A stretch of DNA of 64,000 bases from an uncultured delta proteobacterium (GTDB taxonomy: Bacteria > Desulfobacterota > Binatia > UBA9968), in contig CAWDPO010000008.1 of assembly GCA_963804165.1 (NCBI GenBank), forward strand, positions 81,894 to 145,893. Direction: 5' to 3'. The notes beneath the pieces are model-generated. The model saw only the letters and a list, made by a program, of their open reading frames with translations. It did no database searches and was not told the DNA's origin. Below are positions 1 through 64,000 of this stretch, piece after piece. Position numbers and translations under genes: made by a program. Each line of letters opens with the position of its first letter. Position 1 is the first letter of the stretch.

Positions 1-897
1 ATCGCCTGTTTTGTCGCCCGGCCCATCGAATTCCTCGCGCGCATCAGTGCAATTTTTGTGAAAGTATTGACTGCCTCGAGCAACTTGGTTCTCAGACTCT
101 TCGGCGGCAGCGAAAACGAGAGTGCTAGTTTCATCTCCGTCGACGAAGTCAAATCGTTGATTCGCGAGGGCGCCGCCAAAGGAATATTCAACGAGACCGA
201 AGAACAACTGATCCACAGTGTGTTCGAATTCACCGACACGCCGGTGAAAGCGGTGATGATCCCGCGCACCGAGATCCATGCCGTCGAAGCGCACGTCTCG
301 TTCGCCGACGTGGCGCAGAGTTTCGTCGAAAGCGGCTTCTCGCGCATACCGGTTTACGAGGGCGAATTGGACAGGATCATCGGCATACTCTACAACAAGG
401 ATGTTTTGAAAGCTTTGCAGGAAAAGAGTGAATTTCGCATTCGCGATCATCTCCACCCGGCGTTTTTTGTGCCCAGCACGCTGCCGGTCAGCGAATTATT
501 GAAGCAGCTCCAGCGCCGGCGCCTCGCCATGGCCTTGGTGGTCAACGAATTCGGCGAAGTCGAAGGGCTCGCCACGTTGGAAGATTTAGTCGAAGAAATC
601 GTCGGCGAGATTCGCGATGAGTACGATCGTGAAGAGCGCGGTCCGGTGGAACGGTTGCCGGACGGCTCGTTGGTGATCCAGGGCTCCGCCTTACTCAAAG
701 ACCTGAAGACCGACTTCGGCCTGCCATTCGAAGAGTCGCCGGATTACCACACACTGGCGGGTTTCATGCTTGCCAAGCTCAAGCGCATTCCGCGCGGCGG
801 GGAGTGGGTCGAAGAAAATGGTTATAAGCTCACCATCGTCGACATGGAAGGACGACGCATCGTAAAAATAAAATTAGAGCGAATCGCGAGCGCGTGA
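1..897 (+). CDS. Hemolysin/CNNM-family (TlyC/CorC) CBS-domain protein, 5' end outside window
   Basis: Frame open from base 1; tandem CBS motifs (VMIPRTEI, GFSRIPVY, VVNEFGEVEGLATLEDLVEEIVGEIRDEYD) and C-terminal CorC/HlyC domain (YHTLAGF...DMEGRRI). Confidence 0.9.
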   Translation: MACFVARPIEFLARISAIFVKVLTASSNLVLRLFGGSENESASFISVDEVKSLIREGAAKGIFNETEEQLIHSVFEFTDTPVKAVMIPRTEIHAVEAHVSFADVAQSFVESGFSRIPVYEGELDRIIGILYNKDVLKALQEKSEFRIRDHLHPAFFVPSTLPVSELLKQLQRRRLAMALVVNEFGEVEGLATLEDLVEEIVGEIRDEYDREERGPVERLPDGSLVIQGSALLKDLKTDFGLPFEESPDYHTLAGFMLAKLKRIPRGGEWVEENGYKLTIVDMEGRRIVKIKLERIASA

Positions 898-916
898 TCA
901 ATGCACCGCCGTAGCG

Positions 917-1330
917 TCAATAGCAGCGGATCTCGATCTCGTTGCCGTCCGGATCGAGAAAGTACACTGACGTCGCCCGTCCCCGCGCGCCCCAGCGCGA
1001 GACCGGCCCTTGGCGAATGGCGATTTGGTTGTCCTTTAGGCCCTCGATCACTCCGGCGAAGTTTTCCGCGTCGACAACTAAACAAAAATGATTTAAATTG
1101 CCGTTGAATTTCTCGTCGGCGCGCGGATGCGAACTTTCTTTGCTTGGAAACAAATCGATGATCGTCGCATCGTTGATACGCACCGACGGAAACCCGACCT
1201 TGCCGGCTGTAAACTCCTCGACGCGTTCGCCGGCTAAACCCAAAACGTCGGTGTAGAATTTTAGCGAGCGGTGAATATCGCCGACGTTGAGGACGATATG
1301 GTCCAGCTCCGTAATTTTGATCCGCGCCAT
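917..1330 (-). CDS. VOC/glyoxalase family protein
   Basis: LDHIVLNV...FY...LG, NHFCL, SVYFLDPDGNEIE motifs; start placed at MARIKI with GGAG RBS upstream. Confidence 0.85.
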   Translation of the reverse strand: MARIKITELDHIVLNVGDIHRSLKFYTDVLGLAGERVEEFTAGKVGFPSVRINDATIIDLFPSKESSHPRADEKFNGNLNHFCLVVDAENFAGVIEGLKDNQIAIRQGPVSRWGARGRATSVYFLDPDGNEIEIRCY

Positions 1331-1354
1331 AACCGAACTCCTTTCCCGCGACAA

Positions 1355-2428
1355 TCAGCCGCGCTCGGCGCGCGACGACTCGATGACCGCTATTTCTTGC
1401 AACAACGCTTGAACCTCAGTCGCCGTCCCCACCGTGATGCGCAAGCAGTCTTGTAAACCGGCGACGTCAAAGTAGCGCACTAAAATCTTTCTTCGCTTGA
1501 GCTCTTCGTAGACACCCTTTTGATTCCGCCCGCTTTTTCGCGCCAGTACAAAGTTCGCATGGGACGGATACACGTCGTAGCCCGCGCGTTTGAGCCGGGT
1601 CGTCAACTTTTTGCGGGTGCGCTGAATACGCCGCGCGTTGCGCGCCATCCACGGCAGATCCTGTAGCGCCGCCGTCGCCGCGATCAGACTCAGCCGGTTC
1701 ACATTATACGAATCTTTGACCTTCATCATCCCAGATATAATCTGCTCGGATGCGAAAGCGAGCCCGATGCGCATTCCCGCGAGTGAGAATGACTTCGAAA
1801 ATGTCCGTAGGACCACCAGATTGGGCAGTCGTTGGATCAACGGAATCGACGATGAGCCTTCGCTCGCGGCAAAATCGACGTAGGCTTCGTCGACAACCAA
1901 GATACCCGGCAGCGACCGCGCGAGTTTTTCGATTTCCGGCAAGGGTACGAGCGTTCCGGAAGGGGCGTTAGGATTGCACAGAAAAGTGAGCGCGGCGCCC
2001 TGCTCAGCCAGCGCGGGGGGCAAGGAATAGTCCGCAGGAAAGTCCACCGGCGCAGGGACTCCGTCTTGAATAGCCACCAAGGTATCATAGAGCGAATAAG
2101 TCGGAACCGGAAACGCGACACGGTCGTGCGGACCGACAAAGCAGCGCAGCAGCATCGACAAGAGCTCATCCGAGCCGTTACCTACAATGATGTTGGCCGC
2201 TTTCACTCCATAAATGCTTCCCGCTCTGGTCCGCAGCGTGTCACTTCGCGATTCCGGGTAAAGGCGCAGCGACGCATCAATCGCTTTCCTCAGCGCCGCG
2301 CGAACTTTCGGCGACGGCGGGTAAGGATTCTCATTCGTGTTGAGTTTTATGATACCGCTATCTTGCGGCTGCTCGCCCGGGACGTAACCGCCCAATGCGA
2401 TAATATTAGGTCGGAAATAGTGTCGCAT
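1355..2428 (-). CDS. hisC: Histidinol-phosphate aminotransferase
   Basis: YVPGEQP, KLNTNENPYPPS, GNGSDE, DEAYVDF, RTFSKSFSLAGMRIG (PLP lysine) motifs. Confidence 0.95.
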   Translation of the reverse strand: MRHYFRPNIIALGGYVPGEQPQDSGIIKLNTNENPYPPSPKVRAALRKAIDASLRLYPESRSDTLRTRAGSIYGVKAANIIVGNGSDELLSMLLRCFVGPHDRVAFPVPTYSLYDTLVAIQDGVPAPVDFPADYSLPPALAEQGAALTFLCNPNAPSGTLVPLPEIEKLARSLPGILVVDEAYVDFAASEGSSSIPLIQRLPNLVVLRTFSKSFSLAGMRIGLAFASEQIISGMMKVKDSYNVNRLSLIAATAALQDLPWMARNARRIQRTRKKLTTRLKRAGYDVYPSHANFVLARKSGRNQKGVYEELKRRKILVRYFDVAGLQDCLRITVGTATEVQALLQEIAVIESSRAERG

Positions 2429-2701
2429 GCGGCGAAATTCTATCGGCAGCGCCCGTCCTTTTCAAACCGTCATTTGACTAGCCTCTGTCGCGCTCGCATC
2501 GGATAACGGGGCGAATTGCTAATTCGAATCTTGCCAAGTGACTCGCTCGAACACCCATGGTGCTCTAGCACACATCGCGACATTTTTGTCCAAGGATTCC
2601 CGACGTTGGCCAAAATTCCCCGTTTTGCCAAACCTATTACCAAAAACGTTGTTCTTCTTTCTACTAAGTAGTTGAAATTGCGAAATTCCTAATTTCAGGC
2701 C

Positions 2702-2717
2702 TGGCATGTTTTTGGCT
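2702..2717 (+). promoter_or_regulatory. Candidate sigma-54 (-24/-12) promoter for the coiled-coil/KaiC-like operon
   Basis: TGGCATGTTTTTGGCT has GG-N10-GC spacing and is close to TGGCACG-N4-TTGC; lies in an AT-rich intergenic region ~78 bp upstream of ATG 2795. Confidence 0.5.
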
Positions 2718-2794
2718 ACAGCGACAGCGTTGGTAAAACATTTCCTAAGACTTGGCAAGCAAAGCGGAAAAATTGTAAACAAAATACGATTCCT

Positions 2795-5700
2795 ATGGAT
2801 GCGCCCAAAATTCCCATAAACGACCCGTCTATCCTCTTACTCAATGAAATCGAGATCCTGCTCGCGCAATCGCGCCTGCTCGAGCTCTACCTAAAACAAA
2901 CGCAAGCGTCGGCTGCCTACGAGACGGCTCGCGCCTATCATCGCCATCAGAGTGAGCTGGCCGAGCTCCGTGCTGCCCTTTCCGAGAAAGAGAAAATTGT
3001 CGTAGCGAAGGAAAACACGGTCGGCGCAAGAGAACGGGATCTTCAAGAAAGAGTCCAGAATCTGGAAACCGACTTGAGCGAAGCTCAACGTCGGCTCCAA
3101 TACCGCGACGTCGAATTCCAACGCGTCGAGTCTGAAGCGGCAGACCTGCGCGGGCTCATCGACCAACTGGAACTCTCGAAGGCACAAGCGCAAACCACCG
3201 CGCGAGAATCCGCGATGGCTCGCCAAGAACTCACGGCAGAACTGGCGGTCCTGCGTGAGCGTCTCGAAGAAATCCAGGCAAACTTCCAAAATCAACAGCT
3301 GGCGTCTCGGCAACTTCAAGAGGATCTACAAACCCAGATCGCGCAACTCCAGGATCAACTTCGTGAAAAAGTGACTTGGTCGCGCACCGCCGACGGCGAG
3401 CTACAACAAGCCAAGCGGGAGATCGCCGAACTGCACGAGCGGGTCGCGGAACTTCAAACGAGCCGCCAAGAAGCCCAATCGAGCGCGGCGCGCGAGCTGG
3501 CAGACTCGCGCGCACACTTTGAAATGCAGCTCAACGGCCTCCAGACCGCGCTTGCTGAGCGCGAGCATGTCCTCGAAGAAACCCACCATGCGATGATCGA
3601 ACTCGAGCACGGCCTCAGAACCGAGATCGTCATGCTGCATAGCCAACTCGAGCAGAAGCAAGAACTGATCGGTTTTCGGGACGAGGAACTGCGCGGCAAT
3701 CAATCGCAATTCGCTGCGCTCCAGCAACGGGTCGCAGAGCTCGAAGCGGCCGAACAAGCAGCGCGGGTCAGTGCCGAGCAAATCGAAGACACACGCCGCT
3801 CCTATGAGGACCGGGTCGTTGCCCTGCAGCATGAAGTCACAGCCCGAGAGCGAGCGCTGACGGAACGTCAGGAAGCCGTGAGCGCGGTGGAGCTGGCGTT
3901 GCACGGCAAAATCCAGTCTCTCCAGCAGGAGCTGGCCCTCAGCCACAGCTTGAACGAAGAGCGCGAAAACGCGCTGCGAAGTTCCCGCACCGAGAATGAA
4001 GCCTTGCGCGAACGGATCGCCGAACAAGAATCTGCCGCTTCCGCGGATCTGCTGGCGCGCCAGCGCGTTGAAGAGCACATGTCGCGGTTTGGAAACCGAA
4101 ATATCCGGCTTGCACGCAACATTGGCGCAGAAGGAATACGCGCTTGACCACCAGGGAAAAGCCATCACCTCCCTCGAACAGCGGTTGACCACGGACATTG
4201 AACAGCTTCATCGCCAACTCGAACAGCAGCAAAATTTGTCGGACGCCGGCGCCGCAGAGGTCACGCGCTTGCGCTCGGAGATCGCTGCGGTCGAGGAACA
4301 AAAGACCCGGCTGGCGGATTCCCGCGACGAGCTCGAACGGAGCCGACAGCAAGAGGCGGTGACACGTCAGGAACTAGAAGCGCGCCTCCAGGTCAAGGAT
4401 GACGAGCTGCGGGCAGTTCAGGCAAACGCCCAAGAACTTATGCAAGCCGCGCTGAGGGACCAAGAAGCTCACTTTAAATCACTCGCACAGCAAACGAGCG
4501 GCGATATCGTCGGACTGCAAAATCAGTTGCAAGAGCAAGGGCTCGCGGCGCAACAACACCAAACTGAGCTCGTGCAATTACATGCCGAGATCGCCGGCTT
4601 GCGGCAACAGATTGCGCAAACCGAACATTCCCGCGATACCCTCGAACAGGCCTTGCAACAGGCCGCCGCCCAGCGCGAGGAGTTAGCCGGGCGCTTACAA
4701 ACTAGAGAGAATGAATTTAGCGCTACCCAGGTGCACGCGAGTGAACACTTGGCGGCTCTTGAGGAGCAGCAAACCCGCTTTAATTCCATCGAAGAAGAGC
4801 GATGCAAAGAAATCAGCGAGCTGCGTGGCCAATTGGACCAGCAAAGGCTTCACGCCGATTCACTGCACGAAGAACTTGCCCAACTGCGCTCGGAGAACGC
4901 TGGGATCCAGGAACAAAGGGTTCAAGCCGAGCAATTCCGCCAAGAGCTCGAACAAAACCGGCAGGAAACCTCAGCGCTGCGCGCGGAACTCGAAACGCGG
5001 CTACTGGCAAAAGACGCCGAACTTCAGGCGGCCCAATCCGACGCAACTGCACTAAAGAACCATTTCGATACCAAGCTCAACGAACTGCAGCTCCACCTCG
5101 CTGAAAAACAGCTGCTCGTGGAGGGCAGAGCTGCGGAGTCCGAGAACCTCAAAGGCCAGCTGGATCGCTTATCGGAACAATTGACGCAGCGAGATTCCGC
5201 AAGCGCCGAATTCCAAGCGCAGTTTCAAAAAGAAACCGAATTGGCGCGCGCCGAGCATCAGACGGCAATCGCCGTGTTGCGCAATGAATTTCAGATCAAA
5301 CAGAGCAACCAGGACAATGAGCTCGCTCAGGAAAGGCAGCGAGTCGCCGAACTTACTCTTCAGATTGGTGAATTCGAGCAGCAGAAGGCCGCTACTGAAA
5401 CGCAGCTCCAAGAGCGCCAGCGAGAGCACGAAGCCGCCGTGGTCGAAGCCGCGGCATTGCGATCGCGCTTGGATGAGCTGGAAACACGTCACCAGATGGA
5501 ACTCTCCGCCGCAGAGCGGGAGCAAAATCAAGCTCGAAACCAGCTCGAAACAGAACTGTCCGCCGCGCGCGCCGAACTGCAACAGAACGCGAGGGTGGCG
5601 ACTCAACATCAAGCGGCAATTGCCGAATTGCGGAATGAATATCAGATCAAACAGAGCAACCAGGACAATGAGCTCGCCCAGGAGAGGCAGCGAGTCGCCG

Positions 5701-6806
5701 AACTTACTCTTCAGATTAGTGAATTCGAGCAGCAGAAGGCCGCTATTGAAACGCAGCTCCAAGAGCGTCAGCGGGAGCATGAAGCCGCCGTGGTCGAAGC
5801 CGCGGCATTCCGATCGCGCTTGGATGAGCTGGAAACGCGGCGCGAGACAGAACTCTCCGCCGCAGAGCGGGAGCAAAATCAAGCTCGAAGCCAGCTCGAA
5901 ACAGAACTGTCTGCCGCGCGAGCCGAACTACAACAGAAGGCATGGTCGTCGGCCCAGCATCAGGCGGCCTTGGAAAACCTTGCTCTCGCCCACAAGGACC
6001 AAATCCAAAAACTCGAAGGTAGACTTACCGACCAGCAGAACAGCATCAAAGATCGCAATCTCGAGGTGGAGCGATCTCAGTCGCAAGCGCGATTACTGGA
6101 GCAACGTATCGAAGGGCTCAGTACAGAGCTGCGACAAGCCGAACTAACCGCGATCAACCGAGCCGTGCAAATCAAGGAAGAATATGGAGTCCGCATCGCG
6201 GACTTGGAAAAGCAAGTCGCGCAAAAGACCATCGAGGTGCAGAAGCGCGGCCTGTCAAGGACGGAAGTGGAGCAAACACTTCGACTCGAGATCGACCGGC
6301 TGACTCGCGAAGGTCAAGAAAGACACCAAATTTTGCAGGACCGTAATGAAGAGCTCGTCCGAGTCAAAGTCGAGATGGATACGTTTCAGGAGCAATGCCG
6401 CAATTTAGAATCGGCGGCAAGCCAGAACGAAGCGTCTCTTGGCACCGAAATGGAGAAAATGCGCACGGAATTTCAAGCGCAGCTCGCGCTATTGCAAGCG
6501 GAACTAAGTCAAAGAGACTGGGCTCTAGAGGAGCAGCGCGCGGCGAAGAGCACCATAGAGCTGCAATTCCGTCAGGATCTCGAAACTTTAAACCAACAGT
6601 TGGCGGAAACCGAAGTGCGCGCCAAAGAAAATCAGGATAAGTTTGTGATGGGTGACGATAAGTTAACCCCCGAGCAACAGGACCGTTATCAAAAATACAG
6701 AAACGTAATGGACGCTGTCGCTGTTGGAAGCGACGGATCATTTCCGGCGTCGGAAAATCGCCGTTGGCGCGGTCGTTTCGGTTGGAAGAGGCGTTGGAAA
6801 TCATAG
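2795..6806 (+). CDS. Giant E/Q/L/A-rich coiled-coil protein (~1336 aa once one frameshift near 4077 is corrected)
   Basis: ORFs 2795..4147 and 3996..6806 join at gaagag(c)acatgt; continuous heptad-like composition; no Walker motifs; basic/aromatic C-terminus RRWRGRFGWKRRWKS. Confidence 0.8.
5256..5968 (+). repeat. Intragenic tandem duplication, 351 bp / 117 aa unit, 2 copies
   Basis: aatgaa(t/ta)tcagatcaaacagagcaaccaggacaatgagctcgc at 5283 and 5634 (offset 351); protein HQTAIAVLRNEFQIKQSNQ... repeated as HQAAIAELRNEYQIKQSNQ... Confidence 0.95.
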
Positions 6807-6919
6807 CGCACCAACCGGCATCATCGCGCGTGATTCTTTGAACGAACTCAATTTAAGAAACCAAGAGGACGTTGAGTAACCATTTGGCGAAATTATAGCT
6901 CAGCGGTCGAAGGACGGTC

Positions 6920-7646
6920 ATGTTACAAACAGAACGTGTATCCACTGGAATCGTCGGGCTCGACCCGCTGCTTGAGGGAGGTTTTCCCCAGGGCCGGTCG
7001 GTCCTCATTACCGGGGAGCCCGGACACGGGAAAATCAATTTTCGCCCTGCAATTTCTTGGTGAAGGGCTCAATCGCAATGAGAAGGGTATTTTCGTGACC
7101 GCGGACGAAAGCCCGATGGACATACTCGAGCAAGCAGCTTCAATTGGCTGGGACTTTGAGCGGCATATCGAGACCAAAGATCTGTCGATTTTGAACGCCG
7201 GCACGTATCTCAGCTCGCTGCCGGGTGCGGGCAAAGAACGTCATATCGACGTGCAAAAAGCGGTCAGCGACCTGGCGAGCTTCGTCAAACAACTCGGGGC
7301 CAAGAGACTAGTGCTCGACCCCGCGGGGCCGTTTGTCCTATTGCGCGATAGCGCGGCACGCATCCAAGACCAGGTCCGCTTGTTAATAAAGTTGATGCGA
7401 TCTTCGATGCCGACAACCAACGTCCTTACCTCCTATGCCGTTCCGAGGACCGGCGAACGATCCATGCATGGCATGGAGGAGTATCTCGTAGCCGGTGCGA
7501 TCGTCTTAGAGATGGTCTGGAAAAACGGCGAGCTCGCTCGCAGCCTGATCGTCGAGAAGATGCGTTGCACGGACGTGAAGCCGACTCAACTCGAATTCGA
7601 TATCGTAAAGGGGCAAGGCATCGTGCTTCATCCCCCGCTTCGCTAA
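6920..7646 (+). CDS. KaiC/RAD55-like single-domain RecA-superfamily ATPase 1 (frameshift near 7025)
   Basis: ATG 6920 gives [35 protein letters not shown], continuing in the next frame as [11 protein letters not shown] (Walker A), [16 protein letters not shown] (Walker B), EKMRCT. Confidence 0.85.
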
Positions 7647-7663
7647 AATTTAAAGTTTAGGGA

Positions 7664-8456
7664 ATGGATCTCCAGCGCATTTCAACCGGCATCGCGGGCC
7701 TCGACGCTTTGCTTCACGGTGGCTATCTAAGAGGGCGCACCTACCTGGTGACCGGCGACACCGGCACGGGAAAAACCATCGCTTGTTTGCAGTTCCTGCT
7801 GAACGGCCTCTAAGCGCGGGGAAAAGGCGGTCTACGTCACCGTCGACGAACGCCCGGGTGAGATTTTAGACTCGGCGGCGTCATTTTCCTGGGATCTCCA
7901 GCCGTACATTCAAGAAAAGAGCTTGGTCATCCTGGATGCCTCGCCCTATTTTGGCGCCCGGAGCGCGAGTGCGACGGAAAAAGGTATCGATCCGCAAAAA
8001 GTCGTCGCCGATCTTGGCAACTATGCAAGAAGGCTCAGCGCAACGCTTCTCATCATTGATCCGATAACGCCGCTCATCCTGCCGAACGACGCAACCAGCC
8101 CAAGCCAGGACCAAGCCCGCTCCCTTGTACAATTGATACAAACTCAACTAAATACGACCAATCTGTTTACCGCCCACCTGCCAAAAGTGACGGCCCAGAG
8201 CAGCGCGAACGGCATCGAGCAATATCTCACCTCCGGCGTGTTGGTTCTCAAAACCGATGAGATCGACGGCAAATTTAAGCGCACCGTGACCATCAAGAAA
8301 ATGCGCGGCACACCCGTTGAACCTGGTAACTTTCCTTTTGCGATTCTCGCAAATGACGGAATTGTCCTGACGAGTTGTCGCGCCGGAGAAGTCTCGCGGA
8401 TGGATGGCCCGGCGCCGATGTTTGAATTTTTTCACCTTTCCAAAAGACAATCCTGA
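7664..8456 (+). CDS. KaiC/RAD55-like single-domain ATPase 2 (frameshift near 7811)
   Basis: ATG 7664 gives MDLQRISTGIAGLDALLHGGYLRGRTYLVTGDTGTGKT...LQFL, then KRGEKAVYVTVDERP...WD...LIIDP...KKMRGT; the N-terminal half is absent from the supplied ORF track. Confidence 0.85.
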
Positions 8457-8564
8457 CCCCGAAATTCTGAATTTGCGTTCGGCGGTCGACGCTCGACGGG
8501 ATACCGAAGGCGCTCGGGCGTCGCCATGAATTATTTCGCTTTTCTCGCTGCGTTTCGGGCTTTC

Positions 8565-8593
8565 TTGACAGCCGGCGAAACGATGCTTAGATT
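8565..8593 (+). promoter_or_regulatory. Candidate sigma-70-type promoter of clpB
   Basis: TTGACA (8565-8570), 17 bp spacer, TAGATT (8588-8593); GAGG RBS before ATG 8617. Confidence 0.5.
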
Positions 8594-8616
8594 TTTCCAC
8601 AAATGAGGACTCCAAA

Positions 8617-11244
<2,628 letters not shown>

Positions 11245-11571
11245 GTCCGTCGTCGAAAAAAGTTCCGCCGGGGTTGGCGCGGGTGCGAAAAGAGATTCCT
11301 CGGCCAAGTCAGATTTTTAAGAAGCAAGAAGACCGATCAGCGCAGGCTGGCAAAAGAAGCAATTCGCCGGGAGCTAACAGAAACTCTCCCGCCAAAATCC
11401 TCTTAACCGCAATCCACGGTTCTTTTTACCGGCGGGCGCGTGTCGCAATTTCGCGTCCGCCTTGGTTTTAAGCGCTGACAGCGAGCCGATGATTGTTCGT
11501 GCCTTTTTTGCCGTGCCACGGAGCCAAGATTCCCGCGAGTTTTCTCGTTTCGATCTCATGCGGCCAATTTG

Positions 11572-13015
11572 ATGAATCGCGCAGCGGACAGCACCGGTGT
11601 GGCGGTCCAGCAAAGACGGCTCACGTTGATTTTATTCAACGTTTGCGTCGGCCAGTTTATCGTCGGCCTCGACCAGCGCGCCTTGCTGGTCGCGCTGCCG
11701 ACCCTGACCGAAACATTTCAATACCAGCCTGACGACCATCCAATGGGTTTTATTGATCTATGATTGCTTTTGATCGGCACCGTGATCACCGTCGGCCGTT
11801 TGGGCGATCTTTTCGGCCGGCGGCGGTTTTACGCCGTGGTTTTCTGGTTTTCGTTTTGAGCTCAGCGCTTTGCGGTTTCGCTCAAACCGCGGGACAAATC
11901 ATTTTGTTCCGCGGCTTGCAAGCGCTCGGCGGCGCCATGATTTCAGCCAACGGTAGGGCGATCGCTCCGTCGCGTTTCCGTCCAGCGAGCGCGGCAAGGC
12001 CATGGGCTTCGCCTCTATGGCCTTCCATGTCGGGTTCTTGACTGGTCCAACCCTCGGCGGATTTTTGATCGACACGATCGGTTGGCGTTGGATTTTTTTC
12101 ATCAATCTGCCGATCGGCATTTGGGGCGCGTTCCTAGCGCTGAAACTCTTGAAGAAAGCAAAGAAGAGGTCAAAGGAATTTCGGTCGATTTTCCCGGCGC
12201 GATCCTGCTCATGCTGACCTGCAGTCTTTTCATCTACGCCATGAATCAGCTGCCGCATGTCGGCTGGCAGGATCCGTTAGTGACCCGAACGATGTGGACT
12301 GTCTGTCGTGGCTCTGGCGCTTTTCGTATTCGCCGAGCTGAGATCGCCCATGCCGATCTTAAGCTTTTCGCTCTTTCGCAATCGGCTTTTCACCGCCTCC
12401 ATGCTCAGCTTGTTTTTCATCACCTCGACGCAATCGGCCATCAGTTTTCTGATGCCGTTTTATTTGCAGAACATACTCCATTTTTCCCCGACACATATGG
12501 GCTGGATCATCATCGCCAATTCTGCGGTCATCGTCATGGTCGCGCCCATAGCCGGATGGCTGTCGGATCGCATGGGTTCGCGTCTGCTGTGCACCGTTGG
12601 CTCCGGGTTGATCGTCGATCGGACAGTTCTTCATCGCATCGTTGGGAATTGATTCGTCGATTCCGCGGATCATTTTGCCGTTATTCTTGATCGGCTTTGG
12701 CTGGGCATATTCAATTCACCGAACCAGAGCGCAATCATGGGTTCGGTACCTCGCGACAAACTCGGTACGGCATCGGGCATGAACACCGACCACTGCCCGG
12801 ACCGGCGGCGCGATGGGCGTCGCCCTTTCCGCGACTTGTTCACCTACGGACTCGCCGCCGCGGCATGACCGCGAGCGCAAATCGAATCGCCGCAAACTTG
12901 GGGCACCGCGCCGGAAGTATTCGTCCATTCATTTAATCACACGGTGCATATCGTTAACATCTTCACGATTCTCTCGGTCCTGTTTTCGGTGGTGCGCGGT
13001 CCACGCCACGAGTAG
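11572..13015 (+). CDS. MFS drug:H+ antiporter (DHA2/EmrB-like), multiple frameshifts
   Basis: Consecutive fragments: GLDQRALLVALPTL, GRLGDLFGRRR, GPTLGGFLIDTIGWRWIFFINLPIG, AGWLSDRMGSR, FNSPNQSAIMG. Confidence 0.85.
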
Positions 13016-13039
13016 CCCAACAATTTGTGAACGAGTTCC

Positions 13040-14469
13040 ATGACGACGGCGGAACAAACCATTTCACGACGGACATCGCGGCTTATCCTGTTAAGCGTCT
13101 GCATCGGCCAGACCATCGTCGGTCTCGATCAGCGCGCCCTCACGGTGGCTCTGCCCACTCTGACGAGCGCGTTCCACACGCCTTCACGACGATCCAATGG
13201 ACGATCTTCGTCTATGATCTAGTGCTGATCGGCCTGATCATCACGATGGGACGATTGGGCGATTTGTTCGGGCGACGCCGTTTCTACAGCATGGGGTTTT
13301 TGATTTTCGTGGCCGCGTCCGCCATTTGCGGCCTGTCGCAAAGCGCCGGCCAGCTGATTTTTTTCCGCGCGCTGCAGGCGCTCGGCGGTTCCATGATCGC
13401 CGCCAACGGCCGTGCGATTGTCTCGGTTAATTTGCCGCCGGAGGACCGCGGGCGCGCTCTCGGCCTGACTTCCACGGCGTTCCACATCGGTTTTCTCACC
13501 GGCCCGTCCTGGGTGGTTTTCTGATCGATACCATCGGCTGGCGCTGGATTTTCTACATCAACATGCCGTTCAGCCTGTGGGCGCTTATCTCGCGTGGAAG
13601 GTCGTTCCCGAGACACGCGATGGCGGAAAATCGGCGATCGATATTCCTGGCGCTCTGCTGCTACTCGTGACCAATGGCCTGTTTATTTACGCCATCGATC
13701 AACTGCCGCGGATCGGCTGGCGCCACCCGATGTTTCTACTGACTCTGGTGCTTTCGGTGATCTCGTTATTTTTCCTGTTGCGCATCGAAGCCAGGGCGAA
13801 GACACCGATTTTGATTTTGTCGATGTTTCGCTCTCAACTTTTTAGCGCGGGCATTATGAGTCTGTTTCTAATCTCCGGCACCTTATCGGCAATCAATTTT
13901 CTCCTGCCGTTCTTCCTGCAGAACTTGCTTGGCTATTCGCCATCGCAGGTCGGCTGGATCATCGTCGCCGACTCAGCGATCATCATGATCATGGCGCCGA
14001 TCGCCGGGGCCTTGTCTGATCGTCTTCGGCTCGCGATTGCTCTGCACAGTCGGCTGCGCCGTCGTCGCCGTCGCGCAATTCTTCCTGGCCACCCTGGACC
14101 TGCACTCGTCGCTGATCAGGATATTTTCCCATTGGCGCTCTGGGGCGTAGGGTGGGCGTTATTCAACGCGCCCAATCAAAGCTCGATACTGGGCGCGGTC
14201 AATCCGGACAAGATCGGCGCCGCCGCCGGCATGATCGCGACCACAGCGCGCACCGGCGGCGCTATGGGAGTGGCTCTGTCGGCGACGCTGTTTGGCTATC
14301 TGCTATCGGCGGCGGGCTTGAGCGGGGGCCAAATTGGCTCGCCTGAAAGCTGGCGCGCTGCGCCGGACACCTTTATGGTGCCTTCAGCACAACGATTTAC
14401 TTTTTGAATGTCTTCACGTTGTTGGCAGTTTTTTCATCCGCGATCCGGGGGAAGAGACCGGGAGATTGA
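13040..14469 (+). CDS. Second paralogous MFS (DHA2-like) transporter, frameshifted
   Basis: GLDQRALTVALPTL, GRLGDLFGRRRFY, GWALFNAPNQSSILG; colinear with the upstream paralog. Confidence 0.85.
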
Positions 14470-14598
14470 ATTTCCTACTGAGGAGAATAACGGTCACGCC
14501 GGCTTCGTCCGCTAACTGGTTCGCCGCACTGTACTTACAGCAAGTCGGAGACTAACCTAACCTCGACGCTGGATTGAGGTAAGTCTTCTCGGAGGACC

Positions 14599-15592
14599 AT
14601 GAAGATTCGGACGTCGCGGGCCACAACCGTGCTGGGGATAACACTTGCTATTTTACCGGTTTGTCCACAGCGCCCCCGCTTCGCCGCCGAAACGCCTCGC
14701 TGCGCGGGGTTTATAATGCTCTAGGCGGCACCATGTCGCCGCATGGATCGCCCAAGACTAGAACTTTTCACCAAGCACGGGCTGCAACACAACCTTAACT
14801 ACTCGCCGCGACCACGGCGATCCAGGCCATCGTCGGCGGCACGAGGAGATCGGCTTGGTTGGCAATCAAGGCATCGACGTGGCCTTGGAAGGGGCGGATA
14901 CGGTCTACATCGCCAACACCGCGGCGCGCTTCGTCTTCCATCTGTACGGCGACCCGGCGATCAAAACTGTCGCTGATCTCAAGGGCAAAGTTCTTGCGGC
15001 GACGCAACCTGCGGCATCGACGGATTACGCCGGCCGCATGCTGCTGCGCCGCTCCGGTTTAGTCCCGGATAAGGATGTGAAGATTATTTACGCCGGCAGC
15101 AGTGCCAGCGCTCCTCACCACCTTGAAATCAGGTAATGCCGCCGCCGGTCTCATGAGCGCGCCGACCACGTTTCAGGCCCAAGAATTGGGTCTGAAACAG
15201 ATTCTCAACGTCACCGAACTGAATATTCCTTTTATATTCGTGAGCGTGGTCACGACGCGTAAGGTCATCCAACAAAAGCCGGACGCTGTAATGCGCTATC
15301 TCAGAGCCTACACGGAGGCGATCTCGGTGATTCAGCGCGACAAAGAAACCGCGATGAAAGTCATGAGCAAATTCATGAAGACCGACAACCGGAAAATCCT
15401 CGAGGCGGTCTACGAGGAACACCACCGGTTTTTCAGCGCGTGCCGCTGATGACCAAAGGAATCCGTACAAGCCGTTCTAGATGTCGCCAAGGGCCCTAGA
15501 GCCCAGCAAGTCAAGCCGGAAGAGTTTTACGACAACTCGTTTATCAAAAACTCGAGGTTTCCGGTTTTATCAATTCGCTTTACGCGCGCTAA
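14599..15592 (+). CDS. NitT/TauT (SsuA/THI5-like) ABC substrate-binding protein, frameshifted
   Basis: GGAGG RBS before ATG 14599; IKTVADLKGK...STDY...GLVPDKDVKI; C-terminal FYDNSF...GFINSLYAR typical of this family. Confidence 0.75.
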
Positions 15593-15637
15593 AAAGTCAC
15601 TATCCATGCGAAAGCGGGTCGACCAATGATCTCACGC

Positions 15638-15713
15638 GTTCAAGGTTCCACGTTCAAGGTTCAAGGACATACTCCAGCTTCTGACGTTGAACTTTGAACC
15701 TTGAACTTTGAAC
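15638..15713. repeat. Hairpin of 7-bp units (GTTCAAG)n...(TTGAAC(C/T))n
   Basis: gttcaaggttccacgttcaaggttcaagg - spacer - gttgaactttgaaccttgaactttgaac; related copy at 45956..46032. Confidence 0.85.
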
Positions 15714-15772
15714 TTCCAGTCGTGGATCCACCGCGGATAGGCCGCATTGACATGGCGCTCAGGTAAAATGAC

Positions 15773-16894
15773 ATGGCTTGGTATCTGCACATCGACATGG
15801 ATGCGTTCTACGCGTCCGTCGAACAGGTGCTCGATCCAAGTCTGAAAGGCAAACCGGTGATCGTCGGCGGCCGCAACGGACGCGGCGTTGTCACGTCGGC
15901 TTCTTACGAAGCGCGAAAATTCGGCGTGCATTCCGCGATGCCGGGCTTCCAAGCGAGAAAACTTTGCCCGCAAGGTATCTTTGTACCGAACCGCCGCCGC
16001 GTTTATTCTGAATTTTCTCACAAAGTCTTCGCTATCTTGGAGCAATACTCGCCTGAGGTTCACGCGCTTTCCATCGACGAAGGACTCGTCGATCTTACCG
16101 GCACCGACAGGCTCCTTGGACCGCCGTTGAAAAGCGCCGACGCGATCATTCGCCGCATCGAAACCGAGCTGGGTTTGCCGTCATCTGCCGGACTGTCAAG
16201 CAGCAAAGTAACGGCGAAAATCGCCGCCACGTTGGCCAAACCGCGCGGACTTATTTACGTGCCGGCCGGTTCGGAAAAAGATTTTCTTGGGCCGCTGGCC
16301 GTGGAAATGATTCCCGGCATCGGACCGAAAACCTATAAGGCACTAAATCAGAGGGGCATCAAGACTATCGAAGACCTATTGGCGCGTGCCGAATTGTCTG
16401 AACGCTATTTGGACCTCGTCGCATCGACGGAGCATCGCCATCACCATGATCACTCGATCGGCAACGAAACCACGCTCGATCAACCGGTCAAAGAAATCGC
16501 GCAAATGGAAAAAATCCTCTGGGAGTTGGTCGAAGAAGTCGGCGGTAGACTGCGCCGCGATGAGTTTTACGCGCGCTGTCTAACCGTAAAGATCCGTTAC
16601 AGTAATTTCCAGACCATCACGCGCTCGCGCACACTACCGTCGCCGACTTGCTTCGACAAAGAAATTTTCGAGATCGTGAGCGCGCTATTGCGTGAAAACG
16701 TCATCCGCGGAAGAGCGGTGCGTCTGCTCGGGGTGAGCGCCAGCGCGCTGCAAAGGTCCGGTTGGCAAGAACCGTTGCTAGACCGCGACAAGCGCAAATC
16801 CTTCGAGCAGCTTTACAAGGGCATCGACGATTTGCGCCGCAAGTACGGCGAAGAAGCGATCGGCGCGGCCACACCGCGCAACCGCGCCGGTTGA
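15773..16894 (+). CDS. dinB: DNA polymerase IV (Y family)
   Basis: HIDMDAFYASVEQ, SASYEARKFGVHSAMP, SIDEG, AKIA...AKPRG, little-finger VRLLGVS. Confidence 0.95.
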   Translation: MAWYLHIDMDAFYASVEQVLDPSLKGKPVIVGGRNGRGVVTSASYEARKFGVHSAMPGFQARKLCPQGIFVPNRRRVYSEFSHKVFAILEQYSPEVHALSIDEGLVDLTGTDRLLGPPLKSADAIIRRIETELGLPSSAGLSSSKVTAKIAATLAKPRGLIYVPAGSEKDFLGPLAVEMIPGIGPKTYKALNQRGIKTIEDLLARAELSERYLDLVASTEHRHHHDHSIGNETTLDQPVKEIAQMEKILWELVEEVGGRLRRDEFYARCLTVKIRYSNFQTITRSRTLPSPTCFDKEIFEIVSALLRENVIRGRAVRLLGVSASALQRSGWQEPLLDRDKRKSFEQLYKGIDDLRRKYGEEAIGAATPRNRAG

Positions 16895-16936
16895 TTTTGC
16901 CGCCAAAGCCCCTTACTGTTTAAAACTCCAAGCATC

Positions 16937-17971
16937 ATGGCCAAGCCAAATCATGCTTTCCTGGCTGCCTGTCGGCGCGAACATTCTTCCTACACTCCCG
17001 TTTGGCTAATGCGCCAAGCCGGGCGCTACATGGAGGAATACCGCAAGCTCCGCGCCCAATACGATTTCCTCGAATTGTGCAAGAAACCGGATCTCGCCGC
17101 TGAAATCACGATAACCCCGGTAGAACGTCTTGGCGTTGACGCCGCGATACTCTTCGCCGACATCCTACTCGTTCTCGAACCGATGGGCGTTGGATTGGAA
17201 TATTCCAAAGGCGATGGCCCGGTCATTCATCATCCGGTGCGTAGTGGCAAAGACGTCGACGGCCTTAAAGAGTTTTCTCCCGAGAAGGAACTCTCCTTCG
17301 TTTACGACGCCGTAAAAAAAATCTGCAAATCCCTCAAAAACAAAGTTCCTCTCATCGGCTTCGCCGGCGCGCCGTTTACCCTCGCCTCTTATCTGATCGA
17401 AGGCGGCGGCTCGCGTAATTACGTGCATACCAAGAAACTGTTCTACAGCACGCCGGAAGCGTGGAAACGGCTGATGGAGCGACTCGCCAAAATCGTGACG
17501 GAATATTTGAATTGCCAGATCGCCGCCGGCGCTGAGACCGTGCAGCTCTTTGACAGTTGGGCCGGTTGCCTGACGCCGACCGATTACGAACAGTTCGTGC
17601 TGCCGTACACAAAGTCCGTGATCGACGCGATCACCCCAAGTGTCCCGGTAATCCACTTTAGCACCGGCACCGCCGGATTATTGAAACAGATCCGCGCCGC
17701 CGGCGGCGACGTGATCGGTCTCGACTGGCGCGTGAATCTTGATGACGGATGGGCGGCGGTCGGACATGATGTCGCGGTGCAAGGTAATCTCGATCCCATC
17801 GCGCTGTTCGCGTCACCCAAAGACATCAAAGGGCGCGTCGCCGAAATCTTGCGCCGCGCTAACGGTCGCCCCGGCCACATTTTTAATTTGGGACATGGAG
17901 TTCTTCCCGAGACACCGGTCGATCACGTGATCGCAATGGTCGACGCCGTCCACGAACTGAGCTCGCGATAG
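16937..17971 (+). CDS. hemE: Uroporphyrinogen decarboxylase
   Basis: PVWLMRQAGRY, LIGFAGAPFTLASY, QLFDSW, QGNLDP, HIFNLGHG. Confidence 0.97.
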   Translation: MAKPNHAFLAACRREHSSYTPVWLMRQAGRYMEEYRKLRAQYDFLELCKKPDLAAEITITPVERLGVDAAILFADILLVLEPMGVGLEYSKGDGPVIHHPVRSGKDVDGLKEFSPEKELSFVYDAVKKICKSLKNKVPLIGFAGAPFTLASYLIEGGGSRNYVHTKKLFYSTPEAWKRLMERLAKIVTEYLNCQIAAGAETVQLFDSWAGCLTPTDYEQFVLPYTKSVIDAITPSVPVIHFSTGTAGLLKQIRAAGGDVIGLDWRVNLDDGWAAVGHDVAVQGNLDPIALFASPKDIKGRVAEILRRANGRPGHIFNLGHGVLPETPVDHVIAMVDAVHELSSR

Positions 17972-17981
17972 CTCCTGCAAA

Positions 17982-18926
17982 ATGTCTCATCCGTACGAAG
18001 CCGTCCTTTTGATCGCCTTCGGCGGTCCCAGTTCGCCGGCGGAAATTCGCCCGTTTCTTGAGCGCGTTACGAAAGGCATTGCGCTGCCGCCCGAGCGTCA
18101 CGAAGAAGTGGCGCATCACTACGAAGCCGTCGGCGGCAAATCGCCGCTCAAAGAAATTACCTTCCGTCAGGCCGATGCACTTCGAAAGTATTTAGAATCA
18201 GCGAGCATAAAACTTCCCGTCTACATTGGCCTGCGCAACAGCAGCCCGTTTTTTACGGACACATTGAGACGAATGACGAGCGACGGCGTTACGCGAGCCT
18301 TGGGTTTCATTCTTTCTTCACATCGAACCGAAGCAAGCTGGGATCGCTATCAGAAAAATATCGCCGATGCGCAAGCCGAACTTGGCGTCGAAGCTCCGGC
18401 GATAGATTTTTGCGAAGGCTGGCACGACCATCCACTTTTCATTCAAACTTGGTCGAAACTGACTGAAGCTGCATTCGGCAAAATTCCACATGATAAAAGA
18501 AGTGATACACCCTTGATTTTTACAGCTCATAGTTTGCCCACATCGATGGCTTCACGATCGCCGTACGTCGAGCAGCTCGAAACCACAGCTCGGTTAATCG
18601 CTGAACGGCTGGGTCATCGTCGCTGGTCGCTCGCATATCAAAGCCGCAGCGGTAGACCGAGTGATCCGTGGCTCGAGCCCGATATTGGCGATGCCATCCG
18701 AAAAGTAGCCAACGAAGGTCGCAAGGAAGTCGTCGTCGCTCCGATTGGCTTTGTTTGCGATCACGTCGAAATTTTGTACGACCTCGACATCGCGGCAAAA
18801 CAAATCTCAGAAGATCTCGGCGTGGGGTTTCATCGAGCAAACTGCCCAAATGATCATCCGACGTTCATCCGGATGATGGCCGACGTGATTGAGCAAAAAC
18901 TAAAAAGAACCGAAGATCGAGGATAG
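17982..18926 (+). CDS. hemH: Ferrochelatase
   Basis: HYEAVGGKSP, FTAHSLP, YQSRSG...WLEPD, PIGFVCDHVEILYDLD. Confidence 0.95.
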   Translation: MSHPYEAVLLIAFGGPSSPAEIRPFLERVTKGIALPPERHEEVAHHYEAVGGKSPLKEITFRQADALRKYLESASIKLPVYIGLRNSSPFFTDTLRRMTSDGVTRALGFILSSHRTEASWDRYQKNIADAQAELGVEAPAIDFCEGWHDHPLFIQTWSKLTEAAFGKIPHDKRSDTPLIFTAHSLPTSMASRSPYVEQLETTARLIAERLGHRRWSLAYQSRSGRPSDPWLEPDIGDAIRKVANEGRKEVVVAPIGFVCDHVEILYDLDIAAKQISEDLGVGFHRANCPNDHPTFIRMMADVIEQKLKRTEDRG

Positions 18927-18975
18927 AAGATGGAGAATCGCGATCCTCGATCATCGATCCTCCATCCTCGACCTT
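18911..18975. repeat. Hairpin of 7-bp units (GAGGATC-like / GATCCTC-like) between hemH and hemY
   Basis: gaagatcgaggatagaagatggagaatcgcgatcctcgatcatcgatcctccatcctcga. Confidence 0.7.
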
Positions 18976-18982
18976 CTGTCTC

Positions 18983-20414
18983 ATGAACCGGCGCGTCGTC
19001 GTCATCGGCGGCGGCGTCGCCGGCCTTGCTGCCGCACACCGCATTGCCGAGCTTGCCAACGAAAGATCTCTCAGTGTCGAACTCACACTGCTCGAAGCCT
19101 CGCAACGGCTTGGCGGCACGATCGCCACGGAAAGAGTCGGCGATTTTCTCGTCGAAGCCGGACCGGACTCATTCATCACGGAAAAACCCTGGGCACTCCG
19201 TCTCTGCGAGCGCATCGGCCTCACATCACGACTTGTCTCAACCCAGTCCGCGTATCAAAAGATCTACATCGTCCACCGAGGAAAGCTGATCGCGCTGCCC
19301 GAAGGTTTTTTTCTCCTCGCACCGACGCGTCTTTGGCCTTTTGTCCGGACGCCGCTTTTCTCATGGTCGGGCAAACTGCGCATGGCGAGCGAACTTCTGC
19401 TTCCGCGCGGTAATATGAATGAGGATGAAACCCTCGGTTCGTTTGTCCGCCGGCGTTTCGGCAGCGAAGCTCTTGAGCGCGTCGCTCAGCCCCTGGTCGG
19501 CGGCATCTATGCTTCCGACCCGGACCAACTGAGTCTCGGCGCGACCATGCCGCGGTTCAAAGAGATGGAATCAAAGAAGCGCAGCGTCATCTGGGCAATG
19601 TGGTCCGAGCAAAGAATTCGCGCCCGCAACCGTGAAGCCGGCAGCGGCGCACGCTGGAGCTTGTTCGTCACGCTCGCGGGTGGAATGCAGGAATTGGTCG
19701 ATACCCTCGCCAAGCGTCTTCCCGAACCGACAATCCGTCTCAATTCTCGCGTCACCGGTTTGCTTTGCGACGAAACCAATAAAACTTGGCGGATCACCAT
19801 TGGCAACGACGAAACGATGCTTGCCGATGCTGTGATCCTCGCGACGCCCGCGTTTCAAACCGGCGCCATCACTTCTGCAATTACGAAGGACGCAGCCATC
19901 GAACTCAAGAATATCTCTTATGCTTCTACAGCGACCGTGAGTCTCGGCGTACCGTCGCGACGACTTCACCCAGGCACCGGATAGCTTCGGTTTCGTCGTG
20001 CCGGCGATAGAACATCGTAAGGTCATGGCTTGCACCTTCAGCAGTCTGAAATACCCTGGCCGAGCGCCGGAAGGTCATGTTTTGCTGCGCGCTTTCGTCG
20101 GCGGCGCGTTGCAACCGGAATTGTTTGGCGACGACGACGCGGCCATGGGGAATAACGTCCGTGAGGAACTTGCAAATTTACTTGGCGTCCGCGCCCAACC
20201 TATCTTCGCACGCATTAGGCGCCATCCGAATTCAATGCCACAATACCACGTCGGCCATGAAGCTCGCATCAAACGAATCGAAGCTTCTTTGCGCCAATTT
20301 CCCACGCTCGCCCTCGCCGGCAGCGCCTATCACGGCGTCGGCATTTCCGATTGTGTTCGAAGCGGCGAAGAAGCCGCGGCAAAACTCATCGCCCAGATCG
20401 ATTCCGCAACGTAA
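18983..20414 (+). CDS. hemY: HemY-type proto/coproporphyrinogen oxidase (frameshift near 19950)
   Basis: VIGGGVAGLAAA (FAD binding), EAGPDSF, PLVGGIYA; second frame supplies MPQYHVGH and LAGSAYHGVGISDCV. Confidence 0.92.
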
Positions 20415-20566
20415 ACAGCCTGGTCGGGTTCTTGGCTCGACGCTTTATTCCGAATCACACCACGACGCCCAATTACGGTTCAACTCCTTCGGCAATGCGC
20501 AGGATAAACGCCGGGAGAAATCTTTTCTTCTTGACGCCTGTATCGAACCCAGATTATGAATCGGTC

Positions 20567-21408
20567 ATGCTCATCATCGACTCCCAAGTCCACATTTGGG
20601 CGCCCGAGACGGCGGAAAAACCTTATGCCAGAGAAGATGCGTCGCCGCCGCACCGACCTGTGCCGCTCGGCCACGAGGAACTCTTGCGTGAGATGGACGG
20701 CGCCGGAGTCGCGCGTTGCGTGCTCGTACCGCCGACCTGGGAAGCCGATCGCAACGATACCTCGTTGGAGGCCGCAAGATTGCACCCCGATCGCTTTCGC
20801 GTCATGGGTCGACTCGCGCTGACAAAAGCCGGAAAGCCGCGCGCTCATGGCGACGTGGAAAAATCAGCCGTATATGTTGGGCATCAGGATGGTTTTTAAT
20901 GCGGGGAAAACGCGACAATGGCTGGACGACGGCACAGTCGGACTGGTTCTGGGACGCCGCCGAACGCTACGACGTGCCGGTGATGGCATTCGCGCCAAGT
21001 GCCGTGCCCAAGCTCGGTGAGATCGCGGAACGCCACCCGGGACTGCGCATGATCATCGATCACATGGGACTTAGCTCGGCGCTGCGCGGCAACTCACTCG
21101 AACCTTCCGTGGCCAACACCATCAAGCTCGCGCGCTTGGCCAACGTTGCAGTGAAAGTGTCCGCCTTGCCGTGCTACGTGGATGAACCTTATCCATTTCC
21201 GACTCTGCATCCGCTGGTGCGCAGCGTCGTCGACGCTTTCGGCCCGCGACGCTGCTTCTGGGGCACGGATTTGTCTCATCTCCCCTGTCCGTACAAGCAA
21301 GTGGTGACACTGTTCACCGAGGAAATGAAATCGCTTTCGGCGCCCGAATTAGAATGGATCATGGGCCGCGGCATAGCGGAATGGCTCGGCTGGCCGCTGC
21401 CGGAATAA
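20567..21408 (+). CDS. Amidohydrolase family protein (frameshift near 20830)
   Basis: IIDSQVHIW, IIDHMG, VKVSA, FGPRRCFWGTD. Confidence 0.85.
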
Positions 21409-21424
21409 TGAGGAGGCTAAGGTC

Positions 21425-22135
21425 ATGAGAATTATCAATCGTGATTTGAACATAGAAAAAGACGGAATCCCTGGCTACCTAGCTCATCCCGACCGCAAGG
21501 AGCCCGGCCCTGGCGTACTGATCGTGCATCACCATTATGGCGTGACGGGGAACATGAAAGTAAACGTCTGTGAGTTTGCCAAGCTGGGCTACACGACCAT
21601 CGTGCCGGATCTCTACAAGATGCTCGGCGAACCGGACGGCGTCCACGAAGCGCAAAAGAAGACCAGCGACGGACAATTCGCGGAGATCGTCAACAGCGCG
21701 TGGCGTTATTTGACAACAAGGCCCGACGTCGACGGCAAGCGTTGCGCCGTCGTCGGTTATTGCATGGGCGGGCGCATCGGAATCCACTTCGTGGCCGCCA
21801 CGCCGAGCGTGCGCGGTTTCATCGGCTACTATCCGTCCGTCCGTGACGAAGAACCGAGCTCCTTAAGACCGCGCCATCCCAACGACGCGGTGAAAGACTT
21901 CAAGTGTCCGTCACAAATTTTCTTCGGCGCCAAGGATCACGTCGCCAGTGTTGCCGTGCAGCAGCGCCTGATGGCGAGCTTTCAGTCCAACGGCCAACCC
22001 TTGGACTGGCACTTCTTCCATCGCGCCGGTCACGGTTTCGCCATGGCCGACGGCGAGTGCTACGATCCGGGGCTCGCGGAACAGGCGTGGGGTTTAGTGT
22101 CGGATTTTCTCGGGAGAGAATTGGGAAACGAATAA
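21425..22135 (+). CDS. Dienelactone hydrolase family protein
   Basis: GYCMGG nucleophile elbow, GAKD, AGHGF. Confidence 0.9.
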   Translation: MRIINRDLNIEKDGIPGYLAHPDRKEPGPGVLIVHHHYGVTGNMKVNVCEFAKLGYTTIVPDLYKMLGEPDGVHEAQKKTSDGQFAEIVNSAWRYLTTRPDVDGKRCAVVGYCMGGRIGIHFVAATPSVRGFIGYYPSVRDEEPSSLRPRHPNDAVKDFKCPSQIFFGAKDHVASVAVQQRLMASFQSNGQPLDWHFFHRAGHGFAMADGECYDPGLAEQAWGLVSDFLGRELGNE

Positions 22136-22201
22136 ACAATAAGAGCCGAAATTTCGTCGATTGCTGATAGTAATGGCGAAACAATAATCTCGAAAATCGG
22201 G

Positions 22202-22642
22202 TCACTTGATAGGTACTGGCCTGTTCCACTCTAATTTGCACAGACCATCGACTAACTCAATTTTCGGTGCTGGGACCTCCCTGCAATCAGATAGAACCTT
22301 TCGTGCACTATTGTAATTCTTTGCTTGCTGGTTGTATTCATCGACTAGTACTTTTAATTTAGATTCATTGGTTTTTGCCACCGAATAAGCCAAATAAGTC
22401 GCCGGCCCACCACATGGTTTATGACCGAATGCTATTGATCTACACTGGGAGAGATCTTTGGCTCGGGCGTCGCCTATTTCTTCTTTAATGATTCGTCCCA
22501 GCTCTGTCATTCGGTCCAAATCAAACTGTTGCAACGCGAAAGCCGTCGAGTCAGTGCGGGAGTCAAGGTGAATCACCCGCAGTGTAAGCGTTCCAGTCGT
22601 AAGTCCTAATAGCAATAGAAAAACAGCAACGATCGTGCGCAT
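22202..22642 (-). CDS. Secreted hypothetical protein, lower GC than flanks
   Basis: Hydrophobic N-terminus; C...GHKPCGGP..YLAYS...SDC...C cysteine pattern. Confidence 0.7.
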   Translation of the reverse strand: MRTIVAVFLLLLGLTTGTLTLRVIHLDSRTDSTAFALQQFDLDRMTELGRIIKEEIGDARAKDLSQCRSIAFGHKPCGGPATYLAYSVAKTNESKLKVLVDEYNQQAKNYNSARKVLSDCREVPAPKIELVDGLCKLEWNRPVPIK

Positions 22643-22766
22643 GGTCAGTTTCTAGCTTTCCACTAGATTGTTTCCTAGATCAAAAACTTTTTAGCGAATC
22701 CACCGCACCAACTTGAATAGCTGCTCAACTGGGACGTAGCTTGAAGTCGAATGGAGTTTCTCCGAT

Positions 22767-23942
22767 TTAGATAATCCCCTTCTCTTTAAACTCGACCAGC
22801 TTTGCATCGTCATAGCCGAGCGGTTTCAAATACTCCGCGTTATGTTCGCCGAGCTCCGGCGGAGGCTGCGGATGGGGATTTTTCGTGTCTCCATATTCGT
22901 TTGGAAAGGCCACCGTGCGGATCGTCGGCTTATCCTTACGCTCGATCTTGATCTCCAAGCCCATATGTTTGATCTGGGGGTCTTCGAAGACCTCGAGTAA
23001 ATTGTAAACGGGCGTGTGCGGCACGTCGTTGACTTCCAACTGTTCCAGCCAAACGGCTCGAGGCTTCTCTTTGAAGAACTCCGCGAAAACTCTGCTCAGT
23101 TCGGAATAGTTTTTCCTGCGATTCGGCCTTGTGTTGAAGCGCGGATCGTCGATCACTTCAGGATGACCGGCGGCCTTACACAATCCTTCCCAGAATTTCT
23201 GCGGCGAGGAGAGATGAATCGCGAACGGCAGGCCGTCAGAGCCGCTGAACGCATAAGTCTGTGACTGCATCGGCCGGGTGTACGGGCCCGGGATTTTGCC
23301 CGTCGCAAGCGCGCTAGTCGCCGGGGCGATCAGGAAGGCGAGCGTGGAGCCCGCCATCGTCGTATCGACTTGCTGACCCTTGCCGGTCTTCGCGCGCGCT
23401 GCGAGCGCCCCGAGGACCCCGATACAAGCAAACATGCCGCTCAAGCTGTCCGCATAGTTCGGGCCGATGGGTCGCGGGTTCTTCGCATCCATCAATAAAC
23501 TCAACATGCCGCCGAGCCCCTGACCGACGGTGTCGTATGCCGGCCGTTTCACGTACGGTCCACTCGGTCCTGTACCGGTGACTGAGAGATAAATCACTCC
23601 TGGATTCGTCTTGCTCACGGTGTCGTAGTCGATGCCGAGCTTCTGCATCACGCCTGGGCGATAGTTGTCGAGCACCACATCCGCCTTCTTGGCGAGCGCC
23701 AGAAAGATTTCTTTTCCCTCCGGCGTCTGTAGATTCAACGTGATGCTTTTCTTACCGCGATTGTACGCCCAAAAGTTCGGCTGATCACCGCCCAAGTCCC
23801 AACCGCGAAACGGGTCGCCGCCCTTGGGGTTTTCGACTTTGATGACTTCCGCGCCCATGTCGGCGAGCAACATTGCGCCGTAAGGTCCCGAGATAAAATT
23901 CCCCAGCTCCAAAACTTTAATGCCGTCCAGACAACCGTTCAT
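22767..23942 (-). CDS. Family III CoA-transferase (CaiB/BaiF)
   Basis: LADMGAEVIKVE, NRGKKSITLNL, NYRPG, AYD, PPELGEH. Confidence 0.95.
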   Translation of the reverse strand: MNGCLDGIKVLELGNFISGPYGAMLLADMGAEVIKVENPKGGDPFRGWDLGGDQPNFWAYNRGKKSITLNLQTPEGKEIFLALAKKADVVLDNYRPGVMQKLGIDYDTVSKTNPGVIYLSVTGTGPSGPYVKRPAYDTVGQGLGGMLSLLMDAKNPRPIGPNYADSLSGMFACIGVLGALAARAKTGKGQQVDTTMAGSTLAFLIAPATSALATGKIPGPYTRPMQSQTYAFSGSDGLPFAIHLSSPQKFWEGLCKAAGHPEVIDDPRFNTRPNRRKNYSELSRVFAEFFKEKPRAVWLEQLEVNDVPHTPVYNLLEVFEDPQIKHMGLEIKIERKDKPTIRTVAFPNEYGDTKNPHPQPPPELGEHNAEYLKPLGYDDAKLVEFKEKGII

Positions 23943-24004
23943 TTTGCGCTCCCATTTCTACCCTTCCACTTTTCCCTCGCGGTGTTTGCGCATTCGCGCG
24001 ATAA

Positions 24005-25182
24005 TCAGATGACGCCCTTCTCTTTAAACTCCGCCATCTTCGCGTCGTCGTAACCGAGCGAATTTAGAAACTCACCGTTATGCTCGCCCAACTCCGGCGG
24101 CGGTGCCGGGTGGAGAGGCTTGGTTTCGCTGTACTCCAAGGGAAATTTCACCGTGCGGATCGACGGTTTGTTCTTCCGGTCGATCTTGATTTCCATGCCC
24201 ATGTGTTTGATCTGCGGGTCTTCGAAGACTTCTGCCAGATTGTATACCGGCGTGTGCGGCACATCCTTGGCTTCGAGTTGCGCGAGCCAGTAGGCGCGCG
24301 GTTTATTGTTGAAAAATCTCCGCGAAGGTCGCGTTCAACTCATCGTAATTTTTCCGTCGATCCGGCCGGGTATTGAAGCGCGGATCTTCGATCAGCTCGG
24401 GGTGCTCAGCCGCATTGCACAAACCCTCCCAAAATTTTTGCGGCGAAGACAGATGAATCGCGAACGGCAAACCGTCCGAGCCGGAGAACGCATACGTCTG
24501 CGATTGCCGCGGGCGAGTGTACGGACCCGGCGGCCGTCCGTGCGCCAAAGTTTCGGTCGCCGGCGCGATTAAAAATCCCAGCACCGCTCCGGCCATGGTT
24601 GCGTCGACTTGCTGTCCCCTGCCGGTTTTTGTTCTGGCGGCCAGCGCGCCCAAAACGCCGAGCGCCGAGTAGAGCCCGCTTAAATGGTCGGCGTAGGCCG
24701 GCCCGATGGGGCGTGGATTCTTAGGATCCATCAAAACACTCATCATACCGCCCAACCCTTGGCCAACCGTGTCGTACGCCGGCCGGTTGACGTACGGACC
24801 CGTCGGGCCGGTGCCGGTAATCGAGCAGCAGATAATCTGATCGTTAATTTTGCTTAATGTTTCGTAATCGATGCCGAGTTTTTTCGTCACTCCCGGACGA
24901 TAGTTTTCGATGACCACGTCGGCGTGTTTGGCAAGCCCGTAAAAAATTTCCTTTCCTTCGGCAGTCTGAAGATTTAACGTGATGCTCTTTTTGCCGCGAT
25001 TGAAAGCCCAGAAATTCGGCTGATCGCCGCCCAAGTCCCAGCCCCGAAACGGATCGCCGCCCTTTGGGATTTTCGACTTTGATCACTTCTGCTCCCATGT
25101 CGGCGAGCAAGCACGCGCCGAACGGCCCGGAAATAAAATTTCCCAACTCCAAAATCTTGATCCCTTCCAAACAACCTTTCAT
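24005..25182 (-). CDS. Second family III CoA-transferase paralog (two frameshifts)
   Basis: Three ORF pieces (24844..25182, 24303..25034, 24005..24262) colinear and highly similar to 22767..23942. Confidence 0.9.
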
Positions 25183-25247
25183 CCTTCTCTCCTACTTTTT
25201 GATCTTAATTCTTCCTCACGCCTGTTCCTAACACCTGTCTTGGTTTA

Positions 25248-25288
25248 AACGATTTGAACTGAGCGTAGCCGTTGAACGTTTTGAACAC
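25248..25288 (+). repeat. TTGAAC-periodic intergenic repeat
   Basis: aacgatttgaactgagcgtagccgttgaacgttttgaac; same family as 40572, 45018 and 48304. Confidence 0.7.
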
Positions 25289-25392
25289 TCGCGCTCTTGA
25301 ATATTGCCTTTGCCTGTTGCCTTTTCTGTTGCCTAACGCCTTGTTCTTCAGATAATGGAGCTTTCATATATCCCATTTCCAAGGAGCACAAG

Positions 25393-26764
25393 ATGGCTAC
25401 GCCGCCACCCGTCACGGATACAATGGTTCGCTTCGTGATCGAAACCGACTTTGCCGTGATATCGGATCAAACCCGTGCCAACGCGAAAATGCATATCCTC
25501 GACACGCTCGGCGTAGCGCTCGCCGGTGTCGAGCAACCGGCGGCAGCGATCGCGCTCGATTACTGCCGTCGCCTCGGTTCTTCCAATGAAGCATCCGATC
25601 TGGGGCACGCGATCAAATGCATCGGTGTCGACGGCGGCATTCGCCAATGGTCTTTTTGCCCACGCGCTCGACTATGACGACTGGGAGCCGTTCATCCACG
25701 TCGGCCACCCGTCCAGCATGATTATCGGCGCGGCGTTGCCGCTGGCCGAAAGTACCGGGGCGACTGGTAAGGAACTGCTAAAGGCTTACGTGCTGGCCAT
25801 CGAAGTCATCTGCAAGCTCGCCGCCAACGCGCCGAACATGCAAGACCGCGGCTTCCACAGCACGCCGGTCTTTGGCAGCCTTGGCGCCGCCGTCGCTTGC
25901 TCGAGTCTTGTTGAAGTTGGATGCGGCAAAATCAAAGGCCGCTCTGGGTGTTGCTGCATCGGCCGCCGGCGGTATCCACCGCCAGCAAGGATCCATGGTG
26001 AAGCCGTTTCACGCCGGCAACGCCGCGCGCAACGGCGCCGAAGCAGCGCTGCTCTCAGCGGCAGGTTTCACCGCCGACGCGGCGATCCTCGAAGCGCCGC
26101 GCGGATTTTGCGACACCTTCTTCGGTCCGGGCACCTGCAATTACGAAAAAATGATCGAGAACATCGGCAAGCCATACTTTTTGGAATCGCCCGGCTTGGG
26201 CCTCAAATGGCACCCATGCAGCGCGCCGCAGTTTCTCGCCGCCGACGCGGCACTCTACTTGAAGCGCGCGCACAAGATCGATTTCGCCAATGTTGCGAAT
26301 ATCGAAGTCAGCATTCCTCCCCTGCGTTACCAGCGCCACTACGCTGCCGAAGTCAAAACCGGACTGCGCGGCAAATTTGCCATCAACTACGTCGTCGCGC
26401 ATGTGCATCTTCGACGGCAAACTGGAACTGGCGACGTTTACGGACGAGAAAGTCAATCGGCCGCAAGTCCAAGAAGCGTTGCAAAAAGTTAAAGTAATCT
26501 GCGACGAAACCATTCCCGAGCCCGGGCCCTACTGCCCGGTCACCGTCGAACTAAAAGACGGCACGCGCTTGAGCCACACGGCGAAAATCGCCAAAGGCGA
26601 TCCGCGCAATCCCATGACGGAAGAACGAAGTCGTGGAAAAGTTTCGCGGCAATGCCAAGTTGGTGATTTCGGAGAAACAAGCGGAAGAGTTGATTGCGAC
26701 CGTGCGCAACTTGGAAGCCGTCGACAATGTGAAAGACCTCGTCAGTCTGCTCGCGCCCGCATAG
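25393..26764 (+). CDS. MmgE/PrpD family protein (several frameshifts)
   Basis: ILDTLGVALAG, AHALDYDD...HPS, RGFH, KPFHAGNAARNG, KGDPRNPM; AAGGAG RBS before ATG 25393. Confidence 0.88.
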
Positions 26765-26792
26765 AACGCATATTGTTTCAGATGCACTTATT

Positions 26793-27090
26793 GTGTCATT
26801 CCGAGGCGAAGCCGAGGAACCTCTGTCGAAAGGTAAGATCCTCCGAGTCCGCGGGCCTGCGTGAAAACACCGTTCATGGTTCCCTTCGTTATTGAGCTCC
26901 GGGCAGGCTGGCTCACCACGAACGGTGCGGTTTCGTTCAAAATAAAGTCTTTAACCGCTCGCCCTGAGACTCGTCGAAGGGTTCCGATAGAGTTTTCGCC
27001 CAGTCTGCCGTTGATGAAAGAGTTTCTGCCGGATGGGTTGAGTGCAGCGAAACCCATCGTTGCACCACTCCAATACTCCACCACTCCATT
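26793..27090. repeat. Composite of degenerate REP-like palindromic elements and (ACTCCA) octamer units
   Basis: tgtcattccgaggcgaagccgagga..., ccgttcatggtt...caccacgaacgg, cgccctgag...gtcgaaggg, cactccaatactccaccactcca. Confidence 0.55.
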
Positions 27091-27176
27091 TCTCTTCCCC
27101 GGATTGGACAACTTTTCCCGACTGCGATAAGTCACAATCGAGTTCGAGAACTGTTCTTTTCTCTCAGGAGGCTTTC

Positions 27177-29297
27177 GTGTCCAGCATCAACCCCTAGCTC
27201 CACTCTTTGAAGCGGATCGTCTCGCCATCATCGGCGCCAGCGAGCGTAATCACTATGCGGTCAATATCTTCAAGAACTTGCAAAATATCGGTTTCGATAC
27301 AGGCGAACATCGTGCCGATCAATCCGGGACGCCCCGAAGTCTTCGGCTTGAAAGCCTATCCCAGCATCGTCGACGTTCCTGGAGAAATCGCGCTCGCAGT
27401 CATCGCAGTCAATACGCAAACCGTGCTTTCCGTCGTCGAAGACGTCGGTAAGAAAGGCGTCAAGGCCGGTGTCATCTTCGCCGACGGCTTTGCCGAAGGC
27501 GGCGACGCTGGTAAAAAACTGCAGCAGGAAGTCACCGCTGCAGCCAAGGCGGCGAATTTGAAACTGCTCGGCCCCAACTGCATGGGTTTCGTCTCCCTGC
27601 GCGCTAAGTTGGGAATCTGGGGCGGCGAGCTGCCGAAAAATATCCGCGCCGGCAACATTGGCTGCATTTTTCAAAGCAGCGGCATGATGAATCTGCTGAT
27701 GAACTTCGGCGTCAAGCGCGGCTTGGGTTTTCACGTCTGCGCCAGCGGCGGCAACGAAATCGTGCTCAACTCCGCCGACTATCTCGCCTATCAAGCCGAG
27801 TGCCCCGAGATCGACGTCATCGCGACTTATTTCGAAGCCGCGCCGAAAGAACCGCAACGCTTCGCCGAAGCCCTCGACCGCGCGATCGCCAATGGCAAAA
27901 GCGTGCTGATTCTGCGCGCCGGCAGAACTGAGCGCGCCAAGCGCAACGTCATTGCCCACACTGGCCAGCTCGCCGGCTCCGCCGCCGCATGGGACGCTTT
28001 TTTCGAGCAGCACGGCGCGATCATCGTCAACGACCTCGACGATTTGATCGATACGACGGCGCTCTTCGCCGGCGCCAAGATTCGTCCCGACAAGCACGAG
28101 CGCGGCGTCGGCCTGATCACGATTTCCGGCGGCGACTGTACCTTGCTCTGCGATATCGCCGATCAGGAAGGCGTGCCCGTGCCGGAACTCAGCCCCGAAA
28201 CGCAACAAATAATGATCGATGCGCTGGATAAGCCGACCTTGCTCGGCAATCCGCTCGACGTCGAAGATCTCCAACGCATGAAACCTGAAGCGTTCGATCG
28301 CTGTTTGGAGAAGTTTTTCGCGGAGCCAAAGATCGACATGCTCGGCGTGCGATTGAATCTGCCCGAAGCCATCACGCCGCCGTCGGAAAAACTCTACCGG
28401 CAGATTTCCGACTTGGGCAAAGCAAACGATAAGCGCGTTTTCATCCTCACCCGCGCCACCGAACCGCCGGCGCAGGCTTGGTACGACAAACTCAACAGCC
28501 TTGACCTTACGTTTACCGGCGATTATCGCAAATCCCTGCGAGCCATGAGCCGTTTACGGAAAAGCGAGGGCGACCGCGCCGTCGGCCGCTTTCTGCCCGT
28601 GACACGCTCCTGCGCAGCGCCGTCGCGACGACCACTCGGCGGCGGGGTGTTGTCTCACCATGCAACCAATGAGCTATTGCAGGCCTATGGAATTGTCGTG
28701 GCACCCGACGTTCTCACGCGTTCGGTGAGCGAAGCCGTCGCCGCCGCCGATAAGCTCGGTTATCCTTGTGTGCTCAAAGTCGCCTCCGTCGACATCCCGC
28801 ACAAAACCGAGCTCGGCGCGCTCCGCCTCGGTTTGGCTGATCGGGTGGCGATAGGAACCGCCTACGAAGAGATGCTCGCGAATGTTAAAAACAAGAAGCC
28901 GAATGCGAACATAGAAGGCGTTCTCGTTCAGCGGCAGATCAAAGGTGTCGAATGTCTGCTCGGTATCTCGCGCGACGAGCAGCTCGGGCCGACTTTGGTC
29001 ATGGGCCTTGGCGGCGTCTTCGTCGAAATTCTCGCCGACGTGGCGATTCGCATCCCGCCGATCAGCGCCAACGAAGCGCGCCGCGCTCTTCAAAGCTTGA
29101 AAGGCGCGAAAGTATTTGCCGGCGCCCGCGGCGCCCCGCCCGCCGATATCGACGCTCTCGCCGACATGGCCGCGCGCCTGTCATGGCTTGCCTTCGATTT
29201 GCGCGACGACATCGCCGAATTGGATTTGAATCCGGTCGTCGCTCTGCCGCAGGGGCAAGGCGCCTTCGCGGTGGACGCACTGGTGGTGGGGCGTTAA
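27177..29297 (+). CDS. Acyl-CoA synthetase (ADP-forming, acetate-CoA ligase family), N-terminal frameshifts
   Basis: AIIGAS, LLGPNCMG, QSSG, AHTGQLAG (phospho-His), NPLD, ATP-grasp GYPCVLK...HKTE, ELDLNPV. Confidence 0.9.
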
Positions 29298-29427
29298 CTC
29301 TGTTTGCTGCGCCACAGAGACTAATGGCGATTGAGCGTTAGAGGCTGCGGAGCTGGCGAGCCATGGACTTGAAATAGAGGCAATCGTTGATCAGATGTTA
29401 GTGTGATTCGCTGAGGCAGTAACACAC

Positions 29428-29835
29428 ATGTCCGAGAAAACCGAAGTCCCTACCGAACCGGCACCGTCGCTCGTCACCGTTACCCACTTCGTGTATGCCT
29501 TGCACACTCTGAGCCTTCTCATCGGCATAACGACCGCTGCGACAATCATCGGTGCCTTCGTTTTTGGTGTGCCCTCGATCATTGCCGTCGTCATCAACTA
29601 CCTGAAGAGAGGAGAAGCGAGAGGGACCTTTCTCGAGTCACACTTTCGCTGGCAGATTCGGACGTTTTGGTTTGCGCTGCTCTGGTGTCTGATCGGCGGG
29701 TTTTTCTTCGCAACTTTTATAGGCATTCCGCTCGCAATGATGGTTTTCATCGCGGCCGGCGCGTGGGTCATCTACCGGATCGCTCGCGGCTGGCTGGCGC
29801 TGCGAGATGGAAAGCCGATGTATGCGAACGGATGA
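29428..29835 (+). CDS. Small membrane protein (DUF4870-like)
   Basis: VYAL..., IAVVINYLKR, SHFRWQIRTFW, YRIARGWL motifs with three TM segments. Confidence 0.8.
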   Translation: MSEKTEVPTEPAPSLVTVTHFVYALHTLSLLIGITTAATIIGAFVFGVPSIIAVVINYLKRGEARGTFLESHFRWQIRTFWFALLWCLIGGFFFATFIGIPLAMMVFIAAGAWVIYRIARGWLALRDGKPMYANG

Positions 29836-30042
29836 CTACCGACCCACCCTTATCCCGCGAAGGAGATCCATTTGCGAGTCGCATTTTAGATCACAACTTC
29901 TGCAATTCCGCGCGCACCTCCGGATTCGTCGACCCGCCGCCCTTGCACTTAGCAATCGCAACACGGAAGTAAAGACGCGGCCCCGCGCTGATTTCCGACG
30001 CATTGATCTCGACATCGCGCGTTCGTCGGGCATAGACATTTC

Positions 30043-30849
30043 ATGATGCCAACCTCGCTCATTCCATTGACAGCTGCTTTCCTTTCGACGTTTTTCGTCT
30101 TTCATCTGCTGACACTTTCGTCGGCTTTTTCTTGGTTCGACAAAGGCCATCGGATCGTCGGCTTGATCGCCCAGGCAAATCTCACCGCCGAGGCGCGCAC
30201 GGAGATTGAAAAGATCCTTCCCGGCAGCATGACGCTGGCGGACGCCGCGATTTGGCCGGACCATGAGGGGCGAAGCATACGAGATTTCGATCCCCTCCAC
30301 TACGTCATCATTCCGGAGAATGCCGATGGCTACGATCAAGCGCGCGACTGCCCGGAGCGAAACTGCATGGTCGAAGCTCTCAAATGGTTTTTAGCGGTGG
30401 TCGCAGATAGGAATGCGCCGATCATGACGAGGAGACTCGCGCTACACTACGTCGCCCACTTGGTAGGTGACATGCACCAGCCGCTTCATGCCGGTCGAGC
30501 CAAGGATGCCGGCGGCACCGGTATTCGCATAGCTTACAGAGGACAGACAACGAATCTCCACTTTTTTTGGGACACAAACCTGGTGGAAATGGAAACAGGC
30601 AACGACGAAGAAGTCGCCAAGCGGCTTACCGCGAACCTCACGGAAGAAGAGCGCCTCAAATGGCAATCGGGTGATCCCACACAGTGGACTAATGAATCGC
30701 TAATGTTGGTGCGGTCGCACGCCTACGAGACTGGATCGTCGGTCGAGCTCACCGACGAATATGTGGAGAAGGCCCGCCCAATTGTTCGAACCAGACTTGC
30801 TCAGGCGGGGATCAGATTAGCATGGTTGCTGAACATCGCTTTGAAATAA
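30043..30849 (+). CDS. S1/P1 nuclease, secreted
   Basis: Signal peptide then W...GH, WPD, H.VGDMHQPLH, NLH..WD zinc-ligand motifs. Confidence 0.92.
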   Translation: MMPTSLIPLTAAFLSTFFVFHLLTLSSAFSWFDKGHRIVGLIAQANLTAEARTEIEKILPGSMTLADAAIWPDHEGRSIRDFDPLHYVIIPENADGYDQARDCPERNCMVEALKWFLAVVADRNAPIMTRRLALHYVAHLVGDMHQPLHAGRAKDAGGTGIRIAYRGQTTNLHFFWDTNLVEMETGNDEEVAKRLTANLTEEERLKWQSGDPTQWTNESLMLVRSHAYETGSSVELTDEYVEKARPIVRTRLAQAGIRLAWLLNIALK

Positions 30850-31007
30850 GCAAAAGCGCGCGGAGTACCGACTCCGGCCTGACTCTCCACCCTTCACTTG
30901 GAATCAGCCATGGCTATCATGATAATCTTTCTTTAGAAATCCAGGCTGTTACGCTGCCAGCAGCACCTCATAGTATTGGGTGACTCTGAGACATCGAGGC
31001 AACGATT

Positions 31008-31277
31008 ATGTGTAGAAACATTAAAACGCTTTTCAACTTCCAACCGCCCGTGAGCGAGGAAGAGATTCGCGCGGCCTCATTACAATTCGTGAGAAAAGTC
31101 AGCGGCTTCAACAAGCCGTCGAAAGCCAACGAAGCTGCGTTCCTCGCCGCCATTGACGAAATAGCGGTGATCTCCGGTAGGCTTCTGCGGTCCCTCGAGA
31201 CCAACGCGCCGCCGAGGAACCGCACAGAAGAAGCTGCCAAGGCGCAGGCACGCGCTGTTCAGAGATTCCCTAAGTAA
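31008..31277 (+). CDS. DUF2277 family small protein
   Basis: MCRNIKTLFNF.PP...EIRAASLQFVRKVSGF.KPS.ANEAAF signature. Confidence 0.85.
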   Translation: MCRNIKTLFNFQPPVSEEEIRAASLQFVRKVSGFNKPSKANEAAFLAAIDEIAVISGRLLRSLETNAPPRNRTEEAAKAQARAVQRFPK

Positions 31278-31292
31278 TTGCTCAAGGAAGGC

Positions 31293-31455
31293 GGTCAGGT
31301 CGCACGCGTACAACAGCGGACCATCGGTGGACTCTCCGACGATTATGTCGAGAAACTCCGCTCGATTGTCCGACGAAGACTTGCACAGGCTGGCATTAAG
31401 TTAGCCGGATTGCTGAATAACGTGTTGAAATAACGATAGACCCGCCGAGTACGAG
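31293..31455 (+). pseudogene. Diverged copy of the 3' end of an S1/P1 nuclease gene
   Basis: VRSHAY...DDYVEKLRSIVRRRLAQAGIKLAGLLNNVLK* aligns to VRSHAY...DEYVEKARPIVRTRLAQAGIRLAWLLNIALK* of 30043..30849; gagtac follows both stops. Confidence 0.85.
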
Positions 31456-31705
31456 ACGCGCGCCCTTGATCACAATTCCCCTCAAGAATCGGGCGCCGGT
31501 AGAATCCAGACTCGGGCCAGACCGCGTTTCGCGTCCTCCGGCACGCTGTCCAGTCTAAGACGATTCACAATCTGTTTCGCCAAACGTCTAACGACTTGGC
31601 GCTTGACGCTGCATGGGGGAGTTTCAGACGGCTCTCATTCAAAAGCCCCCTCGTCCCTCGCCGCATACGAGGATACGGTTAACTCCTCGCCAAGGAGGAA
31701 GGGTC

Positions 31706-32494
31706 ATGATCGGAGAATCCACCGCGCAGACGCGGCTTTGCCCATACTGTGCCAACAGCATCGCGGAGGATGCCGCGGATTGTCCTTATTGCAAGGCCGA
31801 TTTCTCTTCGCAAATTGCCCCCAAATGGCTCAGGCGCGGCGAACCATCGTCCGAACCAAGAATTGGCTCGGATAATCACAAGAGATCCTCAATCCCTGCA
31901 AAGTTTATCTGGCCGGCCGCCTTGCTCGTTCTGGCTTTGATTGCCTTTTTTGCCGGCGGGTACATACAACGCAGCGAGCTATTGCTGTCGTCGCAGGCCA
32001 ACCTAAAGCGGCTCCAAGCAAAGGATCAAATGATTCAAAGTCAGGAAGCGCAACTTGCTCAAACGCGGCAACAACTGAACGAGAACGCCAATCAACTCGC
32101 CGAAATGAAGACTAAACTCGAGGCAAGCCAGAAAGAACTTTCGCTAACACAGCAGCGGCTAACTGTCGCCACGCGTCCAGTAGATCGTCCGAACGCGAGC
32201 CGGTCTCCGGCTGTCATGAGAACTGCATCGCGCGCACCGGATACGACTGCGTCACTTCCTCAGCCGGTGGCGGCAAGACGCACAGCGGCACCGGGAGTCT
32301 ACGAGACAACCAAGGCGACGTCGGTATATGAAAATCCGTCATCGGCTTCGCACGTCATTTCGCAAGTCGACAGAGGAACCAGGATCAACGTCGTAGGTTC
32401 TAACGGCGGTTGGTTGGAAGTGCGGTCGAAGCGCGGCAATCCTCCGGGATATGTACGCTCCGATGATGCGCGGCAGATCGGCGGAGCGAGCTGA
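31706..32494 (+). CDS. Zinc-ribbon / TM / coiled-coil / bacterial SH3 domain protein
   Basis: CPYC...CPYC, one TM, Q-rich coil, C-terminal SH3b-like (GTRINVVG..GGWLEVR...GYV); GGAGG RBS before ATG 31706. Confidence 0.8.
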   Translation: MIGESTAQTRLCPYCANSIAEDAADCPYCKADFSSQIAPKWLRRGEPSSEPRIGSDNHKRSSIPAKFIWPAALLVLALIAFFAGGYIQRSELLLSSQANLKRLQAKDQMIQSQEAQLAQTRQQLNENANQLAEMKTKLEASQKELSLTQQRLTVATRPVDRPNASRSPAVMRTASRAPDTTASLPQPVAARRTAAPGVYETTKATSVYENPSSASHVISQVDRGTRINVVGSNGGWLEVRSKRGNPPGYVRSDDARQIGGAS

Positions 32495-32661
32495 GAAACG
32501 CCCCCCGGCGCCCGAGCTGCAAATCGATTTTTTCCGTCGGTGATCGGCAATGCCTCGAGACGTTGGTTTTTCACGCGACGATTCTGGTCTCGCGAGTTGT
32601 CAAAGTGCGCAGCTTAATTAGGCTCTGCGGTTCGCCGCAGGCGAATCCGGACCGGCGCTGA

Positions 32662-33123
32662 TTAGCTGCGCTGCGATTCCATTACCTGTTTTAGGTTTTG
32701 CAATACCTCCCCCCAAGCCAACTTGTTGGATTCAAAAAATTCACTCCGTTCATCATAGCGGTCTTGGGAAAAATCCAACGTCGTGGCGCGGACCTGATCG
32801 GGATTGGCGCCGGACGACACGACGTTATCGCGCTCGACGATCTCGAAAATGAAGTGTGTACCCGTCCAGGCGGAAGCCGGGCTGCTCTTGGGATGGGTAC
32901 TGATGCACTCCCATTCAACCCGCTTGTTCGGCACCTGTTCGACCACTCTCAATTTCACCACTCCGTGCTCCGGACCCGGATTGTGTTCCAAGACCAGGCC
33001 GCGATCGGTTTGGGTGGCCGTTTGTTTGTCCCACCAAGTGCTGATTCCGTCCGCCGTCGAAAGCGCTTCATACACTTTCGCCACCGGCGCGTTGATCAAA
33101 ACCTGATGACGGATGGTTGCCAT
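32662..33123 (-). CDS. SRPBCC (AHSA1-like) domain protein
   Basis: IRHQVLINAPVAKVYEAL...WW, PNKRVEWEC, WTGT, W...L..LK. Confidence 0.85.
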   Translation of the reverse strand: MATIRHQVLINAPVAKVYEALSTADGISTWWDKQTATQTDRGLVLEHNPGPEHGVVKLRVVEQVPNKRVEWECISTHPKSSPASAWTGTHFIFEIVERDNVVSSGANPDQVRATTLDFSQDRYDERSEFFESNKLAWGEVLQNLKQVMESQRS

Positions 33124-33256
33124 AATGACCCTCCTAAAACCGCTCTCTAGAACTTCATAACTTTTATGTAGCTGGTTCAAGACGGGGCGCCTCGGAGGCG
33201 GCAGGCCGCTGAAAAAGATTCATAGGCTTCGTTACACTCAATCGCCTCATCGGGAC

Positions 33257-33336
33257 TGGAGTAATGGCATGACGGAGTGGTGGAGTGATGGGTTTGAGAC
33301 CCAATACTCCAATATTCCATTACTCCAACACTCCAT
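33257..33336. repeat. Hairpin of 8-bp units (TGGAGTRR)n...(YACTCCA)n
   Basis: tggagtaatgg...cggagtggtggagtgatggg tttgaga cccaatactccaatattccattactccaacactcca. Confidence 0.8.
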
Positions 33337-33494
33337 TTTGTCCTCGCGCCTCGCCTCTAGGATCTTTTTGAATGTCCAAGCCAGCCCCCTTAAACCCTAA
33401 AAATTTCCCTCGACATAGAAAATTGGCTTTTATAATGTGGCCGTGACCGGTTTCGGCGCCTGCCCGGTATTTTGTTTCCAGGAGGGACTGAACA

Positions 33495-34475
33495 ATGAAA
33501 AGAATCATCCTGCCGATGATCTCGTCGCTGCTGATCGGTGTGTTGCTGCTTCCCGGCCAATCGGCATTCGCCCTCGATAAAATCAACGTCACTCTGCCAT
33601 CCAAGTCGTTTCAATTCATCATCTTTCCGCTCGCCAAGGAGCGCGGTTACATGAAGGAGGAAGGGATCGATCTCAATATCGTCGTTATGGCCTCCACCAC
33701 CGGCCTGCAAGCCGTGCTCGCGGGAGAAATGGATTTCACCGGTTCCGGCAGCAGCGCCCTGGTCGCCGTCACTCAAGGCAACGCGCCGCTCAAAACCGTG
33801 TTGGCCGTCAACGATCAGGTGCTACAGTGGTTGATGGTCCGGCCCCAGTACAGCACTTTCAAAGATCTCAAGAATAAAAAAATCGCTGTCACCGGCATCG
33901 CCGCGGTGGCGACGTTCATGTTGAAAAAAGTTGCGCCAAAGTACGGCCTCGACGCCAACAAGGATTTGACGTTTCTCGCGCTGCCGCCGGGCCAGCGTCT
34001 TGCGGCGCTACAGTCGGGGGTCGTGGATGCCGGGCTATTGAGTTCGGAGGAACGCTTTGCCGCCCTCGATCAAGGCATGAAAGAGATCTTGTATCTGGGC
34101 AAAGAAGTGAAAAATTCCTGGGGCACGGTGGCGACCAACGACCAATTCATCAAAGCTAAACCCAAGTTGATGCATGGATTCATGCGCGCCCTGCTCAAAT
34201 CCCTGCGGCTGGTCAAGCAGAACCGCGAGGTTGCGATGGATACCATGATGAAATTTTCCGAGTTAGACAGAGAATTGGCGGCGCGTACTTACGACGGCAT
34301 GATCAAAACTTTTACGACCAACGGCGTGGTCGACGAAGAAACGCAGAAAAACGATCTCGACATTGTTCGCGAAGTTCTCAAAGTCACCAAGGAAGTGCCC
34401 ATCGAGCGCGCCTACGATTTCAGCTTTGCAAAGAAAGCCGACAGCGAGCTGACCCAAGCGGGCTGGAAACCGTAG
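33495..34475 (+). CDS. NitT/TauT ABC substrate-binding protein
   Basis: Signal peptide; GYMKEEGID, DLKNKKIAV, YDFSF. Confidence 0.88.
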   Translation: MKRIILPMISSLLIGVLLLPGQSAFALDKINVTLPSKSFQFIIFPLAKERGYMKEEGIDLNIVVMASTTGLQAVLAGEMDFTGSGSSALVAVTQGNAPLKTVLAVNDQVLQWLMVRPQYSTFKDLKNKKIAVTGIAAVATFMLKKVAPKYGLDANKDLTFLALPPGQRLAALQSGVVDAGLLSSEERFAALDQGMKEILYLGKEVKNSWGTVATNDQFIKAKPKLMHGFMRALLKSLRLVKQNREVAMDTMMKFSELDRELAARTYDGMIKTFTTNGVVDEETQKNDLDIVREVLKVTKEVPIERAYDFSFAKKADSELTQAGWKP

Positions 34476-34534
34476 AGACTTCACGAAGACGATTGTCTAA
34501 TCTCCTTGCAATATACGGTAGCGGATACATAACT

Positions 34535-35701
34535 ATGAAGCGCAGCACGGAAAAAATTCTCACGACCCACGTCGGCAGCCTGATCCGCCCGGTGGAAATT
34601 ATCGATGCCATGCGAGCCAGGGTAAACAAAGAGCCCTACGACCGGGAAAGCTTGGCCGAGAGTTTGCGCAAAGGTGTAACGGAGGTCGTGCGCAGGCAGG
34701 CCGAAGTTGGCATCGACGTCGTCAGCGATGGAGAGTTTGGCAAGTCGGGGTTTGCAGCTTATATCAATGAACGGCTTGGCGGATTTGAACGCCGGCCGGG
34801 CAATCCCGGCGAGTCCGGCGTATCGCGGGGCAAGGATCGCAGGGACTTCGCCGACTTCTATCGAGAGTATGACCGCCTTACGCAATCCCACCGTCCGGCG
34901 AGCGCGAAATGGGTGTGCACCGGACCGATCACCTACGATCCGACACTGCTACAGATCGATATCGCCAATTTCACGGCGGCACTCGCTGGCGTAGACGTGG
35001 CAGAAGCGTTCATGCCGGTGGCCGCGCCCATTACCGTGGAGACGGACCGCCGCAACGAGTACTACCCAAGTCAGGAAGCCTACCTTTACGCCATCGCGGA
35101 TGCGCTGAAACAAGAGTACAAAGCGATTGTCGACGCGGGCTTTCTGGTCCAGCTGGACGATCCATGGATTACCGCGCGCTGGGACCAGTTGCTGCCCAAC
35201 GTCGATCTGAAGGAATTCCAGAAATTTTGTGAAACGCGGATCGAAGCGACTAACTACGCGCTCGCTGACATTCCGCGGGATCGCATCCGCTACCACATTT
35301 GCTGGGGCAGTTGGCATGGGCCGCACAGCACGGATATCCCGATCAAGCATATCCAGTCACTATTTCTGAAGGTCAAGGCTGGTGCCTATCTGTTCGAAGC
35401 GGCCAACGTGCGCCATGAGCACGAATGGCAGGTGTGGCGGGACATCAAGCCGCCGGAGGGAACGGTGCTCATTCCCGGCGTCGTCACCCATGCGACCAAC
35501 TTGATCGAGCATCCCGAGCTGGTGGCGCAGCGCATCGTGCGGCTTGCCAAACTCGTCGGGCGCGAAAACGTCCTTGCCGGCACCGACTGCGGCTTTTCCC
35601 AAGGCCCCTTCAGCGCCAAGGTCCATCCATCGATCCAGTGGGCGAAGCTCAAGGCGTTGGTGGAGGGGGCGGAACTAGCGAGCAAGAAGCTATGGCCGTA
35701 A
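34535..35701 (+). CDS. Cobalamin-independent methionine synthase II family protein
   Basis: TTHVGSL, DGEFGK, QLDDP, HICWG, GTDCGF zinc-ligand motifs. Confidence 0.92.
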   Translation: MKRSTEKILTTHVGSLIRPVEIIDAMRARVNKEPYDRESLAESLRKGVTEVVRRQAEVGIDVVSDGEFGKSGFAAYINERLGGFERRPGNPGESGVSRGKDRRDFADFYREYDRLTQSHRPASAKWVCTGPITYDPTLLQIDIANFTAALAGVDVAEAFMPVAAPITVETDRRNEYYPSQEAYLYAIADALKQEYKAIVDAGFLVQLDDPWITARWDQLLPNVDLKEFQKFCETRIEATNYALADIPRDRIRYHICWGSWHGPHSTDIPIKHIQSLFLKVKAGAYLFEAANVRHEHEWQVWRDIKPPEGTVLIPGVVTHATNLIEHPELVAQRIVRLAKLVGRENVLAGTDCGFSQGPFSAKVHPSIQWAKLKALVEGAELASKKLWP

Positions 35702-35827
35702 GGCCGTGCCGCGGCGCCGCCGGTGATGTCTTGCACGGGGTGGATGCGCGTGAAGGAATACCGAATTGAATGCTAAGATTGCTATACCCGCCCTAAATTA
35801 TGTTTTCCATGAGCTACGGTAGAGAAA

Positions 35828-35972
35828 TTAAGTTCGCCACATAAGTAGAACGTCATTCCGGGCAACCCCCGCGAAGGCCCGGGGCGACCCGGAATCCACC
35901 TTCTCGTTTTCACGGGAATGACGACTGAAACACCTATGACTTTTGCAAGGAATTTCTGATACAGGACACGAG
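35828..35972. mobile_element. MITE/REP-like palindromic element (copy 1)
   Basis: aagttcgccacataa...cgtcattccgggcaacccc...gcgacccggaatcca...ggaatgacg; inverted homolog at 38618..38800. Confidence 0.7.
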
Positions 35973-36024
35973 TAGCGCTGTTCCTTTATCGGCAACGGTT
36001 GCGAAAATTTGAGAGGAGAATTCG

Positions 36025-36807
36025 TTGAACTCAATCGCAAAGTATTTTGATTGCCATTTTCATATCATCGACAAGAACTTTCCCGTCGTGTCCAATCAAG
36101 GATTCATGCCCGACGCGTTTACCAGCGAGGATTATTTGGAGCGCTTGAAAGCGGTCGACCTTTGCGGCGGCGCGGTGGTGTCCGGCTCCTTCCAAGCTTT
36201 CGATCAATCGTATCTCTTCCATGCTTTGAAAGTGCTTGGCCCGACCTTTGTCGGAGTCACGCAAGTGCCGCAGACCGTCTCGGATCAGGAGTTACGGGAA
36301 CTCAACAGCGCAGGGGTTCGCGCCGTCCGTTTCAACGTCAAGCGCGGCGGTTCGGAAGAAATCCACCACCTGGAAAACTTTGCGCGGCGCGTTCATGAAT
36401 TGGTGGGCTGGCACACCGAGTTGTATGTCGATTCCACCGAGCTGGCCGATCTGTTTGAGACTCTTGTCGCGTTGCCGGCGGTCAGCATCGACCATCTCGG
36501 TCTGTCTAAAGCAGGTTTTCCAACGCTGCTCAAACTTGCGGAAAAAGGTGTGCGGGTGAAGGCCACCGGCTTCGGACGAGTAGACTTTGATGTGCGCCCC
36601 GCGCTGACTGACCTCTATGCGGCCAATCCGCGGGCGCTCATGTTCGGCACCGACCTGCCGTCCACACGCGCACCAAGGCCTTATCAAGATGACGATTACA
36701 CGCTGGTTCTGGGAATATTGGGAGAAGAAAAGGCGGCGAATGTTTTCTACAAAAACGCCATTGAGTTTTATCGGCCGAAAAGATTGGGTAGGCGCTGGGC
36801 TGACTAG
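36025..36807 (+). CDS. Amidohydrolase (LigI/2-pyrone-4,6-dicarboxylate hydrolase-like)
   Basis: FDCHFH, GVRAVRFN, GWHTELY, IDHLG, LMFGTD.P. Confidence 0.85.
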   Translation: MNSIAKYFDCHFHIIDKNFPVVSNQGFMPDAFTSEDYLERLKAVDLCGGAVVSGSFQAFDQSYLFHALKVLGPTFVGVTQVPQTVSDQELRELNSAGVRAVRFNVKRGGSEEIHHLENFARRVHELVGWHTELYVDSTELADLFETLVALPAVSIDHLGLSKAGFPTLLKLAEKGVRVKATGFGRVDFDVRPALTDLYAANPRALMFGTDLPSTRAPRPYQDDDYTLVLGILGEEKAANVFYKNAIEFYRPKRLGRRWAD

Positions 36808-37047
36808 GTTGGCCGCCTCGGAATCCGATGATGAGCGATAAACTGCGGCTTTATGCATCAAATGCATGCCACAATTTGAGCTATAAAAAAGTTTTTCAAC
36901 AATTCAACGGCTACGCCGTAAGTGATTCTGTCACGAGAGGGTTTTCTAAAACTTACTGAGCCTCTTCTGGACAGGTATAGTTATTTCGATCGATATCGGG
37001 AAGAATGATAGCGGCGGATTCATCCCCCTGACCAAGGAAGTCACACG

Positions 37048-38548
37048 ATGACGCACGTCCCTAACCACCCCGCCGCCGCGCGATTCGCCTTCGACAATAC
37101 CTATGCGCGCGAACTCGAGGGCTTCTACGTGCCCTGGAAGGCGGCGCAAGTGGCGCGGCCTAGCTTGGTCAAGCTCAACCGTGAGTTGGCTGAAGAATTG
37201 GGGCTTGAATGCCGGTGCTCTCGATTCCGATGGAGGCGCGAGGATCTTTGCCGGTACTGAGATACCCGAGGGAGCGCTGCCATTGGCCCAAGCGTACGCC
37301 GGCCACCAGTTCGGTGGCTTCGCGCCCCAACTTGGCGACGGCCGGGCGCTGCTCTTGGGCGAGGTGATCGACCGCAACGGACGTCGTCGTGACATTCAGC
37401 TCAAAGGCTCGGGTCCCACTCCCTTTTCGCGCAACGGCGACGGCCGGGCAGCGCTCGGTCCCGTGCTGCGTGAATACCTGATCGGCGAAGCGATGCACGC
37501 GCTCGGGATCCCAACGACCCGGGCGCTTGCCGCAGTCGTTACTGGCGAGCCTGTCTTTCGCGAGGAGGGTGCGCTGCCGGGCGCCGTTTTGACGCGGGTT
37601 GCTGCCAGCCACATCCGTGTCGGCACCTTCCAATTGTTCGCCTCCCGCGGTGAGCAGGCCAAGGTGCGTCGCCTGGCCGATTACGTCATCGATCGTCACT
37701 ACCCTGACCTGGAGGGCCACGCGAACCCCTACGTGGGATTGCTCGAGCGCGTGTGCGACAGCCAAGCAGCGCTCATTGCCAGCTGGATGCACGTGGGCTT
37801 CATCCATGGCGTGATGAACACCGACAATATGGCGATCTCCGGTGAGACGATCGACTACGGCCCATGCGCCTTCATGGATCATTATGATCCGGCGACAGTC
37901 TTCAGCTCCATCGACACTCGGGGTCGCTATGCCTACGCCAATCAGCCCAGGATCGCGCATTGGAACCTTGCGCGGTTTGCGGAGACGCTGGTCCCGCTGA
38001 TCGATGCCGATGAAAAGCGCGCCATCGCGCACGCCACCGGAGTGATCAATGCCTTTCCAGAACAATACGAACGCCACTGGCTGAAGGGCATGCGCGCCAA
38101 GCTCGGGCTGGTCAGTGAGGACGAGGCCGATCTCAACCTCGCCACCGGTTTGCTCGCCGCAATGGATGGCAAGAACGTCGACTACACGTTGGCTTTCCGC
38201 TACCTTGCCGATGCGGCCTTGGGCGAGGAGCAACCAATTCGCGCGCTGTTTGCCGATCCGTCGGCCTACGATCTCTGGAGTGGACACTGGCGCGCGCGCC
38301 TTGCGCGCGAGGCGGTGGCGCCTTTGGCGCGCGCGCAGGCGATGCGGCGTGTTAATCCCGCGTTCATTCCGCGCAATCATCGAGTCGAAGAAGCCTTGAG
38401 CGCTGCAGTGGAGCGCGACGATTACGCGCCTTTCGAGACGCTGCTGAATATCCTATCGCACCCGTTCGACGATCAGCTGGAGTTTGCCGCCTTTGCCGAA
38501 CCTGCGCCGGAAGGGCGTGAGCGCTACCAAACCTTCTGAGGCACCTGA
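37048..38548 (+). CDS. selO: SelO/YdiU protein adenylyltransferase; frameshift near 37205; probable in-frame Sec UGA at 38537-38539
   Basis: [50 protein letters not shown]; ends tac caa acc ttc TGA ggc acc tga = YQTF(U)GT*. Confidence 0.92.
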
Positions 38549-38577
38549 GTCACGCGTCCGGGCGACGCAAAATTTCA
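38546..38577 (+). promoter_or_regulatory. Candidate bacterial SECIS hairpin
   Basis: GCGTC-CGGGC-GACGC stem-loop with a G-containing apical loop starting 20 nt after the in-frame UGA. Confidence 0.5.
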
Positions 38578-38617
38578 CGAGCTTCACCAGCAAGAACGCT
38601 TTCCGTTTGCGACCAAC

Positions 38618-38800
38618 TAGTGTCCCGGCCCAGAAGTTCGCAAAACAAGTCGGAGGTCACATCGTCGTGCCGTCGAAAGCCAGCAGGCATCCAGGTTCGC
38701 GATTTTTCTGGATTCCGGGTCGCGCTACCCCGGACTGTGATCCGGGGTTGCCCGGAATGACGGATGAATTATGTAGCGAACTTCTAAGTCGGCACATTAT
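38618..38800. mobile_element. MITE/REP-like element with imperfect terminal inverted repeats (copy 2)
   Basis: tagtgtcccggcccagaagttcgc ... gcgaacttctaagtcggcacatta; internal tggattccgggtcgc...ggggttgcccggaatgacg is the reverse complement of the 35851 element. Confidence 0.75.
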
Positions 38801-39002
38801 CCTCACGACAACCCGGACGGACAGATAAAGGTCAAAGCCATGGCGCTTCTCAACTCTTAGAAATTCGGGGAAGGTGTTAGCGACAATCGCCGTAATCAAT
38901 TGTCTCAAGAGAAAAGCGTCAACAAAATACCAAACTCAAAGATTTGACACTACTTGCTATCAGTAGATGCTCCTGGACCGGAGCGTTTCACTATTGACTG
39001 GC

Positions 39003-39020
39003 GTTCGCAATAATGCGAAC
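39003..39020. promoter_or_regulatory. Palindromic operator of the TA pair
   Basis: GTTCGCA-ATAA-TGCGAAC directly after TTGACT and upstream of the toxin ATG. Confidence 0.7.
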
Positions 39021-39036
39021 ATAACTTTCTGAGACT

Positions 39037-39402
39037 ATGCCAAAGACAACCGTTGTCTTTTACCAAGATGACCCGGACACGGTCCCGGTGCTCGATTGGT
39101 TAGATTCGCTGCCTATGAAAGCTCTGGACAAATGTCGGGTTCGAATCGAACGGTTGCGTGATTTGGGTCATGAACTTCGACGCCCAGAGGCCGACTTCTT
39201 ACGAGATGGGATTTATGAACTACGGGTTCGACTCAGAACCACGAATTATCGAATGCTATACTTCTTCCATGGTCGGATTGCAGCGGTACTGGCGCACGGT
39301 CTGGTAAAAGAAAGTGAAGTACCTCAACACGATATTGAGCTAGCGATCCGAAGAAAATTGAATTTTGAACTCGACCCGGATCGATACACGTACAAGGAGT
39401 AG
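39037..39402 (+). CDS. Type II toxin, RelE/HigB (Gp49-like)
   Basis: PV.DWL..L, LRRP.AD.LRDGIYELR, YRMLYFF, HGLVK. Confidence 0.88.
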   Translation: MPKTTVVFYQDDPDTVPVLDWLDSLPMKALDKCRVRIERLRDLGHELRRPEADFLRDGIYELRVRLRTTNYRMLYFFHGRIAAVLAHGLVKESEVPQHDIELAIRRKLNFELDPDRYTYKE

Positions 39403-39407
39403 AAATC

Positions 39408-39740
39408 ATGGCAAAAACAAAGAGGAAAGCGACAGCGGATGCCGTTGAAATTCTCCACCGTCGCTATTATGCAGGCAAGCCGCGCCGACTCGCGGCTTTG
39501 GAGCAAGCACGATCGAACGACCACGTCGCTCGAAAGCTAACCGCACTGAGAATTGCGAACCGGCTAAGCCAACGTCAATTGGCACAACTCATCGGAACCA
39601 CAGCGTCAGTCATTTGTCGTCTCGAAGACGCCAGCTACGAGGGTCATTCCCTGGCGATGCTCAACCGAATCGCCGCGGCGCTAAATCAGCGCGTCGAGAT
39701 TCGTTTTGTGCCGGCAGAACGACGCTTGCGCTCCGCATGA
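39408..39740 (+). CDS. XRE-family HTH antitoxin (HigA-like)
   Basis: LSQRQLAQLIGTTASVICRLE...SLAMLNRIAAAL; directly downstream of the toxin. Confidence 0.88.
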   Translation: MAKTKRKATADAVEILHRRYYAGKPRRLAALEQARSNDHVARKLTALRIANRLSQRQLAQLIGTTASVICRLEDASYEGHSLAMLNRIAAALNQRVEIRFVPAERRLRSA

Positions 39741-39792
39741 TTCCAACCGACTGGACAGGCGCCAATATTTAAAGGAACCAGATCGACTCGGC

Positions 39793-40551
39793 ATGGCGCA
39801 AAAATTTTACGTGGTATGGTCAGGACGGCAGACCGGCGTATTTACGGATTGGGCGACCGCTCAGCGGGCCGTAACCGGATACGCCGGCGCGCGCTTCAAG
39901 GCCTTCCCGACCCGCTCGGAAGCGGAGGAGGCGTTTGCTCGTGGCGGCGCCGGAAGCATTTCGGCCAAAACTCCGAGCGCGCTAAAAACACGGGCAGCCG
40001 ACAGCGAACGCGCCGCGAGGCATACCGCTCATCAGTTCGATGTCAGCATTTATTGCGACGGCGCCTGTGAACCCAACCCCGGCAATGCCGGCTCTGGCAT
40101 CGTGGTGTATCGAGCCGGTAAACTTGCGGAATTGTGGTACGGCCTGTACCACCCCAGGGGAACCAACAACACCGCCGAACTGAACGCGCTCTATCACGCC
40201 TTGCGCATGGCCGAAGCGGAAATCAAAACCGGCAACACCGTCGAGGTGTGCAGCGACTCGGCGTACGCGATCAACTGCATTCGCAGCTGGGCGCCGAGCT
40301 GGGAAAAGAAAGGCTGGAAAAAACCCGGCGGCGAGATCAAGAACCTGGAAATCATCCAGGACTGCTACGCGATCTACCGACGTATTAAAAAAGAATTGAC
40401 CCTCACCCACGTCGCCGCCCACGTCGGCACCGAAGGCAACGAGCTCGCCGACCGCATGGCCATGCTCGCCGTGCAGCGTAAAGAAAAAAAACTGTGTCTG
40501 TATCTGGAAACGATGGACATTCCGACCCTGCTCAAGATGCGTGCGGGGTGA
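39793..40551 (+). CDS. Ribonuclease HI with N-terminal viroplasmin/hybrid-binding domain
   Basis: KFYVVWSGRQTGVF..W (hybrid-binding domain), YCDGAC..NPG, TNNTAEL, SDS.Y, HV.AH.G..GNELAD. Confidence 0.92.
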   Translation: MAQKFYVVWSGRQTGVFTDWATAQRAVTGYAGARFKAFPTRSEAEEAFARGGAGSISAKTPSALKTRAADSERAARHTAHQFDVSIYCDGACEPNPGNAGSGIVVYRAGKLAELWYGLYHPRGTNNTAELNALYHALRMAEAEIKTGNTVEVCSDSAYAINCIRSWAPSWEKKGWKKPGGEIKNLEIIQDCYAIYRRIKKELTLTHVAAHVGTEGNELADRMAMLAVQRKEKKLCLYLETMDIPTLLKMRAG

Positions 40552-40571
40552 GCGCCTCAAAACCCACCGAT

Positions 40572-40712
40572 CGAACGACTTGAACAGTTTGAACGAACGG
40601 AACCGCTGGACTCAAACGGCTTGAACGGAGCGAATCCTTCGACAAGCTGGATGAGCGAAGTTCGAGCTGCTCATGGTGAGCTCTGGTCGAACCATTTGAA
40701 CGATTTGAACGC
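40572..40712 (+). repeat. TTGAACG-periodic intergenic repeat with REP-like insert
   Basis: ~9-bp spaced (t)tgaac units; 40669..40710 matches 48342..48383 (42 bp, 1 mismatch). Confidence 0.8.
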
Positions 40713-40750
40713 TCGATGTCGTCTGTGCGATCCGCCCACGCCTACAATTT

Positions 40751-41851
40751 CTACTTCAACGAAGCCATATCGATGACAAAGCGGTATTTCACATCACTTT
40801 TGAGGAGACGCTCGTAGGCTTCGTTGATCTGCTCAACCCGGATCACTTCCACGTCCGAGGTGATATTGTGCTCGGCACAGAAGTCGAGCATCTCCTGGGT
40901 CTCGCGGGTGCCACCAATGCTGGAGCCAGCGATCTGCCGCCGCTTCGGCAGCAGGCCAAAGATTTCGATCGGCAGCGGTTTTTCCGGCGCACCGACCATG
41001 GTCAGTGTGCCGTCGCGCTTCAACAACTCGAGATAGGCGTTTAAATCGTGCTCCGCCGAAACCGTATCCAAGATAAAGTCAAAGCTCAGCCCATGTTTCT
41101 TCATCTCCGCGGCATTTTTTGACACCACGACTTCGTGCGCGCCAAGCCGCCGCCCGTCTTCGATCTTGTTCGGCGAAGTCGTGAAGAGCACGACTTCCGC
41201 GCCGAAAGCGTTTGCGAACTTCACTCCCATGTGACCCAACCCGCCGAGTCCCACGATGCCGACCTTCTGGCCTTTGCCGACCTTCCAGTGGCGTAGCGGC
41301 GAGTATGTCGTGATACCGGCGCACAGCAGCGGCGCCGTCCCGGCGAGATCCAATTTCTCCGAAGCCCGCAAGACAAACGCTTCATCGACCACGACGCTCT
41401 CGGAATACCCTCCATAAGTTACACCGCCCAGGTGTTTGTCTTCCCCATTGTAGGTGAGCGTGGGAAAGCTATCGCAATACTGCTCTTCACCGGCGCGGCA
41501 TGAGGCGCACGCGCGGCAGGAGTCCACCATGCAGCCGACCGCGGCGAGGTCGCCGGCTTTCAACTTCGTTACTGCACTCCCGGTTTTAACGACCCGGCCG
41601 ACAATCTCGTGGCCCGGGACGCACGGATAAGTTGTCGGCATCGCTTTCTGCCACTCGTTGCGCACCTGGTGCAAATCCGAATGACACACCCCGCAGTACA
41701 AAATGTCGATCTGCACATCCTGCGGTCCGGGGATGCGGCGCCGAATTGTCAATGGCGCCAGACCTGACGTGGGACTTTGAGCCGCAAAAGCTTTTGCCGT
41801 TTGGGAAACGCCTTTTTCCTGCTGCGCGCTTTGTGGAGTCGCTCCGCTCAT
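40751..41851 (-). CDS. Zn-dependent NAD(P) alcohol dehydrogenase (CAD family)
   Basis: CGVCHSD, GHEIVG, structural Zn C..C..C.......C, APLLCAGITTYSPL, GLGGLGH, YRFVID. Confidence 0.95.
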   Translation of the reverse strand: MSGATPQSAQQEKGVSQTAKAFAAQSPTSGLAPLTIRRRIPGPQDVQIDILYCGVCHSDLHQVRNEWQKAMPTTYPCVPGHEIVGRVVKTGSAVTKLKAGDLAAVGCMVDSCRACASCRAGEEQYCDSFPTLTYNGEDKHLGGVTYGGYSESVVVDEAFVLRASEKLDLAGTAPLLCAGITTYSPLRHWKVGKGQKVGIVGLGGLGHMGVKFANAFGAEVVLFTTSPNKIEDGRRLGAHEVVVSKNAAEMKKHGLSFDFILDTVSAEHDLNAYLELLKRDGTLTMVGAPEKPLPIEIFGLLPKRRQIAGSSIGGTRETQEMLDFCAEHNITSDVEVIRVEQINEAYERLLKSDVKYRFVIDMASLK

Positions 41852-42078
41852 ATCGGTATCCCTCCTAATACTTGATTATTGGATTCGAAAGTCGCAAGAG
41901 AAGTGCCGGACGGTGTCGATATCCACAATATTATATCGTTAGATTCAGATAGCTAGAGACTTCTGTTATTTGATCCGGCCTGGAATAGCGAAGATTGATG
42001 ACAGAATGTCGACGGCTGCCGAAATGTCCCCGCGCGCTTGTTGGGTACTCATGATCATCTCAGATGGAAGCCGACCTT

Positions 42079-42130
42079 TCGATGTGTGCAGCGACTCGGC
42101 CTACTCCATCACTGCAGTTCGCAGTTGGGC
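42079..42130 (+). pseudogene. Short internal RNase H gene remnant
   Basis: tcgatgtgtgcagcgactcggcctactccatca-ctgcagttcgcagttgggc aligns with 40241..40292 tcgaggtgtgcagcgactcggcgtacgcgatcaactgcattcgcagctgggc. Confidence 0.75.
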
Positions 42131-42202
42131 ATGGCGATCAATCTAGACTTTAATCGATTCATAACGTAGTAAATTTCATGCGCGAAGAAGGAGAATAGGC
42201 TC

Positions 42203-43033
42203 ATGCGTTGGGAAGTCGCGGCACGCAGCATCGCTTCGATAGTCGAATCTCCGCAATTCCGCCACACCGTAACGGCCCTGATCTTGGTCAATGCGATCGT
42301 CGTCGGCCTGGACACTTACCCCGAGGTCAGAGCCGTTTATGGGGATGTCCTTCAAACCGCTGACCGTATTGTTCTGTACCTGTTCACAGCGGAGCTGGCG
42401 CTGCGCTTTCTTGGAGCCAGTCCACCGCCGGCGTTTTTTCGCAGCGGCTGGAACATCTTCGATCTTGTTATCGTCGCGCTCGGCTTTCTGCCCGCATCGG
42501 AATTTTTCACGGTCGCGCGCCTGTTCCGCATCATCCGCGTGCTGCGGGCCATCAGCGTCATCCCTGATCTGCAAAAAGTCGTCGCCGCCTTGCTGCCTAG
42601 CCTGCCGTCGTTGGGTCACATCGCAGCCTTGCTTGGGCTTCTGATCTATGTTTACGGCGCCATCGGCACGTCGTTGTTCGGGGCCTTTGCACCTCGATAC
42701 TTCGGCACCCTGCATCAAAGCGTGCTCACACTATTTGGCGTGATTACCCTTGAGGGCTGGGTGACCGTGATGGACGAAGTGCTGCCGCACATGCCCGCGG
42801 CGTGGATCTATTTTGTGACGTTTATTCTGCTCGGCACTTTCGTCGCTCTCAATTTTTTTGTCGGCGTCATCGTCAACAACCTTCAGTCGGTGGCGACCGA
42901 CGAGGTCAATGACTTAGCTGAGATCCGTAAAGCCCTGGCGCGCCTGGAAGCCCACCTGCAGACCGAGCCAAGCGATGAAAAACTTAACGATCGCCGCGTC
43001 GTGAATGTCCGGACGATAGAAAGCGCCTCTTGA
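42203..43033 (+). CDS. Bacterial voltage-gated sodium channel (BacNav/NaChBac-like ion transporter)
   Basis: 6 TM; S3 WNIFD, S4 RLFRIIRVLR, pore filter TLEGW, S6 FVALNFFVGVIVN, C-terminal coiled coil. Confidence 0.9.
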   Translation: MRWEVAARSIASIVESPQFRHTVTALILVNAIVVGLDTYPEVRAVYGDVLQTADRIVLYLFTAELALRFLGASPPPAFFRSGWNIFDLVIVALGFLPASEFFTVARLFRIIRVLRAISVIPDLQKVVAALLPSLPSLGHIAALLGLLIYVYGAIGTSLFGAFAPRYFGTLHQSVLTLFGVITLEGWVTVMDEVLPHMPAAWIYFVTFILLGTFVALNFFVGVIVNNLQSVATDEVNDLAEIRKALARLEAHLQTEPSDEKLNDRRVVNVRTIESAS

Positions 43034-43141
43034 GGTGTGCGGTCCGACTCGCACAACAGGTCGAGCTTCTTGACGAGCGCCGCTGCGTAGCGTAACTTCA
43101 GTTGACCAGAATTTTGGTCGAGTCGTCGAAGGACCGCTAGC

Positions 43142-43435
43142 ATGTCCAAAACGATCCCTATCTCAGAGGTGAAAACACGATTGCCAGAGCTCGTCTCCGG
43201 TGTCGAGGAGCGTGACGATGAGATCGTCGTCACGCGCAACGGGAAACCTGCTGCCGTGCTGGTGAATTACACCGAATACGAGCGATTGAAAGAGACGTTG
43301 GATGTCTTGAGCGATCCCGCATCGATGAGGCAGATCGCTCAGAGTAAACGTTTCTACGCCAAAGGTCGGCAAGGAGACTCCTTCGAAACCGTCTTTGGCG
43401 AATCTCTCGTTGCGCGTAAACGTCGGAAGAAATAA
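43142..43435 (+). CDS. Phd/YefM antitoxin
   Basis: ISEVKTRLPELV, VTRNGKPAAVLV...YE.L.ETL. Confidence 0.92.
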   Translation: MSKTIPISEVKTRLPELVSGVEERDDEIVVTRNGKPAAVLVNYTEYERLKETLDVLSDPASMRQIAQSKRFYAKGRQGDSFETVFGESLVARKRRKK

Positions 43436-43731
43436 TGGCCGGCTATCGGCCCGAGATTCCTCCTCATGTGGCTGAGGTCGTACGCCACTTAACTCCGGAA
43501 TTAAAGCGCGGCATCAAGGAAGCGCTTCGATCTTTAAGCGCCGATCCCTTCGTCGGTGCGCCGCTCATCGGAGAATTGACCGGCCTGTGGCGGATCAAAG
43601 TCAGGCGGTTTCGCATTGTTTACGAACTCGATCGCAAAGCCCGCGTGCTAAGGATTTTCGCCATCGGCCACCAGCGAGAAGTTTACGAAGAAGTAGCCGA
43701 CCGACTGCGCCAGGGAAGAGAACGTAGGTAG
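43435..43731 (+). CDS. RelE/ParE toxin
   Basis: G.PL.GELTGLWRIKV.RFRIVY...IGHQREVY; TAATG overlap with the antitoxin. Confidence 0.9.
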   Translation: MAGYRPEIPPHVAEVVRHLTPELKRGIKEALRSLSADPFVGAPLIGELTGLWRIKVRRFRIVYELDRKARVLRIFAIGHQREVYEEVADRLRQGRERR

Positions 43732-43909
43732 GCTTGCTGTTTTTGCCAAAGGGTAGAGCTTTCGGCTCATCAAGCATCCCTCATACTCCACACCCTTGCA
43801 CCTTGACCCCCGGCTGCGTTATTTCATCTAGTATGGCTGTGAGCGGTTTTTTTAGAAATCCGCGCGACAGCAGCTCGCGCAATTTTCACAATACAAAGGA
43901 GCCGAAACG

Positions 43910-44989
43910 ATGGCCATTATTGAACGAACCTATGGTAAAGAGACCAACGCCGTTATCAATGAAATGTTGATTTCATCGGATTCTCACGTCATCGAGCCCG
44001 CGGGTCTTTGGCAGAAACAACTGCCGAAGGCTTTTCAGGACCGCGCTCCCGATTTTGGCGGACAAAGGCCCAACGACACACCCGGCGGCGCCCAGGACAA
44101 GAACAAGCGCGTTTCCGAGATGGCCGCCGACGGCGTCAGCGCCGAGGTGCTCTATCCGACCCATGGCTTGAAGTGCTTGAGCCTCGACGATCACGAGTTG
44201 GAGGCGGCTTGCTGCCGAGTTTACAACGATTGGCTCATCGACTACTGCAGCGCCGCGCCCGACCGGCTGATCGGCATTTCGATGTTATCGATGCACGACA
44301 TCGACGGCGCCGTGAAAGAGCTGGAGCGCTGCCGCAAGGCTGGCATGCGTGGCTCGGTGATCTGGCAGGTGCCGCCGCCGGAATTACCTTTTTCCTCATC
44401 GCACTATGACAAGTTCTGGGCCGCCTCTCAGGATCTCGAGATGCCGGTCAACTTGCACATCTTGAGCGGGCACGGCTACAGCCGTAGCCGTTCGGTCGGT
44501 CTCGGAGATACGCCAACCGGCATGACTGCGGAGCACAATAGCGTCAACATGAAACTCTTTCAGTCGGTCGATAGCCTCTACGAACTGATCTATTCCGGCG
44601 TGCTCGAGCGTTTCCCCAAGCTCAAAGTTGTCCTCGTCGAGAACGAGCTCGGCTGGATTCCGTTTGTATTGGAGCAGTGGGATTACTACTTCAAACGCCA
44701 CGGCGCCAAGCGCGAGGGCCTGGCGATCAAAAAACTCCCCAGCGAATACTTCCATAACCAGATCTACACCACTTTCTTCAACGACGCCGTCGGCGGTCAT
44801 ATCCTGTCGTGGTGGGGCACCGACAACTGCATGTGGTCCAACGACTTCCCGCACGGCAACTCGACCTGGCCCAATTCTCGTCACGTTGTCGCTCGCGATC
44901 TAGGCGACCTCCCCGCCCCGCTGCGCGCCAAACTGGTGCGGGAAAACGTCGCTAGACTTTACAACATTCCGATTCCCAGTTCGGTCTGA
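43910..44989 (+). CDS. Amidohydrolase family protein
   Basis: ISSDSHVIEP, YNDWL, LHI, ERFPKLKVVLVE, MWSNDFPH. Confidence 0.9.
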   Translation: MAIIERTYGKETNAVINEMLISSDSHVIEPAGLWQKQLPKAFQDRAPDFGGQRPNDTPGGAQDKNKRVSEMAADGVSAEVLYPTHGLKCLSLDDHELEAACCRVYNDWLIDYCSAAPDRLIGISMLSMHDIDGAVKELERCRKAGMRGSVIWQVPPPELPFSSSHYDKFWAASQDLEMPVNLHILSGHGYSRSRSVGLGDTPTGMTAEHNSVNMKLFQSVDSLYELIYSGVLERFPKLKVVLVENELGWIPFVLEQWDYYFKRHGAKREGLAIKKLPSEYFHNQIYTTFFNDAVGGHILSWWGTDNCMWSNDFPHGNSTWPNSRHVVARDLGDLPAPLRAKLVRENVARLYNIPIPSSV

Positions 44990-45017
44990 GATCAAGCAGC
45001 TCTCCATCAACGTCTGT

Positions 45018-45103
45018 GGAATTGATTTCAATGATTGGAACCCGCTGAACTCATAAACGGCTTGAACGGAGAAAGCGGTTGAACGGTTGGAACGACTTGA
45101 ACG
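45018..45103 (+). repeat. TTGAACG-periodic intergenic repeat
   Basis: aaacggcttgaacggagaaagcggttgaacggttggaacgacttgaacg. Confidence 0.75.
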
Positions 45104-45121
45104 TTCTCCTCTGATTCCCCC

Positions 45122-45923
45122 ATGCGTCTAGGAGGAAAAACCGCCGTTGTCATCGGCGCCGGTCAGGGCCCGGGCGAAGGTCTGGGCAACGGGCGCGCCA
45201 CGGTGCTGCGATTTACCCAGGAAGGCGCCAAGGTTATGGCTGTCGATCGTGAGCTCCGATCCGCCGAGGAGACCGCGTCGATGGTCAAGCAGAGCGGCGG
45301 CGATTGCATCGCCTTCGAGGCCGACGTCACTCAAGGAATCGACCCTTGCCGCCGCCATGGCGGCGGCGCAGCAGCGCTGGGGCCACATCGACATTCTGCA
45401 TTACAACGTCGGCGTCAGCATCGCCGGCGGCGATGCGCCGCTGCTCGAGTTCACCGAAGAGGCTTTCGACCGTATCAGCGCGATCAACCTGCGCGGCGCC
45501 ATCATGGCTTGCAAGCACGTCATGCCAATCATGCGACGGCAGCGTGCCGGCGCCATCACCATGATCTCTTCGCTTGCCGCACTGGAAAACTATCCCTTCG
45601 TCGCCTACAAGGCGACCAAAGCGGCGCTGATCGCGTTTACCAAGCAAGTCGCCATCCAGAACGCCGAGTTTGGTATTCGCGCTAACGTGATCCTGCCCGG
45701 CCTGATCGACACGCCGATGGCGGTCGACACGCGCGCCCGCGTGAGCGGCAAGAGCCGCGCCGAGGTCGCGACGGAGCGCGATGCCCGCGTACCGCTACGG
45801 CGCAAAATGGGTACGGCTTGGGACGTGGCCAATGCGGCGCTGTTCCTCGCCTCCGATGAAGCCAACTTTATCACCGGAGTGGCACTTCTCGTCGACGGTG
45901 GCGGCGCCCTCAACATCGGGTGA
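45122..45923 (+). CDS. SDR family oxidoreductase (frameshift near 45335)
   Basis: GAGQG..G.GNG, YKATK, IRANVILPG.IDT, FLASDEA.FITG. Confidence 0.9.
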
Positions 45924-45955
45924 GTATATCGCGACCAACTCTCGGACTGCGGTTC

Positions 45956-46032
45956 GTTCAAGGTTCAATGTTCCAGGTTCAAGGAGGAATTCCGATCTGT
46001 CGACTTTGAACGTTGAACCTTGAACTTTGAAC
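45956..46032. repeat. Hairpin of 7-bp units (GTTCAAG)n...(TTGAAC)n
   Basis: gttcaaggttcaatgttccaggttcaagg ... ctttgaacgttgaaccttgaactttgaac; homolog of 15638..15713. Confidence 0.85.
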
Positions 46033-46060
46033 GCTTTTATTCACTGACACGGAGGCGATT

Positions 46061-47047
46061 ATGAAAGCAATGCCTTGCAGAGTTATTGCTCTTGGCTTTG
46101 TCCTGATTCTTCTTCCCGGCGTGGCTCAGGCGCAAAAGCTCGTGGTCGGCTATTCCGGCATCACCGCGATACAGGCCCCCTTCTGGATCATCAAGGACGC
46201 CGGCTACTTCAAGCAGGAGGGATTGGACGCGAGTCTCGTTTATATCGCCGCCTCATCGACCATGGCGCAGGCGATGATGGCAGGCGAAGTCGCGATCTCT
46301 ACCGCGAACAGTCAAGCGATCGTCGACACCGGCCTTCAGGGCGGCGATCTCGTGGCGGTCGGCGCGATTGTCAATTTCGTCGCGCTGTACGTGATCGCCG
46401 CGCCAGAGATCAAGACTGTTCAAGACTTGAGAGGCAAGCCCGTGGGAGTTACGCGCTTTGGCGCGACTACGGATTTCGCGATGCAGATGTTTCTGAAAAA
46501 ATATGGTCTGGAGCCGGTGCGCGACGTGCCGATCATCCAGATCGGTGGATTGCCGGAGTTGGCCGCGGGCTTGTCGAATAAATCCATTTACGCCGCGGCC
46601 ATGTCCTATCCCATGGGCTTGGTGGCGCAACAGGCTGGGATGAAGATGCTGGCCAATCTAGCCAAGGAGGGGATCCCCTTTGTGCATCAAGGCCTGACGA
46701 CAACGGGTAAATTCCTGCGCGAACGCAGATCTCAGGCAAAGGCATTCGTTCGCGCTTACGGCAAGGCCGTTCATTTCATGCATACCCGCAAAGAGGAGTC
46801 GAAGGCGATCGTTTCCCGTTACACCAAGGTCACGGATCCGGCAATGCTCGAGGGCACGATGCAATACGCCTACGATTTCGTTGAGAAGATCCCTCTGGTC
46901 AAGCGCGAGGCCTTTCAGGTAACCGCGGATGAGATCGGCAAGAAAAATCCCAAGGCCAAGCAAGCAAAGCTGGAGCAGTTCTATGACAACAGCTTGGTGC
47001 AGGAGTTGATCAACGAGGGCTTTTTCACCTCGCTATGGGGAAAATAA
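46061..47047 (+). CDS. NitT/TauT ABC substrate-binding protein
   Basis: Signal peptide; GYFKQEGLD, DLRGKPVGVTRFGATTDF, FYDNSLV. Confidence 0.88.
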   Translation: MKAMPCRVIALGFVLILLPGVAQAQKLVVGYSGITAIQAPFWIIKDAGYFKQEGLDASLVYIAASSTMAQAMMAGEVAISTANSQAIVDTGLQGGDLVAVGAIVNFVALYVIAAPEIKTVQDLRGKPVGVTRFGATTDFAMQMFLKKYGLEPVRDVPIIQIGGLPELAAGLSNKSIYAAAMSYPMGLVAQQAGMKMLANLAKEGIPFVHQGLTTTGKFLRERRSQAKAFVRAYGKAVHFMHTRKEESKAIVSRYTKVTDPAMLEGTMQYAYDFVEKIPLVKREAFQVTADEIGKKNPKAKQAKLEQFYDNSLVQELINEGFFTSLWGK

Positions 47048-47141
47048 GAGCTAAAAGCGGATTTGACCCGCTGTAGTGACTGGCCAAGCTCGTTTGACCT
47101 CGGAGTTGAATTCAAAAACATGTTCAGAGCAGGGAGGTGTT

Positions 47142-48206
47142 ATGAAAAAACAGACTCTCGCAGGCGAATATTTTCTCATGCTCCTCGTCGCTCTAAACGT
47201 TGCCTCGGTTTCCCTGGGCCACGCGCAAAGCGAGTCCTTCTATAAAGGAAAGACCCTCAAAGTCGTGGTCGGAACCACTGCAGGTTCTCTTTATGATATC
47301 TGGGCGCGCACGGTTGCCGCCCATTTGCCGAGGCACATCCCAGGCAATCCGGATGCGCTCACTCAGAACATGCCTGGAGCCGGCCACAAGATTGCCACCA
47401 ATTACATGTACAATGTGGCCAAGCCCGACGGCCTGACGATCATCGGATCCATCTTACCTGGAGTGTACATGGACCAGCTCGCGGGGCGGCCGGAGGTCAA
47501 ATATGACTGGGCAAAGTTTGTCTGGATTGGCTCACCGGTCAAGAGTGAATCCCAGATGACCATGCGCGCGGACGCGCCCTACAAATCCATCGACGACATA
47601 CGCAAGGCCAAAGAGCCGCCGCGCTGCGGCAGCACCGGCACTTCCGGCACAGACTTTATGCTGGCGCGGCTTCTCGAAGAAATCATGCCGCCCCTCAAGA
47701 TCCACTCCGTGCTGGGATATCCGGGCGGGCCGGAGCTCGATCTCGGCATTGAGCGAGGCGAGATACAGTGCCGGACCTTTACGATCGAAACGTTTTTCGC
47801 GCGCGAGCCTTATATTGCATGGAAAAAGAAAGGCTTCGTTCGCAACGTCTATCAAACAGGTTTGAAACGCGATCCGCGCTTGGCCGATGTGCCGACGCTG
47901 TACGAGGTGATGGACGGTTATAAGATACCCGAGGGGGGTCGGCGCCTGGCAAGCGTGATCCTCGCCAACGGAACTCTAGGCAGGCCGATATTCACTTCCC
48001 CCGGGACGCCACCGGATCGGGTGAAGATGCTGCGCGAAGCCTTTGGAAAGATGGTCAAGGACCCGGCTTTTCTGGAAGACGTCAAGAAAAAAAACTTCGA
48101 GCTCGACCCGATCAGCGGCGAAGAGTTGGAAGTCATCGTCAAAGAGGTCATGGCACAACCGCCGGAGACCATCGCCCGCTTAAAAACAATTCTGTTACAA
48201 CAATAA
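47142..48206 (+). CDS. Tripartite tricarboxylate transporter substrate-binding protein (Bug/TctC-like)
   Basis: FYKGKT, HIPGNP...NMPGAG, KPDGLT, GYPGG...ERGE, PGTP.DRV. Confidence 0.88.
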   Translation: MKKQTLAGEYFLMLLVALNVASVSLGHAQSESFYKGKTLKVVVGTTAGSLYDIWARTVAAHLPRHIPGNPDALTQNMPGAGHKIATNYMYNVAKPDGLTIIGSILPGVYMDQLAGRPEVKYDWAKFVWIGSPVKSESQMTMRADAPYKSIDDIRKAKEPPRCGSTGTSGTDFMLARLLEEIMPPLKIHSVLGYPGGPELDLGIERGEIQCRTFTIETFFAREPYIAWKKKGFVRNVYQTGLKRDPRLADVPTLYEVMDGYKIPEGGRRLASVILANGTLGRPIFTSPGTPPDRVKMLREAFGKMVKDPAFLEDVKKKNFELDPISGEELEVIVKEVMAQPPETIARLKTILLQQ

Positions 48207-48303
48207 AATGGAAAATGGGATGCGCGGAAAAGAGAGAGCCCCGACGGCGTTCTGCTATAAATTCCCCTGGTCTCTTGCCGAGTAGGTGTCGGGTTTTGGA
48301 CTC

Positions 48304-48384
48304 TTGGACGGCTTGAACCGAGCGAAGCGATAGAAATCCCAGCTCATGGTGAGCTCTGGTCGAACCATTTGAGCGATTTGAACT
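48304..48384 (+). repeat. TTGAAC-periodic intergenic repeat
   Basis: Shares gctcatggtgagctctggtcgaaccatttga with 40669..40710. Confidence 0.75.
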
Positions 48385-48513
48385 CGCGATTTCTTCTATA
48401 TGCATCAAAATTCCCATCCTAATGATTAATATATTGGCATTTTATGGATCACGCCGAGTCCATGGTCAGCTTTCGCCCGCTTGTGGATTTATAGATCAAA
48501 TATTGATACAATG

Positions 48514-48542
48514 TGAGCTATATTCGCACAGTTTATAGCTCA
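48514..48542. promoter_or_regulatory. Inverted-repeat operator abutting the Fic start codon
   Basis: TGAGCTATA-N11-TATAGCTCA, a perfect 9-bp IR. Confidence 0.65.
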
Positions 48543-49666
48543 TGAATTCTGAAAAAACTTGGAATTGGCAGCAGGAAGATTGGCCTAAGTTCCGCTACGA
48601 CAAAGCCGCCGTTGAGGCGCTGGAGTCTAAGTTTCTACTTCAAGGCGGCCTTCTGCAGGGGGTACTTCTTCACCTCAGTGACGACGACAAGAGCTCATTG
48701 ACCGTCGACCTGATCAGCACCGAGGTGCTCAAGACTTCGGAGATCGAAGGCGAGCTTCTCAATCGCGAGAGCGTCCAATCATCCATCCGGCGCAATTTCG
48801 GTCTCGCTGCCGATGCGCGCAGAGTTCCGCCGGCCGAGCAGGGTATCGCCGACATGATGATCGATCTCTACAAAACCTTTGGTGAGCCGCTCACGCATGA
48901 AACCATGTTCCGATGGCACGGCATGCTTACGGCCGGCAGGCGCGATTTAAAAACCGTGGGCGCCTATAGAACGGACGCTGAGCCAATGCAGATTATTTCC
49001 GGTCCGATCGGCAATCCGACGATTCATTTCGAAGCACCCCCATCCACCGTCGTGGAAAAGGAAATGGCAGGGTTTGTCACGTGGTTCAACGATACCGCGC
49101 CGGGCGGCAGGACAGCATTGCAAGCGCTAACGCGCGCCGGCATCGCGCACCTGTATTTTGCCACCATCCACCCGTTTGAAGACGGCAACGGACGCATTGC
49201 CCGCGCCCTGGCCGAAAAGGTCCTGTCGCAGACCCTCGGTCAGCCAACCTTGATCGCGCTTTCACAGACGATCCAGAAGGAGAGAAATTCTTATTACGAC
49301 GCGCTACACCGCAGCAGCAAGGACAACGAAATCACCGCGTGGCTTGTGTATTGCGCCGAAACCATTTTGCGAGCGCAGGATACAACCCGGCGCATGAGCG
49401 AATTTCTGATCCAGAAAACCAAGCTCTACGATAGGGTCAAGAACCAACTCAATGAGCGGCAGGAGAAAGCCCTCAGCCGAATCTTCCGCGAAGGAATCGA
49501 AGGTTTCAAAGGAGGGCTCAGCGCTGAGAATTACATTTCGATCACCGGCGCCGCCCGCGCCACGGCCACGCGCGATCTTCAAGACCTCGTCGACAAAGGC
49601 GTCCTCACCCGCACCGGCGCGCTCAAGGGCACGCGCTACCATTTGAACATCGAAACAAGAAAATAG
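48542..49666 (+). CDS. Fic family protein (DUF4172 N-terminus, C-terminal HTH)
   Basis: WNWQ..DWP.F, HPFEDGNGRIAR, ATATRDL.DLV.KG. Confidence 0.93.
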   Translation: MNSEKTWNWQQEDWPKFRYDKAAVEALESKFLLQGGLLQGVLLHLSDDDKSSLTVDLISTEVLKTSEIEGELLNRESVQSSIRRNFGLAADARRVPPAEQGIADMMIDLYKTFGEPLTHETMFRWHGMLTAGRRDLKTVGAYRTDAEPMQIISGPIGNPTIHFEAPPSTVVEKEMAGFVTWFNDTAPGGRTALQALTRAGIAHLYFATIHPFEDGNGRIARALAEKVLSQTLGQPTLIALSQTIQKERNSYYDALHRSSKDNEITAWLVYCAETILRAQDTTRRMSEFLIQKTKLYDRVKNQLNERQEKALSRIFREGIEGFKGGLSAENYISITGAARATATRDLQDLVDKGVLTRTGALKGTRYHLNIETRK

Positions 49667-49709
49667 ATCTGCGACGCGGCAGTAACCGATTGACCGGGAG
49701 CAACCGCTC

Positions 49710-49729
49710 CTGTACATTTAAATGTACAG
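49710..49729. promoter_or_regulatory. Perfect 20-bp palindromic TA operator
   Basis: CTGTACATTTAAATGTACAG, TGTACA-core boxes of the kind bound by Phd/YefM, just upstream of the RBS. Confidence 0.8.
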
Positions 49730-49743
49730 TACGAGGAGTCGCC

Positions 49744-50043
49744 ATGAAGCAATTATCACTCACCGAAGCGCGTGCCAAGCTGAGTACGTTGGTGGCGGAA
49801 GTCGACAAGGGAAAGGGGCCCATCGCGATTGCGCAACGGTCGAAGGTCAAGGCGCTGCTCGTCGATCCCGAGTGGCATGGCAGGGTTGAAGAAGAACTCG
49901 CCCACTACCGAAGCCGCTCAAGGCAATCGCCGTTGAAACTGCAGGGCAGCATGACTTTGACGGGAGATCTGGACCAAGCGCTCCAAGATCTTAGGAAAGA
50001 AAGGGAGCAGTCCCTCCAAGGAGTCATTGCCGCACTCAAGTGA
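49744..50043 (+). CDS. Phd/YefM antitoxin
   Basis: LSLTEARAKLSTLV..V...PIAI; AGGAG RBS. Confidence 0.85.
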   Translation: MKQLSLTEARAKLSTLVAEVDKGKGPIAIAQRSKVKALLVDPEWHGRVEEELAHYRSRSRQSPLKLQGSMTLTGDLDQALQDLRKEREQSLQGVIAALK

Positions 50044-50441
50044 TTTACGTGACCGATACGCACCCGCTGGTTTTCTGGTCATCAAACCGTAAACGACGGC
50101 TGGGAAACCAGGCATGCCGAATCTTGCAAGAGACGGATCAGGGCAAACACTCCATCATCGTGCCGATTGTCGTTCTGGAAGAAATCAACCGACTCGTGGA
50201 AAGAAAAATTGTTCGCTTGGACGTGCCGTTTCGTCGCTGGGCCGAAGAGCTCGAACGTTCCCCGAACTTTCAAGTCCAGGCCTATACGTTGGAAGTTTTA
50301 CTCGAATCGGTGTCGCTGATGGCAATCCGCGACCCGGCGGACAGAGCTATCGTCGCGACGGCGCGACAGCTCCGCTGTCCGCTCATCACCGCCGATGAAC
50401 TCATTCGAGATGGCGATTGGGTCGATACGGTTTGGGAGTAA
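50040..50441 (+). CDS. VapC/PIN-domain toxin
   Basis: YVTDTH, E, DPADRAIVATA, LITAD. Confidence 0.9.
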   Translation: MIYVTDTHPLVFWSSNRKRRLGNQACRILQETDQGKHSIIVPIVVLEEINRLVERKIVRLDVPFRRWAEELERSPNFQVQAYTLEVLLESVSLMAIRDPADRAIVATARQLRCPLITADELIRDGDWVDTVWE

Positions 50442-50689
50442 TCGCCGCATTTTTGTCCAGCCACGACCCCAACGCCACCCCGAGGTTTGTCCGTCTCGTC
50501 AACAACGCCCTACGCTCCATAGCCCTCATGGACGACTTGAACTCACGAGACGCTTCACGTCAAAGAAGTTCCCCTTGAGCGCGCCCACTGTTTCAGCTCT
50601 GTCAAGAAAGTGGCCAACGAGCTTACCCGCTCTCGGACCTGACCAAGAGAGTTTGTAAAAGTCTGCCCTTGTGGGCATCCTCACTCCGT

Positions 50690-51313
50690 ATGTTCAAGCG
50701 ACCCTACGTTCTCGCGATCGTGTCCTTACTTATGATCCCCGCGGTCACTGTGTTGGCCGGGATGTTGATTAATTCCATCAATCCCGAAATCGCCGTGCGC
50801 ACTGCCAATTACGAACGAAACTTTTGGCTGTTGACCCAGGAGGGGTTGGTGACTATGGGCTTGTGGCTTCTGACCTGTTTTTTTCTGATCAAGTCCAAGA
50901 AACGATCGTATGGATGGTTGCCCTTGGCCATGCTTGGCCCGTTTGGATTGATTGTCCTGACCGTGCTGAGCGACAACGCGCCGGCGCCTGCGGATTTGTA
51001 CCAACAATTTGTCGGTAAACTAAAAACTTATCTGCGTGTCCCGTATGAACTATGTTTTTTCCTGGTCGTGTGGGTTGGCGCTTTTCTAAGCATGGTATTG
51101 AAGCGCGACCTCATGATCATGACCGAAGCCGCCACCACTGGAATTTCCACAGCGCAAATCATCGATCGGCAAAACGCCTCCAGCGGTATGTATGCGTTCA
51201 GCGAGGGTTTGGAAGTCTTGTTTCTGGTGGTTCTCTTCTATTTGCTGTGGCCGATTTGTTTTAACGTAGTCGGACGCCTGCCCAGACTATGGACGTTCTC
51301 CAAAAAGGCTTAG
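50690..51313 (+). CDS. Hypothetical multi-pass membrane protein
   Basis: About five hydrophobic segments; KKRSYGWL.L..LGPFG motif; no confident family. Confidence 0.7.
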   Translation: MFKRPYVLAIVSLLMIPAVTVLAGMLINSINPEIAVRTANYERNFWLLTQEGLVTMGLWLLTCFFLIKSKKRSYGWLPLAMLGPFGLIVLTVLSDNAPAPADLYQQFVGKLKTYLRVPYELCFFLVVWVGAFLSMVLKRDLMIMTEAATTGISTAQIIDRQNASSGMYAFSEGLEVLFLVVLFYLLWPICFNVVGRLPRLWTFSKKA

Positions 51314-51548
51314 AGAAGTGGTTGCAAATCCTCTCGGCCTGCGCCGACGTACGAGTTGTCACCCGTCGTCGGATCGTGGCGAGCACTCGCTCTACCACGA
51401 CGCCGTTTTGGCGCATCCGCGGGGCGTGTAATTGCAAGACCTGACGCTAAAAACTCTGCTCTCCCATAAAATCGGCTAGATGCAAATCACGGAGAAGAAC
51501 AATTAGTCTGTCACTTTTGTTTCGTCCAACAAAAGAAGGAGGAAAAGC

Positions 51549-51686
51549 ATGTCAGTAGGAATGATATTGCTTGCAGTCTGGCTAATTTTGCAGGGGCTAC
51601 CACTGATCGTGCGCTTTGTTATCCCGAACAAGGTCATGGGAATACTCGCACTGCTGGCGGGAATCCTGATCTTGATCGGCCGATAG
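51549..51686 (+). CDS. 45-aa two-TM microprotein (not in ORF track)
   Basis: AGGAGG RBS; MSVGMILLAVWLILQGLPLIVRFVIPNKVMGILALLAGILILIGR*. Confidence 0.75.
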   Translation: MSVGMILLAVWLILQGLPLIVRFVIPNKVMGILALLAGILILIGR

Positions 51687-51919
51687 GATCTCTCTTAGCA
51701 ATGAATTATGTTTCAGAGCGGGCATAAAGAGCCCGGCTGAGAGTTCAGATCTATCAAAGCCAACTTTTCTACCTTGGCTGTTTTCCGACTTTCGAATCGT
51801 GGTTGGCTCCAAGGCATAGCGAGTGACCTGCCGAGCATTCCGTGATCGCAACGACGAGAGCAGGGCAAAAATAAGAATCAATAGACTCGACCCTCAAGCT
51901 TCCGCACTCAAGCTTCCGC

Positions 51920-52009
51920 ATGCTCGGCGTGCAGCGAGAAGAAAATGGACTGCGACGGTATCAGGAAAAAATAGATATTCCGACGTTGCTCAAGATGCGC
52001 GCGGCGTGA
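51920..52009 (+). pseudogene. Orphan 3' end of an RNase H gene
   Basis: MLGVQREENGLRRYQEKIDIPTLLKMRAA* versus MLAVQRKEKKLCLYLETMDIPTLLKMRAG* at the end of 39793..40551. Confidence 0.85.
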
Positions 52010-52027
52010 TCATCGGTTAAACGATCC

Positions 52028-52468
52028 TCAACGGATCGGCTCAAACTCGTAAATGCCTCCATCCGCCATGAGTGCCAGAAAGAGATGACCATCCTTCAAT
52101 GTATACGACCGCACAAACTCCCAGTCCTTGACCATGCGATCATGGAGGGAGCCGGGTGGGCACATCGCGCGAGTCAGCGCGAGCGAGCCAAACTGGAGTT
52201 GGTTCGGTCCCGAAGATTTCCACGATCCGCGCCCACGGTTGCAGTCGATCCGCGCGCTTATATTCCCATCAGCCCCGAAGGCGATCGTGTACTTCGCCGG
52301 GTCGTCGGGGGTCAGTATCTTGTCGTCACTGCTTTGGAACTTGATTAGCTGCCAGGACGTGCCGCCGAGACCACCTACTCCATCCTGCGGAGCCACCGTG
52401 CGCACACTGCAGGCGATTGGCAGCAGAAGCGTCGCCAATAACAGATAACGTATCCGGCCGATCTTCAC
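52028..52468 (-). CDS. META/HslJ domain lipoprotein
   Basis: Lipobox-like PIAC; L.GTSWQL, DCNR..GS, LALTRAMC. Confidence 0.85.
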   Translation of the reverse strand: MKIGRIRYLLLATLLLPIACSVRTVAPQDGVGGLGGTSWQLIKFQSSDDKILTPDDPAKYTIAFGADGNISARIDCNRGRGSWKSSGPNQLQFGSLALTRAMCPPGSLHDRMVKDWEFVRSYTLKDGHLFLALMADGGIYEFEPIR

Positions 52469-52842
52469 CCGCTGAGCAAAACATACTTGCGCCGGGGAAG
52501 CGAGACTATCGAGTTACGGCTGTCTGAAAGCCCGTGGAAATAAATTTAGAGCAAAGGATTTGTATAAGAACTGGATAAATCCGAGAGTTGTCGAATCACG
52601 GTCTGACGGCTAAGGCCCGCTAGTGCCCCGACTCATGCATGATCCTCAAACTTCCTCTCTCTTCTTCCTGAACCAATATTGTCAAGAATAGAAAACCCGA
52701 CCCCACAGGCTTCCCTGTGCAAAAAACTCTATTCGTGAACGGCGCGATCAGATTTGGTTGACTGTTGGCGACGCACTCGGATAGTTTCCATGGTGTACCG
52801 TCTGAGCGGTGGGAAACATAAGCAAACTGGAGGGCAAATAAA

Positions 52843-53133
52843 ATGATATCACAGATTCGTATTTACACGATCAATAAGGGTGAGATGGATAATTTTCTGA
52901 AGCACTTCAAAGAGGACATCATGGTGCTGCACCAAAAGATTGGCGTACCCATCGTCGGCACCTGGGTGAATCGGCCACAGAACGAATTTATTTGGGTCAG
53001 GACCTACAAAGATAAGGCGGAGCTCGAAGCGAAGACCAAAGAGTTCCAAGCCGCGGTCGCGGCCGCCGGAGTCAAACTTGGAGCCAACGTTGCGAAGATG
53101 GAAGTGCGCGAGGCCGAATCGGCGTTTGCGTAG
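52843..53133 (+). CDS. NIPSNAP family protein
   Basis: QIRIYTI..G.MD.F...F, GVPIVG.W, FIWVR.Y; GGAGG RBS. Confidence 0.8.
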   Translation: MISQIRIYTINKGEMDNFLKHFKEDIMVLHQKIGVPIVGTWVNRPQNEFIWVRTYKDKAELEAKTKEFQAAVAAAGVKLGANVAKMEVREAESAFA

Positions 53134-53219
53134 AAGCGGGTTCGAGGGCGGTCACCAGTGGCGGGAGGGGTTGTTCCAAGCGGGCACCGGTTGGCTTAGC
53201 GGATCATACTGGAGGCGAA

Positions 53220-54260
53220 ATGAAAAAGATGAAGGTGCTCGCCGCGGTCTCGTTCCTCAGCCTGTTTATCGGCGCGCCGCACGGTCTGGCGCAAACAAAC
53301 TTCTATCAAGGCAAAACCATCACCATCATCGTCGGCACGGTTCCCGGCGGGCTCTACGACCTCTGGGGACGTTTGCTCGGCCGGGTCATGGGAAAATACA
53401 TCCCGGGCAACCCCACCATGATGGTGCAGAATATGCCGGGCGGCGGTTCCATGATCGCGGCCAACTATTTATACGGTGTGGCCAAACCCGACGGCCTCAC
53501 CATCGGCATGTTTCAAACCCATATGTACCTCCAGCAGCTCGTGCGTCGCCCCGAGGTCAAATTCGACGTGCTCAAGTTCAACTGGCTCGGCTCGCAGGAG
53601 AAAGGCACGATGATGCTTTACATCCGCGGCGACTCACCGTACCCATCCATGGACCAAATCATCAAAGCCAAGGAGCCGCCGAAATGCGGCGCCACGGGGT
53701 TGTCGGATCAAACCACGCTATTCACCCGTCTGTTGGAAGAAACCGTCGGCGCGCGTTTCACGCGCGTGCTCGGCTACAAAGGCGGCAGCGAAGTCGATCT
53801 CGCGATGGAAAGAGGTGAGATCATTTGCCGCGCGACGCGCGTGACGGTTCACTTTAGCCGGGAGCCGTTTCTCAGCTGGGACAAAAAGGGGTTCGACCGG
53901 CATCTGGTTCAAGCCGGCGAAAAGCGCGATCCGCGCTTGCCGGACACGCCGACGATTTTTGAACTGATGGATAAATATAAAACCTCCGAAGTTGGCCGTC
54001 GCTTCGCTCGCGTGCTTCTGGCCGGCGACGAGTTAGGCCGGCCCATGGTCGCGCCGCCGGGAGTCCCCTCGGACCGGGTGAAGATCCTGCGCGATGCCTA
54101 TAACAAAAGCCTGAAGGATCCTGAGCTGCTGGACGAAGTCAAAAGGTCGAGACTCGACATGGAACCTGTCACCGGCCAGGAAATCGAAACGATCTACAAA
54201 GAATTGATGCACCAGCCCCCGGCCGTCGTGGATTTGGTCAAAAAGCTCGACGAGAATTAA
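53220..54260 (+). CDS. Tripartite tricarboxylate transporter substrate-binding protein
   Basis: FYQGKT, YIPGNP...NMPGGG, KPDGLT, GYKGG.E..LAMERGE. Confidence 0.9.
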   Translation: MKKMKVLAAVSFLSLFIGAPHGLAQTNFYQGKTITIIVGTVPGGLYDLWGRLLGRVMGKYIPGNPTMMVQNMPGGGSMIAANYLYGVAKPDGLTIGMFQTHMYLQQLVRRPEVKFDVLKFNWLGSQEKGTMMLYIRGDSPYPSMDQIIKAKEPPKCGATGLSDQTTLFTRLLEETVGARFTRVLGYKGGSEVDLAMERGEIICRATRVTVHFSREPFLSWDKKGFDRHLVQAGEKRDPRLPDTPTIFELMDKYKTSEVGRRFARVLLAGDELGRPMVAPPGVPSDRVKILRDAYNKSLKDPELLDEVKRSRLDMEPVTGQEIETIYKELMHQPPAVVDLVKKLDEN

Positions 54261-54463
54261 CAGCCGACCGAATTTATGTGAGCCTCTTATGAGCTGCGCG
54301 CAGCAAGAAAGTCGGGACGTAAAAGTCTGACCCTCGCCGATGACCCAGCAGCTTGGGATTTCCGCGGCTGGCGGGCAAGACCGCGGACGATATGCGCGTG
54401 GATATCACCATCGCGAGGGCCGGAGAACGCGTGGTAATCGGTTTCAGGCTTGCCTAAATAACA

Positions 54464-55351
54464 TTATTTCGTCGTATATCTTTGCGCTTCACTGTCCGCC
54501 ATTGACTCCAATTCGCTAAGAACCTGCTCGATCAGTTGCGGTTCCATGCTGCTCATTTGTTCGGCGCTAATCGCCTGCGCCATCCCGGCGACCGTGGGTC
54601 GATCGAACAAAGCGTGTATGGGTAAATCGGCGTGAAATACCGCCCCGACGCGAGAAAGAATTCTTGCGGCTCCGAGCGAATGGCCGCCTAGATCAAAAAA
54701 ACTATCCTCAACTCCGACCCGATCGAATGCCAACACTTCGGCCCAGATGGCGGCGAGCTCGCGCTCGATCGGCGTTCGCGGCGCAGTGTACGGATTATCG
54801 AGCTCAGGGCGGATACTGCCGGGTTCCGGCAGTCGCAGACGATCGATTTTCCCGTTGGGCGTCAGCGGCAGCGCGTTGAGAATCACGAACGTAGAGGGGA
54901 TCATCGGGCTGGGCAGGCGAGCGGCGAGGGCCTGTCTCAGGGCGCCGCTCGTAGGCAACGTCTGCCCATCCGGCACGACATACGCAACGAGATACGCATC
55001 TCCGGCCTCGTCCTGCCGGTTGACTACGACGGCGTCCTTGACGCCGCCAGCCTCGCGCAACATCGCCTCGATCTCACCTACACCGACGTTGTAGCCTCTG
55101 ACTTTGACTTGGAAGTCTTTCCGGCCGTGATATTCCAGACAGCCGTCAGGTCGCATTAGGCCCAGATCTCCGGTGAGATAAATTCGAACTTCGGGATCGT
55201 CCGGGTCAGACAGAAACTTGGCCTCCGTAAGATCCGGCCTCCGCCAGTATCCCGGCGAAAGAAAACGACTCCTGACGGCGATCTCGCCAACTCTGTCTCT
55301 TCCGACCAATGCCCTTTGCTCGTCGAGCACTAGCACTTCCCGGTCGCGCAC
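54464..55351 (-). pseudogene. 5'-truncated NRPS module (adenylation C-terminal half plus PCP)
   Basis: YLTGDL, GRKDFQVKVRG, LPLTPNGKIDR, FFDLGGHSL; N-terminal A-domain motifs missing; the break abuts the repeat at 55363. Confidence 0.88.
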
Positions 55352-55362
55352 GCGCAGCCGTG

Positions 55363-55414
55363 TCAGACTTGCCTAACTCTACTAACTCGGGGCAAGTCAA
55401 AAGACTCCCGACCC
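55363..55414. repeat. Solo copy of the transposase terminal repeat forming a hairpin
   Basis: TCAGACTTGCCTAACTCTACTAACT (24/25 identical to 56746..56770) followed by cggGGCAAGTCaaaagactcccgaccc; GACTTGCC/GGCAAGTC stem. Confidence 0.85.
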
Positions 55415-55470
55415 GTTTTTCGCTCCGCGATTCACCAGGGCGGGCACTGCCCGATGCTGTGGCCTCCGCT

Positions 55471-56526
55471 CTACGGCTGCGGCAACGGATCCGCGCCGGA
55501 GAGCTTGTTGAACAAGTCCACCGTTTCTCGGTCGCGGGGCAGCTCGCGAATCGCTTTCTCGAGCTCCTCCGCCGGCAGCGGGTCGGGCTCCTCGCCGACC
55601 ATCTTTCTGAATTCCGCTTTGAACTCAGGATCGGCAAAAGTCTTGCGCATCGCGTCGCGCAGAATCTTGACCTTATCTGGTGCCGTTCCCGGAGGAAGAA
55701 GGAAAGGAGTTCCCGCGCTGACAAAGGCCCTTTGCATGGCAAGAAGCTTTCGCTCCTTTTCCGATTTCGTCAATCGTTCGATATCGGGCAGCTGAGCAAA
55801 GACGGGATGAGGGTGTCTTCGCCCTCTCGGAACCTCGTTGACGAGATGAAAGTCCACCAGCTTCTTCTCGATCCAGTCGGGCGCTTGTCGCACTAGCGTT
55901 GCCTGGATGGTCCATCGGGCGTCGAGCTCGCCTTGCATCATGGCCAGATTGACTTCGTCGCCTTGGGCAAATCCGGTAATGAACTTCGGCTCCTTCATGC
56001 CGAGCACATACGCGGAAATGCGGCCCATGTTGTAGAGGTTATGTCCGACCGACTGAGCGCCGATGCGCACGCCTGAGGAGCCGCGGAGCTTTTCGATGCT
56101 GTCGAGGCGCGCCTCCTTACGAGTCACAAAGATGTAGGGCTCGCCGCTGGTCGGAGATCCGAGGTAGTGGAGTTTGTCGATGTCGTAGAGAACTCCGCTC
56201 AAGCCGAGCACGGCCGCCGGCACGAAGCTCGACAGCATGACCCCCATGGTCAGCCCGTCCGGACGCGCCCTGTAGATATAGTTTCCGGCCTTGCGGGATC
56301 CGCCGCCCGGCATGTACTCGATGACGAAGGTCGGTCTTCCCGGTATATACTTGCGGAGAACGGCAGCGGTGGCTCTGAACCGCAGATCCACCGTGCCTCC
56401 CGGACCGCCTCCATAGACGACGTTGATGGTCTTGCCCTGATAGAACGGAGCTTGAGCGAATCCGTATCCGGGCATCACGAAGCCAGCCAGCAGCGCCAAG
56501 AAAATCAGAACAGCCAATTTTTTCAC
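55471..56526 (-). CDS. Tripartite tricarboxylate transporter substrate-binding protein
   Basis: GTG start with GGAGG RBS; FYQGKT, YIPG.P, MPGGG, PDGLT, PGT.PDKV. Confidence 0.85.
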   Translation of the reverse strand: MKKLAVLIFLALLAGFVMPGYGFAQAPFYQGKTINVVYGGGPGGTVDLRFRATAAVLRKYIPGRPTFVIEYMPGGGSRKAGNYIYRARPDGLTMGVMLSSFVPAAVLGLSGVLYDIDKLHYLGSPTSGEPYIFVTRKEARLDSIEKLRGSSGVRIGAQSVGHNLYNMGRISAYVLGMKEPKFITGFAQGDEVNLAMMQGELDARWTIQATLVRQAPDWIEKKLVDFHLVNEVPRGRRHPHPVFAQLPDIERLTKSEKERKLLAMQRAFVSAGTPFLLPPGTAPDKVKILRDAMRKTFADPEFKAEFRKMVGEEPDPLPAEELEKAIRELPRDRETVDLFNKLSGADPLPQP

Positions 56527-56745
56527 GGCAACCTCCTTCGCGGTTTCACGGAAGGACCGAGTGGATTCCCGAGCCATCGGCAACGGCTCCAACCGATGAA
56601 TGTCTGACGCTATTGTTAATGGACAGTTGTGAAGGTCTAATCATCGCACCCCCAATGTCAATATCGGGAATCTGGTCGGTCATTTCGATACACGCAGTGA
56701 CAGCTGGTAGGAAAGCTCGCCTACGCTCCAGTGTGCGCAATTGCG

Positions 56746-57657
56746 TCAGACTTGCCTAAATCTACTAACTTAATTCTTCTGCAGGGCACGGCTGACGTTG
56801 GATGGATGGCAATTAAGAAAATTCGCTACCTGAGAAGCAAGGTAGCCCTGCTCCAACACGGCTTCGCGGATGAATCGATCCCGGGCCTCTACGACGGTTG
56901 CCAGCCGGCCCTTGCGAAGCAATATCTCGGGCGAAAGTCCCGCCTTGTTGCCACACTCTTAAGTAGGTCCTTCAGCGACGCACGCCGGGAGACGGGCAAA
57001 TGGACTGTTTCTTTAGCGATCTTCTTAACGAAGCGCTCCGGTCCTAAAAATGGCGCCCCATCTCCGGGATGCCATTCTGCTCGATAATTCACTTTCGCTC
57101 CATCCCGGATAAACGCTTCATAACGAGCAGCTGTCCTCAACTCGCCCATCACTGGTCCCGAGTCGATCAGCCCGCGTTTTTCCTTTCCCAAGTATTCTCC
57201 GTGCCCGCTCCATTGCCATTCGTTGGGCCGCTTGACCATTGTAGCCCTGACCGGATTCAGATGAATGTAACGGACCAATTCCAATAAATAGCTATCCCGA
57301 TCGCATACGATGGCCTTGTAGCGCCCCTCAAACAAATGCCCCCGCCGGTGGTGGATCTTGTTAAAGCGTCGGACGTACCCGGTCAGCAGCGATTGCAGAA
57401 TCCTGGCCGTCGGGAAGCGATGGACCTCCAACAACAAATGAAAGTGGTTCGACATCAAGACATAGGCGTAGAGAGAGAACGGGTAGCGTTGACGCACGGT
57501 CCGAAGCGCTTCGATGAAGCCCTGATAGTCGCTTTGGCTGAGAAAAATCTTCTGCCCATCATTGCCGCGGGCTAACACGTGATAAAGCAATCCTTCGGCA
57601 TGAACTCGGGCGTGACGCGGCATCGCTATCATGAGTTAGTAGATTTAGGAAGTCTGA
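56746..57657 (-). mobile_element. Compact ~912-bp element: HUH/Y1 transposase gene bounded by 24-25 bp inverted repeats
   Basis: Left TCAGACTTGCCTAAATCTACTAACT (56746-56770); right AGTTAGTAGATTTAGGAAGTCTGA (57634-57657). Confidence 0.85.
56770..57632 (-). CDS. RAYT-like (IS200/Y1 HUH) tyrosine transposase with C-terminal HTH (frameshift near 56946)
   Basis: MPR.AR..YHV.ARGN, YVLMSNHFHLL (HUH), GHLFEGRYKA, RYIHLNPVRA (catalytic Y), WSGH; corrected C-terminus ...EARDRFIREAVLEQGYLASQVANFLNCHPSNVSRALQKN*. Confidence 0.92.
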
Positions 57658-57761
57658 TCACCACTAGCTGCCTAGGTTTCTTCAATGCACCGGCTAGGCG
57701 CGAGCATCGAGAAACAAGCAGAGCTAAAGCATAGCGCTTGATATACGGGTTGGCTTGGCTA

Positions 57762-59081
57762 CTACCCGTCAATGCCGTGCTGATTTGTCCTGGCTCGGGC
57801 AAGTGCCGTTCGGCGGCCCTCCTCACGTAAATGCCAGCCGAGTCCCCCAATCAGCAGCAGACAGGTAACCAGAGTACTGCCCGCCGCCTGTAGCGGCCGA
57901 AACGCAGGGAGCGGGATTGTGAAAGTGAGAGGAACAAGGGAAACCCAGAACCAGCTCCACCGTCTGAGGCTGGCGGAGCTTGCCGGCGCTGCGGTTAGCA
58001 CAAGATGCAACGCCATGACCAAGGGATAGAAAAGCCATACGAAAAAGTAGGTGAAGGCAAGTGGCGTAAAGATGAGTATCAGCAGCAGAAGAATGGCATG
58101 CTCAAGCGCATCCGACCGATCAGTTCGGTTGTTCTGAGCCGGCATGCAGATGATATACAGCAGGCATAGACCCGCAGCGGCGATCAAAACAACCGCAGTT
58201 ACTTGCCTAAAATCCAAGTCTGCTACATTCACGAACAACGTTTCGTCCTTTTTTCGGTGAGCGTTGACCGGGCGAAGAAGGCGATGCGCGACGGCGACCA
58301 GGGAGTGATTGGCCCAACTAAAGCCACGCCGCTCACGTTGAGAGATCGAGCCGGCCTCGTAACGCGTCATTCCTTCTGTCCACGTCTTAAGGTCCTGAAG
58401 GTTACGATCGTAGCCGCGAAATGGCGCCGGGACTGCGATGAGAAACAAGATCAGGAATGCCAAAGTTGAGATAGTCGCCTTCCAGTATCTGCGGTATACC
58501 AGGTAACCGATCGCCAACACGGGAAACGCCTTGATAGCAGTCGCTAGTGCGATCAGAGCTCCCGCTGTCCATGCCTTTTGCCTCCGTAGGCAAGCAAAAG
58601 CTCCTAGCATGAGCGCCAAGAGAAAAAGGTTCGGTTGCCCCAGCGCAAAGTTCTCTGCCGCATAAGGCAGGCAACAGACGGCGGGCAAAAGATAAAGCAG
58701 AGGGGTAGCGGGCGTTAGAGTACCGGTAACAAGATACACACAAAGCAGAGCAGAAGCGATCCATGCAATTGAGTACAACAGGACTAGAAGGATGATCAGC
58801 GGCAGTTCGCCGAAATAGCTCGGAATCGCGAAAAGAGTGGCAGCCGGCGGAGGATACATGAACTGAAATGTTCCATCGCCTCGATGCCAATATATATCAT
58901 CACCGCGAATCACACTCTGCCCGACCTCGAAATACGTCGCGTAATCTTTGGCGCTTCCGCGTAAGTAATTAGCGATGGGCCAAAGAGCGAGAATCGCGGT
59001 GGTGACCGCCAAAAAAATTATGACTACTTTGGATAGTTTCAAATTAACTGAATACATAGCGTCATAACCTTCCCATGCCAA
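57762..59081 (-). CDS. Glycosyltransferase family 87 (DUF2029-type GT-C membrane protein)
   Basis: D..TY, FMYPP, GQPN, ALATAIK.FP, NHSL; many TM segments. Confidence 0.85.
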   Translation of the reverse strand: MAWEGYDAMYSVNLKLSKVVIIFLAVTTAILALWPIANYLRGSAKDYATYFEVGQSVIRGDDIYWHRGDGTFQFMYPPPAATLFAIPSYFGELPLIILLVLLYSIAWIASALLCVYLVTGTLTPATPLLYLLPAVCCLPYAAENFALGQPNLFLLALMLGAFACLRRQKAWTAGALIALATAIKAFPVLAIGYLVYRRYWKATISTLAFLILFLIAVPAPFRGYDRNLQDLKTWTEGMTRYEAGSISQRERRGFSWANHSLVAVAHRLLRPVNAHRKKDETLFVNVADLDFRQVTAVVLIAAAGLCLLYIICMPAQNNRTDRSDALEHAILLLLILIFTPLAFTYFFVWLFYPLVMALHLVLTAAPASSASLRRWSWFWVSLVPLTFTIPLPAFRPLQAAGSTLVTCLLLIGGLGWHLREEGRRTALARARTNQHGIDG

Positions 59082-59104
59082 TGAAAATCTTCATGAACGG
59101 GCGT

Positions 59105-59212
59105 CCAGCCCAGCTTCATAGAACCAAATCGCCCCGGCGCGGAAACTGCCGGACGGCGACGCCTGGAGCTACGAGGCCAAGCTTGACGGGTATCGCTGCC
59201 TCGCCGTTATTC
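59105..59212 (+). pseudogene. N-terminal remnant of an ATP-dependent DNA ligase (LigD ligase-domain-like)
   Basis: PSFIEP then KLPDGDAWSYEAKLDGYRCLAVI (ligase motif I, E-x-K-x-D-G-x-R); breaks off at gatttgacgccc. Confidence 0.8.
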
Positions 59213-59541
59213 GATTTGACGCCCACGATGGACGGGCAATCGATCGATAAACTCAAAGTTCGAATACTATGCTTAAAGTCAGACAGCATATGCTTAGAGT
59301 CCAGACATCACAATCTTTACAATCTTCTCGAATCCACGCTGGGGAAGCCCGAAGTGTCAAGGCTTGCATAGATGAATGACACTCTAGGATCATCAAGCAC
59401 TCGAGTCTCACAGGGTCGGGCATGAGTTATTTCAACTAAGATTCATCCACTCTTCTTCCACCACACCAGATTTTTTTGGGCCATTCTGTGGTCATTTCCG
59501 CGTTGATCTGGCATAGCTGTCAAGATCGCGCTGCTTTCGAC

Positions 59542-59795
59542 ATGCCGCTCTCCCGCAATATAGTTCTCCTCCTCTGCGCCGGCGTCGTGACGATGACATC
59601 CATCGGCATGAATTCGTTCAGCCTGTTTTTGCGACCCATCGAGGCGGAATTCGGCTGGTCGCGAACAACCGCCACGGTGCCGTACATGTTCGGCATGCTC
59701 GGCTGGGCGGTAGGCGGCGTCTTCTTCGGCAAACTGGCCGACGACTTGGGCGCCCGCAAGGTCATTCTCACAGGGATTCTGCTCATGGCGGCGGG
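59542..59795 (+). pseudogene. N-terminal fragment of an MFS transporter
   Basis: FSLFLRPIEAEFGWSR...GKLADDLGARKV (MFS motif A), then unrelated sequence. Confidence 0.8.
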
Positions 59796-59977
59796 GTGGA
59801 GAGCGGTGTCTGGGTGGAGACGCGGTGTCTGGCTTTCATATTGCCTTATGGTAGTTGTGACGCCTGGCTTGGACTAAGTCCCGTTCCTTCACGCCAAAAG
59901 CAGCGGAAGTCAGGTGCAGTAACTCTGAAAATCTTGCTCTTGGCCCGACACCTCGCTAGGTTCTCTATGTTCTCACT

Positions 59978-60115
59978 CGAAGTCAAAAGGTCGAGACTCG
60001 ACATGGAACCTATCAGCGGCCAGGAAATCGAAACGATCTACAAAGAATTGATGCACCAGCCCCCGGCCGTCGTGGACTTGGTCAAAAAGCTCGACGAGAA
60101 TTAACAGCCGACCGA
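59978..60115 (+). repeat. 138-bp copy of the 3' end of the TTT binding-protein gene (54134..54271)
   Basis: 3 mismatches by eye; includes the stop codon and 11 bp downstream. Confidence 0.95.
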
Positions 60116-60372
60116 GAGCGCTCGTGGAATTTCCTTGAGTGCCTTATTCTTCGCCGAGTGCCTCTTGATGAACTCGTCACTGCCCAAAGTCAATCCGGAC
60201 CTTTGAGGTCACCCACGCTCGCTTCGCTATCCCGTCTCTGACAAACCCGGGCTGTGCAAAGGTAAAAGATTTGACCCTGACATTTCCTGACATTTCTTAC
60301 TGACATTTCTTATTTGCGTAGAAGCGGGCGGCCGTTGGCAGCGGGAGCGCCATCGTCAATGAAGAATCGGAA

Positions 60373-61266
60373 TCAGGGACTGACATGAAACAGTTTGTCG
60401 CTTGCGCGCAGCTTGTCATGGAGAAAATCAGTCAAGGCTTTGATCGGTGCAACGCCCTTGAGAGCCGGGTGGCTCAGCACCCAAAGGTCGGTGTCGAGTT
60501 CGTCGGCGGGCTCGGCTAAACGCACAAGCTCCCTTTCATCGTCGGCAAGAAAGCACAAAAGCAGTCCTAGTCCCATGCCATTGCGCACGGCGGCGACCAT
60601 CCCGAGCAGGGTATCCACGCGCGCCGCAATGCGCGCTTCAGGAATGTTTTCTCGCATCCATTTCGCCTGGGCCAGATGCGACAGCGCTTCATCGGGCGAG
60701 ACCCAATCGTGGACGGCCCACTCCTTTTTCTTCTGGTTTCTCTTCAGATAGCTCTTCGAAGCGTAGATCGCGCTGCGAAGGCGCCCGACACGCCTGCCGA
60801 CAAGATTTTCAGGAATCATATTCGACGGTCGCACTGCCACGTCGGCTTCGCGCCGGGTCAAGCTCAAGAAGGTATTGTTGATCGCTATTTCCATCTGGAT
60901 CGCCGAATGCAAAGCGCGGAACTCGGCGAGATAAGGCATGAGCAAACCATGCATCAAGGTATCGGTGGTCGTGATGCGAATTGCGCCGTGGAGGCCAAGA
61001 TCCCGCCCGCTCAACCTCGTTTGGGCCGCTACGATCTGCTCGCTTACTCCGCGCAGTTGATTGCGCAGCTCCTCGCCCTGCGCCGTCATCTCGTAGCCGT
61101 CCGGCAGGCGGTCGAACAGCCGAGCGCCCAGCCTCTTTTCCAGGCTCGCAAGGCGGCGAAGCACGGTAGAATGGTTCACGTTCAAGACCTTGGCCGCTCC
61201 GGAAATGGAGCCGCGCTCGCTTACCGCCAGGAAAAACCGCAGATCATCCCAATCCAGGTTGTGCAT
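60373..61266 (-). CDS. LysR family transcriptional regulator
   Basis: WDDLRFFLAV...GSISGAA..L.V.HSTV.RRL..LE..LG..LF.R; L.RREADVAVR. Confidence 0.95.
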   Translation of the reverse strand: MHNLDWDDLRFFLAVSERGSISGAAKVLNVNHSTVLRRLASLEKRLGARLFDRLPDGYEMTAQGEELRNQLRGVSEQIVAAQTRLSGRDLGLHGAIRITTTDTLMHGLLMPYLAEFRALHSAIQMEIAINNTFLSLTRREADVAVRPSNMIPENLVGRRVGRLRSAIYASKSYLKRNQKKKEWAVHDWVSPDEALSHLAQAKWMRENIPEARIAARVDTLLGMVAAVRNGMGLGLLLCFLADDERELVRLAEPADELDTDLWVLSHPALKGVAPIKALTDFLHDKLRASDKLFHVSP

Positions 61267-61374
61267 CTTTGCATACCTCTTTTGCAAGTTTTGCGAATTG
61301 TGCACTGAAATACCAGACCTAGAATTCAACTTAGATTGAAAGTTAGCTTTCAACGTCTCCAGGGGAGGGGCGCC

Positions 61375-61425
61375 ATGATCGATCTTTACACTTACGCGAC
61401 GCCTGACGGTTGCAAGGCCTCGAGA
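61375..61425 (+). pseudogene. N-terminal stub of a glutathione S-transferase (YfcG-like), divergent from LysR
   Basis: GGAGG RBS; MIDLYTYATPDGCKAS resembles the MIDLY..TPNG.K start of this GST class. Confidence 0.55.
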
Positions 61426-61476
61426 CGGGACTACCGTACGCCGTGCATGTCGATCTCAATCAAAAAGGAGGAGAAA

Positions 61477-62133
61477 ATGATGGATACAGAAATTGTTCGA
61501 TTGCATAGGGAAGGCAAACGCGCAGAGTCGCTTGACAGGTTCGCTGAAAAGTATCAGGCGCGGCTTCTCGCGCTTGCTCGTCGCGTAATAGGAAACCATG
61601 AGGACGCACTGGACACTCTCCAGGAAATTTTGATTCAGGTTGATCAATCATTGCCGAGATTCAAGGGCAAGTCTTCGCTTTACACCTGGGCGTTTCGTCT
61701 CGCTACCAACGTCTGCTTAAATTACGAAACGAGACTCGGCCGGACGAACAGCCACGCGCCGCTCGACGAAGGGTCAAGCGATGCCATCTTGCTGCCGGTT
61801 GCCCGACCCGATGACAACCCTGACACGAGCTGCCGGTCCCGCTTCAGGCAGCACCTGGTGGAGCAAGCGTTGCTGAAATTGCCGGAAACGCAGCGCGCGG
61901 TGTTGGTATTATGCGACTTGGAGGACATGACTGCGTTAGAGATCGCAAAGATCTTGCAACTCAGCGTGAATGTCGTCAAATCGCGCTTGCACCGCGCGCG
62001 GGCAACGCTCAAAAGAATGGTGGAAAAAGAGTTCGAGGCTTTAGGAGTCGAGGTGGATGGCGTTCACACTTTCGAGTGTACTTGGCAGTACCTTACTGCG
62101 AGCGCAAAAGACGCAGCGCCTGCATCGATATAG
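61477..62133 (+). CDS. ECF sigma-70 family RNA polymerase sigma factor
   Basis: AGGAGG RBS; DA.D.LQE, F.G.SSLYTW.FR.A.N.CLN, LP..QR.VLVL, EIA.IL...VKSRLHRAR. Confidence 0.9.
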   Translation: MMDTEIVRLHREGKRAESLDRFAEKYQARLLALARRVIGNHEDALDTLQEILIQVDQSLPRFKGKSSLYTWAFRLATNVCLNYETRLGRTNSHAPLDEGSSDAILLPVARPDDNPDTSCRSRFRQHLVEQALLKLPETQRAVLVLCDLEDMTALEIAKILQLSVNVVKSRLHRARATLKRMVEKEFEALGVEVDGVHTFECTWQYLTASAKDAAPASI

Positions 62134-62230
62134 GGTTTCTATTGCTCGGGCTCATTGCATGACGGAAATCGCCTTTATGAAGTGACAGCCGGCCCAAGCG
62201 CTATGTTGGGCCGGGCTGCCGCTCGGGTTC

Positions 62231-62890
62231 TTACTTTCGCCAACGGGCTGCCGCGTGTTGTTGGAGTTGCGTCCCGGTGTAGTAAAGCGCGGGAACCAGG
62301 TCGCCGAACAATTGCCCGCTGACTTCGTCGGTCGGTTGGAGATGGTTGTATTGCAGTTCTGTGAGAATGTTGGCGGTGTTCATAACGACCACGCCAGCGT
62401 GAACCAGACGCAGAATTGCAATTTGCTGGTCGAGCGGACTCCACGTGCCGGACGCGTCGATAACTCCGTAGACATCATAGCCGGCTTGCAATGCCGAGAG
62501 CGCCGGAAACATCAAGCAGATGTCTGTCGTGCATCCGGCGATGACCAGCTTGCGGCGACCCGTAGCTGCAATCGCCTTGACGAACGCCGGGTCGTCCCAA
62601 GCATTAATCGGACCCGTACGATGAATGATCGGCGCGTCGGGCAGTATTTCCACAAGTTCCGGCAGAATCGGTCCAGCGAAGCCTTCAGGCATATTATCGC
62701 TAAGAACCGTCGGCAGGTTGTGCAGCTTGGCGATCTTCGCCAGTGCGACAACGTTGTTGCGGAAACGCACCGGATCGATGTCACCGACGCCCGTCATGAT
62801 GGCGGCTTGATGATCGATGAACAGCATCACGGCGTTGTCGGGCGTAATAAACTCCCTGTGCGGATTGCGGTTGTTGGTTGAATCGTTCAT
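62231..62890 (-). CDS. Isochorismatase-family (YcaC-like) cysteine hydrolase
   Basis: LFIDHQ, R.G.INAWD, TGRRKLVIAG..TDIC..FPAL, DASGT. Confidence 0.9.
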   Translation of the reverse strand: MNDSTNNRNPHREFITPDNAVMLFIDHQAAIMTGVGDIDPVRFRNNVVALAKIAKLHNLPTVLSDNMPEGFAGPILPELVEILPDAPIIHRTGPINAWDDPAFVKAIAATGRRKLVIAGCTTDICLMFPALSALQAGYDVYGVIDASGTWSPLDQQIAILRLVHAGVVVMNTANILTELQYNHLQPTDEVSGQLFGDLVPALYYTGTQLQQHAAARWRK

Positions 62891-62986
62891 AGAACACTCC
62901 TTTCCTTTTTCTGAATTTTTTGGTCTTGCGGTTTCTGCTCTCTAACCCTTAGTCACATGCAGCCGCGAAAAAGATACGCCCGGAGA

Positions 62987-63262
62987 GGTGAGATGGATAA
63001 TTTTCTGAAGCACTTCAAAAAGGCCATCATGGTGCTGCACGAAAAGATCGGTGTACCCATCGTCGGCACCTGGGTGAATCGGCCACAGAACGAATTTATT
63101 TGGGCCAGGACCTACAAAGATAAGGCGGAGCTCGAAGCGAAGACCAAAGAGTTCCAAGCCACGGTCGCGGCCACCGGAGTCAAACTTGGAGCCAACGTTG
63201 CGAAGATGGAAGTGCGCGAGGCCGAATCGGCGCTTGCGTAGAAGCGGATTCGACGGCGGTCA
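62987..63262 (+). pseudogene. 5'-truncated near-identical copy of the NIPSNAP gene (52879..53154)
   Basis: 276 bp with ~11 mismatches by eye; first 12 codons missing. Confidence 0.92.
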
Positions 63263-63732
63263 GCGGTAACGGCAAACAGTCTCAGCCTAAAGAGGTTTAA
63301 AGATCTGAGTCAGTAAGCTCGGTCGTTGAGTCATCGAAGCAAAGGCGAGCAAGATGTGTCAACGCCAAGATGTGTCAACGCAATGTGACCCTCTGGCTGA
63401 CCCAATGTCCGCTCATTGATGCTTATCGTTCTTGGGCCTAGGAATGATCCCTTTATCGAACAGGTACGCCTCTACGTCTGATCGCAGAGTAACACCCCCA
63501 CCCCCCACTGTCTGCCCGAGCACAACCGCTACGACTTGAAGTGCGTTCTCATACGCCCGTCTGGCGTCTCTATCTACCTCTGTGTGAGGTTGCGACAGGA
63601 AATGAAGGTATTTGCGACGTACCTGGCGAGCAGCAGCGTTGTTACAAAAGGATCACGCAGTTGAATCCGGCGCGGTGGGCGTTAAGGTACGAAATGAGCC
63701 CAGGTAGTGTTTTTACTTGAACGGAGTGGATT

Positions 63733-64000
63733 ATGGCCAAATGGTTTTTTGAAGCGGGTCATACGGCAGCGGAGTTTTGTGTGCGTCACATGATGGTGAC
63801 TTTTGTCCGCGGCCATTTTAAAGATATTCACGGCACCCTTGTCTTCGATCCGGGGGACCCGGGCGTGGCCTCCGTCGAGGCCACGCTCGAAGCTTCTGGA
63901 ATATGGACAGGTGAAGCAGCGCGGGACGCCCACCTCAAGAGCGAGGACTTTCTCGACGTGGAGAAACACCCGAAGATCACTTTCGCAGGGAAGCAGGTCG
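63733..64000 (+). CDS. YceI family protein, runs off window (not in ORF track)
   Basis: MAKWFFEAGHTAAEFCVRHMMVTFVRGHF...TG...RDAHLKSEDFLDVEKHPKITF. Confidence 0.9.
   Translation, partial: MAKWFFEAGHTAAEFCVRHMMVTFVRGHFKDIHGTLVFDPGDPGVASVEATLEASGIWTGEAARDAHLKSEDFLDVEKHPKITFAGKQV

Follow-up and report, generated by a model that had tools for sequence, protein, structure and literature searches.

In the 64-kb stretch of DNA analysed here (the window), an uncultured Binatia soil bacterium carries a gene for a coiled-coil protein of about 1336 amino acids followed by two genes for single-domain KaiC-family ATPases, all behind a conserved sigma-54 promoter-like site. We read the locus, with confidence about evenly balanced, as a family-specific signalling ATPase module in a chromosomal operon transcribed from a sigma-54 promoter, into which an expandable coil scaffold has been acquired. 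The promoter-like site and the first ATPase form the constant core across related loci, while the coil and the second ATPase vary. This reading draws on gene content, motifs, promoter conservation, co-occurrence and paralogy.

The operon and its products

The three genes lie in the same orientation, with a 17-nt gap between the two ATPase genes (Table 1). The host genome comprises 46 contigs and has a completeness of 80.9%.

Table 1. Features at the locus, in window coordinates
Feature	Position	Strand	Basis and remarks
Class I/II aminotransferase	1355..2428	-	Pfam and synteny; divergent upstream neighbour, marks the conserved chromosomal position
Sigma-54 (-24/-12) promoter-like site TGGCATGTTTTTGGCTA	2702..2718	+	77 nt upstream of coil ATG
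Coiled-coil gene, ~1336 aa with one frameshift read through	2795..6806	+	ORFs, composition, periodicity
Coil N-terminal conserved block, ~45 aa, MDxPK..SDPxxLLLNEI[DE]ILLAQ..LELYLKQ	2795..2929	+	9-ortholog alignment; ORF starts
Tandem duplication in coil, 351 nt = 117 aa, 1.9 copies, 92% matches	5256..5938	+	
Coil C-terminal conserved 150 aa: long helix, short helix, disordered polybasic Arg/Trp tail	6354..6803	+	
ATPase 1, single-domain CI-like KaiC-family; ATG 6920, stop 7644-7646; extra base ~7024 within Walker A	6920..7646	+	Pfam; DNA comparison
ATPase 2, paralogous single-domain KaiC-family; ATG 7664, end 8456; C-terminal conserved [FL][EQ][YF]F tail; extra base ~7811	7664..8456	+	
Sigma-70-like match TTGACA-17-TAGATT before clpB	8565..8593	+	Consensus match only
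clpB	8617..11244	+	Pfam; conserved downstream neighbour

Upstream of the coil gene, TGGCATGTTTTTGGCT at 2702-2717 places GG at 2703-2704 and GC at 2715-2716 (GG-N10-GC) and departs from TGGCAC-N5-TTGCW at two of the 12 specified positions. Of 12 orthologous upstream regions, 10 contain the exact 15-mer TGGCATGTTTTTGGC and the remaining two retain GG-N10-GC. Motif columns are 0.96 conserved, compared with 0.63 and 0.50 in the flanks. The site was also present in further locus sets (3/3, 9/10 and 8/8); taken together, 31 of the 32 related loci with upstream sequence carry it, its variants keeping GG-N10-GC, the exception being L041; L129 has no sequence upstream of the operon and falls outside this count. 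The host genome encodes rpoN (C38:59408-59884). The sigma-54 control suggested in a preliminary description of this DNA is thus backed by a conservation island at a predicted promoter. No Sigma54_activat protein was found among the window's frames beyond a weak cross-match of ClpB.

The coil gene consists of two ORFs in overlapping frames (2795-4147, 450 aa; 3996-6806, 936 aa), with the frame change at about 4086-4087. Its product is 63% E+Q+A+L+R and 0.4% Pro. Hydrophobic periodicity peaks at 3.5 residues (0.57), with 0.41 at 3.6 and 0.31 at 7; other, non-heptad periods reach 0.12-0.25. Searches against Pfam and NCBIfam returned generic coiled-coil matches, all sub-threshold, which agrees with the earlier view of a giant coiled coil with no enzymatic motifs. 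The best autocorrelation offset of the protein is 117, the same as the tandem unit in amino acids, and coil orthologs hold weaker internal copies of the C-terminal block. In the C-terminal alignment RRW...KRRW is invariant, and the tail, whose last 16 residues (6756-6803) have a net charge of +8, is near-invariant across related loci. AlphaFold2 models residues 2-95 of the C-terminal 150 aa as a helix with pLDDT >90 and the last ~25 residues with pLDDT ~50. The tail shows no helical amphipathicity (moment 0.19, shuffle mean 0.35), so a classical membrane-targeting helix is not supported.

All four ATPase pieces match PF06745 above its cut-off of 26.6 bits (main pieces 155.8 and 125.8 bits, N-terminal pieces 39.5 and 58.3 bits), and the two genes are the paralogous KaiC-type pair first described. 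At ~240-260 aa each protein is as long as one KaiC domain; intact ATPase 1 orthologs have 240-245 aa and are up to 97% identical. The ATPases align best to KaiC CI (125.6 bits; CII 38.7 bits), and the best solved relative of ATPase 1 is KaiC 8zn5 (E 5.8e-48). NCBIfam KaiC subfamily models all scored below cut-off, the best being KaiC_arch_4 (139.5 vs 247.8 bits). Among 25 ATPase 1 sequences G35-K38, D62-E63, D133 and K213-M214-R215 are invariant; in a 15-ortholog alignment of ATPase 2 the same holds for the Walker A Lys, D-E-R-P, the Walker B Asp and K-M-R. The motifs TADES, TVDER, LDP, IDP, EEYL and EQYL all occur as the preliminary description listed them, but its term 'atypical' does not fit. 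The proteins are CI-like, EEY/EQY aligns with the CI motif 'GVEEF', and the subfamily has the complete catalytic set of Walker A, catalytic Glu, Walker B Asp and K-M-R Arg (Arg finger), in which D-E, the Walker B Asp and K-M-R never vary. The window's own ATPase 1 has an extra base that breaks its Walker A. By analogy with solved relatives, the ATPases most likely assemble into nucleotide-dependent rings with a switch function. They might also pair heteromerically and control a filament, as proposed earlier.

One extra base interrupts each of the three genes; for the two ATPases this bears out the earlier remark that frameshifts partly hide them. The two in the ATPase genes were placed by comparison with the closest relative (90% DNA identity), which has neither; intact orthologs exist. 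Because five further window genes are split likewise (MFS, Amino_oxidase, CoA_transf_3, MmgE_PrpD and Amidohydro_2) and the genome is incomplete, assembly indel errors are the most likely cause of all three frameshifts, and the apparent pseudogenes at the locus are most likely an assembly artefact. That the frameshifts are real mutations in decaying pseudogenes, leaving the locus non-functional in this genome, is very unlikely. One frame-breaking base in each of the three genes speaks for such decay, as does the fact that no public sequencing run covers the sites; it is countered by the completeness value, by the splitting of at least five unrelated genes within the same 64 kb and by frames that, single bases aside, are clean and share 96-97% identity with intact orthologs.

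Constant and variable parts across related loci

The comparison covered 34 related loci, drawn from several genera within a single family. At 31 of them the coil immediately precedes ATPase 1; its ends are conserved and its length ranges from 93 to 1685 aa. It is only 93-153 aa long in L138, L139 and L141, two of which also lack the Arg/Trp tail. In the remaining three loci the coil is a stub (L037) or missing (L137, L140), with the same promoter kept. ATPase 2 is absent from at least four loci (L024, L035, L135, L136). Since the coil and ATPase 2 are each absent from some loci, an obligate three-part machine is excluded. The neighbourhood of coil and ATPase is kept well beyond one species; ATPase orthologs without a coil, which the preliminary description took as evidence against a coupled system, do occur in part, at the three coil-deficient loci.

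The coil C-terminal domain was found in 32 of 41 genomes with an ATPase 1-type gene (at least 66% identity) and in 1 of the 40 lacking such a gene, a co-occurrence that is not a statistical test because these 81 genomes of the family are kin. The genomes are related, and a conserved chromosomal context is common to all loci, so adjacency could in part reflect inherited synteny. The same core-genome context argues against a defence island; PADLOC defence models gave weak matches alone (mad8 28 bits, LmuB/JetC coil regions 24-28 bits).

A paralogous module lies beside a che cluster on another contig of the host genome. Its components are a sigma-54-like site, one ATPase and a coil of 590-665 aa with the terminal sequence ...REKSGRWK[AV]R; of 8 loci retrieved from genomes of the window's genus, 6 have the module as well. 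ATPase 1 and the ATPase of this module are sisters in the tree (support 97/92). Between the two coil families no shared sequence is recognisable beyond coiled-coil character and a basic, Trp-containing end, and a common origin for them would be conjectural.

More distant relatives have other partners. In Abditibacteriaceae, Marinamargulisbacteria, Dehalococcoidales and a sister family, the ATPase gene is followed by a Response_reg+KaiC fusion and there is no coil; in the sister family a REC-PAS-HisKA-HATPase kinase comes after the fusion.

Comparison with known systems

Archaea commonly have single-domain KaiC-like ATPases, for which a role as signalling hubs has been proposed there; bacterial ones are, to our knowledge, rare and uncharacterised. 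The ATPases share a Pfam family and full-length alignments (E 5.8e-48 to 1e-29) with KaiC CI and the archaeal-type proteins PH0186 (2zts, E 4e-40), PH0284 (2dr3) and SSO2452 (2w0m). Unlike the archaeal-type systems, the locus is bacterial, has a sigma-54-type promoter and carries a coil gene in front. Circadian KaiC, which acts with KaiB, belongs to the same superfamily but has two domains in ~500 aa. Here the CII phosphosite Ser/Thr is absent, CII 'HIST' aligning with E-E-Y-L, and NCBIfam circ_KaiC scored 98.6 bits against a cut-off of 546. There is no kaiB in the window, and KaiA, gas-vesicle and histidine-kinase families had no Pfam match among the 73 window frames scanned, matching the earlier observation that kaiA, kaiB, gvp and sensor kinase genes are absent nearby. 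The host's two kaiB genes adjoin a double-domain kaiC on contig C40. GvpD was rejected on the same scan of 73 frames; PF07088 appeared only among precomputed secondary matches of some ATPase homologs.

The archaellum offers a likeness in outline, in that there, too, a KaiC-like ATPase of one domain (FlaH/ArlH) goes with a coiled-coil scaffold; according to PMC5019145, FlaX makes up a scaffold ring and interacts with FlaI and FlaH. Identity with ArlH/FlaH was rejected: the models scored 30-50 bits against cut-offs of 194-215 (ArlH 50.2 and 43.6 vs 215), and FlaH 4yds matched the ATPase at E 3.3e-6 only. Pfam scans of the window revealed no archaellum genes, with no FlaI/ArlI, FlaJ or archaellin nearby, and no search run related the coil to FlaX.

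KaiC-like ATPases, including KaiC-REC fusions, have been described as signal-transduction hubs (Makarova, Galperin and Koonin 2017, as summarised in PMC5847659), and the same source assigns the KaiC-REC fusion to six genera of Methanosarcinaceae. The receiver+KaiC-like fusions and, in the sister family, the hybrid histidine kinase beside the nearest out-of-family relatives of ATPase 1 point to the same signalling logic. The fusion here differs from the archaeal hubs of that summary in being bacterial and of REC-KaiC order, and in the window's family the coil replaces the receiver partner.

Crescentin, FilP/Scy and Ccrp are likewise long heptad rods with no enzymatic domains, whereas the conserved ends and Arg/Trp tail are specific to this coil family. 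Membership in an intermediate-filament-like family was rejected (Filament 19 vs 40 bits; no Pfam match for a 528-aa ortholog, Rod_CreS included). The portions of the literature on crescentin/FilP/Scy/Ccrp-type proteins that we consulted yielded no link to a KaiC-like ATPase. SMC/MukB/Rad50 proteins were likewise set aside, TIGR02168 reaching 82.7 bits against 567 in the coil region only and a head domain being absent. In agreement with the earlier statement that this was not recognised as a described bacterial system, the literature searched held no published description of the gene cluster.

A proposed signalling module with an added coil, and its alternatives

Under the reading we favour, the operon would be chromosomal and specific to one family of Binatia-like bacteria, its core being the promoter and a single CI-like, single-domain ATPase 1, usually with its paralog ATPase 2 next. 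The ancestor may have been a signalling module of a KaiC-like ATPase, a receiver-KaiC fusion and a hybrid histidine kinase; such descent would make a regulatory role likelier than a structural one. In the window's family, a gene for a cytoplasmic heptad rod would have been gained between promoter and ATPase 1. Through tandem duplication, in units of ~95-117 aa, the coil could then have stretched or shrunk from <100 to ~1700 aa around fixed parts, namely the N-terminal ~45 aa, the C-terminal helices and the disordered polybasic Arg/Trp tail. We infer ring formation, docking, a binding partner for the tail and an inducing signal. The rod would serve as an accessory scaffold or tether, with one end docking the ATPase ring and the Arg/Trp tail binding membrane or nucleic acid as an anionic surface, in an association gated by ATP turnover. 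Several observations weigh against this reading: the coil is dispensable, ATPase 2 is missing from some loci, the two coil families have little sequence in common, the chromosomal context is shared by all loci, and the tail does not form an amphipathic helix.

It is unlikely that the coil is instead an independent intermediate-filament-like cytoskeletal or coiled-coil-rich protein that shares promoter and position with the ATPases but has no physical or regulatory coupling to them. Its loss or shrinkage in several genomes while ATPases and promoter stay would fit such independence, as would the synteny of the entire neighbourhood and the language-model features of the 528-aa ortholog, which lie near unnamed helical proteins and crescentin-rod clusters (0.92-0.93, low recognition). 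Yet both sister ATPases have retained a coil gene immediately before them, with a sigma-54-like site in front of it, coil and ATPase co-occur as counted above, and no intermediate-filament or crescentin family was matched at threshold. The downstream neighbour raises another reading, a stress island in which a sigma-54-induced coil of PspA/IM30 type, associated with membranes or aggregates, is remodelled by the KaiC-like ATPases and ClpB. The psp operon of enterobacteria is driven by sigma-54, and clpB follows the ATPases in 10 of 10 loci of one set and in 13 loci of the window's genus, as well as in L041, a locus without a coil. The + strand has no terminator-like site between ATPase 2 and clpB; the next such sites are at 11405-11500, past clpB. 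However, clpB starts 160 nt from ATPase 2 with its own sigma-70-like match (one of 3 consensus matches, against 3.0 expected by chance), is missing from the paralogous module and is not adjacent to the ATPase in the sister family. Moreover, with E up to 0.01 allowed, Pfam matched neither the coil pieces nor their orthologs to PspA_IM30. We therefore consider a stress island distinctly unlikely and clpB probably outside the module.

A DNA-transaction module, with RecA-superfamily ATPases like the archaeal RadC/KaiC-like repair paralogs and the polybasic coil as a DNA tether, is extremely improbable. It could draw on the match to SSO2452 (E 2.5e-32), a RecA-superfamily single-domain protein linked to repair, on the charge of the tail and on a Pfam-matched impB/DinB-type polymerase gene at 15767-16891 in the window. 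But the closest ATPase relatives are coupled to receiver domains and histidine kinases, there is no nuclease, helicase or SMC head domain, and RadA and RadB models scored far below their cut-offs.

Returning to the signalling module with an acquired coil, the locus represents a bacterial lineage that has such ATPases under a strongly conserved sigma-54 promoter. Its origin appears traceable to a receiver/kinase-linked module, and its coil partner is recurrent, fast-evolving and present in two paralogous copies. A more ambitious version, to which we give little credence, is a hitherto undescribed bacterial system: KaiC-family rings would serve as nucleotide switches on a rod of repeat-tuned length, which the Arg/Trp tail would anchor to membrane or nucleoid, and there would be two paralogous copies. 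If true, one of the two copies would be wired to a chemosensory cluster, and the system would be a sigma-54-switched bacterial counterpart of the archaeal FlaX-FlaH scaffold-ATPase logic. Should coil and ATPase interact, the natural lengths of 0, ~100, ~500, ~1000 and ~1700 aa would amount to a ready-made rod-length experiment.

Locus layout and frameshifts

The locus comprises a sigma-54-type site, the coil gene and the genes for ATPases 1 and 2 (see table). All four ATPase frame pieces match the Pfam KaiC model PF06745, well over its cut-off. The upstream neighbours are a divergent aminotransferase, a glyoxalase-like gene and a CorC-type gene; downstream lie clpB, two MFS transporters and a DinB-type polymerase.

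All three genes of the locus are split by frameshifts. Compared with the closest related locus (L010, 90% DNA identity), ATPase 1 has one extra base near 7024, within the Walker A motif, and ATPase 2 has one near 7811. The coil switches frame at ~4086–4087 and requires a +1 correction of the same kind, giving a read-through product of ~1336 aa. From sequence comparison, we read the three frameshifts as assembly indel errors because five unrelated genes in the window (MFS, Amino_oxidase, CoA_transf_3, MmgE_PrpD and Amidohydro_2) are likewise split, the assembly (7.5 Mb, 46 contigs) has a completeness of only 80.9%, and intact ATPase 1 orthologs (240–245 aa) exist at up to 96–97% identity. Programmed frameshifting was rejected because the closest relative and the intact orthologs lack the extra bases. 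Set against these intact relatives, real pseudogenes are a quite improbable explanation of the interrupted frames. To judge from the five split unrelated genes, frameshifts occur throughout the whole assembly. Three public soil-metagenome DNA runs share words with the region (shares 0.05–0.08), and their contigs miss all three frameshift sites; no RNA run among the sequencing runs listed matches the region.

Features of the locus, its window and related loci (window positions unless a contig or locus is named)
Feature	Position	Strand	Remark
AT-rich element	2662-2680		~25-38 nt upstream of the -24 box
Sigma-54-type site TGGCATGTTTTTGGCTA	2702-2718	+	GG-N10-GC spacing, upstream of coil
Coil ORF pieces	2795-4147 (450 aa) and 3996-6806 (936 aa)	+	overlapping, two frames of one gene
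Tandem duplication in coil	5256-5938		351 nt (117 aa)
ATPase 1	ATG 6920, stop 7644-7646	+	113-nt gap after coil
ATPase 2	ATG 7664, end 8456	+	17 nt after ATPase 1
ATPase 2 C-terminal motif	8400-8456		behind variable linker
MFS transporter	12958-14404		split, two overlapping frames
Protoporphyrinogen-oxidase-like Amino_oxidase	18893-20411		split, two overlapping frames
Amidohydro_2	20261-21405		split, two overlapping frames
CoA_transf_3	24008-25082	-	split, two overlapping frames
MmgE/PrpD	25517-26892		split, two overlapping frames
Gp49-like/HTH pair	39025-39737		toxin-antitoxin-like
DUF4172-Fic	48539-50438		beside PhdYeFM-PIN pair
IS200-type Y1 transposase	56892-57635		
Paralogous coil-ATPase set	C45:18477-21300	-	
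CheY-CheD-CheA-CheW-MCP cluster	C45:22107-28400	+	divergent from the paralogous set
Other long coiled-coil frame	C46:52004-54619	+	872 aa
Canonical double-domain kaiC, then two kaiB	C40:167843-170201	-	605-aa kaiC frame; apart from studied locus
Receiver+KaiC-like fusion	L042:8786-10018, L043:3872-4978, L125:5292-6503, L126:3288-4739		fusion end ..RVASMKWxxxxxxW
ATPase 1 and ATPase 2 in one frame	L027 (G018:C13):11205-12710		502-521 aa, fusion-like
Shortened coil	L025 (G021:C6):10109-10873		255 aa, C-terminal part

Promoter and gene neighbourhood

Sigma-54 control, which the preliminary description had offered as a possibility, now has strong comparative support from conservation of the site. 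The exact 15-mer TGGCATGTTTTTGGC is found in 10 of 12 upstream regions, and the remaining two, TGGCACGCAAATCGC and TGGCACGCTTTTAGC, both keep GG-N10-GC. In a motif-anchored comparison of 11 of the 12 rows (one row was too short), conservation is 0.96 in the motif columns, compared with 0.63 in those upstream and 0.50 in those downstream. All three named loci that hold ATPase 1 orthologs share the site, as do 9 of a further 10 (the contig of the tenth begins within the coil) and 8/8 of the last locus set; no such site was seen at L041, a more distant relative with no coil. The own genome has rpoN. A strict sigma-54 pattern gave 15 sites genome-wide, and the ORFs downstream of these share no common theme that would indicate a regulon. 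Ahead of the -24 box, most orthologous regions also have a semi-conserved AT-rich element, roughly TAAsTAnnTGAwTTT, conceivably a site for IHF or an activator.

Our comparison covered 34 loci, each with an ATPase 1 ortholog. Thirteen belong to the genus and 3 are named records; a further 10, from this genus and others of the family, were selected for presence of the coil C-domain, and the last 8 because that domain was undetected. The material includes an unpublished locus (L035, genome G005) and, among the tallied genomes, the unpublished G251, G245 and G280. In 31 of these 34 loci the gene immediately upstream of ATPase 1 encodes a coil, 93–1685 aa long; several of these coil genes are frameshift-split in their own assemblies. 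At L037 the coil is reduced to a stub of ~33 aa that retains ‘LLLNEIE’. L137 and L140 have no coil, and their sigma-54 sites stand 55–155 nt from the ATPase 1 start. ATPase 2 is missing in L024, L035, L135 and L136. Among 81 genomes drawn from the family, 41 carry an ATPase 1-type gene, and a coil C-domain profile matched 32 of these compared with 1 of the 40 that lack it; because these genomes are relatives, the counts describe a pattern and are no test.

Two loci depart from the usual arrangement. L027 has ATPase 1 and ATPase 2 in a single open frame, which may be an error because clpB is in three pieces in the same assembly. At L025 only the C-terminal part of the coil is present and the usual upstream neighbours are swapped for unrelated genes, suggesting that the 5' end of the coil gene was rearranged or received an insertion.

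Source names of homolog clusters point to Candidatus Binatia. Within the genus, 19 of 24 other genomes have an ATPase 1-type gene (at least 72% identity). Among 200 genomes drawn from elsewhere in the phylum, no close ortholog turned up; matches outside the own genome reach at most 32% identity and are mostly long frames (~500–600 aa) of double-domain size. A library of 1.84 billion proteins holds only 168 representatives at E 1e-30 or better, and ~15 single-domain clusters reach 39% identity.

The ATPases and the coil

The ATPases had been described as atypical, a view that comparison with their subfamily overturns. The queried features are the subfamily norm: a D-E pair, a Walker B Asp with Pro four residues on, and E-E-[YF], corresponding to the CI ‘GVEEF’. 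Alignments of 20, 25 and 15 sequences show little or no variation in these features, in Walker A or in K-M-R. Judged by sequence, the window ATPases are typical of their family. P0001, an intact ortholog, matches KaiC structures at E 5.8e-48, mainly through the CI domain (125.6 bits) over CII (38.7 bits), and, when aligned to KaiC, lacks Ser/Thr where the CII phosphosites lie. The next structural matches are the archaeal single-domain proteins PH0186, SSO2452 and PH0284; FlaH matches at only E 3.3e-6. The NCBIfam KaiC, ArlH and RadA models all score under their cut-offs. ATPase 2 orthologs share a conserved C-terminal motif, [FL][EQ][YFC]F[EDQ][LP]xK, perhaps used for docking. In a third paralog type the end reads F[KR]EW[QE].

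The coil is 63% E+Q+A+L+R and 0.4% Pro, with a hydrophobic periodicity that is strongest at 3.5 residues, indicating a heptad coiled coil. Its ends are conserved. The N-terminal ~45 aa follow MDxPK..SDPxxLLLNEI[DE]ILLAQ..LELYLKQ, and the C-terminal region has two helical blocks, ..QERNQILQDRNDELVRVK.. and ..ERMRTEFQAQLALLQAELSQKEWALEE.., before a very end of the form [RK]RW-x5-6-K[RN]RW[KR], in which RRW and KRRW are invariant across 11 sequences. The middle is variable, with weaker copies of the C-terminal block and, in the window, a tandem duplication. In the AlphaFold2 model of the last 150 aa, one long helix predicted with confidence is followed by a short one and then by a disordered tail. 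The tail has a net charge of +8; a role as an amphipathic-helix membrane anchor was rejected, since its helical moment (0.19) is below the shuffle mean (0.35). The coil has no signal peptide-like start, and searches of Pfam, NCBIfam, PADLOC and ESM Atlas gave generic coiled-coil resemblance and no specific family. Complex prediction for the sole pair tried, ATPase 1 (25-row alignment) with the C-terminal 150 aa of the coil (11 rows), scored 0.00, which weighs neither for nor against binding. Only one other long frame in the own genome, on contig C46, passes a strict coiled-coil composition filter; it has no KaiC-like gene downstream.

Paralogous module, relatives and possible roles

A second set on contig C45 of the own genome has TGGCACACAATTGGCT upstream, which is sigma-54-like, a coiled coil of ~600 aa ending ...ELREKSGRWKARR, and then a KaiC-like ATPase 47–49% identical to ATPase 1. 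Apart from coil character and an end that is basic and contains Trp, the two coil families show no sequence kinship. Six of eight loci fetched from genus genomes have the C45-type coil/ATPase pair, always divergent from the chemotaxis-type cluster listed in the table; the other two have the ATPase alone in a different context. The tree pairs ATPase 1 with the C45 paralog as its sister (97/92) and puts ATPase 2 in a group with L041's single ATPase, whose gene adjoins clpB; the ATPases of a sister family, from the same order, branch outside.

Downstream of the nearest relatives outside the family (39–50% identity) lies a Response_reg+KaiC-like fusion of 370–430 aa. The fusion is present in Abditibacteriaceae (L042), four Marinamargulisbacteria loci, Dehalococcoidales, the sister family, where a REC-PAS-HisKA-HATPase kinase comes after it, and L040; it was not seen in L041, L044 or L046. 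No coil stands beside the fusion-linked ATPases at these loci. ATPase and fusion together look like an uncharacterised bacterial KaiC-like signalling pair. For archaea, KaiC-family ATPases are described as proposed signalling hubs, and KaiC-REC fusions are reported (PMC5847659).

Across the loci compared, the constant unit is the sigma-54 promoter plus ATPase 1, with the coil as a frequent but dispensable and highly plastic partner. The most likely reading, which we hold with middling confidence, is a regulatory ATPase switch that has acquired a scaffold or tether. The fixed coil ends would carry contacts, leaving rod length free to vary. Alternatively, the coil could be a cytoskeletal protein unconnected with the ATPases, which we think unlikely. 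A clpB-linked stress island, which the downstream clpB and the one beside L041's ATPase bring to mind, is somewhat less likely again. A DNA-repair module has the neighbouring DinB-type polymerase on its side and the sub-threshold RadA match on the other, and is the most improbable of the alternatives.

Full-text literature searches, with the 2017 KaiC-like hub survey and its supplements outside their scope, found no published description of the arrangement. KaiC-like signalling ATPases are already known; what we rate as new is the partner and the mode of control. The own genome also carries a separate double-domain kaiC and two kaiB genes on contig C40.

Follow-up and report, generated by a model that had tools for sequence, protein, structure and literature searches.

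A predicted selenocysteine codon at the C-terminus of SelO and a SECIS-like hairpin behind its stop codon in soil Binatia

We propose, with a probability of roughly 0.85, that an in-frame TGA at 38537-38539 of a 64,000-nucleotide stretch of DNA (hereafter the window) encodes selenocysteine (Sec) with the help of a small SECIS in the 3' UTR, and that Sec in this position replaces the C-terminal redox cysteine of the protein adenylyltransferase SelO (YdiU). The host of the window is a soil bacterium of Binatia, phylum Candidatus Binatota. Comparison of sequences between genomes shows where the TGA falls, that close relatives have either TGA or TGC at this codon, that the hairpin goes with the TGA, and that Sec machinery is present. 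From these, we infer the insertion of Sec, the binding of SelB to the hairpin, the redox switch and the partner cysteine.

In the mechanism we propose, SelB with Sec-tRNA(Sec) would bind the hairpin at 38554-38568 as the ribosome meets the UGA at 38537-38539; Sec would be inserted, followed by Gly and Thr, and translation would stop at the UGA at 38546-38548 to give a protein ending in YQTF-U-G-T. Sec would thereby stand in for the Cys found at this place near the C-terminus in characterised bacterial SelO proteins, which bonds reversibly with an internal Cys, a bond that turns AMPylation off under oxidation. The internal partner in this protein would probably be the clade-invariant Cys of a DYGPCAF motif.

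The SelO gene and its C-terminal codons

The SelO gene occupies 37048..38548 on the plus strand, from an ATG at 37048 through the in-frame TGA to a second TGA, and both its start and the N-terminus of its product agree with those of relatives. The stop-to-stop frame at 37052-38536 matches the Pfam SelO family PF02696 with an E-value of 7.9e-113 over profile positions 38-464 of 466, and the residues encoded from 37238 onward match four solved SelO/YdiU sequences at 325-327 bits (327 for E. coli YdiU, 325 for P. syringae SelO). The motif HGVMNTDN (37805..37828, plus strand) is identical to that of E. coli YdiU in the phmmer alignment, and a DYG motif lies 3' of it on the same strand (37853-37861) and is conserved in the same alignment; HGVxNTDN and DYG/DFG are what we take to be the catalytic motifs of SelO/YdiU. 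By family membership, the product is predicted to be an AMP-transferase.

The 3' end of the gene reads TAC CAA ACC TTC TGA (38537-38539) GGC (38540-42) ACC (38543-45) TGA (38546-48). An earlier reading of this DNA, made from the sequence only, had noted that the open reading frame stops at the first TGA and is followed by GGC ACC TGA, and the sequence and the ORF list agree with this, with a 478-aa frame that ends in GRERYQTF and closes at 38539. The same reading had placed the UGA exactly at the Cys position of the SelO tail. When we aligned the read-through product with the TGA residue (U) entered as C, this residue fell on Cys 486 of 488 in P. syringae SelO (6EAC) and on Cys 480 of 482 in E. 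coli YdiU (6III), so that a Cys or Sec third from the C-terminus, as in the SelO family, is found by alignment to both structures. The codons that follow on the plus strand (38540..38548) would encode Gly and Thr before the true stop.

The tail TFCGT had also been described as common in bacterial SelO, a statement that held up: of the best 150 among 1.84 billion cluster representatives, 133 end in C-x-x (129 CGT, 2 CNT and 2 CSS), and the remaining 17 are fragments or frame-broken sequences. We found no further Sec-type cluster among these 150, which says little since representatives mask variants within their clusters. Gene callers appear to treat the codon as a stop in many relatives, as 57 of the best 120 of 8000 scored homologues end exactly before the Sec codon and the other 63 end in CGT; about half of these 120 homologues are thus cut at the Sec codon and annotated three residues short.

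The available text of one review describes the C-terminal Cys of SelO as forming a regulatory disulfide with a Cys of the activation loop, with Sec in this place in higher eukaryotes (PMC7278666). The window SelO shares its fold family, its active-site motifs and a whole-length similarity of about 325 bits with P. syringae SelO (6EAC) and E. coli YdiU (6III, 6K20, 9JYM), and the regulatory Cys of these proteins, third from the C-terminus, corresponds to the TGA position in the window. These two proteins use Cys and end in SC plus two residues, whereas members of the window's clade end in TF(C/U)GT. In addition, the activation-loop Cys that is the disulfide partner in P. syringae and E. coli (in FICNHSD, according to the available text of PMC7278666) is Phe in the window SelO, while the window's clade has the Cys of DYGPCAF. 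This Cys, encoded at 37865..37867 on the plus strand, is invariant in 119 of 119 close homologues, is kept in Sec-type and Cys-type proteins alike, and corresponds to Phe in the E. coli and P. syringae proteins. On this conservation, we consider it the probable redox partner of the C-terminal Sec; redox regulation of the window SelO would itself be expected by analogy with the P. syringae and E. coli literature.

A conserved hairpin behind the stop codon

A candidate SECIS, GCGTC-CGGGC-GACGC, lies in the 3' UTR at 38554..38568 on the plus strand, with arms GCGTC (38554-38558) and GACGC (38564-38568) that form a 5-bp stem around the 5-nt loop CGGGC (38559-38563). It starts 14 nt past the UGA at 38537-38539 and 5 nt past the real stop codon, and its first loop base is 20 nt past the A of the TGA, coordinates that agree with the hairpin and loop distance first noticed in the sequence-only reading. 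A SECIS wholly 3' of the true stop is explained by there being only two codons after Sec, and engineered SECIS elements located behind a stop codon exist. The 15-nt sequence occurs once in the 7.5-Mb genome and is therefore no dispersed repeat.

According to the passages available from a 2026 review, the bacterial SECIS (bSECIS) consensus allows 3-9 nt in the loop and 4-16 bp in the stem, has a G within the first two loop nucleotides, and gives a UGA-to-loop distance of 16-37 nt and an MFE of at most -7.5 kcal/mol (PMC13188914). The loop, the stem, the G (at loop position 2) and the spacing of 19-20 nt are all within these limits. The energy is marginal, as the value is -7.8 kcal/mol for +10..+48 at the window locus and about -7.3 kcal/mol for the bare 5-bp hairpin in loci without other pairing, which just misses the limit. 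Compared with the consensus, therefore, the window hairpin shares loop size, stem length, loop G and UGA distance, but it lies entirely past the true stop and is among the smallest and weakest elements that the model would admit.

Folding of a single sequence is unremarkable in this region: the 71 nt at 38530-38600 have an MFE of -17.9 compared to -15.8 ± 2.95 for shuffled sequences (z = -0.72), with 52 of the 200 shuffles at least as stable, so the case for the hairpin rests on comparison. No relevant Rfam covariance model matched 38450-38700 at E ≤ 10, a result that weighs little because bacterial SECIS elements are described as diverse in the available text of the same review (PMC13188914). 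The hairpin is also unlike a terminator: a promoter/terminator scan gave no terminator call, and it has no T tract behind it.

For the comparison, we took all SelO loci that protein homology returned from a relatives sample of 41 genomes from the genus and order, and recorded which codon each has in place of the Cys. SelO was present in 19 of the 41, with TGA in 12 (the window's genome included) and TGC in 7. All 12 TGA loci continue GGN ACN TGA, with variation at third positions alone (GGC, GGT or GGG; ACC, ACA or ACT), and all 12 have the hairpin, with C or T as the last loop base and a 6-nt loop in one locus. By comparison, the hairpin is intact in none of the nine TGC rows of this sample (seven genomes, two with a second copy). 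Relics with mutations in stem and loop are found in the nearest TGC loci (L015, L016 and L019), and nothing similar is found in the other six. This pattern is that expected if the hairpin were needed for the UGA only and if some Cys forms were derived from Sec forms. Thus, two ideas attached to the earlier reading are borne out by these data: many homologues carry UGA at the same position, paired with TGC in close relatives, and within the Binatia clade the hairpin is kept only where TGA is.

Two side observations concern this sample. Genomes G003 and G004 each have a second, partial copy of the SelO C-terminus (L035 and L036, respectively), an open frame of about 97 aa of Cys type that lies 3.2-3.5 kb from the full-length gene. 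In G018, SelO (L031/L034) is also found in two frames, covering query residues 1-292 and 289-433, and its hairpin has the 6-nt loop CGGGCC.

We then scanned one genome per species, about 185,000 species, for the pattern Tyr-x-Thr-(Phe/Tyr)-TGA-Gly-Thr-TGA. Of the 47 matches, 27 are at the ends of SelO genes; 26 of these are Binatia-type, and each of the 26 has the hairpin, with C, G, T or A as the last loop base and, in one locus, the form GCGTC-CGTGC-GGCGC, in which a U-A pair is changed to U-G. As 11 of the 26 duplicate the relatives sample and 15 are further loci, there are 27 distinct Binatia-type Sec loci overall. Across an alignment of these 27, identity stays at or above 90% in the columns of the hairpin, and the 3-nt spacer 5' of the hairpin and all sequence 3' of it vary freely. 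Over 29 Sec-type 3' ends, the core five pairs are almost invariant and a sixth pair is C-G in 8, U-A in 3, U-G in 1 and unpaired in 17, a count made on an alignment in which two rows, of Reyranella type, are shifted relative to the others. Because the core stem is nearly invariant, the hairpin is supported by its conservation rather than by compensatory change, and true covariation is thin.

Of the 26 Binatia-type scan records, 10 are titled Candidatus Binatia bacterium, 13 are delta proteobacterium MAGs and 3 have other labels. Binatia-type Sec-SelO loci L039, L040 and L071 come from MAGs labelled Acidiferrales, Pseudomonadota and Chloroflexota. The 3' sequence of L071 is that of L025, which is placed in the window's genus, so such labels are unreliable or the bins are mixed.

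The 27th match is a distant, independent case from a Reyranella-labelled MAG, whose SelO has 47% identity across the 154 C-terminal residues compared and ends NYRTY-TGA-GGT-ACC-TGA. Its hairpin has a different stem (CUGCUCC-GUC-GGAGCGG), with a loop that starts about 19 nt past the UGA, and its genome has a SelA match of 538 bits. In this Reyranella-labelled family, 61 genomes gave 30 SelO loci, and the codon is TGA in 2 of these, TGT in 2 and TGC in 26. The second TGA locus reads TGA-GGC-ACC-TAA and has the same stem with a GGG loop. Four Cys-type loci of the nearest subclade (L088, L089, L091 and L092; two TGT and two TGC) retain the hairpin, which in one of the four carries a compensatory U-A to C-G change, and in G086 the hairpin is followed by a U run. 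The hairpin is therefore not strictly tied to TGA in this subclade. These four loci may be recent Sec-to-Cys conversions, an idea that draws on two of them using TGT, a codon absent from the other Cys-type loci among the 30; or else the hairpin may serve another function as well in this subclade.

Sec machinery and exchange between Sec and Cys

All four of the Sec genes that the sequence-only reading had suggested looking for, selA, selB, selC and selD, are found in the window's genome, an assembly of 46 contigs and 7.5 Mb that is 81% complete. The tRNA-Sec scores 76 bits (cut-off 47) and is called SeC, anticodon tca, by ARAGORN. The selA match scores 536 bits; selB scores 357 bits over model positions 2-346, with a C-terminal wing domain in addition, and its match falls in two separate pieces; selD scores 385 bits. 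The genes selA, selB and selD are clustered at 139949-144114 of contig 16 of this genome (G000; L009-L011). The selD gene has its own in-frame TGA in KAAG-TGA-AAKLGP, and by this its product is itself a selenoprotein. The hairpin 3' of the selD TGA (UCGGC-CCC-GCCGA) is unlike that of SelO and has no G in its loop, so the local rule for SelB is not clear. SelA is strong in 38 of the 41 relatives, a tally that includes the unpublished genome G005, and the whole order thus appears to use Sec.

In a SelO tree built without the tail, well-supported branches require at least 4 changes of the Sec/Cys state, and parsimony counts 13. The state of the tail is accompanied by differences at the residue at -5. 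Among the best 120 of 8000 homologues, Cys-type tails have Cys at -5 in 53 of 63 and Arg in 10 of 63, whereas Sec-type tails have His, Arg or Gln there and Cys in 0 of 57; the genome locus L033 carries TGA and does have Cys at -5. In one close pair, P0074 (Sec-type) and P0098 (Cys-type), 492 of 495 residues are the same, and positions -6/-5 (ER in P0074, GC in P0098), beside the Sec/Cys change, account for two of the three differences, a pattern that suggests an exchange or a coupled change of the tail. In a comparison of -5 Cys with Cys tail over phylogenetically independent pairs, only four pairs were usable and the association was not significant (p ~ 0.25), so we treat the coupling of -5 and tail as a lead and not as a result.

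Tentatively, and as a possibility on which we would not insist, the Binatia SelO tail could be viewed as a two-state cassette, in which one state combines Arg or His at -5 with Sec and the 15-nt SECIS, and the other combines Cys at -5 with Cys and a decaying SECIS. Strains would flip repeatedly between the two, perhaps by recombination of the 3' end, and would in this way match the redox switch of the AMPylase to the selenium available. A resolving Cys nearby would not be needed by the Sec form, and the Cys form would gain one (CxxxxC).

Alternative readings and relation to known SelO proteins

The SelO gene of the window is not intact as assembled, as a +1 frameshift splits it into overlapping frames at 37048-37260 and 37103-38539. 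The window has one extra base in GGGGCTTGAATGCC (37204..37209, plus strand) compared to all 20 related loci aligned, and the simplest reading places it in the AA doublet at 37208-37209. We compared the window with Logan contigs of relatives, of at least 88% likeness, from four soil metagenome runs, and all six contigs that span the frameshift, from the four runs, lack one base at 37204-37208. Of the differences from the contigs, 40 were listed (with 232 more), and none of those listed is at 38537-38539, which neither confirms nor denies the TGA. In a search of sequencing runs, the best run contains 0.15 of the window's sampled words. Contigs from an RNA library (X17) cover parts of SelO at less than 95% likeness, so that transcription of the window locus is not thereby shown.

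Five other genes in the window are likewise split between adjacent frames that match consecutive coordinates of one Pfam profile: KaiC (6876-8453), an MFS transporter (12958-14404), an amine oxidase (18893-20411), a family III CoA-transferase (24008-25082) and MmgE/PrpD (PrpD; 25517-26892). Together with a selB in pieces, these indicate an indel-prone assembly, and they agree with the remark in the sequence-only reading that the other errors of the window are indels. We consider the frameshift in SelO to be probably an assembly indel, in which case the SelO gene of the organism is probably intact. The opposite view, that the lineage has a true Sec-SelO but the window copy is a pseudogene in which the extra base is real and no protein is made, draws on the single base that sets the window apart from every related locus aligned and every spanning contig. 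It must be set against at least five other split genes in the same 64 kb, against selB in two pieces, and against the rest of the SelO frame, which is open and 79-91% identical to full-length matches in relatives, and on this balance we judge it unlikely. The error-prone assembly could also be taken to mean that the TGA is itself a base-calling or assembly substitution for TGC. This we find scarcely credible: such errors as we observed are indels, TGA is likewise found in 11 other genomes of the relatives sample and in 26 Binatia-type genomes of the scan, and the locus also carries the linked features of the Sec type, namely Arg at -5 and an intact hairpin.

The TGA could instead be an ordinary stop, so that SelO would be three residues shorter and lack the C-terminal Cys, and the hairpin would be an element of mRNA 3'-end stability or termination. 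Such a view would account for the unexceptional single-sequence fold, the lack of an Rfam SECIS match, the decision of gene callers to end 57 of the best 120 homologues at this codon, and the persistence of the hairpin in the four Reyranella-labelled Cys-type loci, with a U run after it in G086. It does not sit well with the GGN ACN stop that follows the TGA in 12 of 12 loci with synonymous change only, with a hairpin that within Binatia is intact only where TGA is, with a codon that coincides with the Cys reported as regulatory, with Sec machinery throughout the order, or with the lack of a T run behind the hairpin, and we regard it as very improbable. The reading we prefer thus remains that the TGA would be decoded as Sec with the aid of the hairpin behind the true stop.

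A bacterial Sec-SelO as a kind is already in print as a prediction. In the parts of the sources available to us, deep-Sep predicted one in Desulfosediminicola ganghwensis (mSystems 2025, PMC12013277), and the 2026 AEM review lists PF02696, with one Sec, among prokaryotic selenoproteins and gives the accession WP_136798779.1 (PMC13188914). As described there, the Desulfosediminicola protein and the window SelO are both bacterial members of PF02696 with an in-frame TGA, Cys homologues and a SECIS-like structure downstream, and both are computational predictions only. They differ in phylum, which is Desulfobacterota by name for the former and Binatota for the latter; the available text of the papers gives no Sec position, and the likeness is one of description. 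Binatia are not mentioned in the passages on Sec-SelO available to us, and our literature search found no work on selenocysteine in Binatota. Another review, in its available text, limits SelO selenoproteins to higher eukaryotes and describes an invariant Cys in all prokaryotes (PMC7278666). As far as we have searched, three points are new, namely Sec-SelO in Binatia, how extensive its Sec/Cys dimorphism is, and a conserved hairpin located past the stop.

Vertebrate SELENOO and the window SelO both belong to the SelO AMPylase family and have a single Sec near the C-terminus, the vertebrate one in a CxxU motif according to the available text of PMC7278666, whereas the 57 Sec-type tails among the best 120 homologues never have Cys at -5. 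Sec in Binatia SelO is probably independent of that in vertebrate SELENOO, with an origin from Cys ancestors or by repeated switching. In eukaryotes, the SECIS belongs to another type and is located far away in the 3' UTR.

If the reading we prefer is correct, a Sec form of SelO would be common in a major uncultured soil lineage, and the close Sec and Cys forms found side by side would provide a natural matched set for the contribution of selenium to redox control of AMPylation. The hairpin, if functional, would be a compact bacterial SECIS that acts from behind a real stop codon, which would be useful for annotation pipelines and for the engineering of C-terminal Sec.

The neighbourhood of SelO in the window (39025-39737, 43420-43728 and 48539-50438) is rich in toxin-antitoxin-like genes by Pfam matches, among them a Gp49/HigB-like gene with a small ORF downstream, a ParE-like toxin, Fic/DOC with DUF4172, and Phd/YefM with PIN. 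An IS200-like Y1 transposase (PF01797) is located at 56892-57635 on the minus strand.

Follow-up and report, generated by a model that had tools for sequence, protein, structure and literature searches.

TIRtrons are RAYT-like Y1/HUH tyrosine transposase genes bracketed by inverted repeats, the TIRs, of 20-35 nt. What Di Nocera, De Gregorio and Rocco (2013, PMC3733652) describe as the TIRtron and its gene, TIRYT, corresponds, in the passages concerned, to subclass 2.1 of the TnpAY1 proteins of Quentin et al. (2018, PMC6006769), and also to RAYT group 1 of Bertels et al. (2017, PMC5581495). The passages of PMC3733652 on the repeats give a TIR motif, GGGGWSAS, and since they call it common to "some" TIRs, the motif is not obligatory. 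Table 1 of PMC6006769 gives as criteria of subclass 2.1 the HuH motif NH[VYF]H and the tyrosine motif Y[IV]HLNP, and the passages of that paper on the subclass list three HTH families for it, namely Bac_DnaA_C, HTH_23 and HTH_28. IS200/IS605 elements, as portrayed in passages of the same paper, have no TIRs, carry subterminal hairpins and encode a transposase of about 150 aa whose tyrosine motif is Y---Q.

The window analysed here is a stretch of 64,000 nucleotides, in which an earlier note had reported a motif recurring on one strand at gene junctions and had proposed a cassette array driven by a HUH transposase. Judged by its sequence, this motif, CTGACCCC (the complement of GGGGWSAS), forms the outer tip of TIRtron TIRs, the inverted repeats around a HUH tyrosine transposase gene. 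This is mobile DNA of a known kind, whose name is already published, and not a new integron analogue. We consider it likely that two statements hold together, namely that the motif represents TIRtron TIR tips and that the region is a scrapyard left by repeated TIR-associated events, with no ordered cassette array.

The motif and its transposase

The tips read outward as CTGACCC(C), and the inner parts of the TIRs vary between lineages. The same tip ends the flanking repeats of other transposase paralogs in the genome: GGGGWSAS fits the TIR tips at most of them, with both flanking tips fitting at seven other paralogs. It also fits tips in other phyla, where relatives of the gene are flanked by a tip-bearing inverted pair at 46/80 loci. 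The window TIRtron and most of the window solo TIRs have shortened or variant tips; those of the TIRtron have no GGGG run, and the window copies end mostly in three C's or in GACAC/GACGC. The window TIRtron is composed as follows.

56743..56772, minus strand: left TIR, tip at 56743 directed toward lower coordinates; inverted repeat with 57633-57660, in an 8-copy family (family 14)
56776..57632, minus strand: TIRYT gene; ORF 56889-57632, 247 aa, Pfam Y1_Tnp E 3.8e-10
57633..57660, plus strand: right TIR, containing GGAAGTCTGA

The link of the motif to a HUH transposase and its resemblance to the right repeat of that transposase, both proposed in the earlier note, are thereby borne out, the gene lying between the two inverted repeats and GGAAGTCTGA within the right one. 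The translated window protein contains NHFH and YIHLNP, and its best NCBIfam model is REP_Tyr_transpos (78.8 bits, cut-off 80). Its C-terminal HTH-like part runs on in another frame to about 56776 in a three-frame translation; the frame is broken near the 3' end, and since other window genes are also split, this may be an assembly error. Among the aligned paralogs, Pfam Y1_Tnp (PF01797) matches 9/9, and the HTH tail matches Bac_DnaA_C in 6/9, HTH_23 in 3/9 and HTH_28 in 2/9, which are all three families listed for subclass 2.1 in the passages of PMC6006769 and which supports the TIRYT identity. The paralog proteins carry the NH[VYF]H and YIHLNP motifs, with N59, H60, H62, Y119, N123 and P124 invariant in the alignment (A1), and are 274-323 aa long.

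Solo TIRs in the window

All twelve strings collected in the earlier note are present where it had placed them (12/12). About five of them belong to genome repeat families, six are without such support, and one more lies beside an opposite-strand repeat. Sites 47059, 51433, 52690 and 60262 are members of repeat families present elsewhere in the genome and 54319 is a weaker member, while at 55399 the real repeat is on the minus strand, immediately left of the noted string (55360-55388). Sites 38938, 50635, 50655, 51881, 59212 and 63381 have no repeat-family match in the genome (best E 0.17 or worse). Site 59212 is inside a DNA-ligase fragment whose alignment to paralogs continues across it, and 51881, though without a family match, coincides with one end of a module that the relative G012 shares. 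The copies outside the TIRtron are listed below, with the site of the earlier note in brackets.

47048..47069, plus strand: solo TIR directly 3' of the stop codon of an NMT1-like gene (47059)
51422..51447, plus strand: solo TIR (51433), matching 18/19 on contigs C17 and C26 and 15/15 beside a TIRYT gene on C34
51868..51918, plus strand: degenerate tip, then a 14-nt tandem duplication (51881)
52679..52704, plus strand: solo TIR upstream of a NIPSNAP-like gene (52690), 17/17 with C2:250982-250998
54308..54333, plus strand: solo TIR with weaker support, 73 nt past the stop of a TctC-family gene (54319)
55360..55388, minus strand: solo TIR in the same family as the window TIRtron; at 55360 its tip adjoins a truncated NRPS fragment (54464-55351, minus strand)
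59354..59385, minus strand: solo TIR; the ligase fragment (59122-59247) ends 107 nt away
59790..59850, minus strand: solo TIR (59825-59850), adjoining a truncated MFS fragment; a tandem duplication (59790-59824) spans the junction
60252..60312, plus strand: solo TIR (60262), then three tandem units beginning TGAC; 21/21 with C34:146734-146754

The TIR at 47048..47069 is identical over 21/21 positions with copies on C17 and C27, matches both TIRtron ends on C30 over 20/21, belongs to a 13-copy family and is present in G018. The weaker copy at 54308..54333 is in a 7-copy family (family 19) that includes TIRtron ends on C1 and C34, with a BLAST match of 14/14 only.

Density and strand of the tips

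The genome holds 18 TIRYT matches of several lineages (the range over 18 genomes of its genus being 0-30) and some 50-70 TIR copies, of which about half are solo; the largest family has 13 copies. Of the 52 distantly supported tips, 16 have a TIRYT match within 300 nt, and for 28 the nearest one is more than 10 kb away. The 47-60 kb part of the window is among the densest TIR clusters of the genome, with one TIRtron and eight solo TIRs of at least six families, on both strands; between them lie TA modules, single genes and fragments of genes.

For an independent count, only repeat-family tips backed by a seed on a different contig or at a distance of more than 30 kb were taken: 38-64 kb yielded 5, with an expectation of 0.18 (Poisson 1.4e-6), and 1-38 kb none, with an expectation of 0.26. 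The pattern AYYYGACCC, which is post hoc since it was fitted to the earlier note's own sites, occurs in 38-64 kb 6 times on the plus and 0 times on the minus strand (0.68 expected per strand), and in 1-29 kb on neither (0/0). The strict 8-mer GGGGWSAS is at background in 38-64 kb, with 2 and 0 occurrences by orientation against 1.4 expected each. The proposed hotspot holds in that the region is unusually dense in family tips. The same-strand arrangement was not confirmed, with 6 plus and 4 minus copies (binomial p 0.75; minus-strand copies at 55360, 56743, 59355 and 59825), a total of 10 that is biased upward because window sites served as seeds, the unbiased count being 5.

Truncated genes, synteny breaks and internal duplications

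Several tips adjoin truncated genes, as the earlier note had stated, or synteny breaks. The end of the NRPS fragment is 9 nt from the tip at 55360, and the end of the MFS fragment (ORF 59476-59877, MFS_1 match at residues 32-113) lies at the stutter of the tip at 59825. Homology with G012 ends at 47047, one base ahead of the TIR at 47048, and that with G003/G004 begins at 47125. A soil metagenome contig has a joint 51292->51447, at the tip of 51422..51447, and homology with G012 starts 14 nt past the same tip. Homology with G009 and G015 begins 14-16 nt past the tip of 52679..52704; at this place G009 has a different TIR-like insert and G015 none. One module is bounded by two plus-strand tips.

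51461..51905, plus strand: 445-bp module with a 45-aa hydrophobic ORF (51549-51686), 92% identical with a stretch of G012 where the neighbours differ

The module adjoins an RNase H tail here and an amidohydrolase tail in G012, and in both genomes GACGC stands 7-13 nt ahead of it. The RNase H tail fragment (51919-52009) comes after the degenerate tip and duplication at 51868..51918 and starts 26 nt past the tip at 51893. In G012 RNase H is followed directly by the amidohydrolase gene, and 40555-43794 and 44984-51460 are extra here.

Nested direct repeats in the window include the RNase H tail (40461-40551 / 51919-52009, 80%), NIPSNAP (52879-53154 / 62987-63262, 95%) and the TctC tail (54134-54271 / 59978-60115, 98%). 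For the last two, which are the two most recent internal duplications, the break points are not at tips. Loose metagenome contig ends are likewise mostly at gene ends (52843, 53133, 54278), not at tips.

Tandem duplications at the tips

Short tandem "stutter" duplications span the TIR tip junctions. In this genome they occur at 12/36 family tips, against 2/61 singleton pattern matches and 7/2000 random positions (Fisher 6e-18), and in other phyla at 20/92 ends against 1/267 controls (Fisher 5e-12). They start most often at the T of TGACCC, with 8/20 of the other-phyla set at -6 or -5. Neither stutters nor tips adjoining truncated genes are mentioned in the searched passages of PMC3733652 and PMC6006769; in those of PMC3733652, "tandem" is used of REPs or CRISPR only.

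Possible mechanism and alternative explanations

A mechanism can be proposed in which TIRYT enzymes would bind the TIR and would nick single-stranded DNA at or beside the TGACCC tip; successive rounds of nicking, resynthesis out of register and rejoining at the tip would then give stutter duplications, adjacent deletions that leave truncated genes, and new joints. The passages of PMC6006769 and PMC3733652 report no enzymatic activity for a subclass 2.1 protein, so that cleavage at the tip is only what we infer. IS200/IS605 is a likely model for strand-specific cutting beside a short conserved sequence. A further claim, which we make tentatively and regard as rather unlikely, is that TIR tips are live Y1 recombination sites. 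On this view the stutters may record the positions at which single-stranded DNA is nicked and rejoined by TIRYT enzymes. Since the tips of different TIR families share one site, a stretch between two same-strand tips could be moved beside another tip, and the module 51461-51905 appears to have moved in this way between this genome and G012. If the claim were true, subclass 2.1 TnpAY1 proteins, for which we know of no role, would drive cassette-like gene shuffling by HUH chemistry.

One alternative explanation is the integrase-free, integron-like array of the earlier note, in which the Y1 transposase would excise and insert modules between same-strand tips by single-strand cutting and rejoining. 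IS200/IS605 Y1 enzymes cut both element ends on one strand, which counts for such an array. So do the plus-strand tips 47069, 51447, 52704 and 54333, which stand in series, each closing a block of co-oriented genes, the module shared with G012 between its two plus-strand tips, with GACGC ahead of it in both contexts, and the NIPSNAP module, found 14-16 nt past a tip here and past a different TIR-like insert in G009. The cargo is TA-rich as had been stated (HigB/HigA-like, Phd/ParE and Phd/VapC pairs and a Fic gene). The absence of an integrase was confirmed among the 80 ORFs scanned: no integrase family matched, at E up to 1e-3, in the 50 ORFs from 34.5-64 kb or, at E up to 1e-5, in the 30 from 1-34.5 kb. 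However, tip-to-tip mobility concerns a single module (n=1), tips are on both strands, half of the twelve sites are without family support, and many junctions carry no copy. Orthologous genes in relatives have different repeats or none, which means that, unlike attC sites, they are not carried along with the genes, and no circular or tip-to-tip junctions were seen in metagenome contigs (at the level of contigs, not reads). The copies form no regular array, a same-strand cassette array is not supported, and we judge this explanation improbable.

Alternatively, the region could be a nest of islands put into the 3' parts of genes by another recombination system, lost or outside the window, with the TIRs as passengers in dispensable DNA. 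The nested direct repeats, in which an intact part of a gene recurs further downstream as a fragment (RNase H tail, NIPSNAP, TctC tail), and the RNase H-amidohydrolase adjacency in G012, with two extra segments here, would agree with it. Yet the direct repeats could equally be paralog remnants, several fragment ends coincide with tips, and the scan of the 80 ORFs revealed neither an integrase nor a DDE transposase or resolvase. We hold this improbable as well. Lastly, that the motif is similar by chance or is part of a promoter (a -35 box, TTGACC, preceded by an A-rich element) has next to no probability overall: the motif was gathered by eye, 6/12 sites lack family support, for which this reading stands, and the strict GGGGWSAS count is at background, but for the supported sites it is largely refuted by the independent family-based count, by identical 17-21-nt matches with copies at TIRYT genes and by a promoter-like scan giving 6 sites against 9.3 +/- 2.9 in shuffles and 0 at the twelve sites. 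A scrapyard of TIR-associated events is our preferred reading.

Comparison with known systems

The region resembles an integron in its run of short, mostly co-oriented, unrelated genes, TA-rich and with a recurring sequence at some junctions. It differs from one in that no IntI-type integrase was found among the 80 ORFs scanned and in that the sequence which recurs, on either strand, is a transposon end of 20-30 nt rather than an attC, with many junctions lacking a copy.

REPtrons and REPINs with their RAYT (TnpAREP subclasses 2.2 and 2.5) share with it a related Y1 transposase and flanking repeats dispersed in intergenic DNA. They were rejected as the identity of this system: there is no GT[AG]G-footed hairpin, the TIR families have at most 13 copies and not hundreds, the 18 transposase matches are unlike a single-copy RAYT, the REP_Tyr_transpos score (78.8) falls short of the cut-off of 80 bits, and the proteins, of about 290-320 aa, have an HTH tail. 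With IS200/IS605 the system shares the HUH Y1 catalytic fold (Pfam PF01797), and the TnpA of that family performs single-strand peel-and-paste; it was also set aside, the proteins here having 274-323 aa and a Y---NP motif, and TIRs being present.

The comparison with TIRtron/TIRYT shows differences, in that the window's own copy has no GGGG run at its tips, that 18 TIRYT matches in this genome stand against a subclass 2.1 mean of 1.9 copies per genome (a figure from Table 1 of PMC6006769), and that stutters and tips adjoining truncated genes are found here but are not mentioned in the searched passages. The two have in common the Y1/HUH core, marked by NH[VYF]H and Y[IV]HLNP, and a C-terminal HTH (Bac_DnaA_C, HTH_23 or HTH_28), TIRs that bracket the gene, with no hairpin REPs and with tips that fit GGGGWSAS at most paralogs, moderately abundant TIR families whose copies are single, paired or clustered, and several paralogs with differing TIRs in one genome.

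The recurring motif is the tip of terminal inverted repeats

The window corresponds to C8:81894-145893 in a 7.5-Mb assembly of 46 contigs, and all 12 plus-strand strings that an earlier note had collected at 38-64 kb were found where it placed them. Within 38-64 kb, AYYYGACCC occurs six times on the plus strand and never on the minus strand for an expectation of 0.68 per strand, but this post hoc pattern was derived from the collected sites themselves, so the enrichment test is circular. The pattern is absent from 1-29 kb. When AYYYGACCC was listed genome-wide, 15-25 further upstream bases were common to many copies, and several copies lay immediately beside homologues of the window's Y1_Tnp transposase gene, at their start or stop.

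A tblastn search with the window transposase returned 18 stretches in the genome, and a profile built from nine paralogs gave 18 matches. Inspection of the flanks showed inverted repeats of about 20-35 nt enclosing the paralog genes. Their inner portions vary by lineage, and their outer tips have the outward reading CTGACC(C), the collected motif itself; at seven paralogs both tips match one strict pattern. The resemblance to the right repeat of the transposase claimed in the earlier note was confirmed, as GGAAGTCTGA lies within the right repeat of the window element. The motif is thus the outer tip of the terminal inverted repeats (TIRs) bracketing TIRYT genes, a transposon end already described. 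GGGGTCAG, the complement of CTGACCCC, matches the GGGGWSAS common to some TIRs according to the text of PMC3733652.

Transposase gene and TIRs in the window
56889-57632, minus strand: Y1_Tnp gene (Pfam E 3.8e-10)
56743-56772 and 57633-57660: inverted repeats of the window TIRtron, the right one containing GGAAGTCTGA
59354-59385 and 59825-59850, minus strand: further TIR copies

Support for each site was judged by BLAST against the genome, using the site and 30 upstream bases, and by family clustering. Five sites belong to repeat families, one of them weakly, and a sixth stands beside a minus-strand TIR; the other six have no match better than E 0.17.

Support for the 12 plus-strand sites
47059: identity 21/21; 13-copy family in which both ends of TIRtrons occur
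60262: 21/21 match to C34:146734-146754
52690: 17/17 match
51433: 18/19 match; also 15/15 beside a TIRYT gene
54319: weak support; 7-copy family
55399: repeated part is the minus-strand TIR 55360-55388, of the window TIRtron's own family
38938, 50635, 50655, 51881, 59212 and 63381: nothing better than E 0.17 by BLAST against the genome

A promoter reading of the motif is not supported: a scan for promoters and terminators gave nothing at the 12 sites, and its total of six promoter-like sites compares with 9.3 +/- 2.9 in shuffled sequence. Rfam at the gathering threshold and a tRNA scan of the whole window gave no matches, and a literature search with the motif letters returned unrelated primer matches only.

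The window protein and its paralogs contain NHxH and YIHLNP, and the domains found among the nine paralogs are Y1_Tnp (9/9), Bac_DnaA_C (6/9), HTH_23 (3/9) and HTH_28 (2/9). Against the NCBIfam model of REP-associated tyrosine transposases, the window protein scored 78.8 bits for a cut-off of 80. In the window copy, the reading frame changes ahead of the HTH part. Besides the TIRYT itself (56776-57632), genes divided between two frames that overlap or adjoin were observed for MFS (13027-14407), amine oxidase (HemY-like, 18983-20414), MmgE/PrpD (25526-26895) and SDR (45122-45923), which suggests assembly indel errors or widespread pseudogenes; since other window genes are likewise split, the frame change in the window transposase may reflect either decay or assembly error. 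Beyond the left end of the window TIRtron, at a distance of 1.4 kb, stands another similarly oriented TIR from its own family, so that a TctC-like gene is enclosed between this outer copy and the TIRtron; the whole (55360-57660) may form a composite unit with cargo.

Tips are concentrated in one part of the window and numerous in the genus

In order to count tips independently, seeds were taken from family sites, and each tip had to be supported by a seed lying either on a different contig or at a distance of more than 30 kb (loose all-against-all clustering of TGA[CT][CAG]C sites was swamped by coding paralogs and kept only for families including window sites). Under this rule the genome holds 52 supported tips, five of them in 38-64 kb, where the expectation is 0.18 (Poisson 1.4e-6); 1-38 kb has none. 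The earlier note was right about a local excess, or hotspot, and about the association with an HUH transposase. The window cluster, with four tips in 4.5 kb, ranks second in the genome behind one on C11. The strict GGGGWSAS 8-mer is at background level in 38-64 kb, which counts against enrichment. With window sites also admitted as seeds, a count biased upward, 10 tips were obtained in 38-64 kb, six on the plus and four on the minus strand (not significant, p 0.75); tips on both strands do not fit the same-strand array that had been proposed. As to their distance from a TIRYT match, 16 of the 52 tips lie within 300 nt, 8 within 10 kb and 28 farther.

TIRtrons and TIRYTs are unusually numerous in the source genome and its genus: the 18 same-genus genomes hold 0-30 TIRYT matches each, 14 of them having a match, and one unpublished genome (G005) has 16. 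Among the transposases named in public records, the nearest homologues belong to Binatia and to further uncultured lineages of soil and groundwater.

The 1-34 kb part carries ordinary genes (ClpB, KaiC-like ATPase, DinB-type polymerase, haem synthesis, CoA-transferases). At 38-64 kb we found HigB/HigA-like, Phd/ParE and Phd/VapC pairs, in agreement with the cargo described as TA-rich, together with a Fic gene, solute-binding proteins and fragments: an NRPS with AMP-binding C-terminal and carrier domains only, the initial 113 residues of an MFS gene, the tails of RNase H and TctC genes, and a NIPSNAP-like gene truncated at its 5' end. The NIPSNAP-like gene at 52843-53133 (96 aa) has several copies per genome; between genera and between families of the order it keeps 78-94% DNA identity, far above that of its surroundings. 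Three direct-repeat pairs were observed, 40461-40551 / 51919-52009, 52879-53154 / 62987-63262 and 54134-54271 / 59978-60115 (the third nested within the second, these two being the recent duplications D2 and D6), each with its first copy in an intact gene (RNase H, NIPSNAP-like and TctC, respectively) and its second as a fragment 5.8-11.5 kb downstream; the arrangement resembles insertion events within genes that supplied a substitute gene end, or leftovers of paralogs. A 40-nt inverted pair (35830-35869 and 38744-38783) surrounds amidohydrolase and SelO genes, and its arms are part of a repeat of ~100 nt with at least 30 genome copies, unrelated to the TIRYT repeats. Intergenic tandem 8-mer runs (TTGAAC-type and CCAATACT-type), some hairpin-forming, lie downstream of genes at 15638-15706, 45956-46025, 40616-40724, 45057-45110, 48308-48397, 27054-27094 and 33301-33341, and are found again in relatives' intergenic DNA.

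Short tandem duplications mark the tips

Many tips have short tandem duplications directly outside, with a period of 10-27 nt and units running from the last TIR bases into the flank, hereafter called stutter. By Fisher tests, the comparison within the genome reaches 6e-18 and the one across taxa, drawn from 80 loci of relatives in other phyla, 5e-12.

Tandem duplications at tips and controls
Family tips, source genome: 12/36 (score 10 or more)
Singleton pattern matches, source genome: 2/61
Random positions, source genome: 7/2000
TIR ends, other phyla: 20/92
Controls, other phyla: 1/267

A tip-bearing inverted pair surrounds the gene in 46 of the 80 loci; at least one end is duplicated in 16 of these and both ends in 4. 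The duplicated run starts most commonly at the T of TGACCC (offset -6 or -5 in 8/20). Stutter occurs in the window at 51894-51918, 59790-59824 and 60278-60312, and elsewhere on source contigs C1, C6, C17, C34 and C46 and at loci L033-L100; at some loci, long runs of reiterated tips were seen on both sides. No mention of it was found in the searched passages of PMC3733652 and PMC6006769, and we consider it the part most worth pursuing.

Truncated genes and synteny breaks at tips

Tip 55360 lies 9 nt from the truncated 5' end of the NRPS fragment, the MFS fragment reaches the stutter of tip 59825, and the RNase H tail begins 26 nt after the degenerate tip 51893. The reported coincidence of motifs with truncation points is thus borne out at several tips. 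Site 59212 is inside a 42-aa DNA-ligase fragment, and paralogs still align across the site. This ligase fragment was identified by tblastn to paralogs only; Pfam at E up to 1 gave nothing useful for it or for the small unknown ORFs.

Same-genus relatives have only gene-sized blocks in common with the window, at 80-93% identity. The SDR-NMT1-TctC block is kept in the relative G018, TIR 47048-47069 included; around this TIR, homology ends at 47047 in G012 and begins at 47125 in G003 and G004. Module 51461-51905 (445 bp, single-copy in the source genome) starts 14 nt past tip 51447 and is followed in the window by the RNase H tail, whereas on contig C314 of G012 the order is RNase H end, amidohydrolase gene, a 92% identical copy of the module and amidohydrolase tail. 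Within the module, at 51549-51686, is an ORF of 45 aa that is strongly hydrophobic and has a good ribosome-binding site; a paralog in G012 terminates exactly at its stop codon. An overlapping 94-aa minus-strand ORF is probably spurious. The NIPSNAP module begins 14-16 nt past tip 52704, and the spot before it has a different TIR-like insert in G009 and none in G015. In G014, the orthologue of 55471-56592 is followed by a TIR-like sequence belonging to a different family; downstream of the G005 orthologue no TIR is seen. The end of G012 homology at 47047, the 445-bp module and the NIPSNAP start speak for break points at tips; the recent duplications D2 and D6, the break points of which lie away from tips, and the G005 orthologue speak against. 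A C3 paralog of the TctC-like gene was discarded as flank evidence: it matches the coding part alone and is therefore uninformative on flanks.

Public runs were checked through Logan contigs (shares 0.17 or less), in which circles and rare junctions are undetectable. In one soil metagenome, two contigs join 51292 to 51447 at a tip, with a shorter side of 23 nt, below the caution line of 30. A joint of opposite strands at 55361/57677 arises because two inverted TIR copies resemble each other, and the loose ends of contigs are mostly at gene ends.

The identity of the repeats, their parent enzymes, the places where they pile up and the contents at their tips are established here. The stutter, the truncation of genes next to tips and the changed neighbours of one module all point to DNA having really been broken and joined at a short, defined sequence. 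TIRYT enzymes would nick single-stranded DNA at the tip; repeated rounds of this, with misaligned resynthesis before rejoining, would account for the stutter, for deletions beside the tip and for new joints. The mosaic of the region would be the sum of such tip events and ordinary decay. Cassette-like movement of segments between tips is a less likely reading, the sole module behind it being 51461-51905 with its change of neighbours between genomes, and the occurrence of tips on both strands speaks against a same-strand array. The earlier note was correct on the lack of an integrase: integrase, DDE transposase and resolvase families are all absent from the 80 window ORFs scanned.

Comparison with known systems

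The window element belongs to a known kind of mobile DNA. Such units were named TIRtrons and their enzymes TIRYTs by Di Nocera et al. 2013, who describe TIR families as moderately abundant, with copies single, paired or clustered (PMC3733652). Most TIRYTs fall into TnpAY1 subclass 2.1, the second largest Y1/HUH group, which occurs in 14.9% of surveyed strains and is characterized by NH[VYF]H, Y[IV]HLNP and, at the C-terminus, an HTH akin to Bac_DnaA_C, HTH_23 or HTH_28, without REPs, according to the text of Quentin et al. 2018 (PMC6006769). The same proteins constitute RAYT group 1, the most IS-like RAYT group, in the text of Bertels et al. 2017 (PMC5581495). Our literature search found the terms TIRYT and TIRtron only among the works cited here (3 records, 2 distinct works), and the parts of the literature searched gave no function, substrate or cleavage site for subclass 2.1. 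As for integrons, the analogy fails for the window along with the proposed array: the recurring sequence is a transposon end already described, and the finding is thus more sober than an integron-like system.

Follow-up and report, generated by a model that had tools for sequence, protein, structure and literature searches.

The TnpA_REP (RAYT) proteins and the TnpA transposases of the IS200/IS605 family cut and rejoin one DNA strand at their sites. IS200/IS605 elements, such as IS608 and ISDra2, have subterminal hairpins, no terminal inverted repeats (TIRs), and a TnpA of approximately 130–150 amino acids. The E. coli TnpA_REP (PDB 4er8) has 165 amino acids and no helix-turn-helix (HTH) tail. 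Its GTAG-tagged REP hairpins are recognised as folded single strands, and the gene is single-copy and treated as domesticated. RAYTs in general are described as present in one copy per genome, and are likewise treated as domesticated, by Bertels et al. (2017), who mention neither TIRs nor HTH tails in the accessible portion of their paper.

Di Nocera, De Gregorio and Rocco (2013; BMC Genomics 14:522; PMC3733652) described RAYT-like genes that lie between long TIRs bearing no relation to REPs, and named the product TIRYT and the whole unit TIRtron. In the accessible text of that paper, the repeats share a common end motif, GGGGWSAS, which is a trait of the main TIRYT group only. Some of the repeats overlap the ends of the gene, and in some genomes there are several TIRYT genes that each have repeats of their own. 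The same text speaks of 'moderately abundant families of TIRs', whose formation resembles that of REPs. Quentin, Siguier, Chandler and Fichant (2018; BMC Genomics 19:475; PMC6006769) placed 20 of 26 TIRYTs in subclass 2.1 of the TnpA_REP-like proteins. As far as the accessible part of their paper goes, the C-terminal domains of group 2.1.2 are Bac_DnaA_C, HTH_23 or HTH_28, and the members of this group have no REPs nearby and a patchy taxonomic distribution resembling that of mobile elements. Corneloup et al. (2021) mention neither TIRs, nor DnaA, nor subclass 2.1.

The window analysed here is a stretch of 64,000 nucleotides from an uncultured delta proteobacterium (GCA_963804165.1 CAWDPO010000008.1:81894-145893), and belongs to a MAG with a 7.5-Mb assembly that is 81% complete and has 5% contamination. 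Between positions 56745 and 57657 it contains what is most probably a decayed TIRtron: a single-gene element of approximately 0.9 kb, with a TIRYT gene (a TnpA_REP-like Y1/HUH domain followed by a C-terminal HTH), TIRs of its own, and Y1 cleavage that would be placed by the HTH. The class of element is not new, since it was named TIRYT/TIRtron in 2013; the window copy is a new, decayed example of it. An initial annotation of the sequence had pointed to the absence of REP palindromes and of IS200-type hairpins, and had proposed a distinct Y1 class. The absence was confirmed, whereas the proposed class matches the published TIRYT/TIRtron. The annotation had also named what would overturn its reading, including membership of an existing IS/RAYT subgroup whose mechanism is known. 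Half of this applies, in that the subgroup exists (TIRYT, subclass 2.1).

Compared by description, the window element resembles the TIRYT/TIRtron units of the accessible 2013 text in having a RAYT-like Y1/HUH gene between long TIRs and no REPs, a repeat that overlaps the 3′ end of the gene, scattered copies of the repeat, and several TIRYT genes in one genome. The end motif reads GGGGTCAG in most relatives, and GTGTCAG, which departs from GGGGWSAS at one position, in the subfamily of the window. The differences are that the window copy is frameshifted, with damaged ends and a T at position 2 of the motif, and that its host lineage is absent from that text. With subclass 2.1.2, as the accessible part of the 2018 paper describes it, the element shares a long Y1 protein, a C-terminal HTH, the lack of nearby REPs and a patchy spread; its tail differs in being a short version of the HTH without a Bac_DnaA_C match, and its putative assignment to this group is based on shared features.

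That the locus represents a previously undescribed class of Y1 element is very improbable, because all the defining features are already present in the 2013 and 2018 descriptions, even in the parts accessible (PMC3733652, PMC6006769). What speaks for such a class is that the term TIRYT occurs in just 3 papers of the literature searched, in which no experimental work on a TIRYT or TIRtron was found, and that NCBI and JGI label these proteins only as 'transposase' or 'RayT'.

The window protein has the catalytic fold and motifs of E. coli TnpA_REP, which is its best match in both sequence and fold. By strict RAYT criteria, however, there are no GTAG-type REP/REPIN palindromes at the window element, and the cut-off of the family model NF047646 is narrowly missed. 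The further criterion of one vertically inherited copy is countered by 15 paralogous loci, three near-identical units, and the lack of synteny in 30 relatives, all of which are described below. IS200/IS605 TnpA proteins share with the element the Y1/HUH fold, the Y1_Tnp domain, the small single-gene unit and the lack of a visible target duplication. Unlike them, the window element has TIRs, no significant hairpins at its ends, and a protein that reaches 284–288 amino acids in homologues.

The left inverted repeat, at the 3′ end of the gene, lies at 56745–56770 on the plus strand (GTCAGACTTGCCTAAATCTACTAACT) and was identified by repeat comparison and a shuffle test. The right inverted repeat, at the 5′ end of the gene, lies at 57634–57657 on the minus strand. 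The repeats of the element are approximately 26 bp long, the two arms measuring 24–26 nt, and they include a core of 16 nt that is perfectly complementary (56755–56770 and 57634–57649). Aligned over their full length the arms are alike at 24 of 25 positions, with one 1-nt gap in the alignment (CTTGCC versus CTT-CC), where the right arm lacks a base that is present in the left arm and in all relatives compared. In 100 shuffles of the window, the chance expectation was 0 for a 26-mer with up to 3 mismatches and also 0 for a 16-mer with up to 2 mismatches. The sequence of the left arm also borders homologous elements in other genomes. At their outer ends the window arms read GCGTCAGA and TGATCAGA; close relatives have GTGTCAGA, with one departure from GGGGWSAS, and the outer end of distant relatives, GGGGTCAG, fits this motif exactly.

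Neither end of the window element has a REP palindrome or a subterminal hairpin of the IS200 type. Single-strand DNA folds at both ends gave z values from −0.9 to +0.8, and thus no significant hairpins relative to shuffles, and an Rfam scan of 55000–58500 returned nothing at E ≤0.1.

The gene fills the space between the arms. As it stands, the Y1/HUH transposase ORF occupies 56889–57632 on the minus strand and encodes 247 amino acids (Pfam Y1_Tnp, 3.8e-10). At 56946–56952 on the same strand homology changes frame, by a net loss of 1 base or a gain of 2. The first frame matches six intact homologues as far as ...SLKDLLKSVA, and the second (56773–56955) carries NKAGLSPE...SRALQKN; past approximately 56949 the ORF itself is out of register and continues for 29 unrelated residues to a stop. 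In the shifted frame, the HTH tail covers 56770–56958 on the minus strand (...NKAGLSPEILLRKGRLATVVEARDRFIREAVLEQGYLASQVANFLNCHPSNVSRALQKN) and ends in the stop codon TAA at 56770–56772. The restored gene thus spans 56770–57632 on the minus strand, bracketed by the arms at 56745–56770 and 57634–57657, and base 56770 is both the innermost of the left arm and the last of the stop codon. These coordinates bear out two statements of the initial annotation, that the gene fills the element and that its stop touches the left inverted repeat once one frameshift is repaired.

A third statement, that the first ATG is 1 bp from the right inverted repeat, is correct as to position: this ATG lies at 57630–57632, and the single base 57633 separates it from the arm. 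It is not the conserved start, which is the second ATG, at 57621–57623 (MPRH...), found in all six aligned homologues and in eight aligned homologous loci. In an alignment of 12 upstream regions, the spacer from the 5′ arm to the conserved start measured 10 nt in the window (57624–57633, minus strand) and 16–17 nt in the relatives. The ATG at 57632 exists because the window copy lacks 7 spacer nucleotides that are present in the relatives.

A scan of 56600–57900 for sigma-70-like promoter sites gave none. By eye, the arm of close relatives contains TTGCCT, and a TGnTAT-like stretch precedes their ATG by 6 nt; both fall below the criteria of the scan. They would suggest a leaderless transcript, although we give this little weight.

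The window copy carries three lesions: the frameshift, the base missing from the right arm, and the 7 nt missing before the conserved start. Since its tail is out of frame and the arm base and the 7 nt are lacking, the copy is probably not autonomous; its translation could yet give a 247-amino-acid protein whose catalytic domain is intact. The gene would nevertheless be intact in the organism if the frameshift were an error of assembly or consensus, or if it were programmed and gave rise to Y1-only and Y1-HTH proteins. Programmed frameshifts are used by some IS families, and the source is a MAG with the completeness and contamination given above. However, a 151-nt contig from the public run X1 spans 56840–56990 and reproduces the window without a difference. 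The shifted sequence is therefore present in short-read data and is not just a consensus artefact, this support consisting of one depth-2 contig from a run that may be the assembly's own source. In addition, the close homologues listed are mostly single ORFs of 284–288 amino acids, no slippery run is seen by eye at the shift, and the two further lesions of the window copy are absent from relatives. An intact gene is thus improbable, and we treat the window copy as decayed. The public sequencing runs each contained at most 0.15 of the sampled words, and their contigs cover short pieces only; coverage by the RNA run X16 is limited to 57749–58000, inside the neighbouring GT87 gene.

In the window ORF the HUH motif is H63-F64-H65, and the catalytic-type tyrosine is Y122, within RYIHLNP. 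These two histidines and this tyrosine do not vary among 46 aligned members of the family. Against NCBIfam NF047646 (REP_Tyr_transpos) the score was 78.8 bits, just under the cut-off of 80. A profile made from ten intact homologues found a single sequence match in the PDB, E. coli TnpA_REP (4er8_A, E 4.4e-5). The same structure was the best Foldseek match (E 1.2e-7, TM 0.75 normalised to the target) of an AlphaFold (AF2) model of a 288-amino-acid homologue that is 94% identical to the window protein (pLDDT 86.4). The next matches of this model were the ISDra2, IS608 and IS200 transposases, with E values from 3e-5 to 1e-3.

The window tail, taken from the second frame and modelled alone, is predicted to form a three-helix HTH (pLDDT 85). 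In Pfam its only match was a sub-threshold one to HTH_38 (E 0.0095), and Foldseek found nothing at E ≤0.001. A wide structure search (VIA) returned generic HTH folds only, among them the DeoR DNA-binding domain (7bhy_A; Z 7.2, rmsd 0.8 over 46 residues), with KorB/ParB, sigma region 4 and resolvase as other structural likenesses. TrpR appeared at rank 28 with a Z of 4.9, and DnaA was absent from the best 50 rows, which neither supports nor excludes a relationship with DnaA domain IV. Among the 46 family members, Pfam Bac_DnaA_C was found in 11 (best 7e-12), HTH_23 in four and HTH_28 in one; the window tail has no match to Bac_DnaA_C. The tail had been annotated initially as a DnaA-C/TrpR-like HTH. 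A three-helix HTH is what the model gives, but the likeness to DnaA_C belongs to longer relatives only, and the tail of the window copy is generic. The TIRYT end motif itself is described as unlike a DnaA box in the accessible text of Quentin et al. (2018; PMC6006769).

To see how the design is distributed among homologues, their alignment was used to scan prokaryote genomes, one for each species. This gave 80 loci from named genomes, of which 73 had enough flanking sequence to be tested. To be counted, a flanking repeat had to outscore all 100 shuffles. Among the 59 testable loci with an ORF of at least 280 amino acids, 50 had a G[GT]GTC/GTCAG repeat, three had another repeat and six had none. 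None of the 14 loci with a shorter ORF had the G[GT]GTC/GTCAG repeat; three had a REP-like palindrome (CACAAGGGGACGGTCCC) and 11 had no repeat. The search for inverted repeats around HTH-tailed homologues, which the initial annotation had suggested as a check, therefore came out in its favour, with GTCAGAC-type repeats at those 50 of 59 loci. Among the MAG labels of the hosts are Binatia, Thermodesulfobacteriota, Nitrospirae, Methylomirabilales, Elusimicrobia, Verrucomicrobia, Kiritimatiellales and Omnitrophota, and one host is an archaeon. The TIR-bounded design is thus conserved across phyla. The closest named elements come from MAGs labelled Binatia, Deltaproteobacteria and Syntrophobacteraceae. 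The TIRYT family as a whole comprises 38,247 cluster representatives at E ≤0.001 and 16,527 at ≤1e-10. Matches were found in 31 of 72,556 plasmid records, all of them below 60% identity and labelled 'transposase' or unannotated.

The two halves of the arm behave differently. In 51 upstream arms, the outer end of the repeat lies a median of 63 nt before the start, and the end consensus is (G)G(G/T)GTCAG(A/G)C(C/T)T, which fits the published GGGGWSAS. The outer half (GTGTCAGACTTGCCTAA) is more strictly kept than the coding sequence: pairwise comparison of 8 close elements gave, in each of the 28 pairs, an identity of 94–100% over the outer 17 nt, of which the first 9 nt are fixed by anchoring, and of 61–97% over the coding sequences. 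The inner half differs between lineages, and often consists of two direct units of 6–9 nt placed 7–9 nt apart; in the window arm these half-sites are CTAA(A)T...CTAACT. Direct subrepeats with at least 6 matches were present in 21 of 47 inner arms, compared with 48 of 470 random 28-mers and 42 of 470 shuffles, an enrichment inflated by kinship, as 9 of the 21 positives represent one Desulfobacterales group.

Two further observations were made at the element ends. The TGA of the coding-strand end motif TGAC(C/A)C is the stop codon of the gene in 23 of 49 repeat-bearing loci, and in most of the others the stop is 6–20 nt further in, still within the arm. The reading frame thus extends as far as the element itself does. 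Short tandem 'stutter' repeats, in many cases made of the heptamer and 5–15 nt, adjoin 25 of 93 ends, compared with 31 of 980 control windows (Fisher p 8e-14, overstated by kinship).

Within the assembly, the repeat of the window has 13 matches, compared with 0 for a reversed control. The right arm, which was missed for its gap, is one more, and a looser scan gave about six further copies by eye. The window copy has the only near-full-length gene among these at least 14 copies. No intact gene of its family was found in the 81%-complete assembly, and one could lie in the missing 19%. At three places an arm is followed by the first 10–45 codons of the gene (C1:69453, C17:32403, C28:16501), at three others the last codons precede an arm (C28:9650, C28:20056, C23:44304), and the remaining copies, about ten, are solo repeats. 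Since there are six loci at which the repeat is joined to a remnant of a gene end, the solo repeats look like decayed elements, and the repeat family as a whole looks like a graveyard of elements.

One solo copy lies in the window itself, at 55362–55387 on the plus strand, 1383 nt to the left of the left arm and beyond a TctC-like gene. It has the orientation of the left arm and matches it at 25 of 26 positions, in agreement with the solo repeat that had been reported near 55363. The accompanying suggestion, that the gene had been inserted in the loop of a hairpin site of this kind, found no support. Of 200 shuffles, 20 folded at least as well as the 8–9 bp stem of the solo copy, the other solo copies inspected by eye have no complementary stretch, and the six loci with gene-end remnants also speak against it.

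When 30 relatives were searched with 55900–58600 for an empty site of the window copy, only the TctC-like gene was shared, and no conserved synteny was found around the element. In five relatives, homology to the TctC-like gene extends from 55471, its stop codon (55476–55490 in three of them), to 56538–56561, and no repeat was found within 1.5 kb of the gene. We also considered whether the TctC-like gene is carried by a composite element, bounded by the solo repeat (55362) and the right arm (57657), and rejected this, as these five orthologues have no repeats nearby.

The genome contains 15 further paralogous loci, with 25–44% identity, and two remnants. At least eight of the paralogous loci have repeats of their own, of the GGGGTCAG/GTGTCAG type. 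One paralogous TIRtron is present three times (C1:180293, C34:158457 and C34:162755), with a mutual identity of 96–99%. Identity among the three copies, one of which is cut by a contig end, spans GGGGTCAGACTT to AAGTCTGACCCC, and their flanks are unrelated. The same element was found at other places in the relatives G037, G012 and G015. This paralogue behaves in an insertion-sequence-like manner, unlike the single-copy pattern of RAYTs. A classical RAYT of 187 amino acids with GTAG-type repeats is encoded at C36:78233 in the same genome, so that the two designs coexist.

No target-site duplication was visible at the copies of the paralogue. Three elements were tried for a pair of filled and empty sites and none was obtained, because homology ended in neighbouring genes or the regions were rearranged; at C34:158457 and C1:180293 one flank is kept in relatives and the other side is rearranged. 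Movement is therefore deduced from the copies and was not seen directly. On one complete chromosome (G043) there is one full element, together with 47 partial matches, most of them short pieces of the 3′ end. Five G043 loci join nt 20–235 at the 5′ end to nt 816–1059 at the 3′ end, roughly the first 235 nt and the last 240 nt, in a MITE-like arrangement. Four of these loci are broken at the same point, which is what amplification of a non-autonomous derivative would produce.

These counts also bear on a REPIN-like explanation, according to which the gene is stationary, a vertically inherited and domesticated relative of the RAYTs, only the short repeats spread, and the whole unit is no transposon. 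The ratio of about ten solo repeats to one near-complete family gene in the genome agrees with this, as do the prevalence of short 3′-end pieces among the G043 partial matches and the REP-like formation of TIR families in the accessible text of Di Nocera et al. (2013; PMC3733652). However, the six loci at which the repeat is still attached to a gene remnant indicate that whole units were once present at several places, and the paralogous TIRtron exists as three 96–99% identical whole units with unrelated flanks. Nor does vertical inheritance agree with the lack of conserved synteny around the window copy in 30 relatives, or a one-copy RAYT pattern with 15 diverged paralogous loci. We therefore consider the REPIN-like explanation unlikely, and retain the decayed TIRtron.

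By analogy with TnpA_REP and IS200/IS605 TnpA, the HUH/Tyr domain of a TIRtron transposase would cut and rejoin one strand at the conserved end motif G(G/T)GTCAG, which reads TGAC(C/A)C on the complementary strand. The HTH tail, and not a hairpin, would position the enzyme at either end, through contacts with the inner half of the arm, which differs between lineages. In single-stranded DNA, pairing between the two arms may also occur.

We know of no IS family defined as a Y1 nuclease with an HTH and TIRs. A bolder proposal, which we put forward tentatively and with some doubt, is that TIRtrons are a currently active IS family of their own with this combination. Whole units would move and MITE-like derivatives would be mobilised, cleavage would take place at the terminal heptamer TGAC(C/A)C(C), which also serves as the stop codon of the gene, and the stutter arrays would have been left behind by successive rounds of cleavage and rejoining. 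If this reading of the stutter arrays and of cleavage were true, the cleavage site would be readable from sequence alone.

The window copy is a dead member of its family and adds little alone. The comparative set provides features that can be tested at the bench, namely the end motif, the stop codon in the repeat, the half-sites of the inner arm, and the whole-unit and MITE-like copies. TIRYTs are the one branch of the Y1/HUH transposases that has seemingly swapped the recognition of hairpins for an added DNA-binding domain and plain inverted repeats, and this class of enzyme is relevant to the understanding of single-strand transposition.

The stop codon of the transposase gene often lies within the end motif of the element. 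The motif, G(G/T)GTCAG at the outer end of the inverted repeat, reads TGAC(C/A)C on the coding strand, and in 23 of the 49 repeat-bearing loci (L014–L093; for example L028, L045, L059 and L070) its TGA terminates the transposase frame. Three examples come from the window's own genome, at C6:99965, C39:55823 and C46:405832. The frame of L014, a member of the window's own subfamily, likewise runs on to the TGA of the end motif (...VSRFRQV-stop).

Upstream of the gene, intact close relatives (L014, L015, L016, L025 and L100) carry TTGCCT within the arm, and a TGnTAT-like stretch that ends 6 nt before the ATG, without a Shine–Dalgarno sequence. Together the two stretches, which fall below the criteria of the promoter tool used, would fit a putative promoter located inside the repeat and yielding a leaderless mRNA. 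The arrangement has been lost in the window copy. Read-through transcription into the window's element is possible, because a gene for a GT87-family glycosyltransferase-like membrane protein (window 57762–59081) lies upstream of it on the same strand.

A solo repeat and the right arm of the element form an outer inverted pair (window 55362–57657) that encloses both the element and a TctC-like solute-binding gene (55471–56592). The element's other listed neighbour is an NRPS-like adenylation/carrier gene, of which the end is present (54464–55351). No repeat was found within 1.5 kb of the orthologues of the TctC-like gene in five relatives. An inverted pair made up of two solo copies of the window's repeat, 4.1 kb apart, is present in the same genome at C11:187815–191945 (L104 1315–5448), where it encloses genes for a DDE_Tnp_1 transposase and an alpha-amylase; the next 4.5 kb beyond it contain two further solo copies. 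At C28:16501–20074 (L105 8502–12075), a 5′ remnant of the window's family, which keeps the arm and the first codons, lies 3.5 kb from a 3′ remnant, which keeps the last codons and the arm. The two are in the correct mutual orientation, and the DNA between them holds unrelated genes (alpha/beta hydrolase, DinB-like and Big_5) together with another solo arm. Another solo GGGTCAGAC-type end, at C1:181300–181400, carries a tandem duplication (AATTCTTGGGGTCAC / AATTCTTGGGTCAGAC) and adjoins an ORF start (MTKRKKYTSEFKREAV...) that may resemble IS3-family OrfA.

A paralogous 320-aa TIRYT element is represented in the window's genome by three whole copies (C1:179985–180994, C34:158400–159406 and C34:162686–163688), one of them cut by a contig end. 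The copies are 96–99% identical, their identity starting and stopping at the repeat ends, and the element is also found at different sites in the relatives G037, G012 and G015. The complete chromosome that holds L057 (G043:C1; loci L120–L137) has 47 partial matches and one full element. At five loci the first 20–235 nt are joined to the last 816–1059 nt in a MITE-like form, the breakpoint being common to four, and about 35 matches consist of the last 100–165 nt only. Four of 11 aligned 3′-end fragments share a further upstream segment, beginning with an ORF start (MLYVGLDYHK...) that may resemble IS110-family transposases.

Short tandem "stutter" repeats adjoin 25 of 93 element ends (L014–L092), compared with 31 of 980 control windows. 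Their period is 5–21 nt, they often comprise the end heptamer plus flank, and they reach 4–5 units; examples in the window's genome are at C1:180994, C34:158400 and C6:99965. Repeated cleavage and rejoining may have left them as footprints, or they could reflect preferred insertion beside an old end.

Homologues of 252–254 aa occur at L058, L063 and L072, in MAGs whose lineages are unrelated (an unclassified bacterium, Moorellales and Syntrophomonadaceae). The inverted repeats that flank them are based on GGGGACGG (CACAAGGGGACGGTCCC in L058) rather than being of GGGGTCAG type, and these homologues may constitute a separate REP-like group. The window's genome itself encodes a classical short RAYT of 187 aa (C36:78164–78813), with inverted GTAGGATGGGTTGAGC-type repeats on both sides; this repeat has three exact and five near copies in the genome, compared with five in the control. 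The genome thus contains Y1 systems of both REP type and TIR type.
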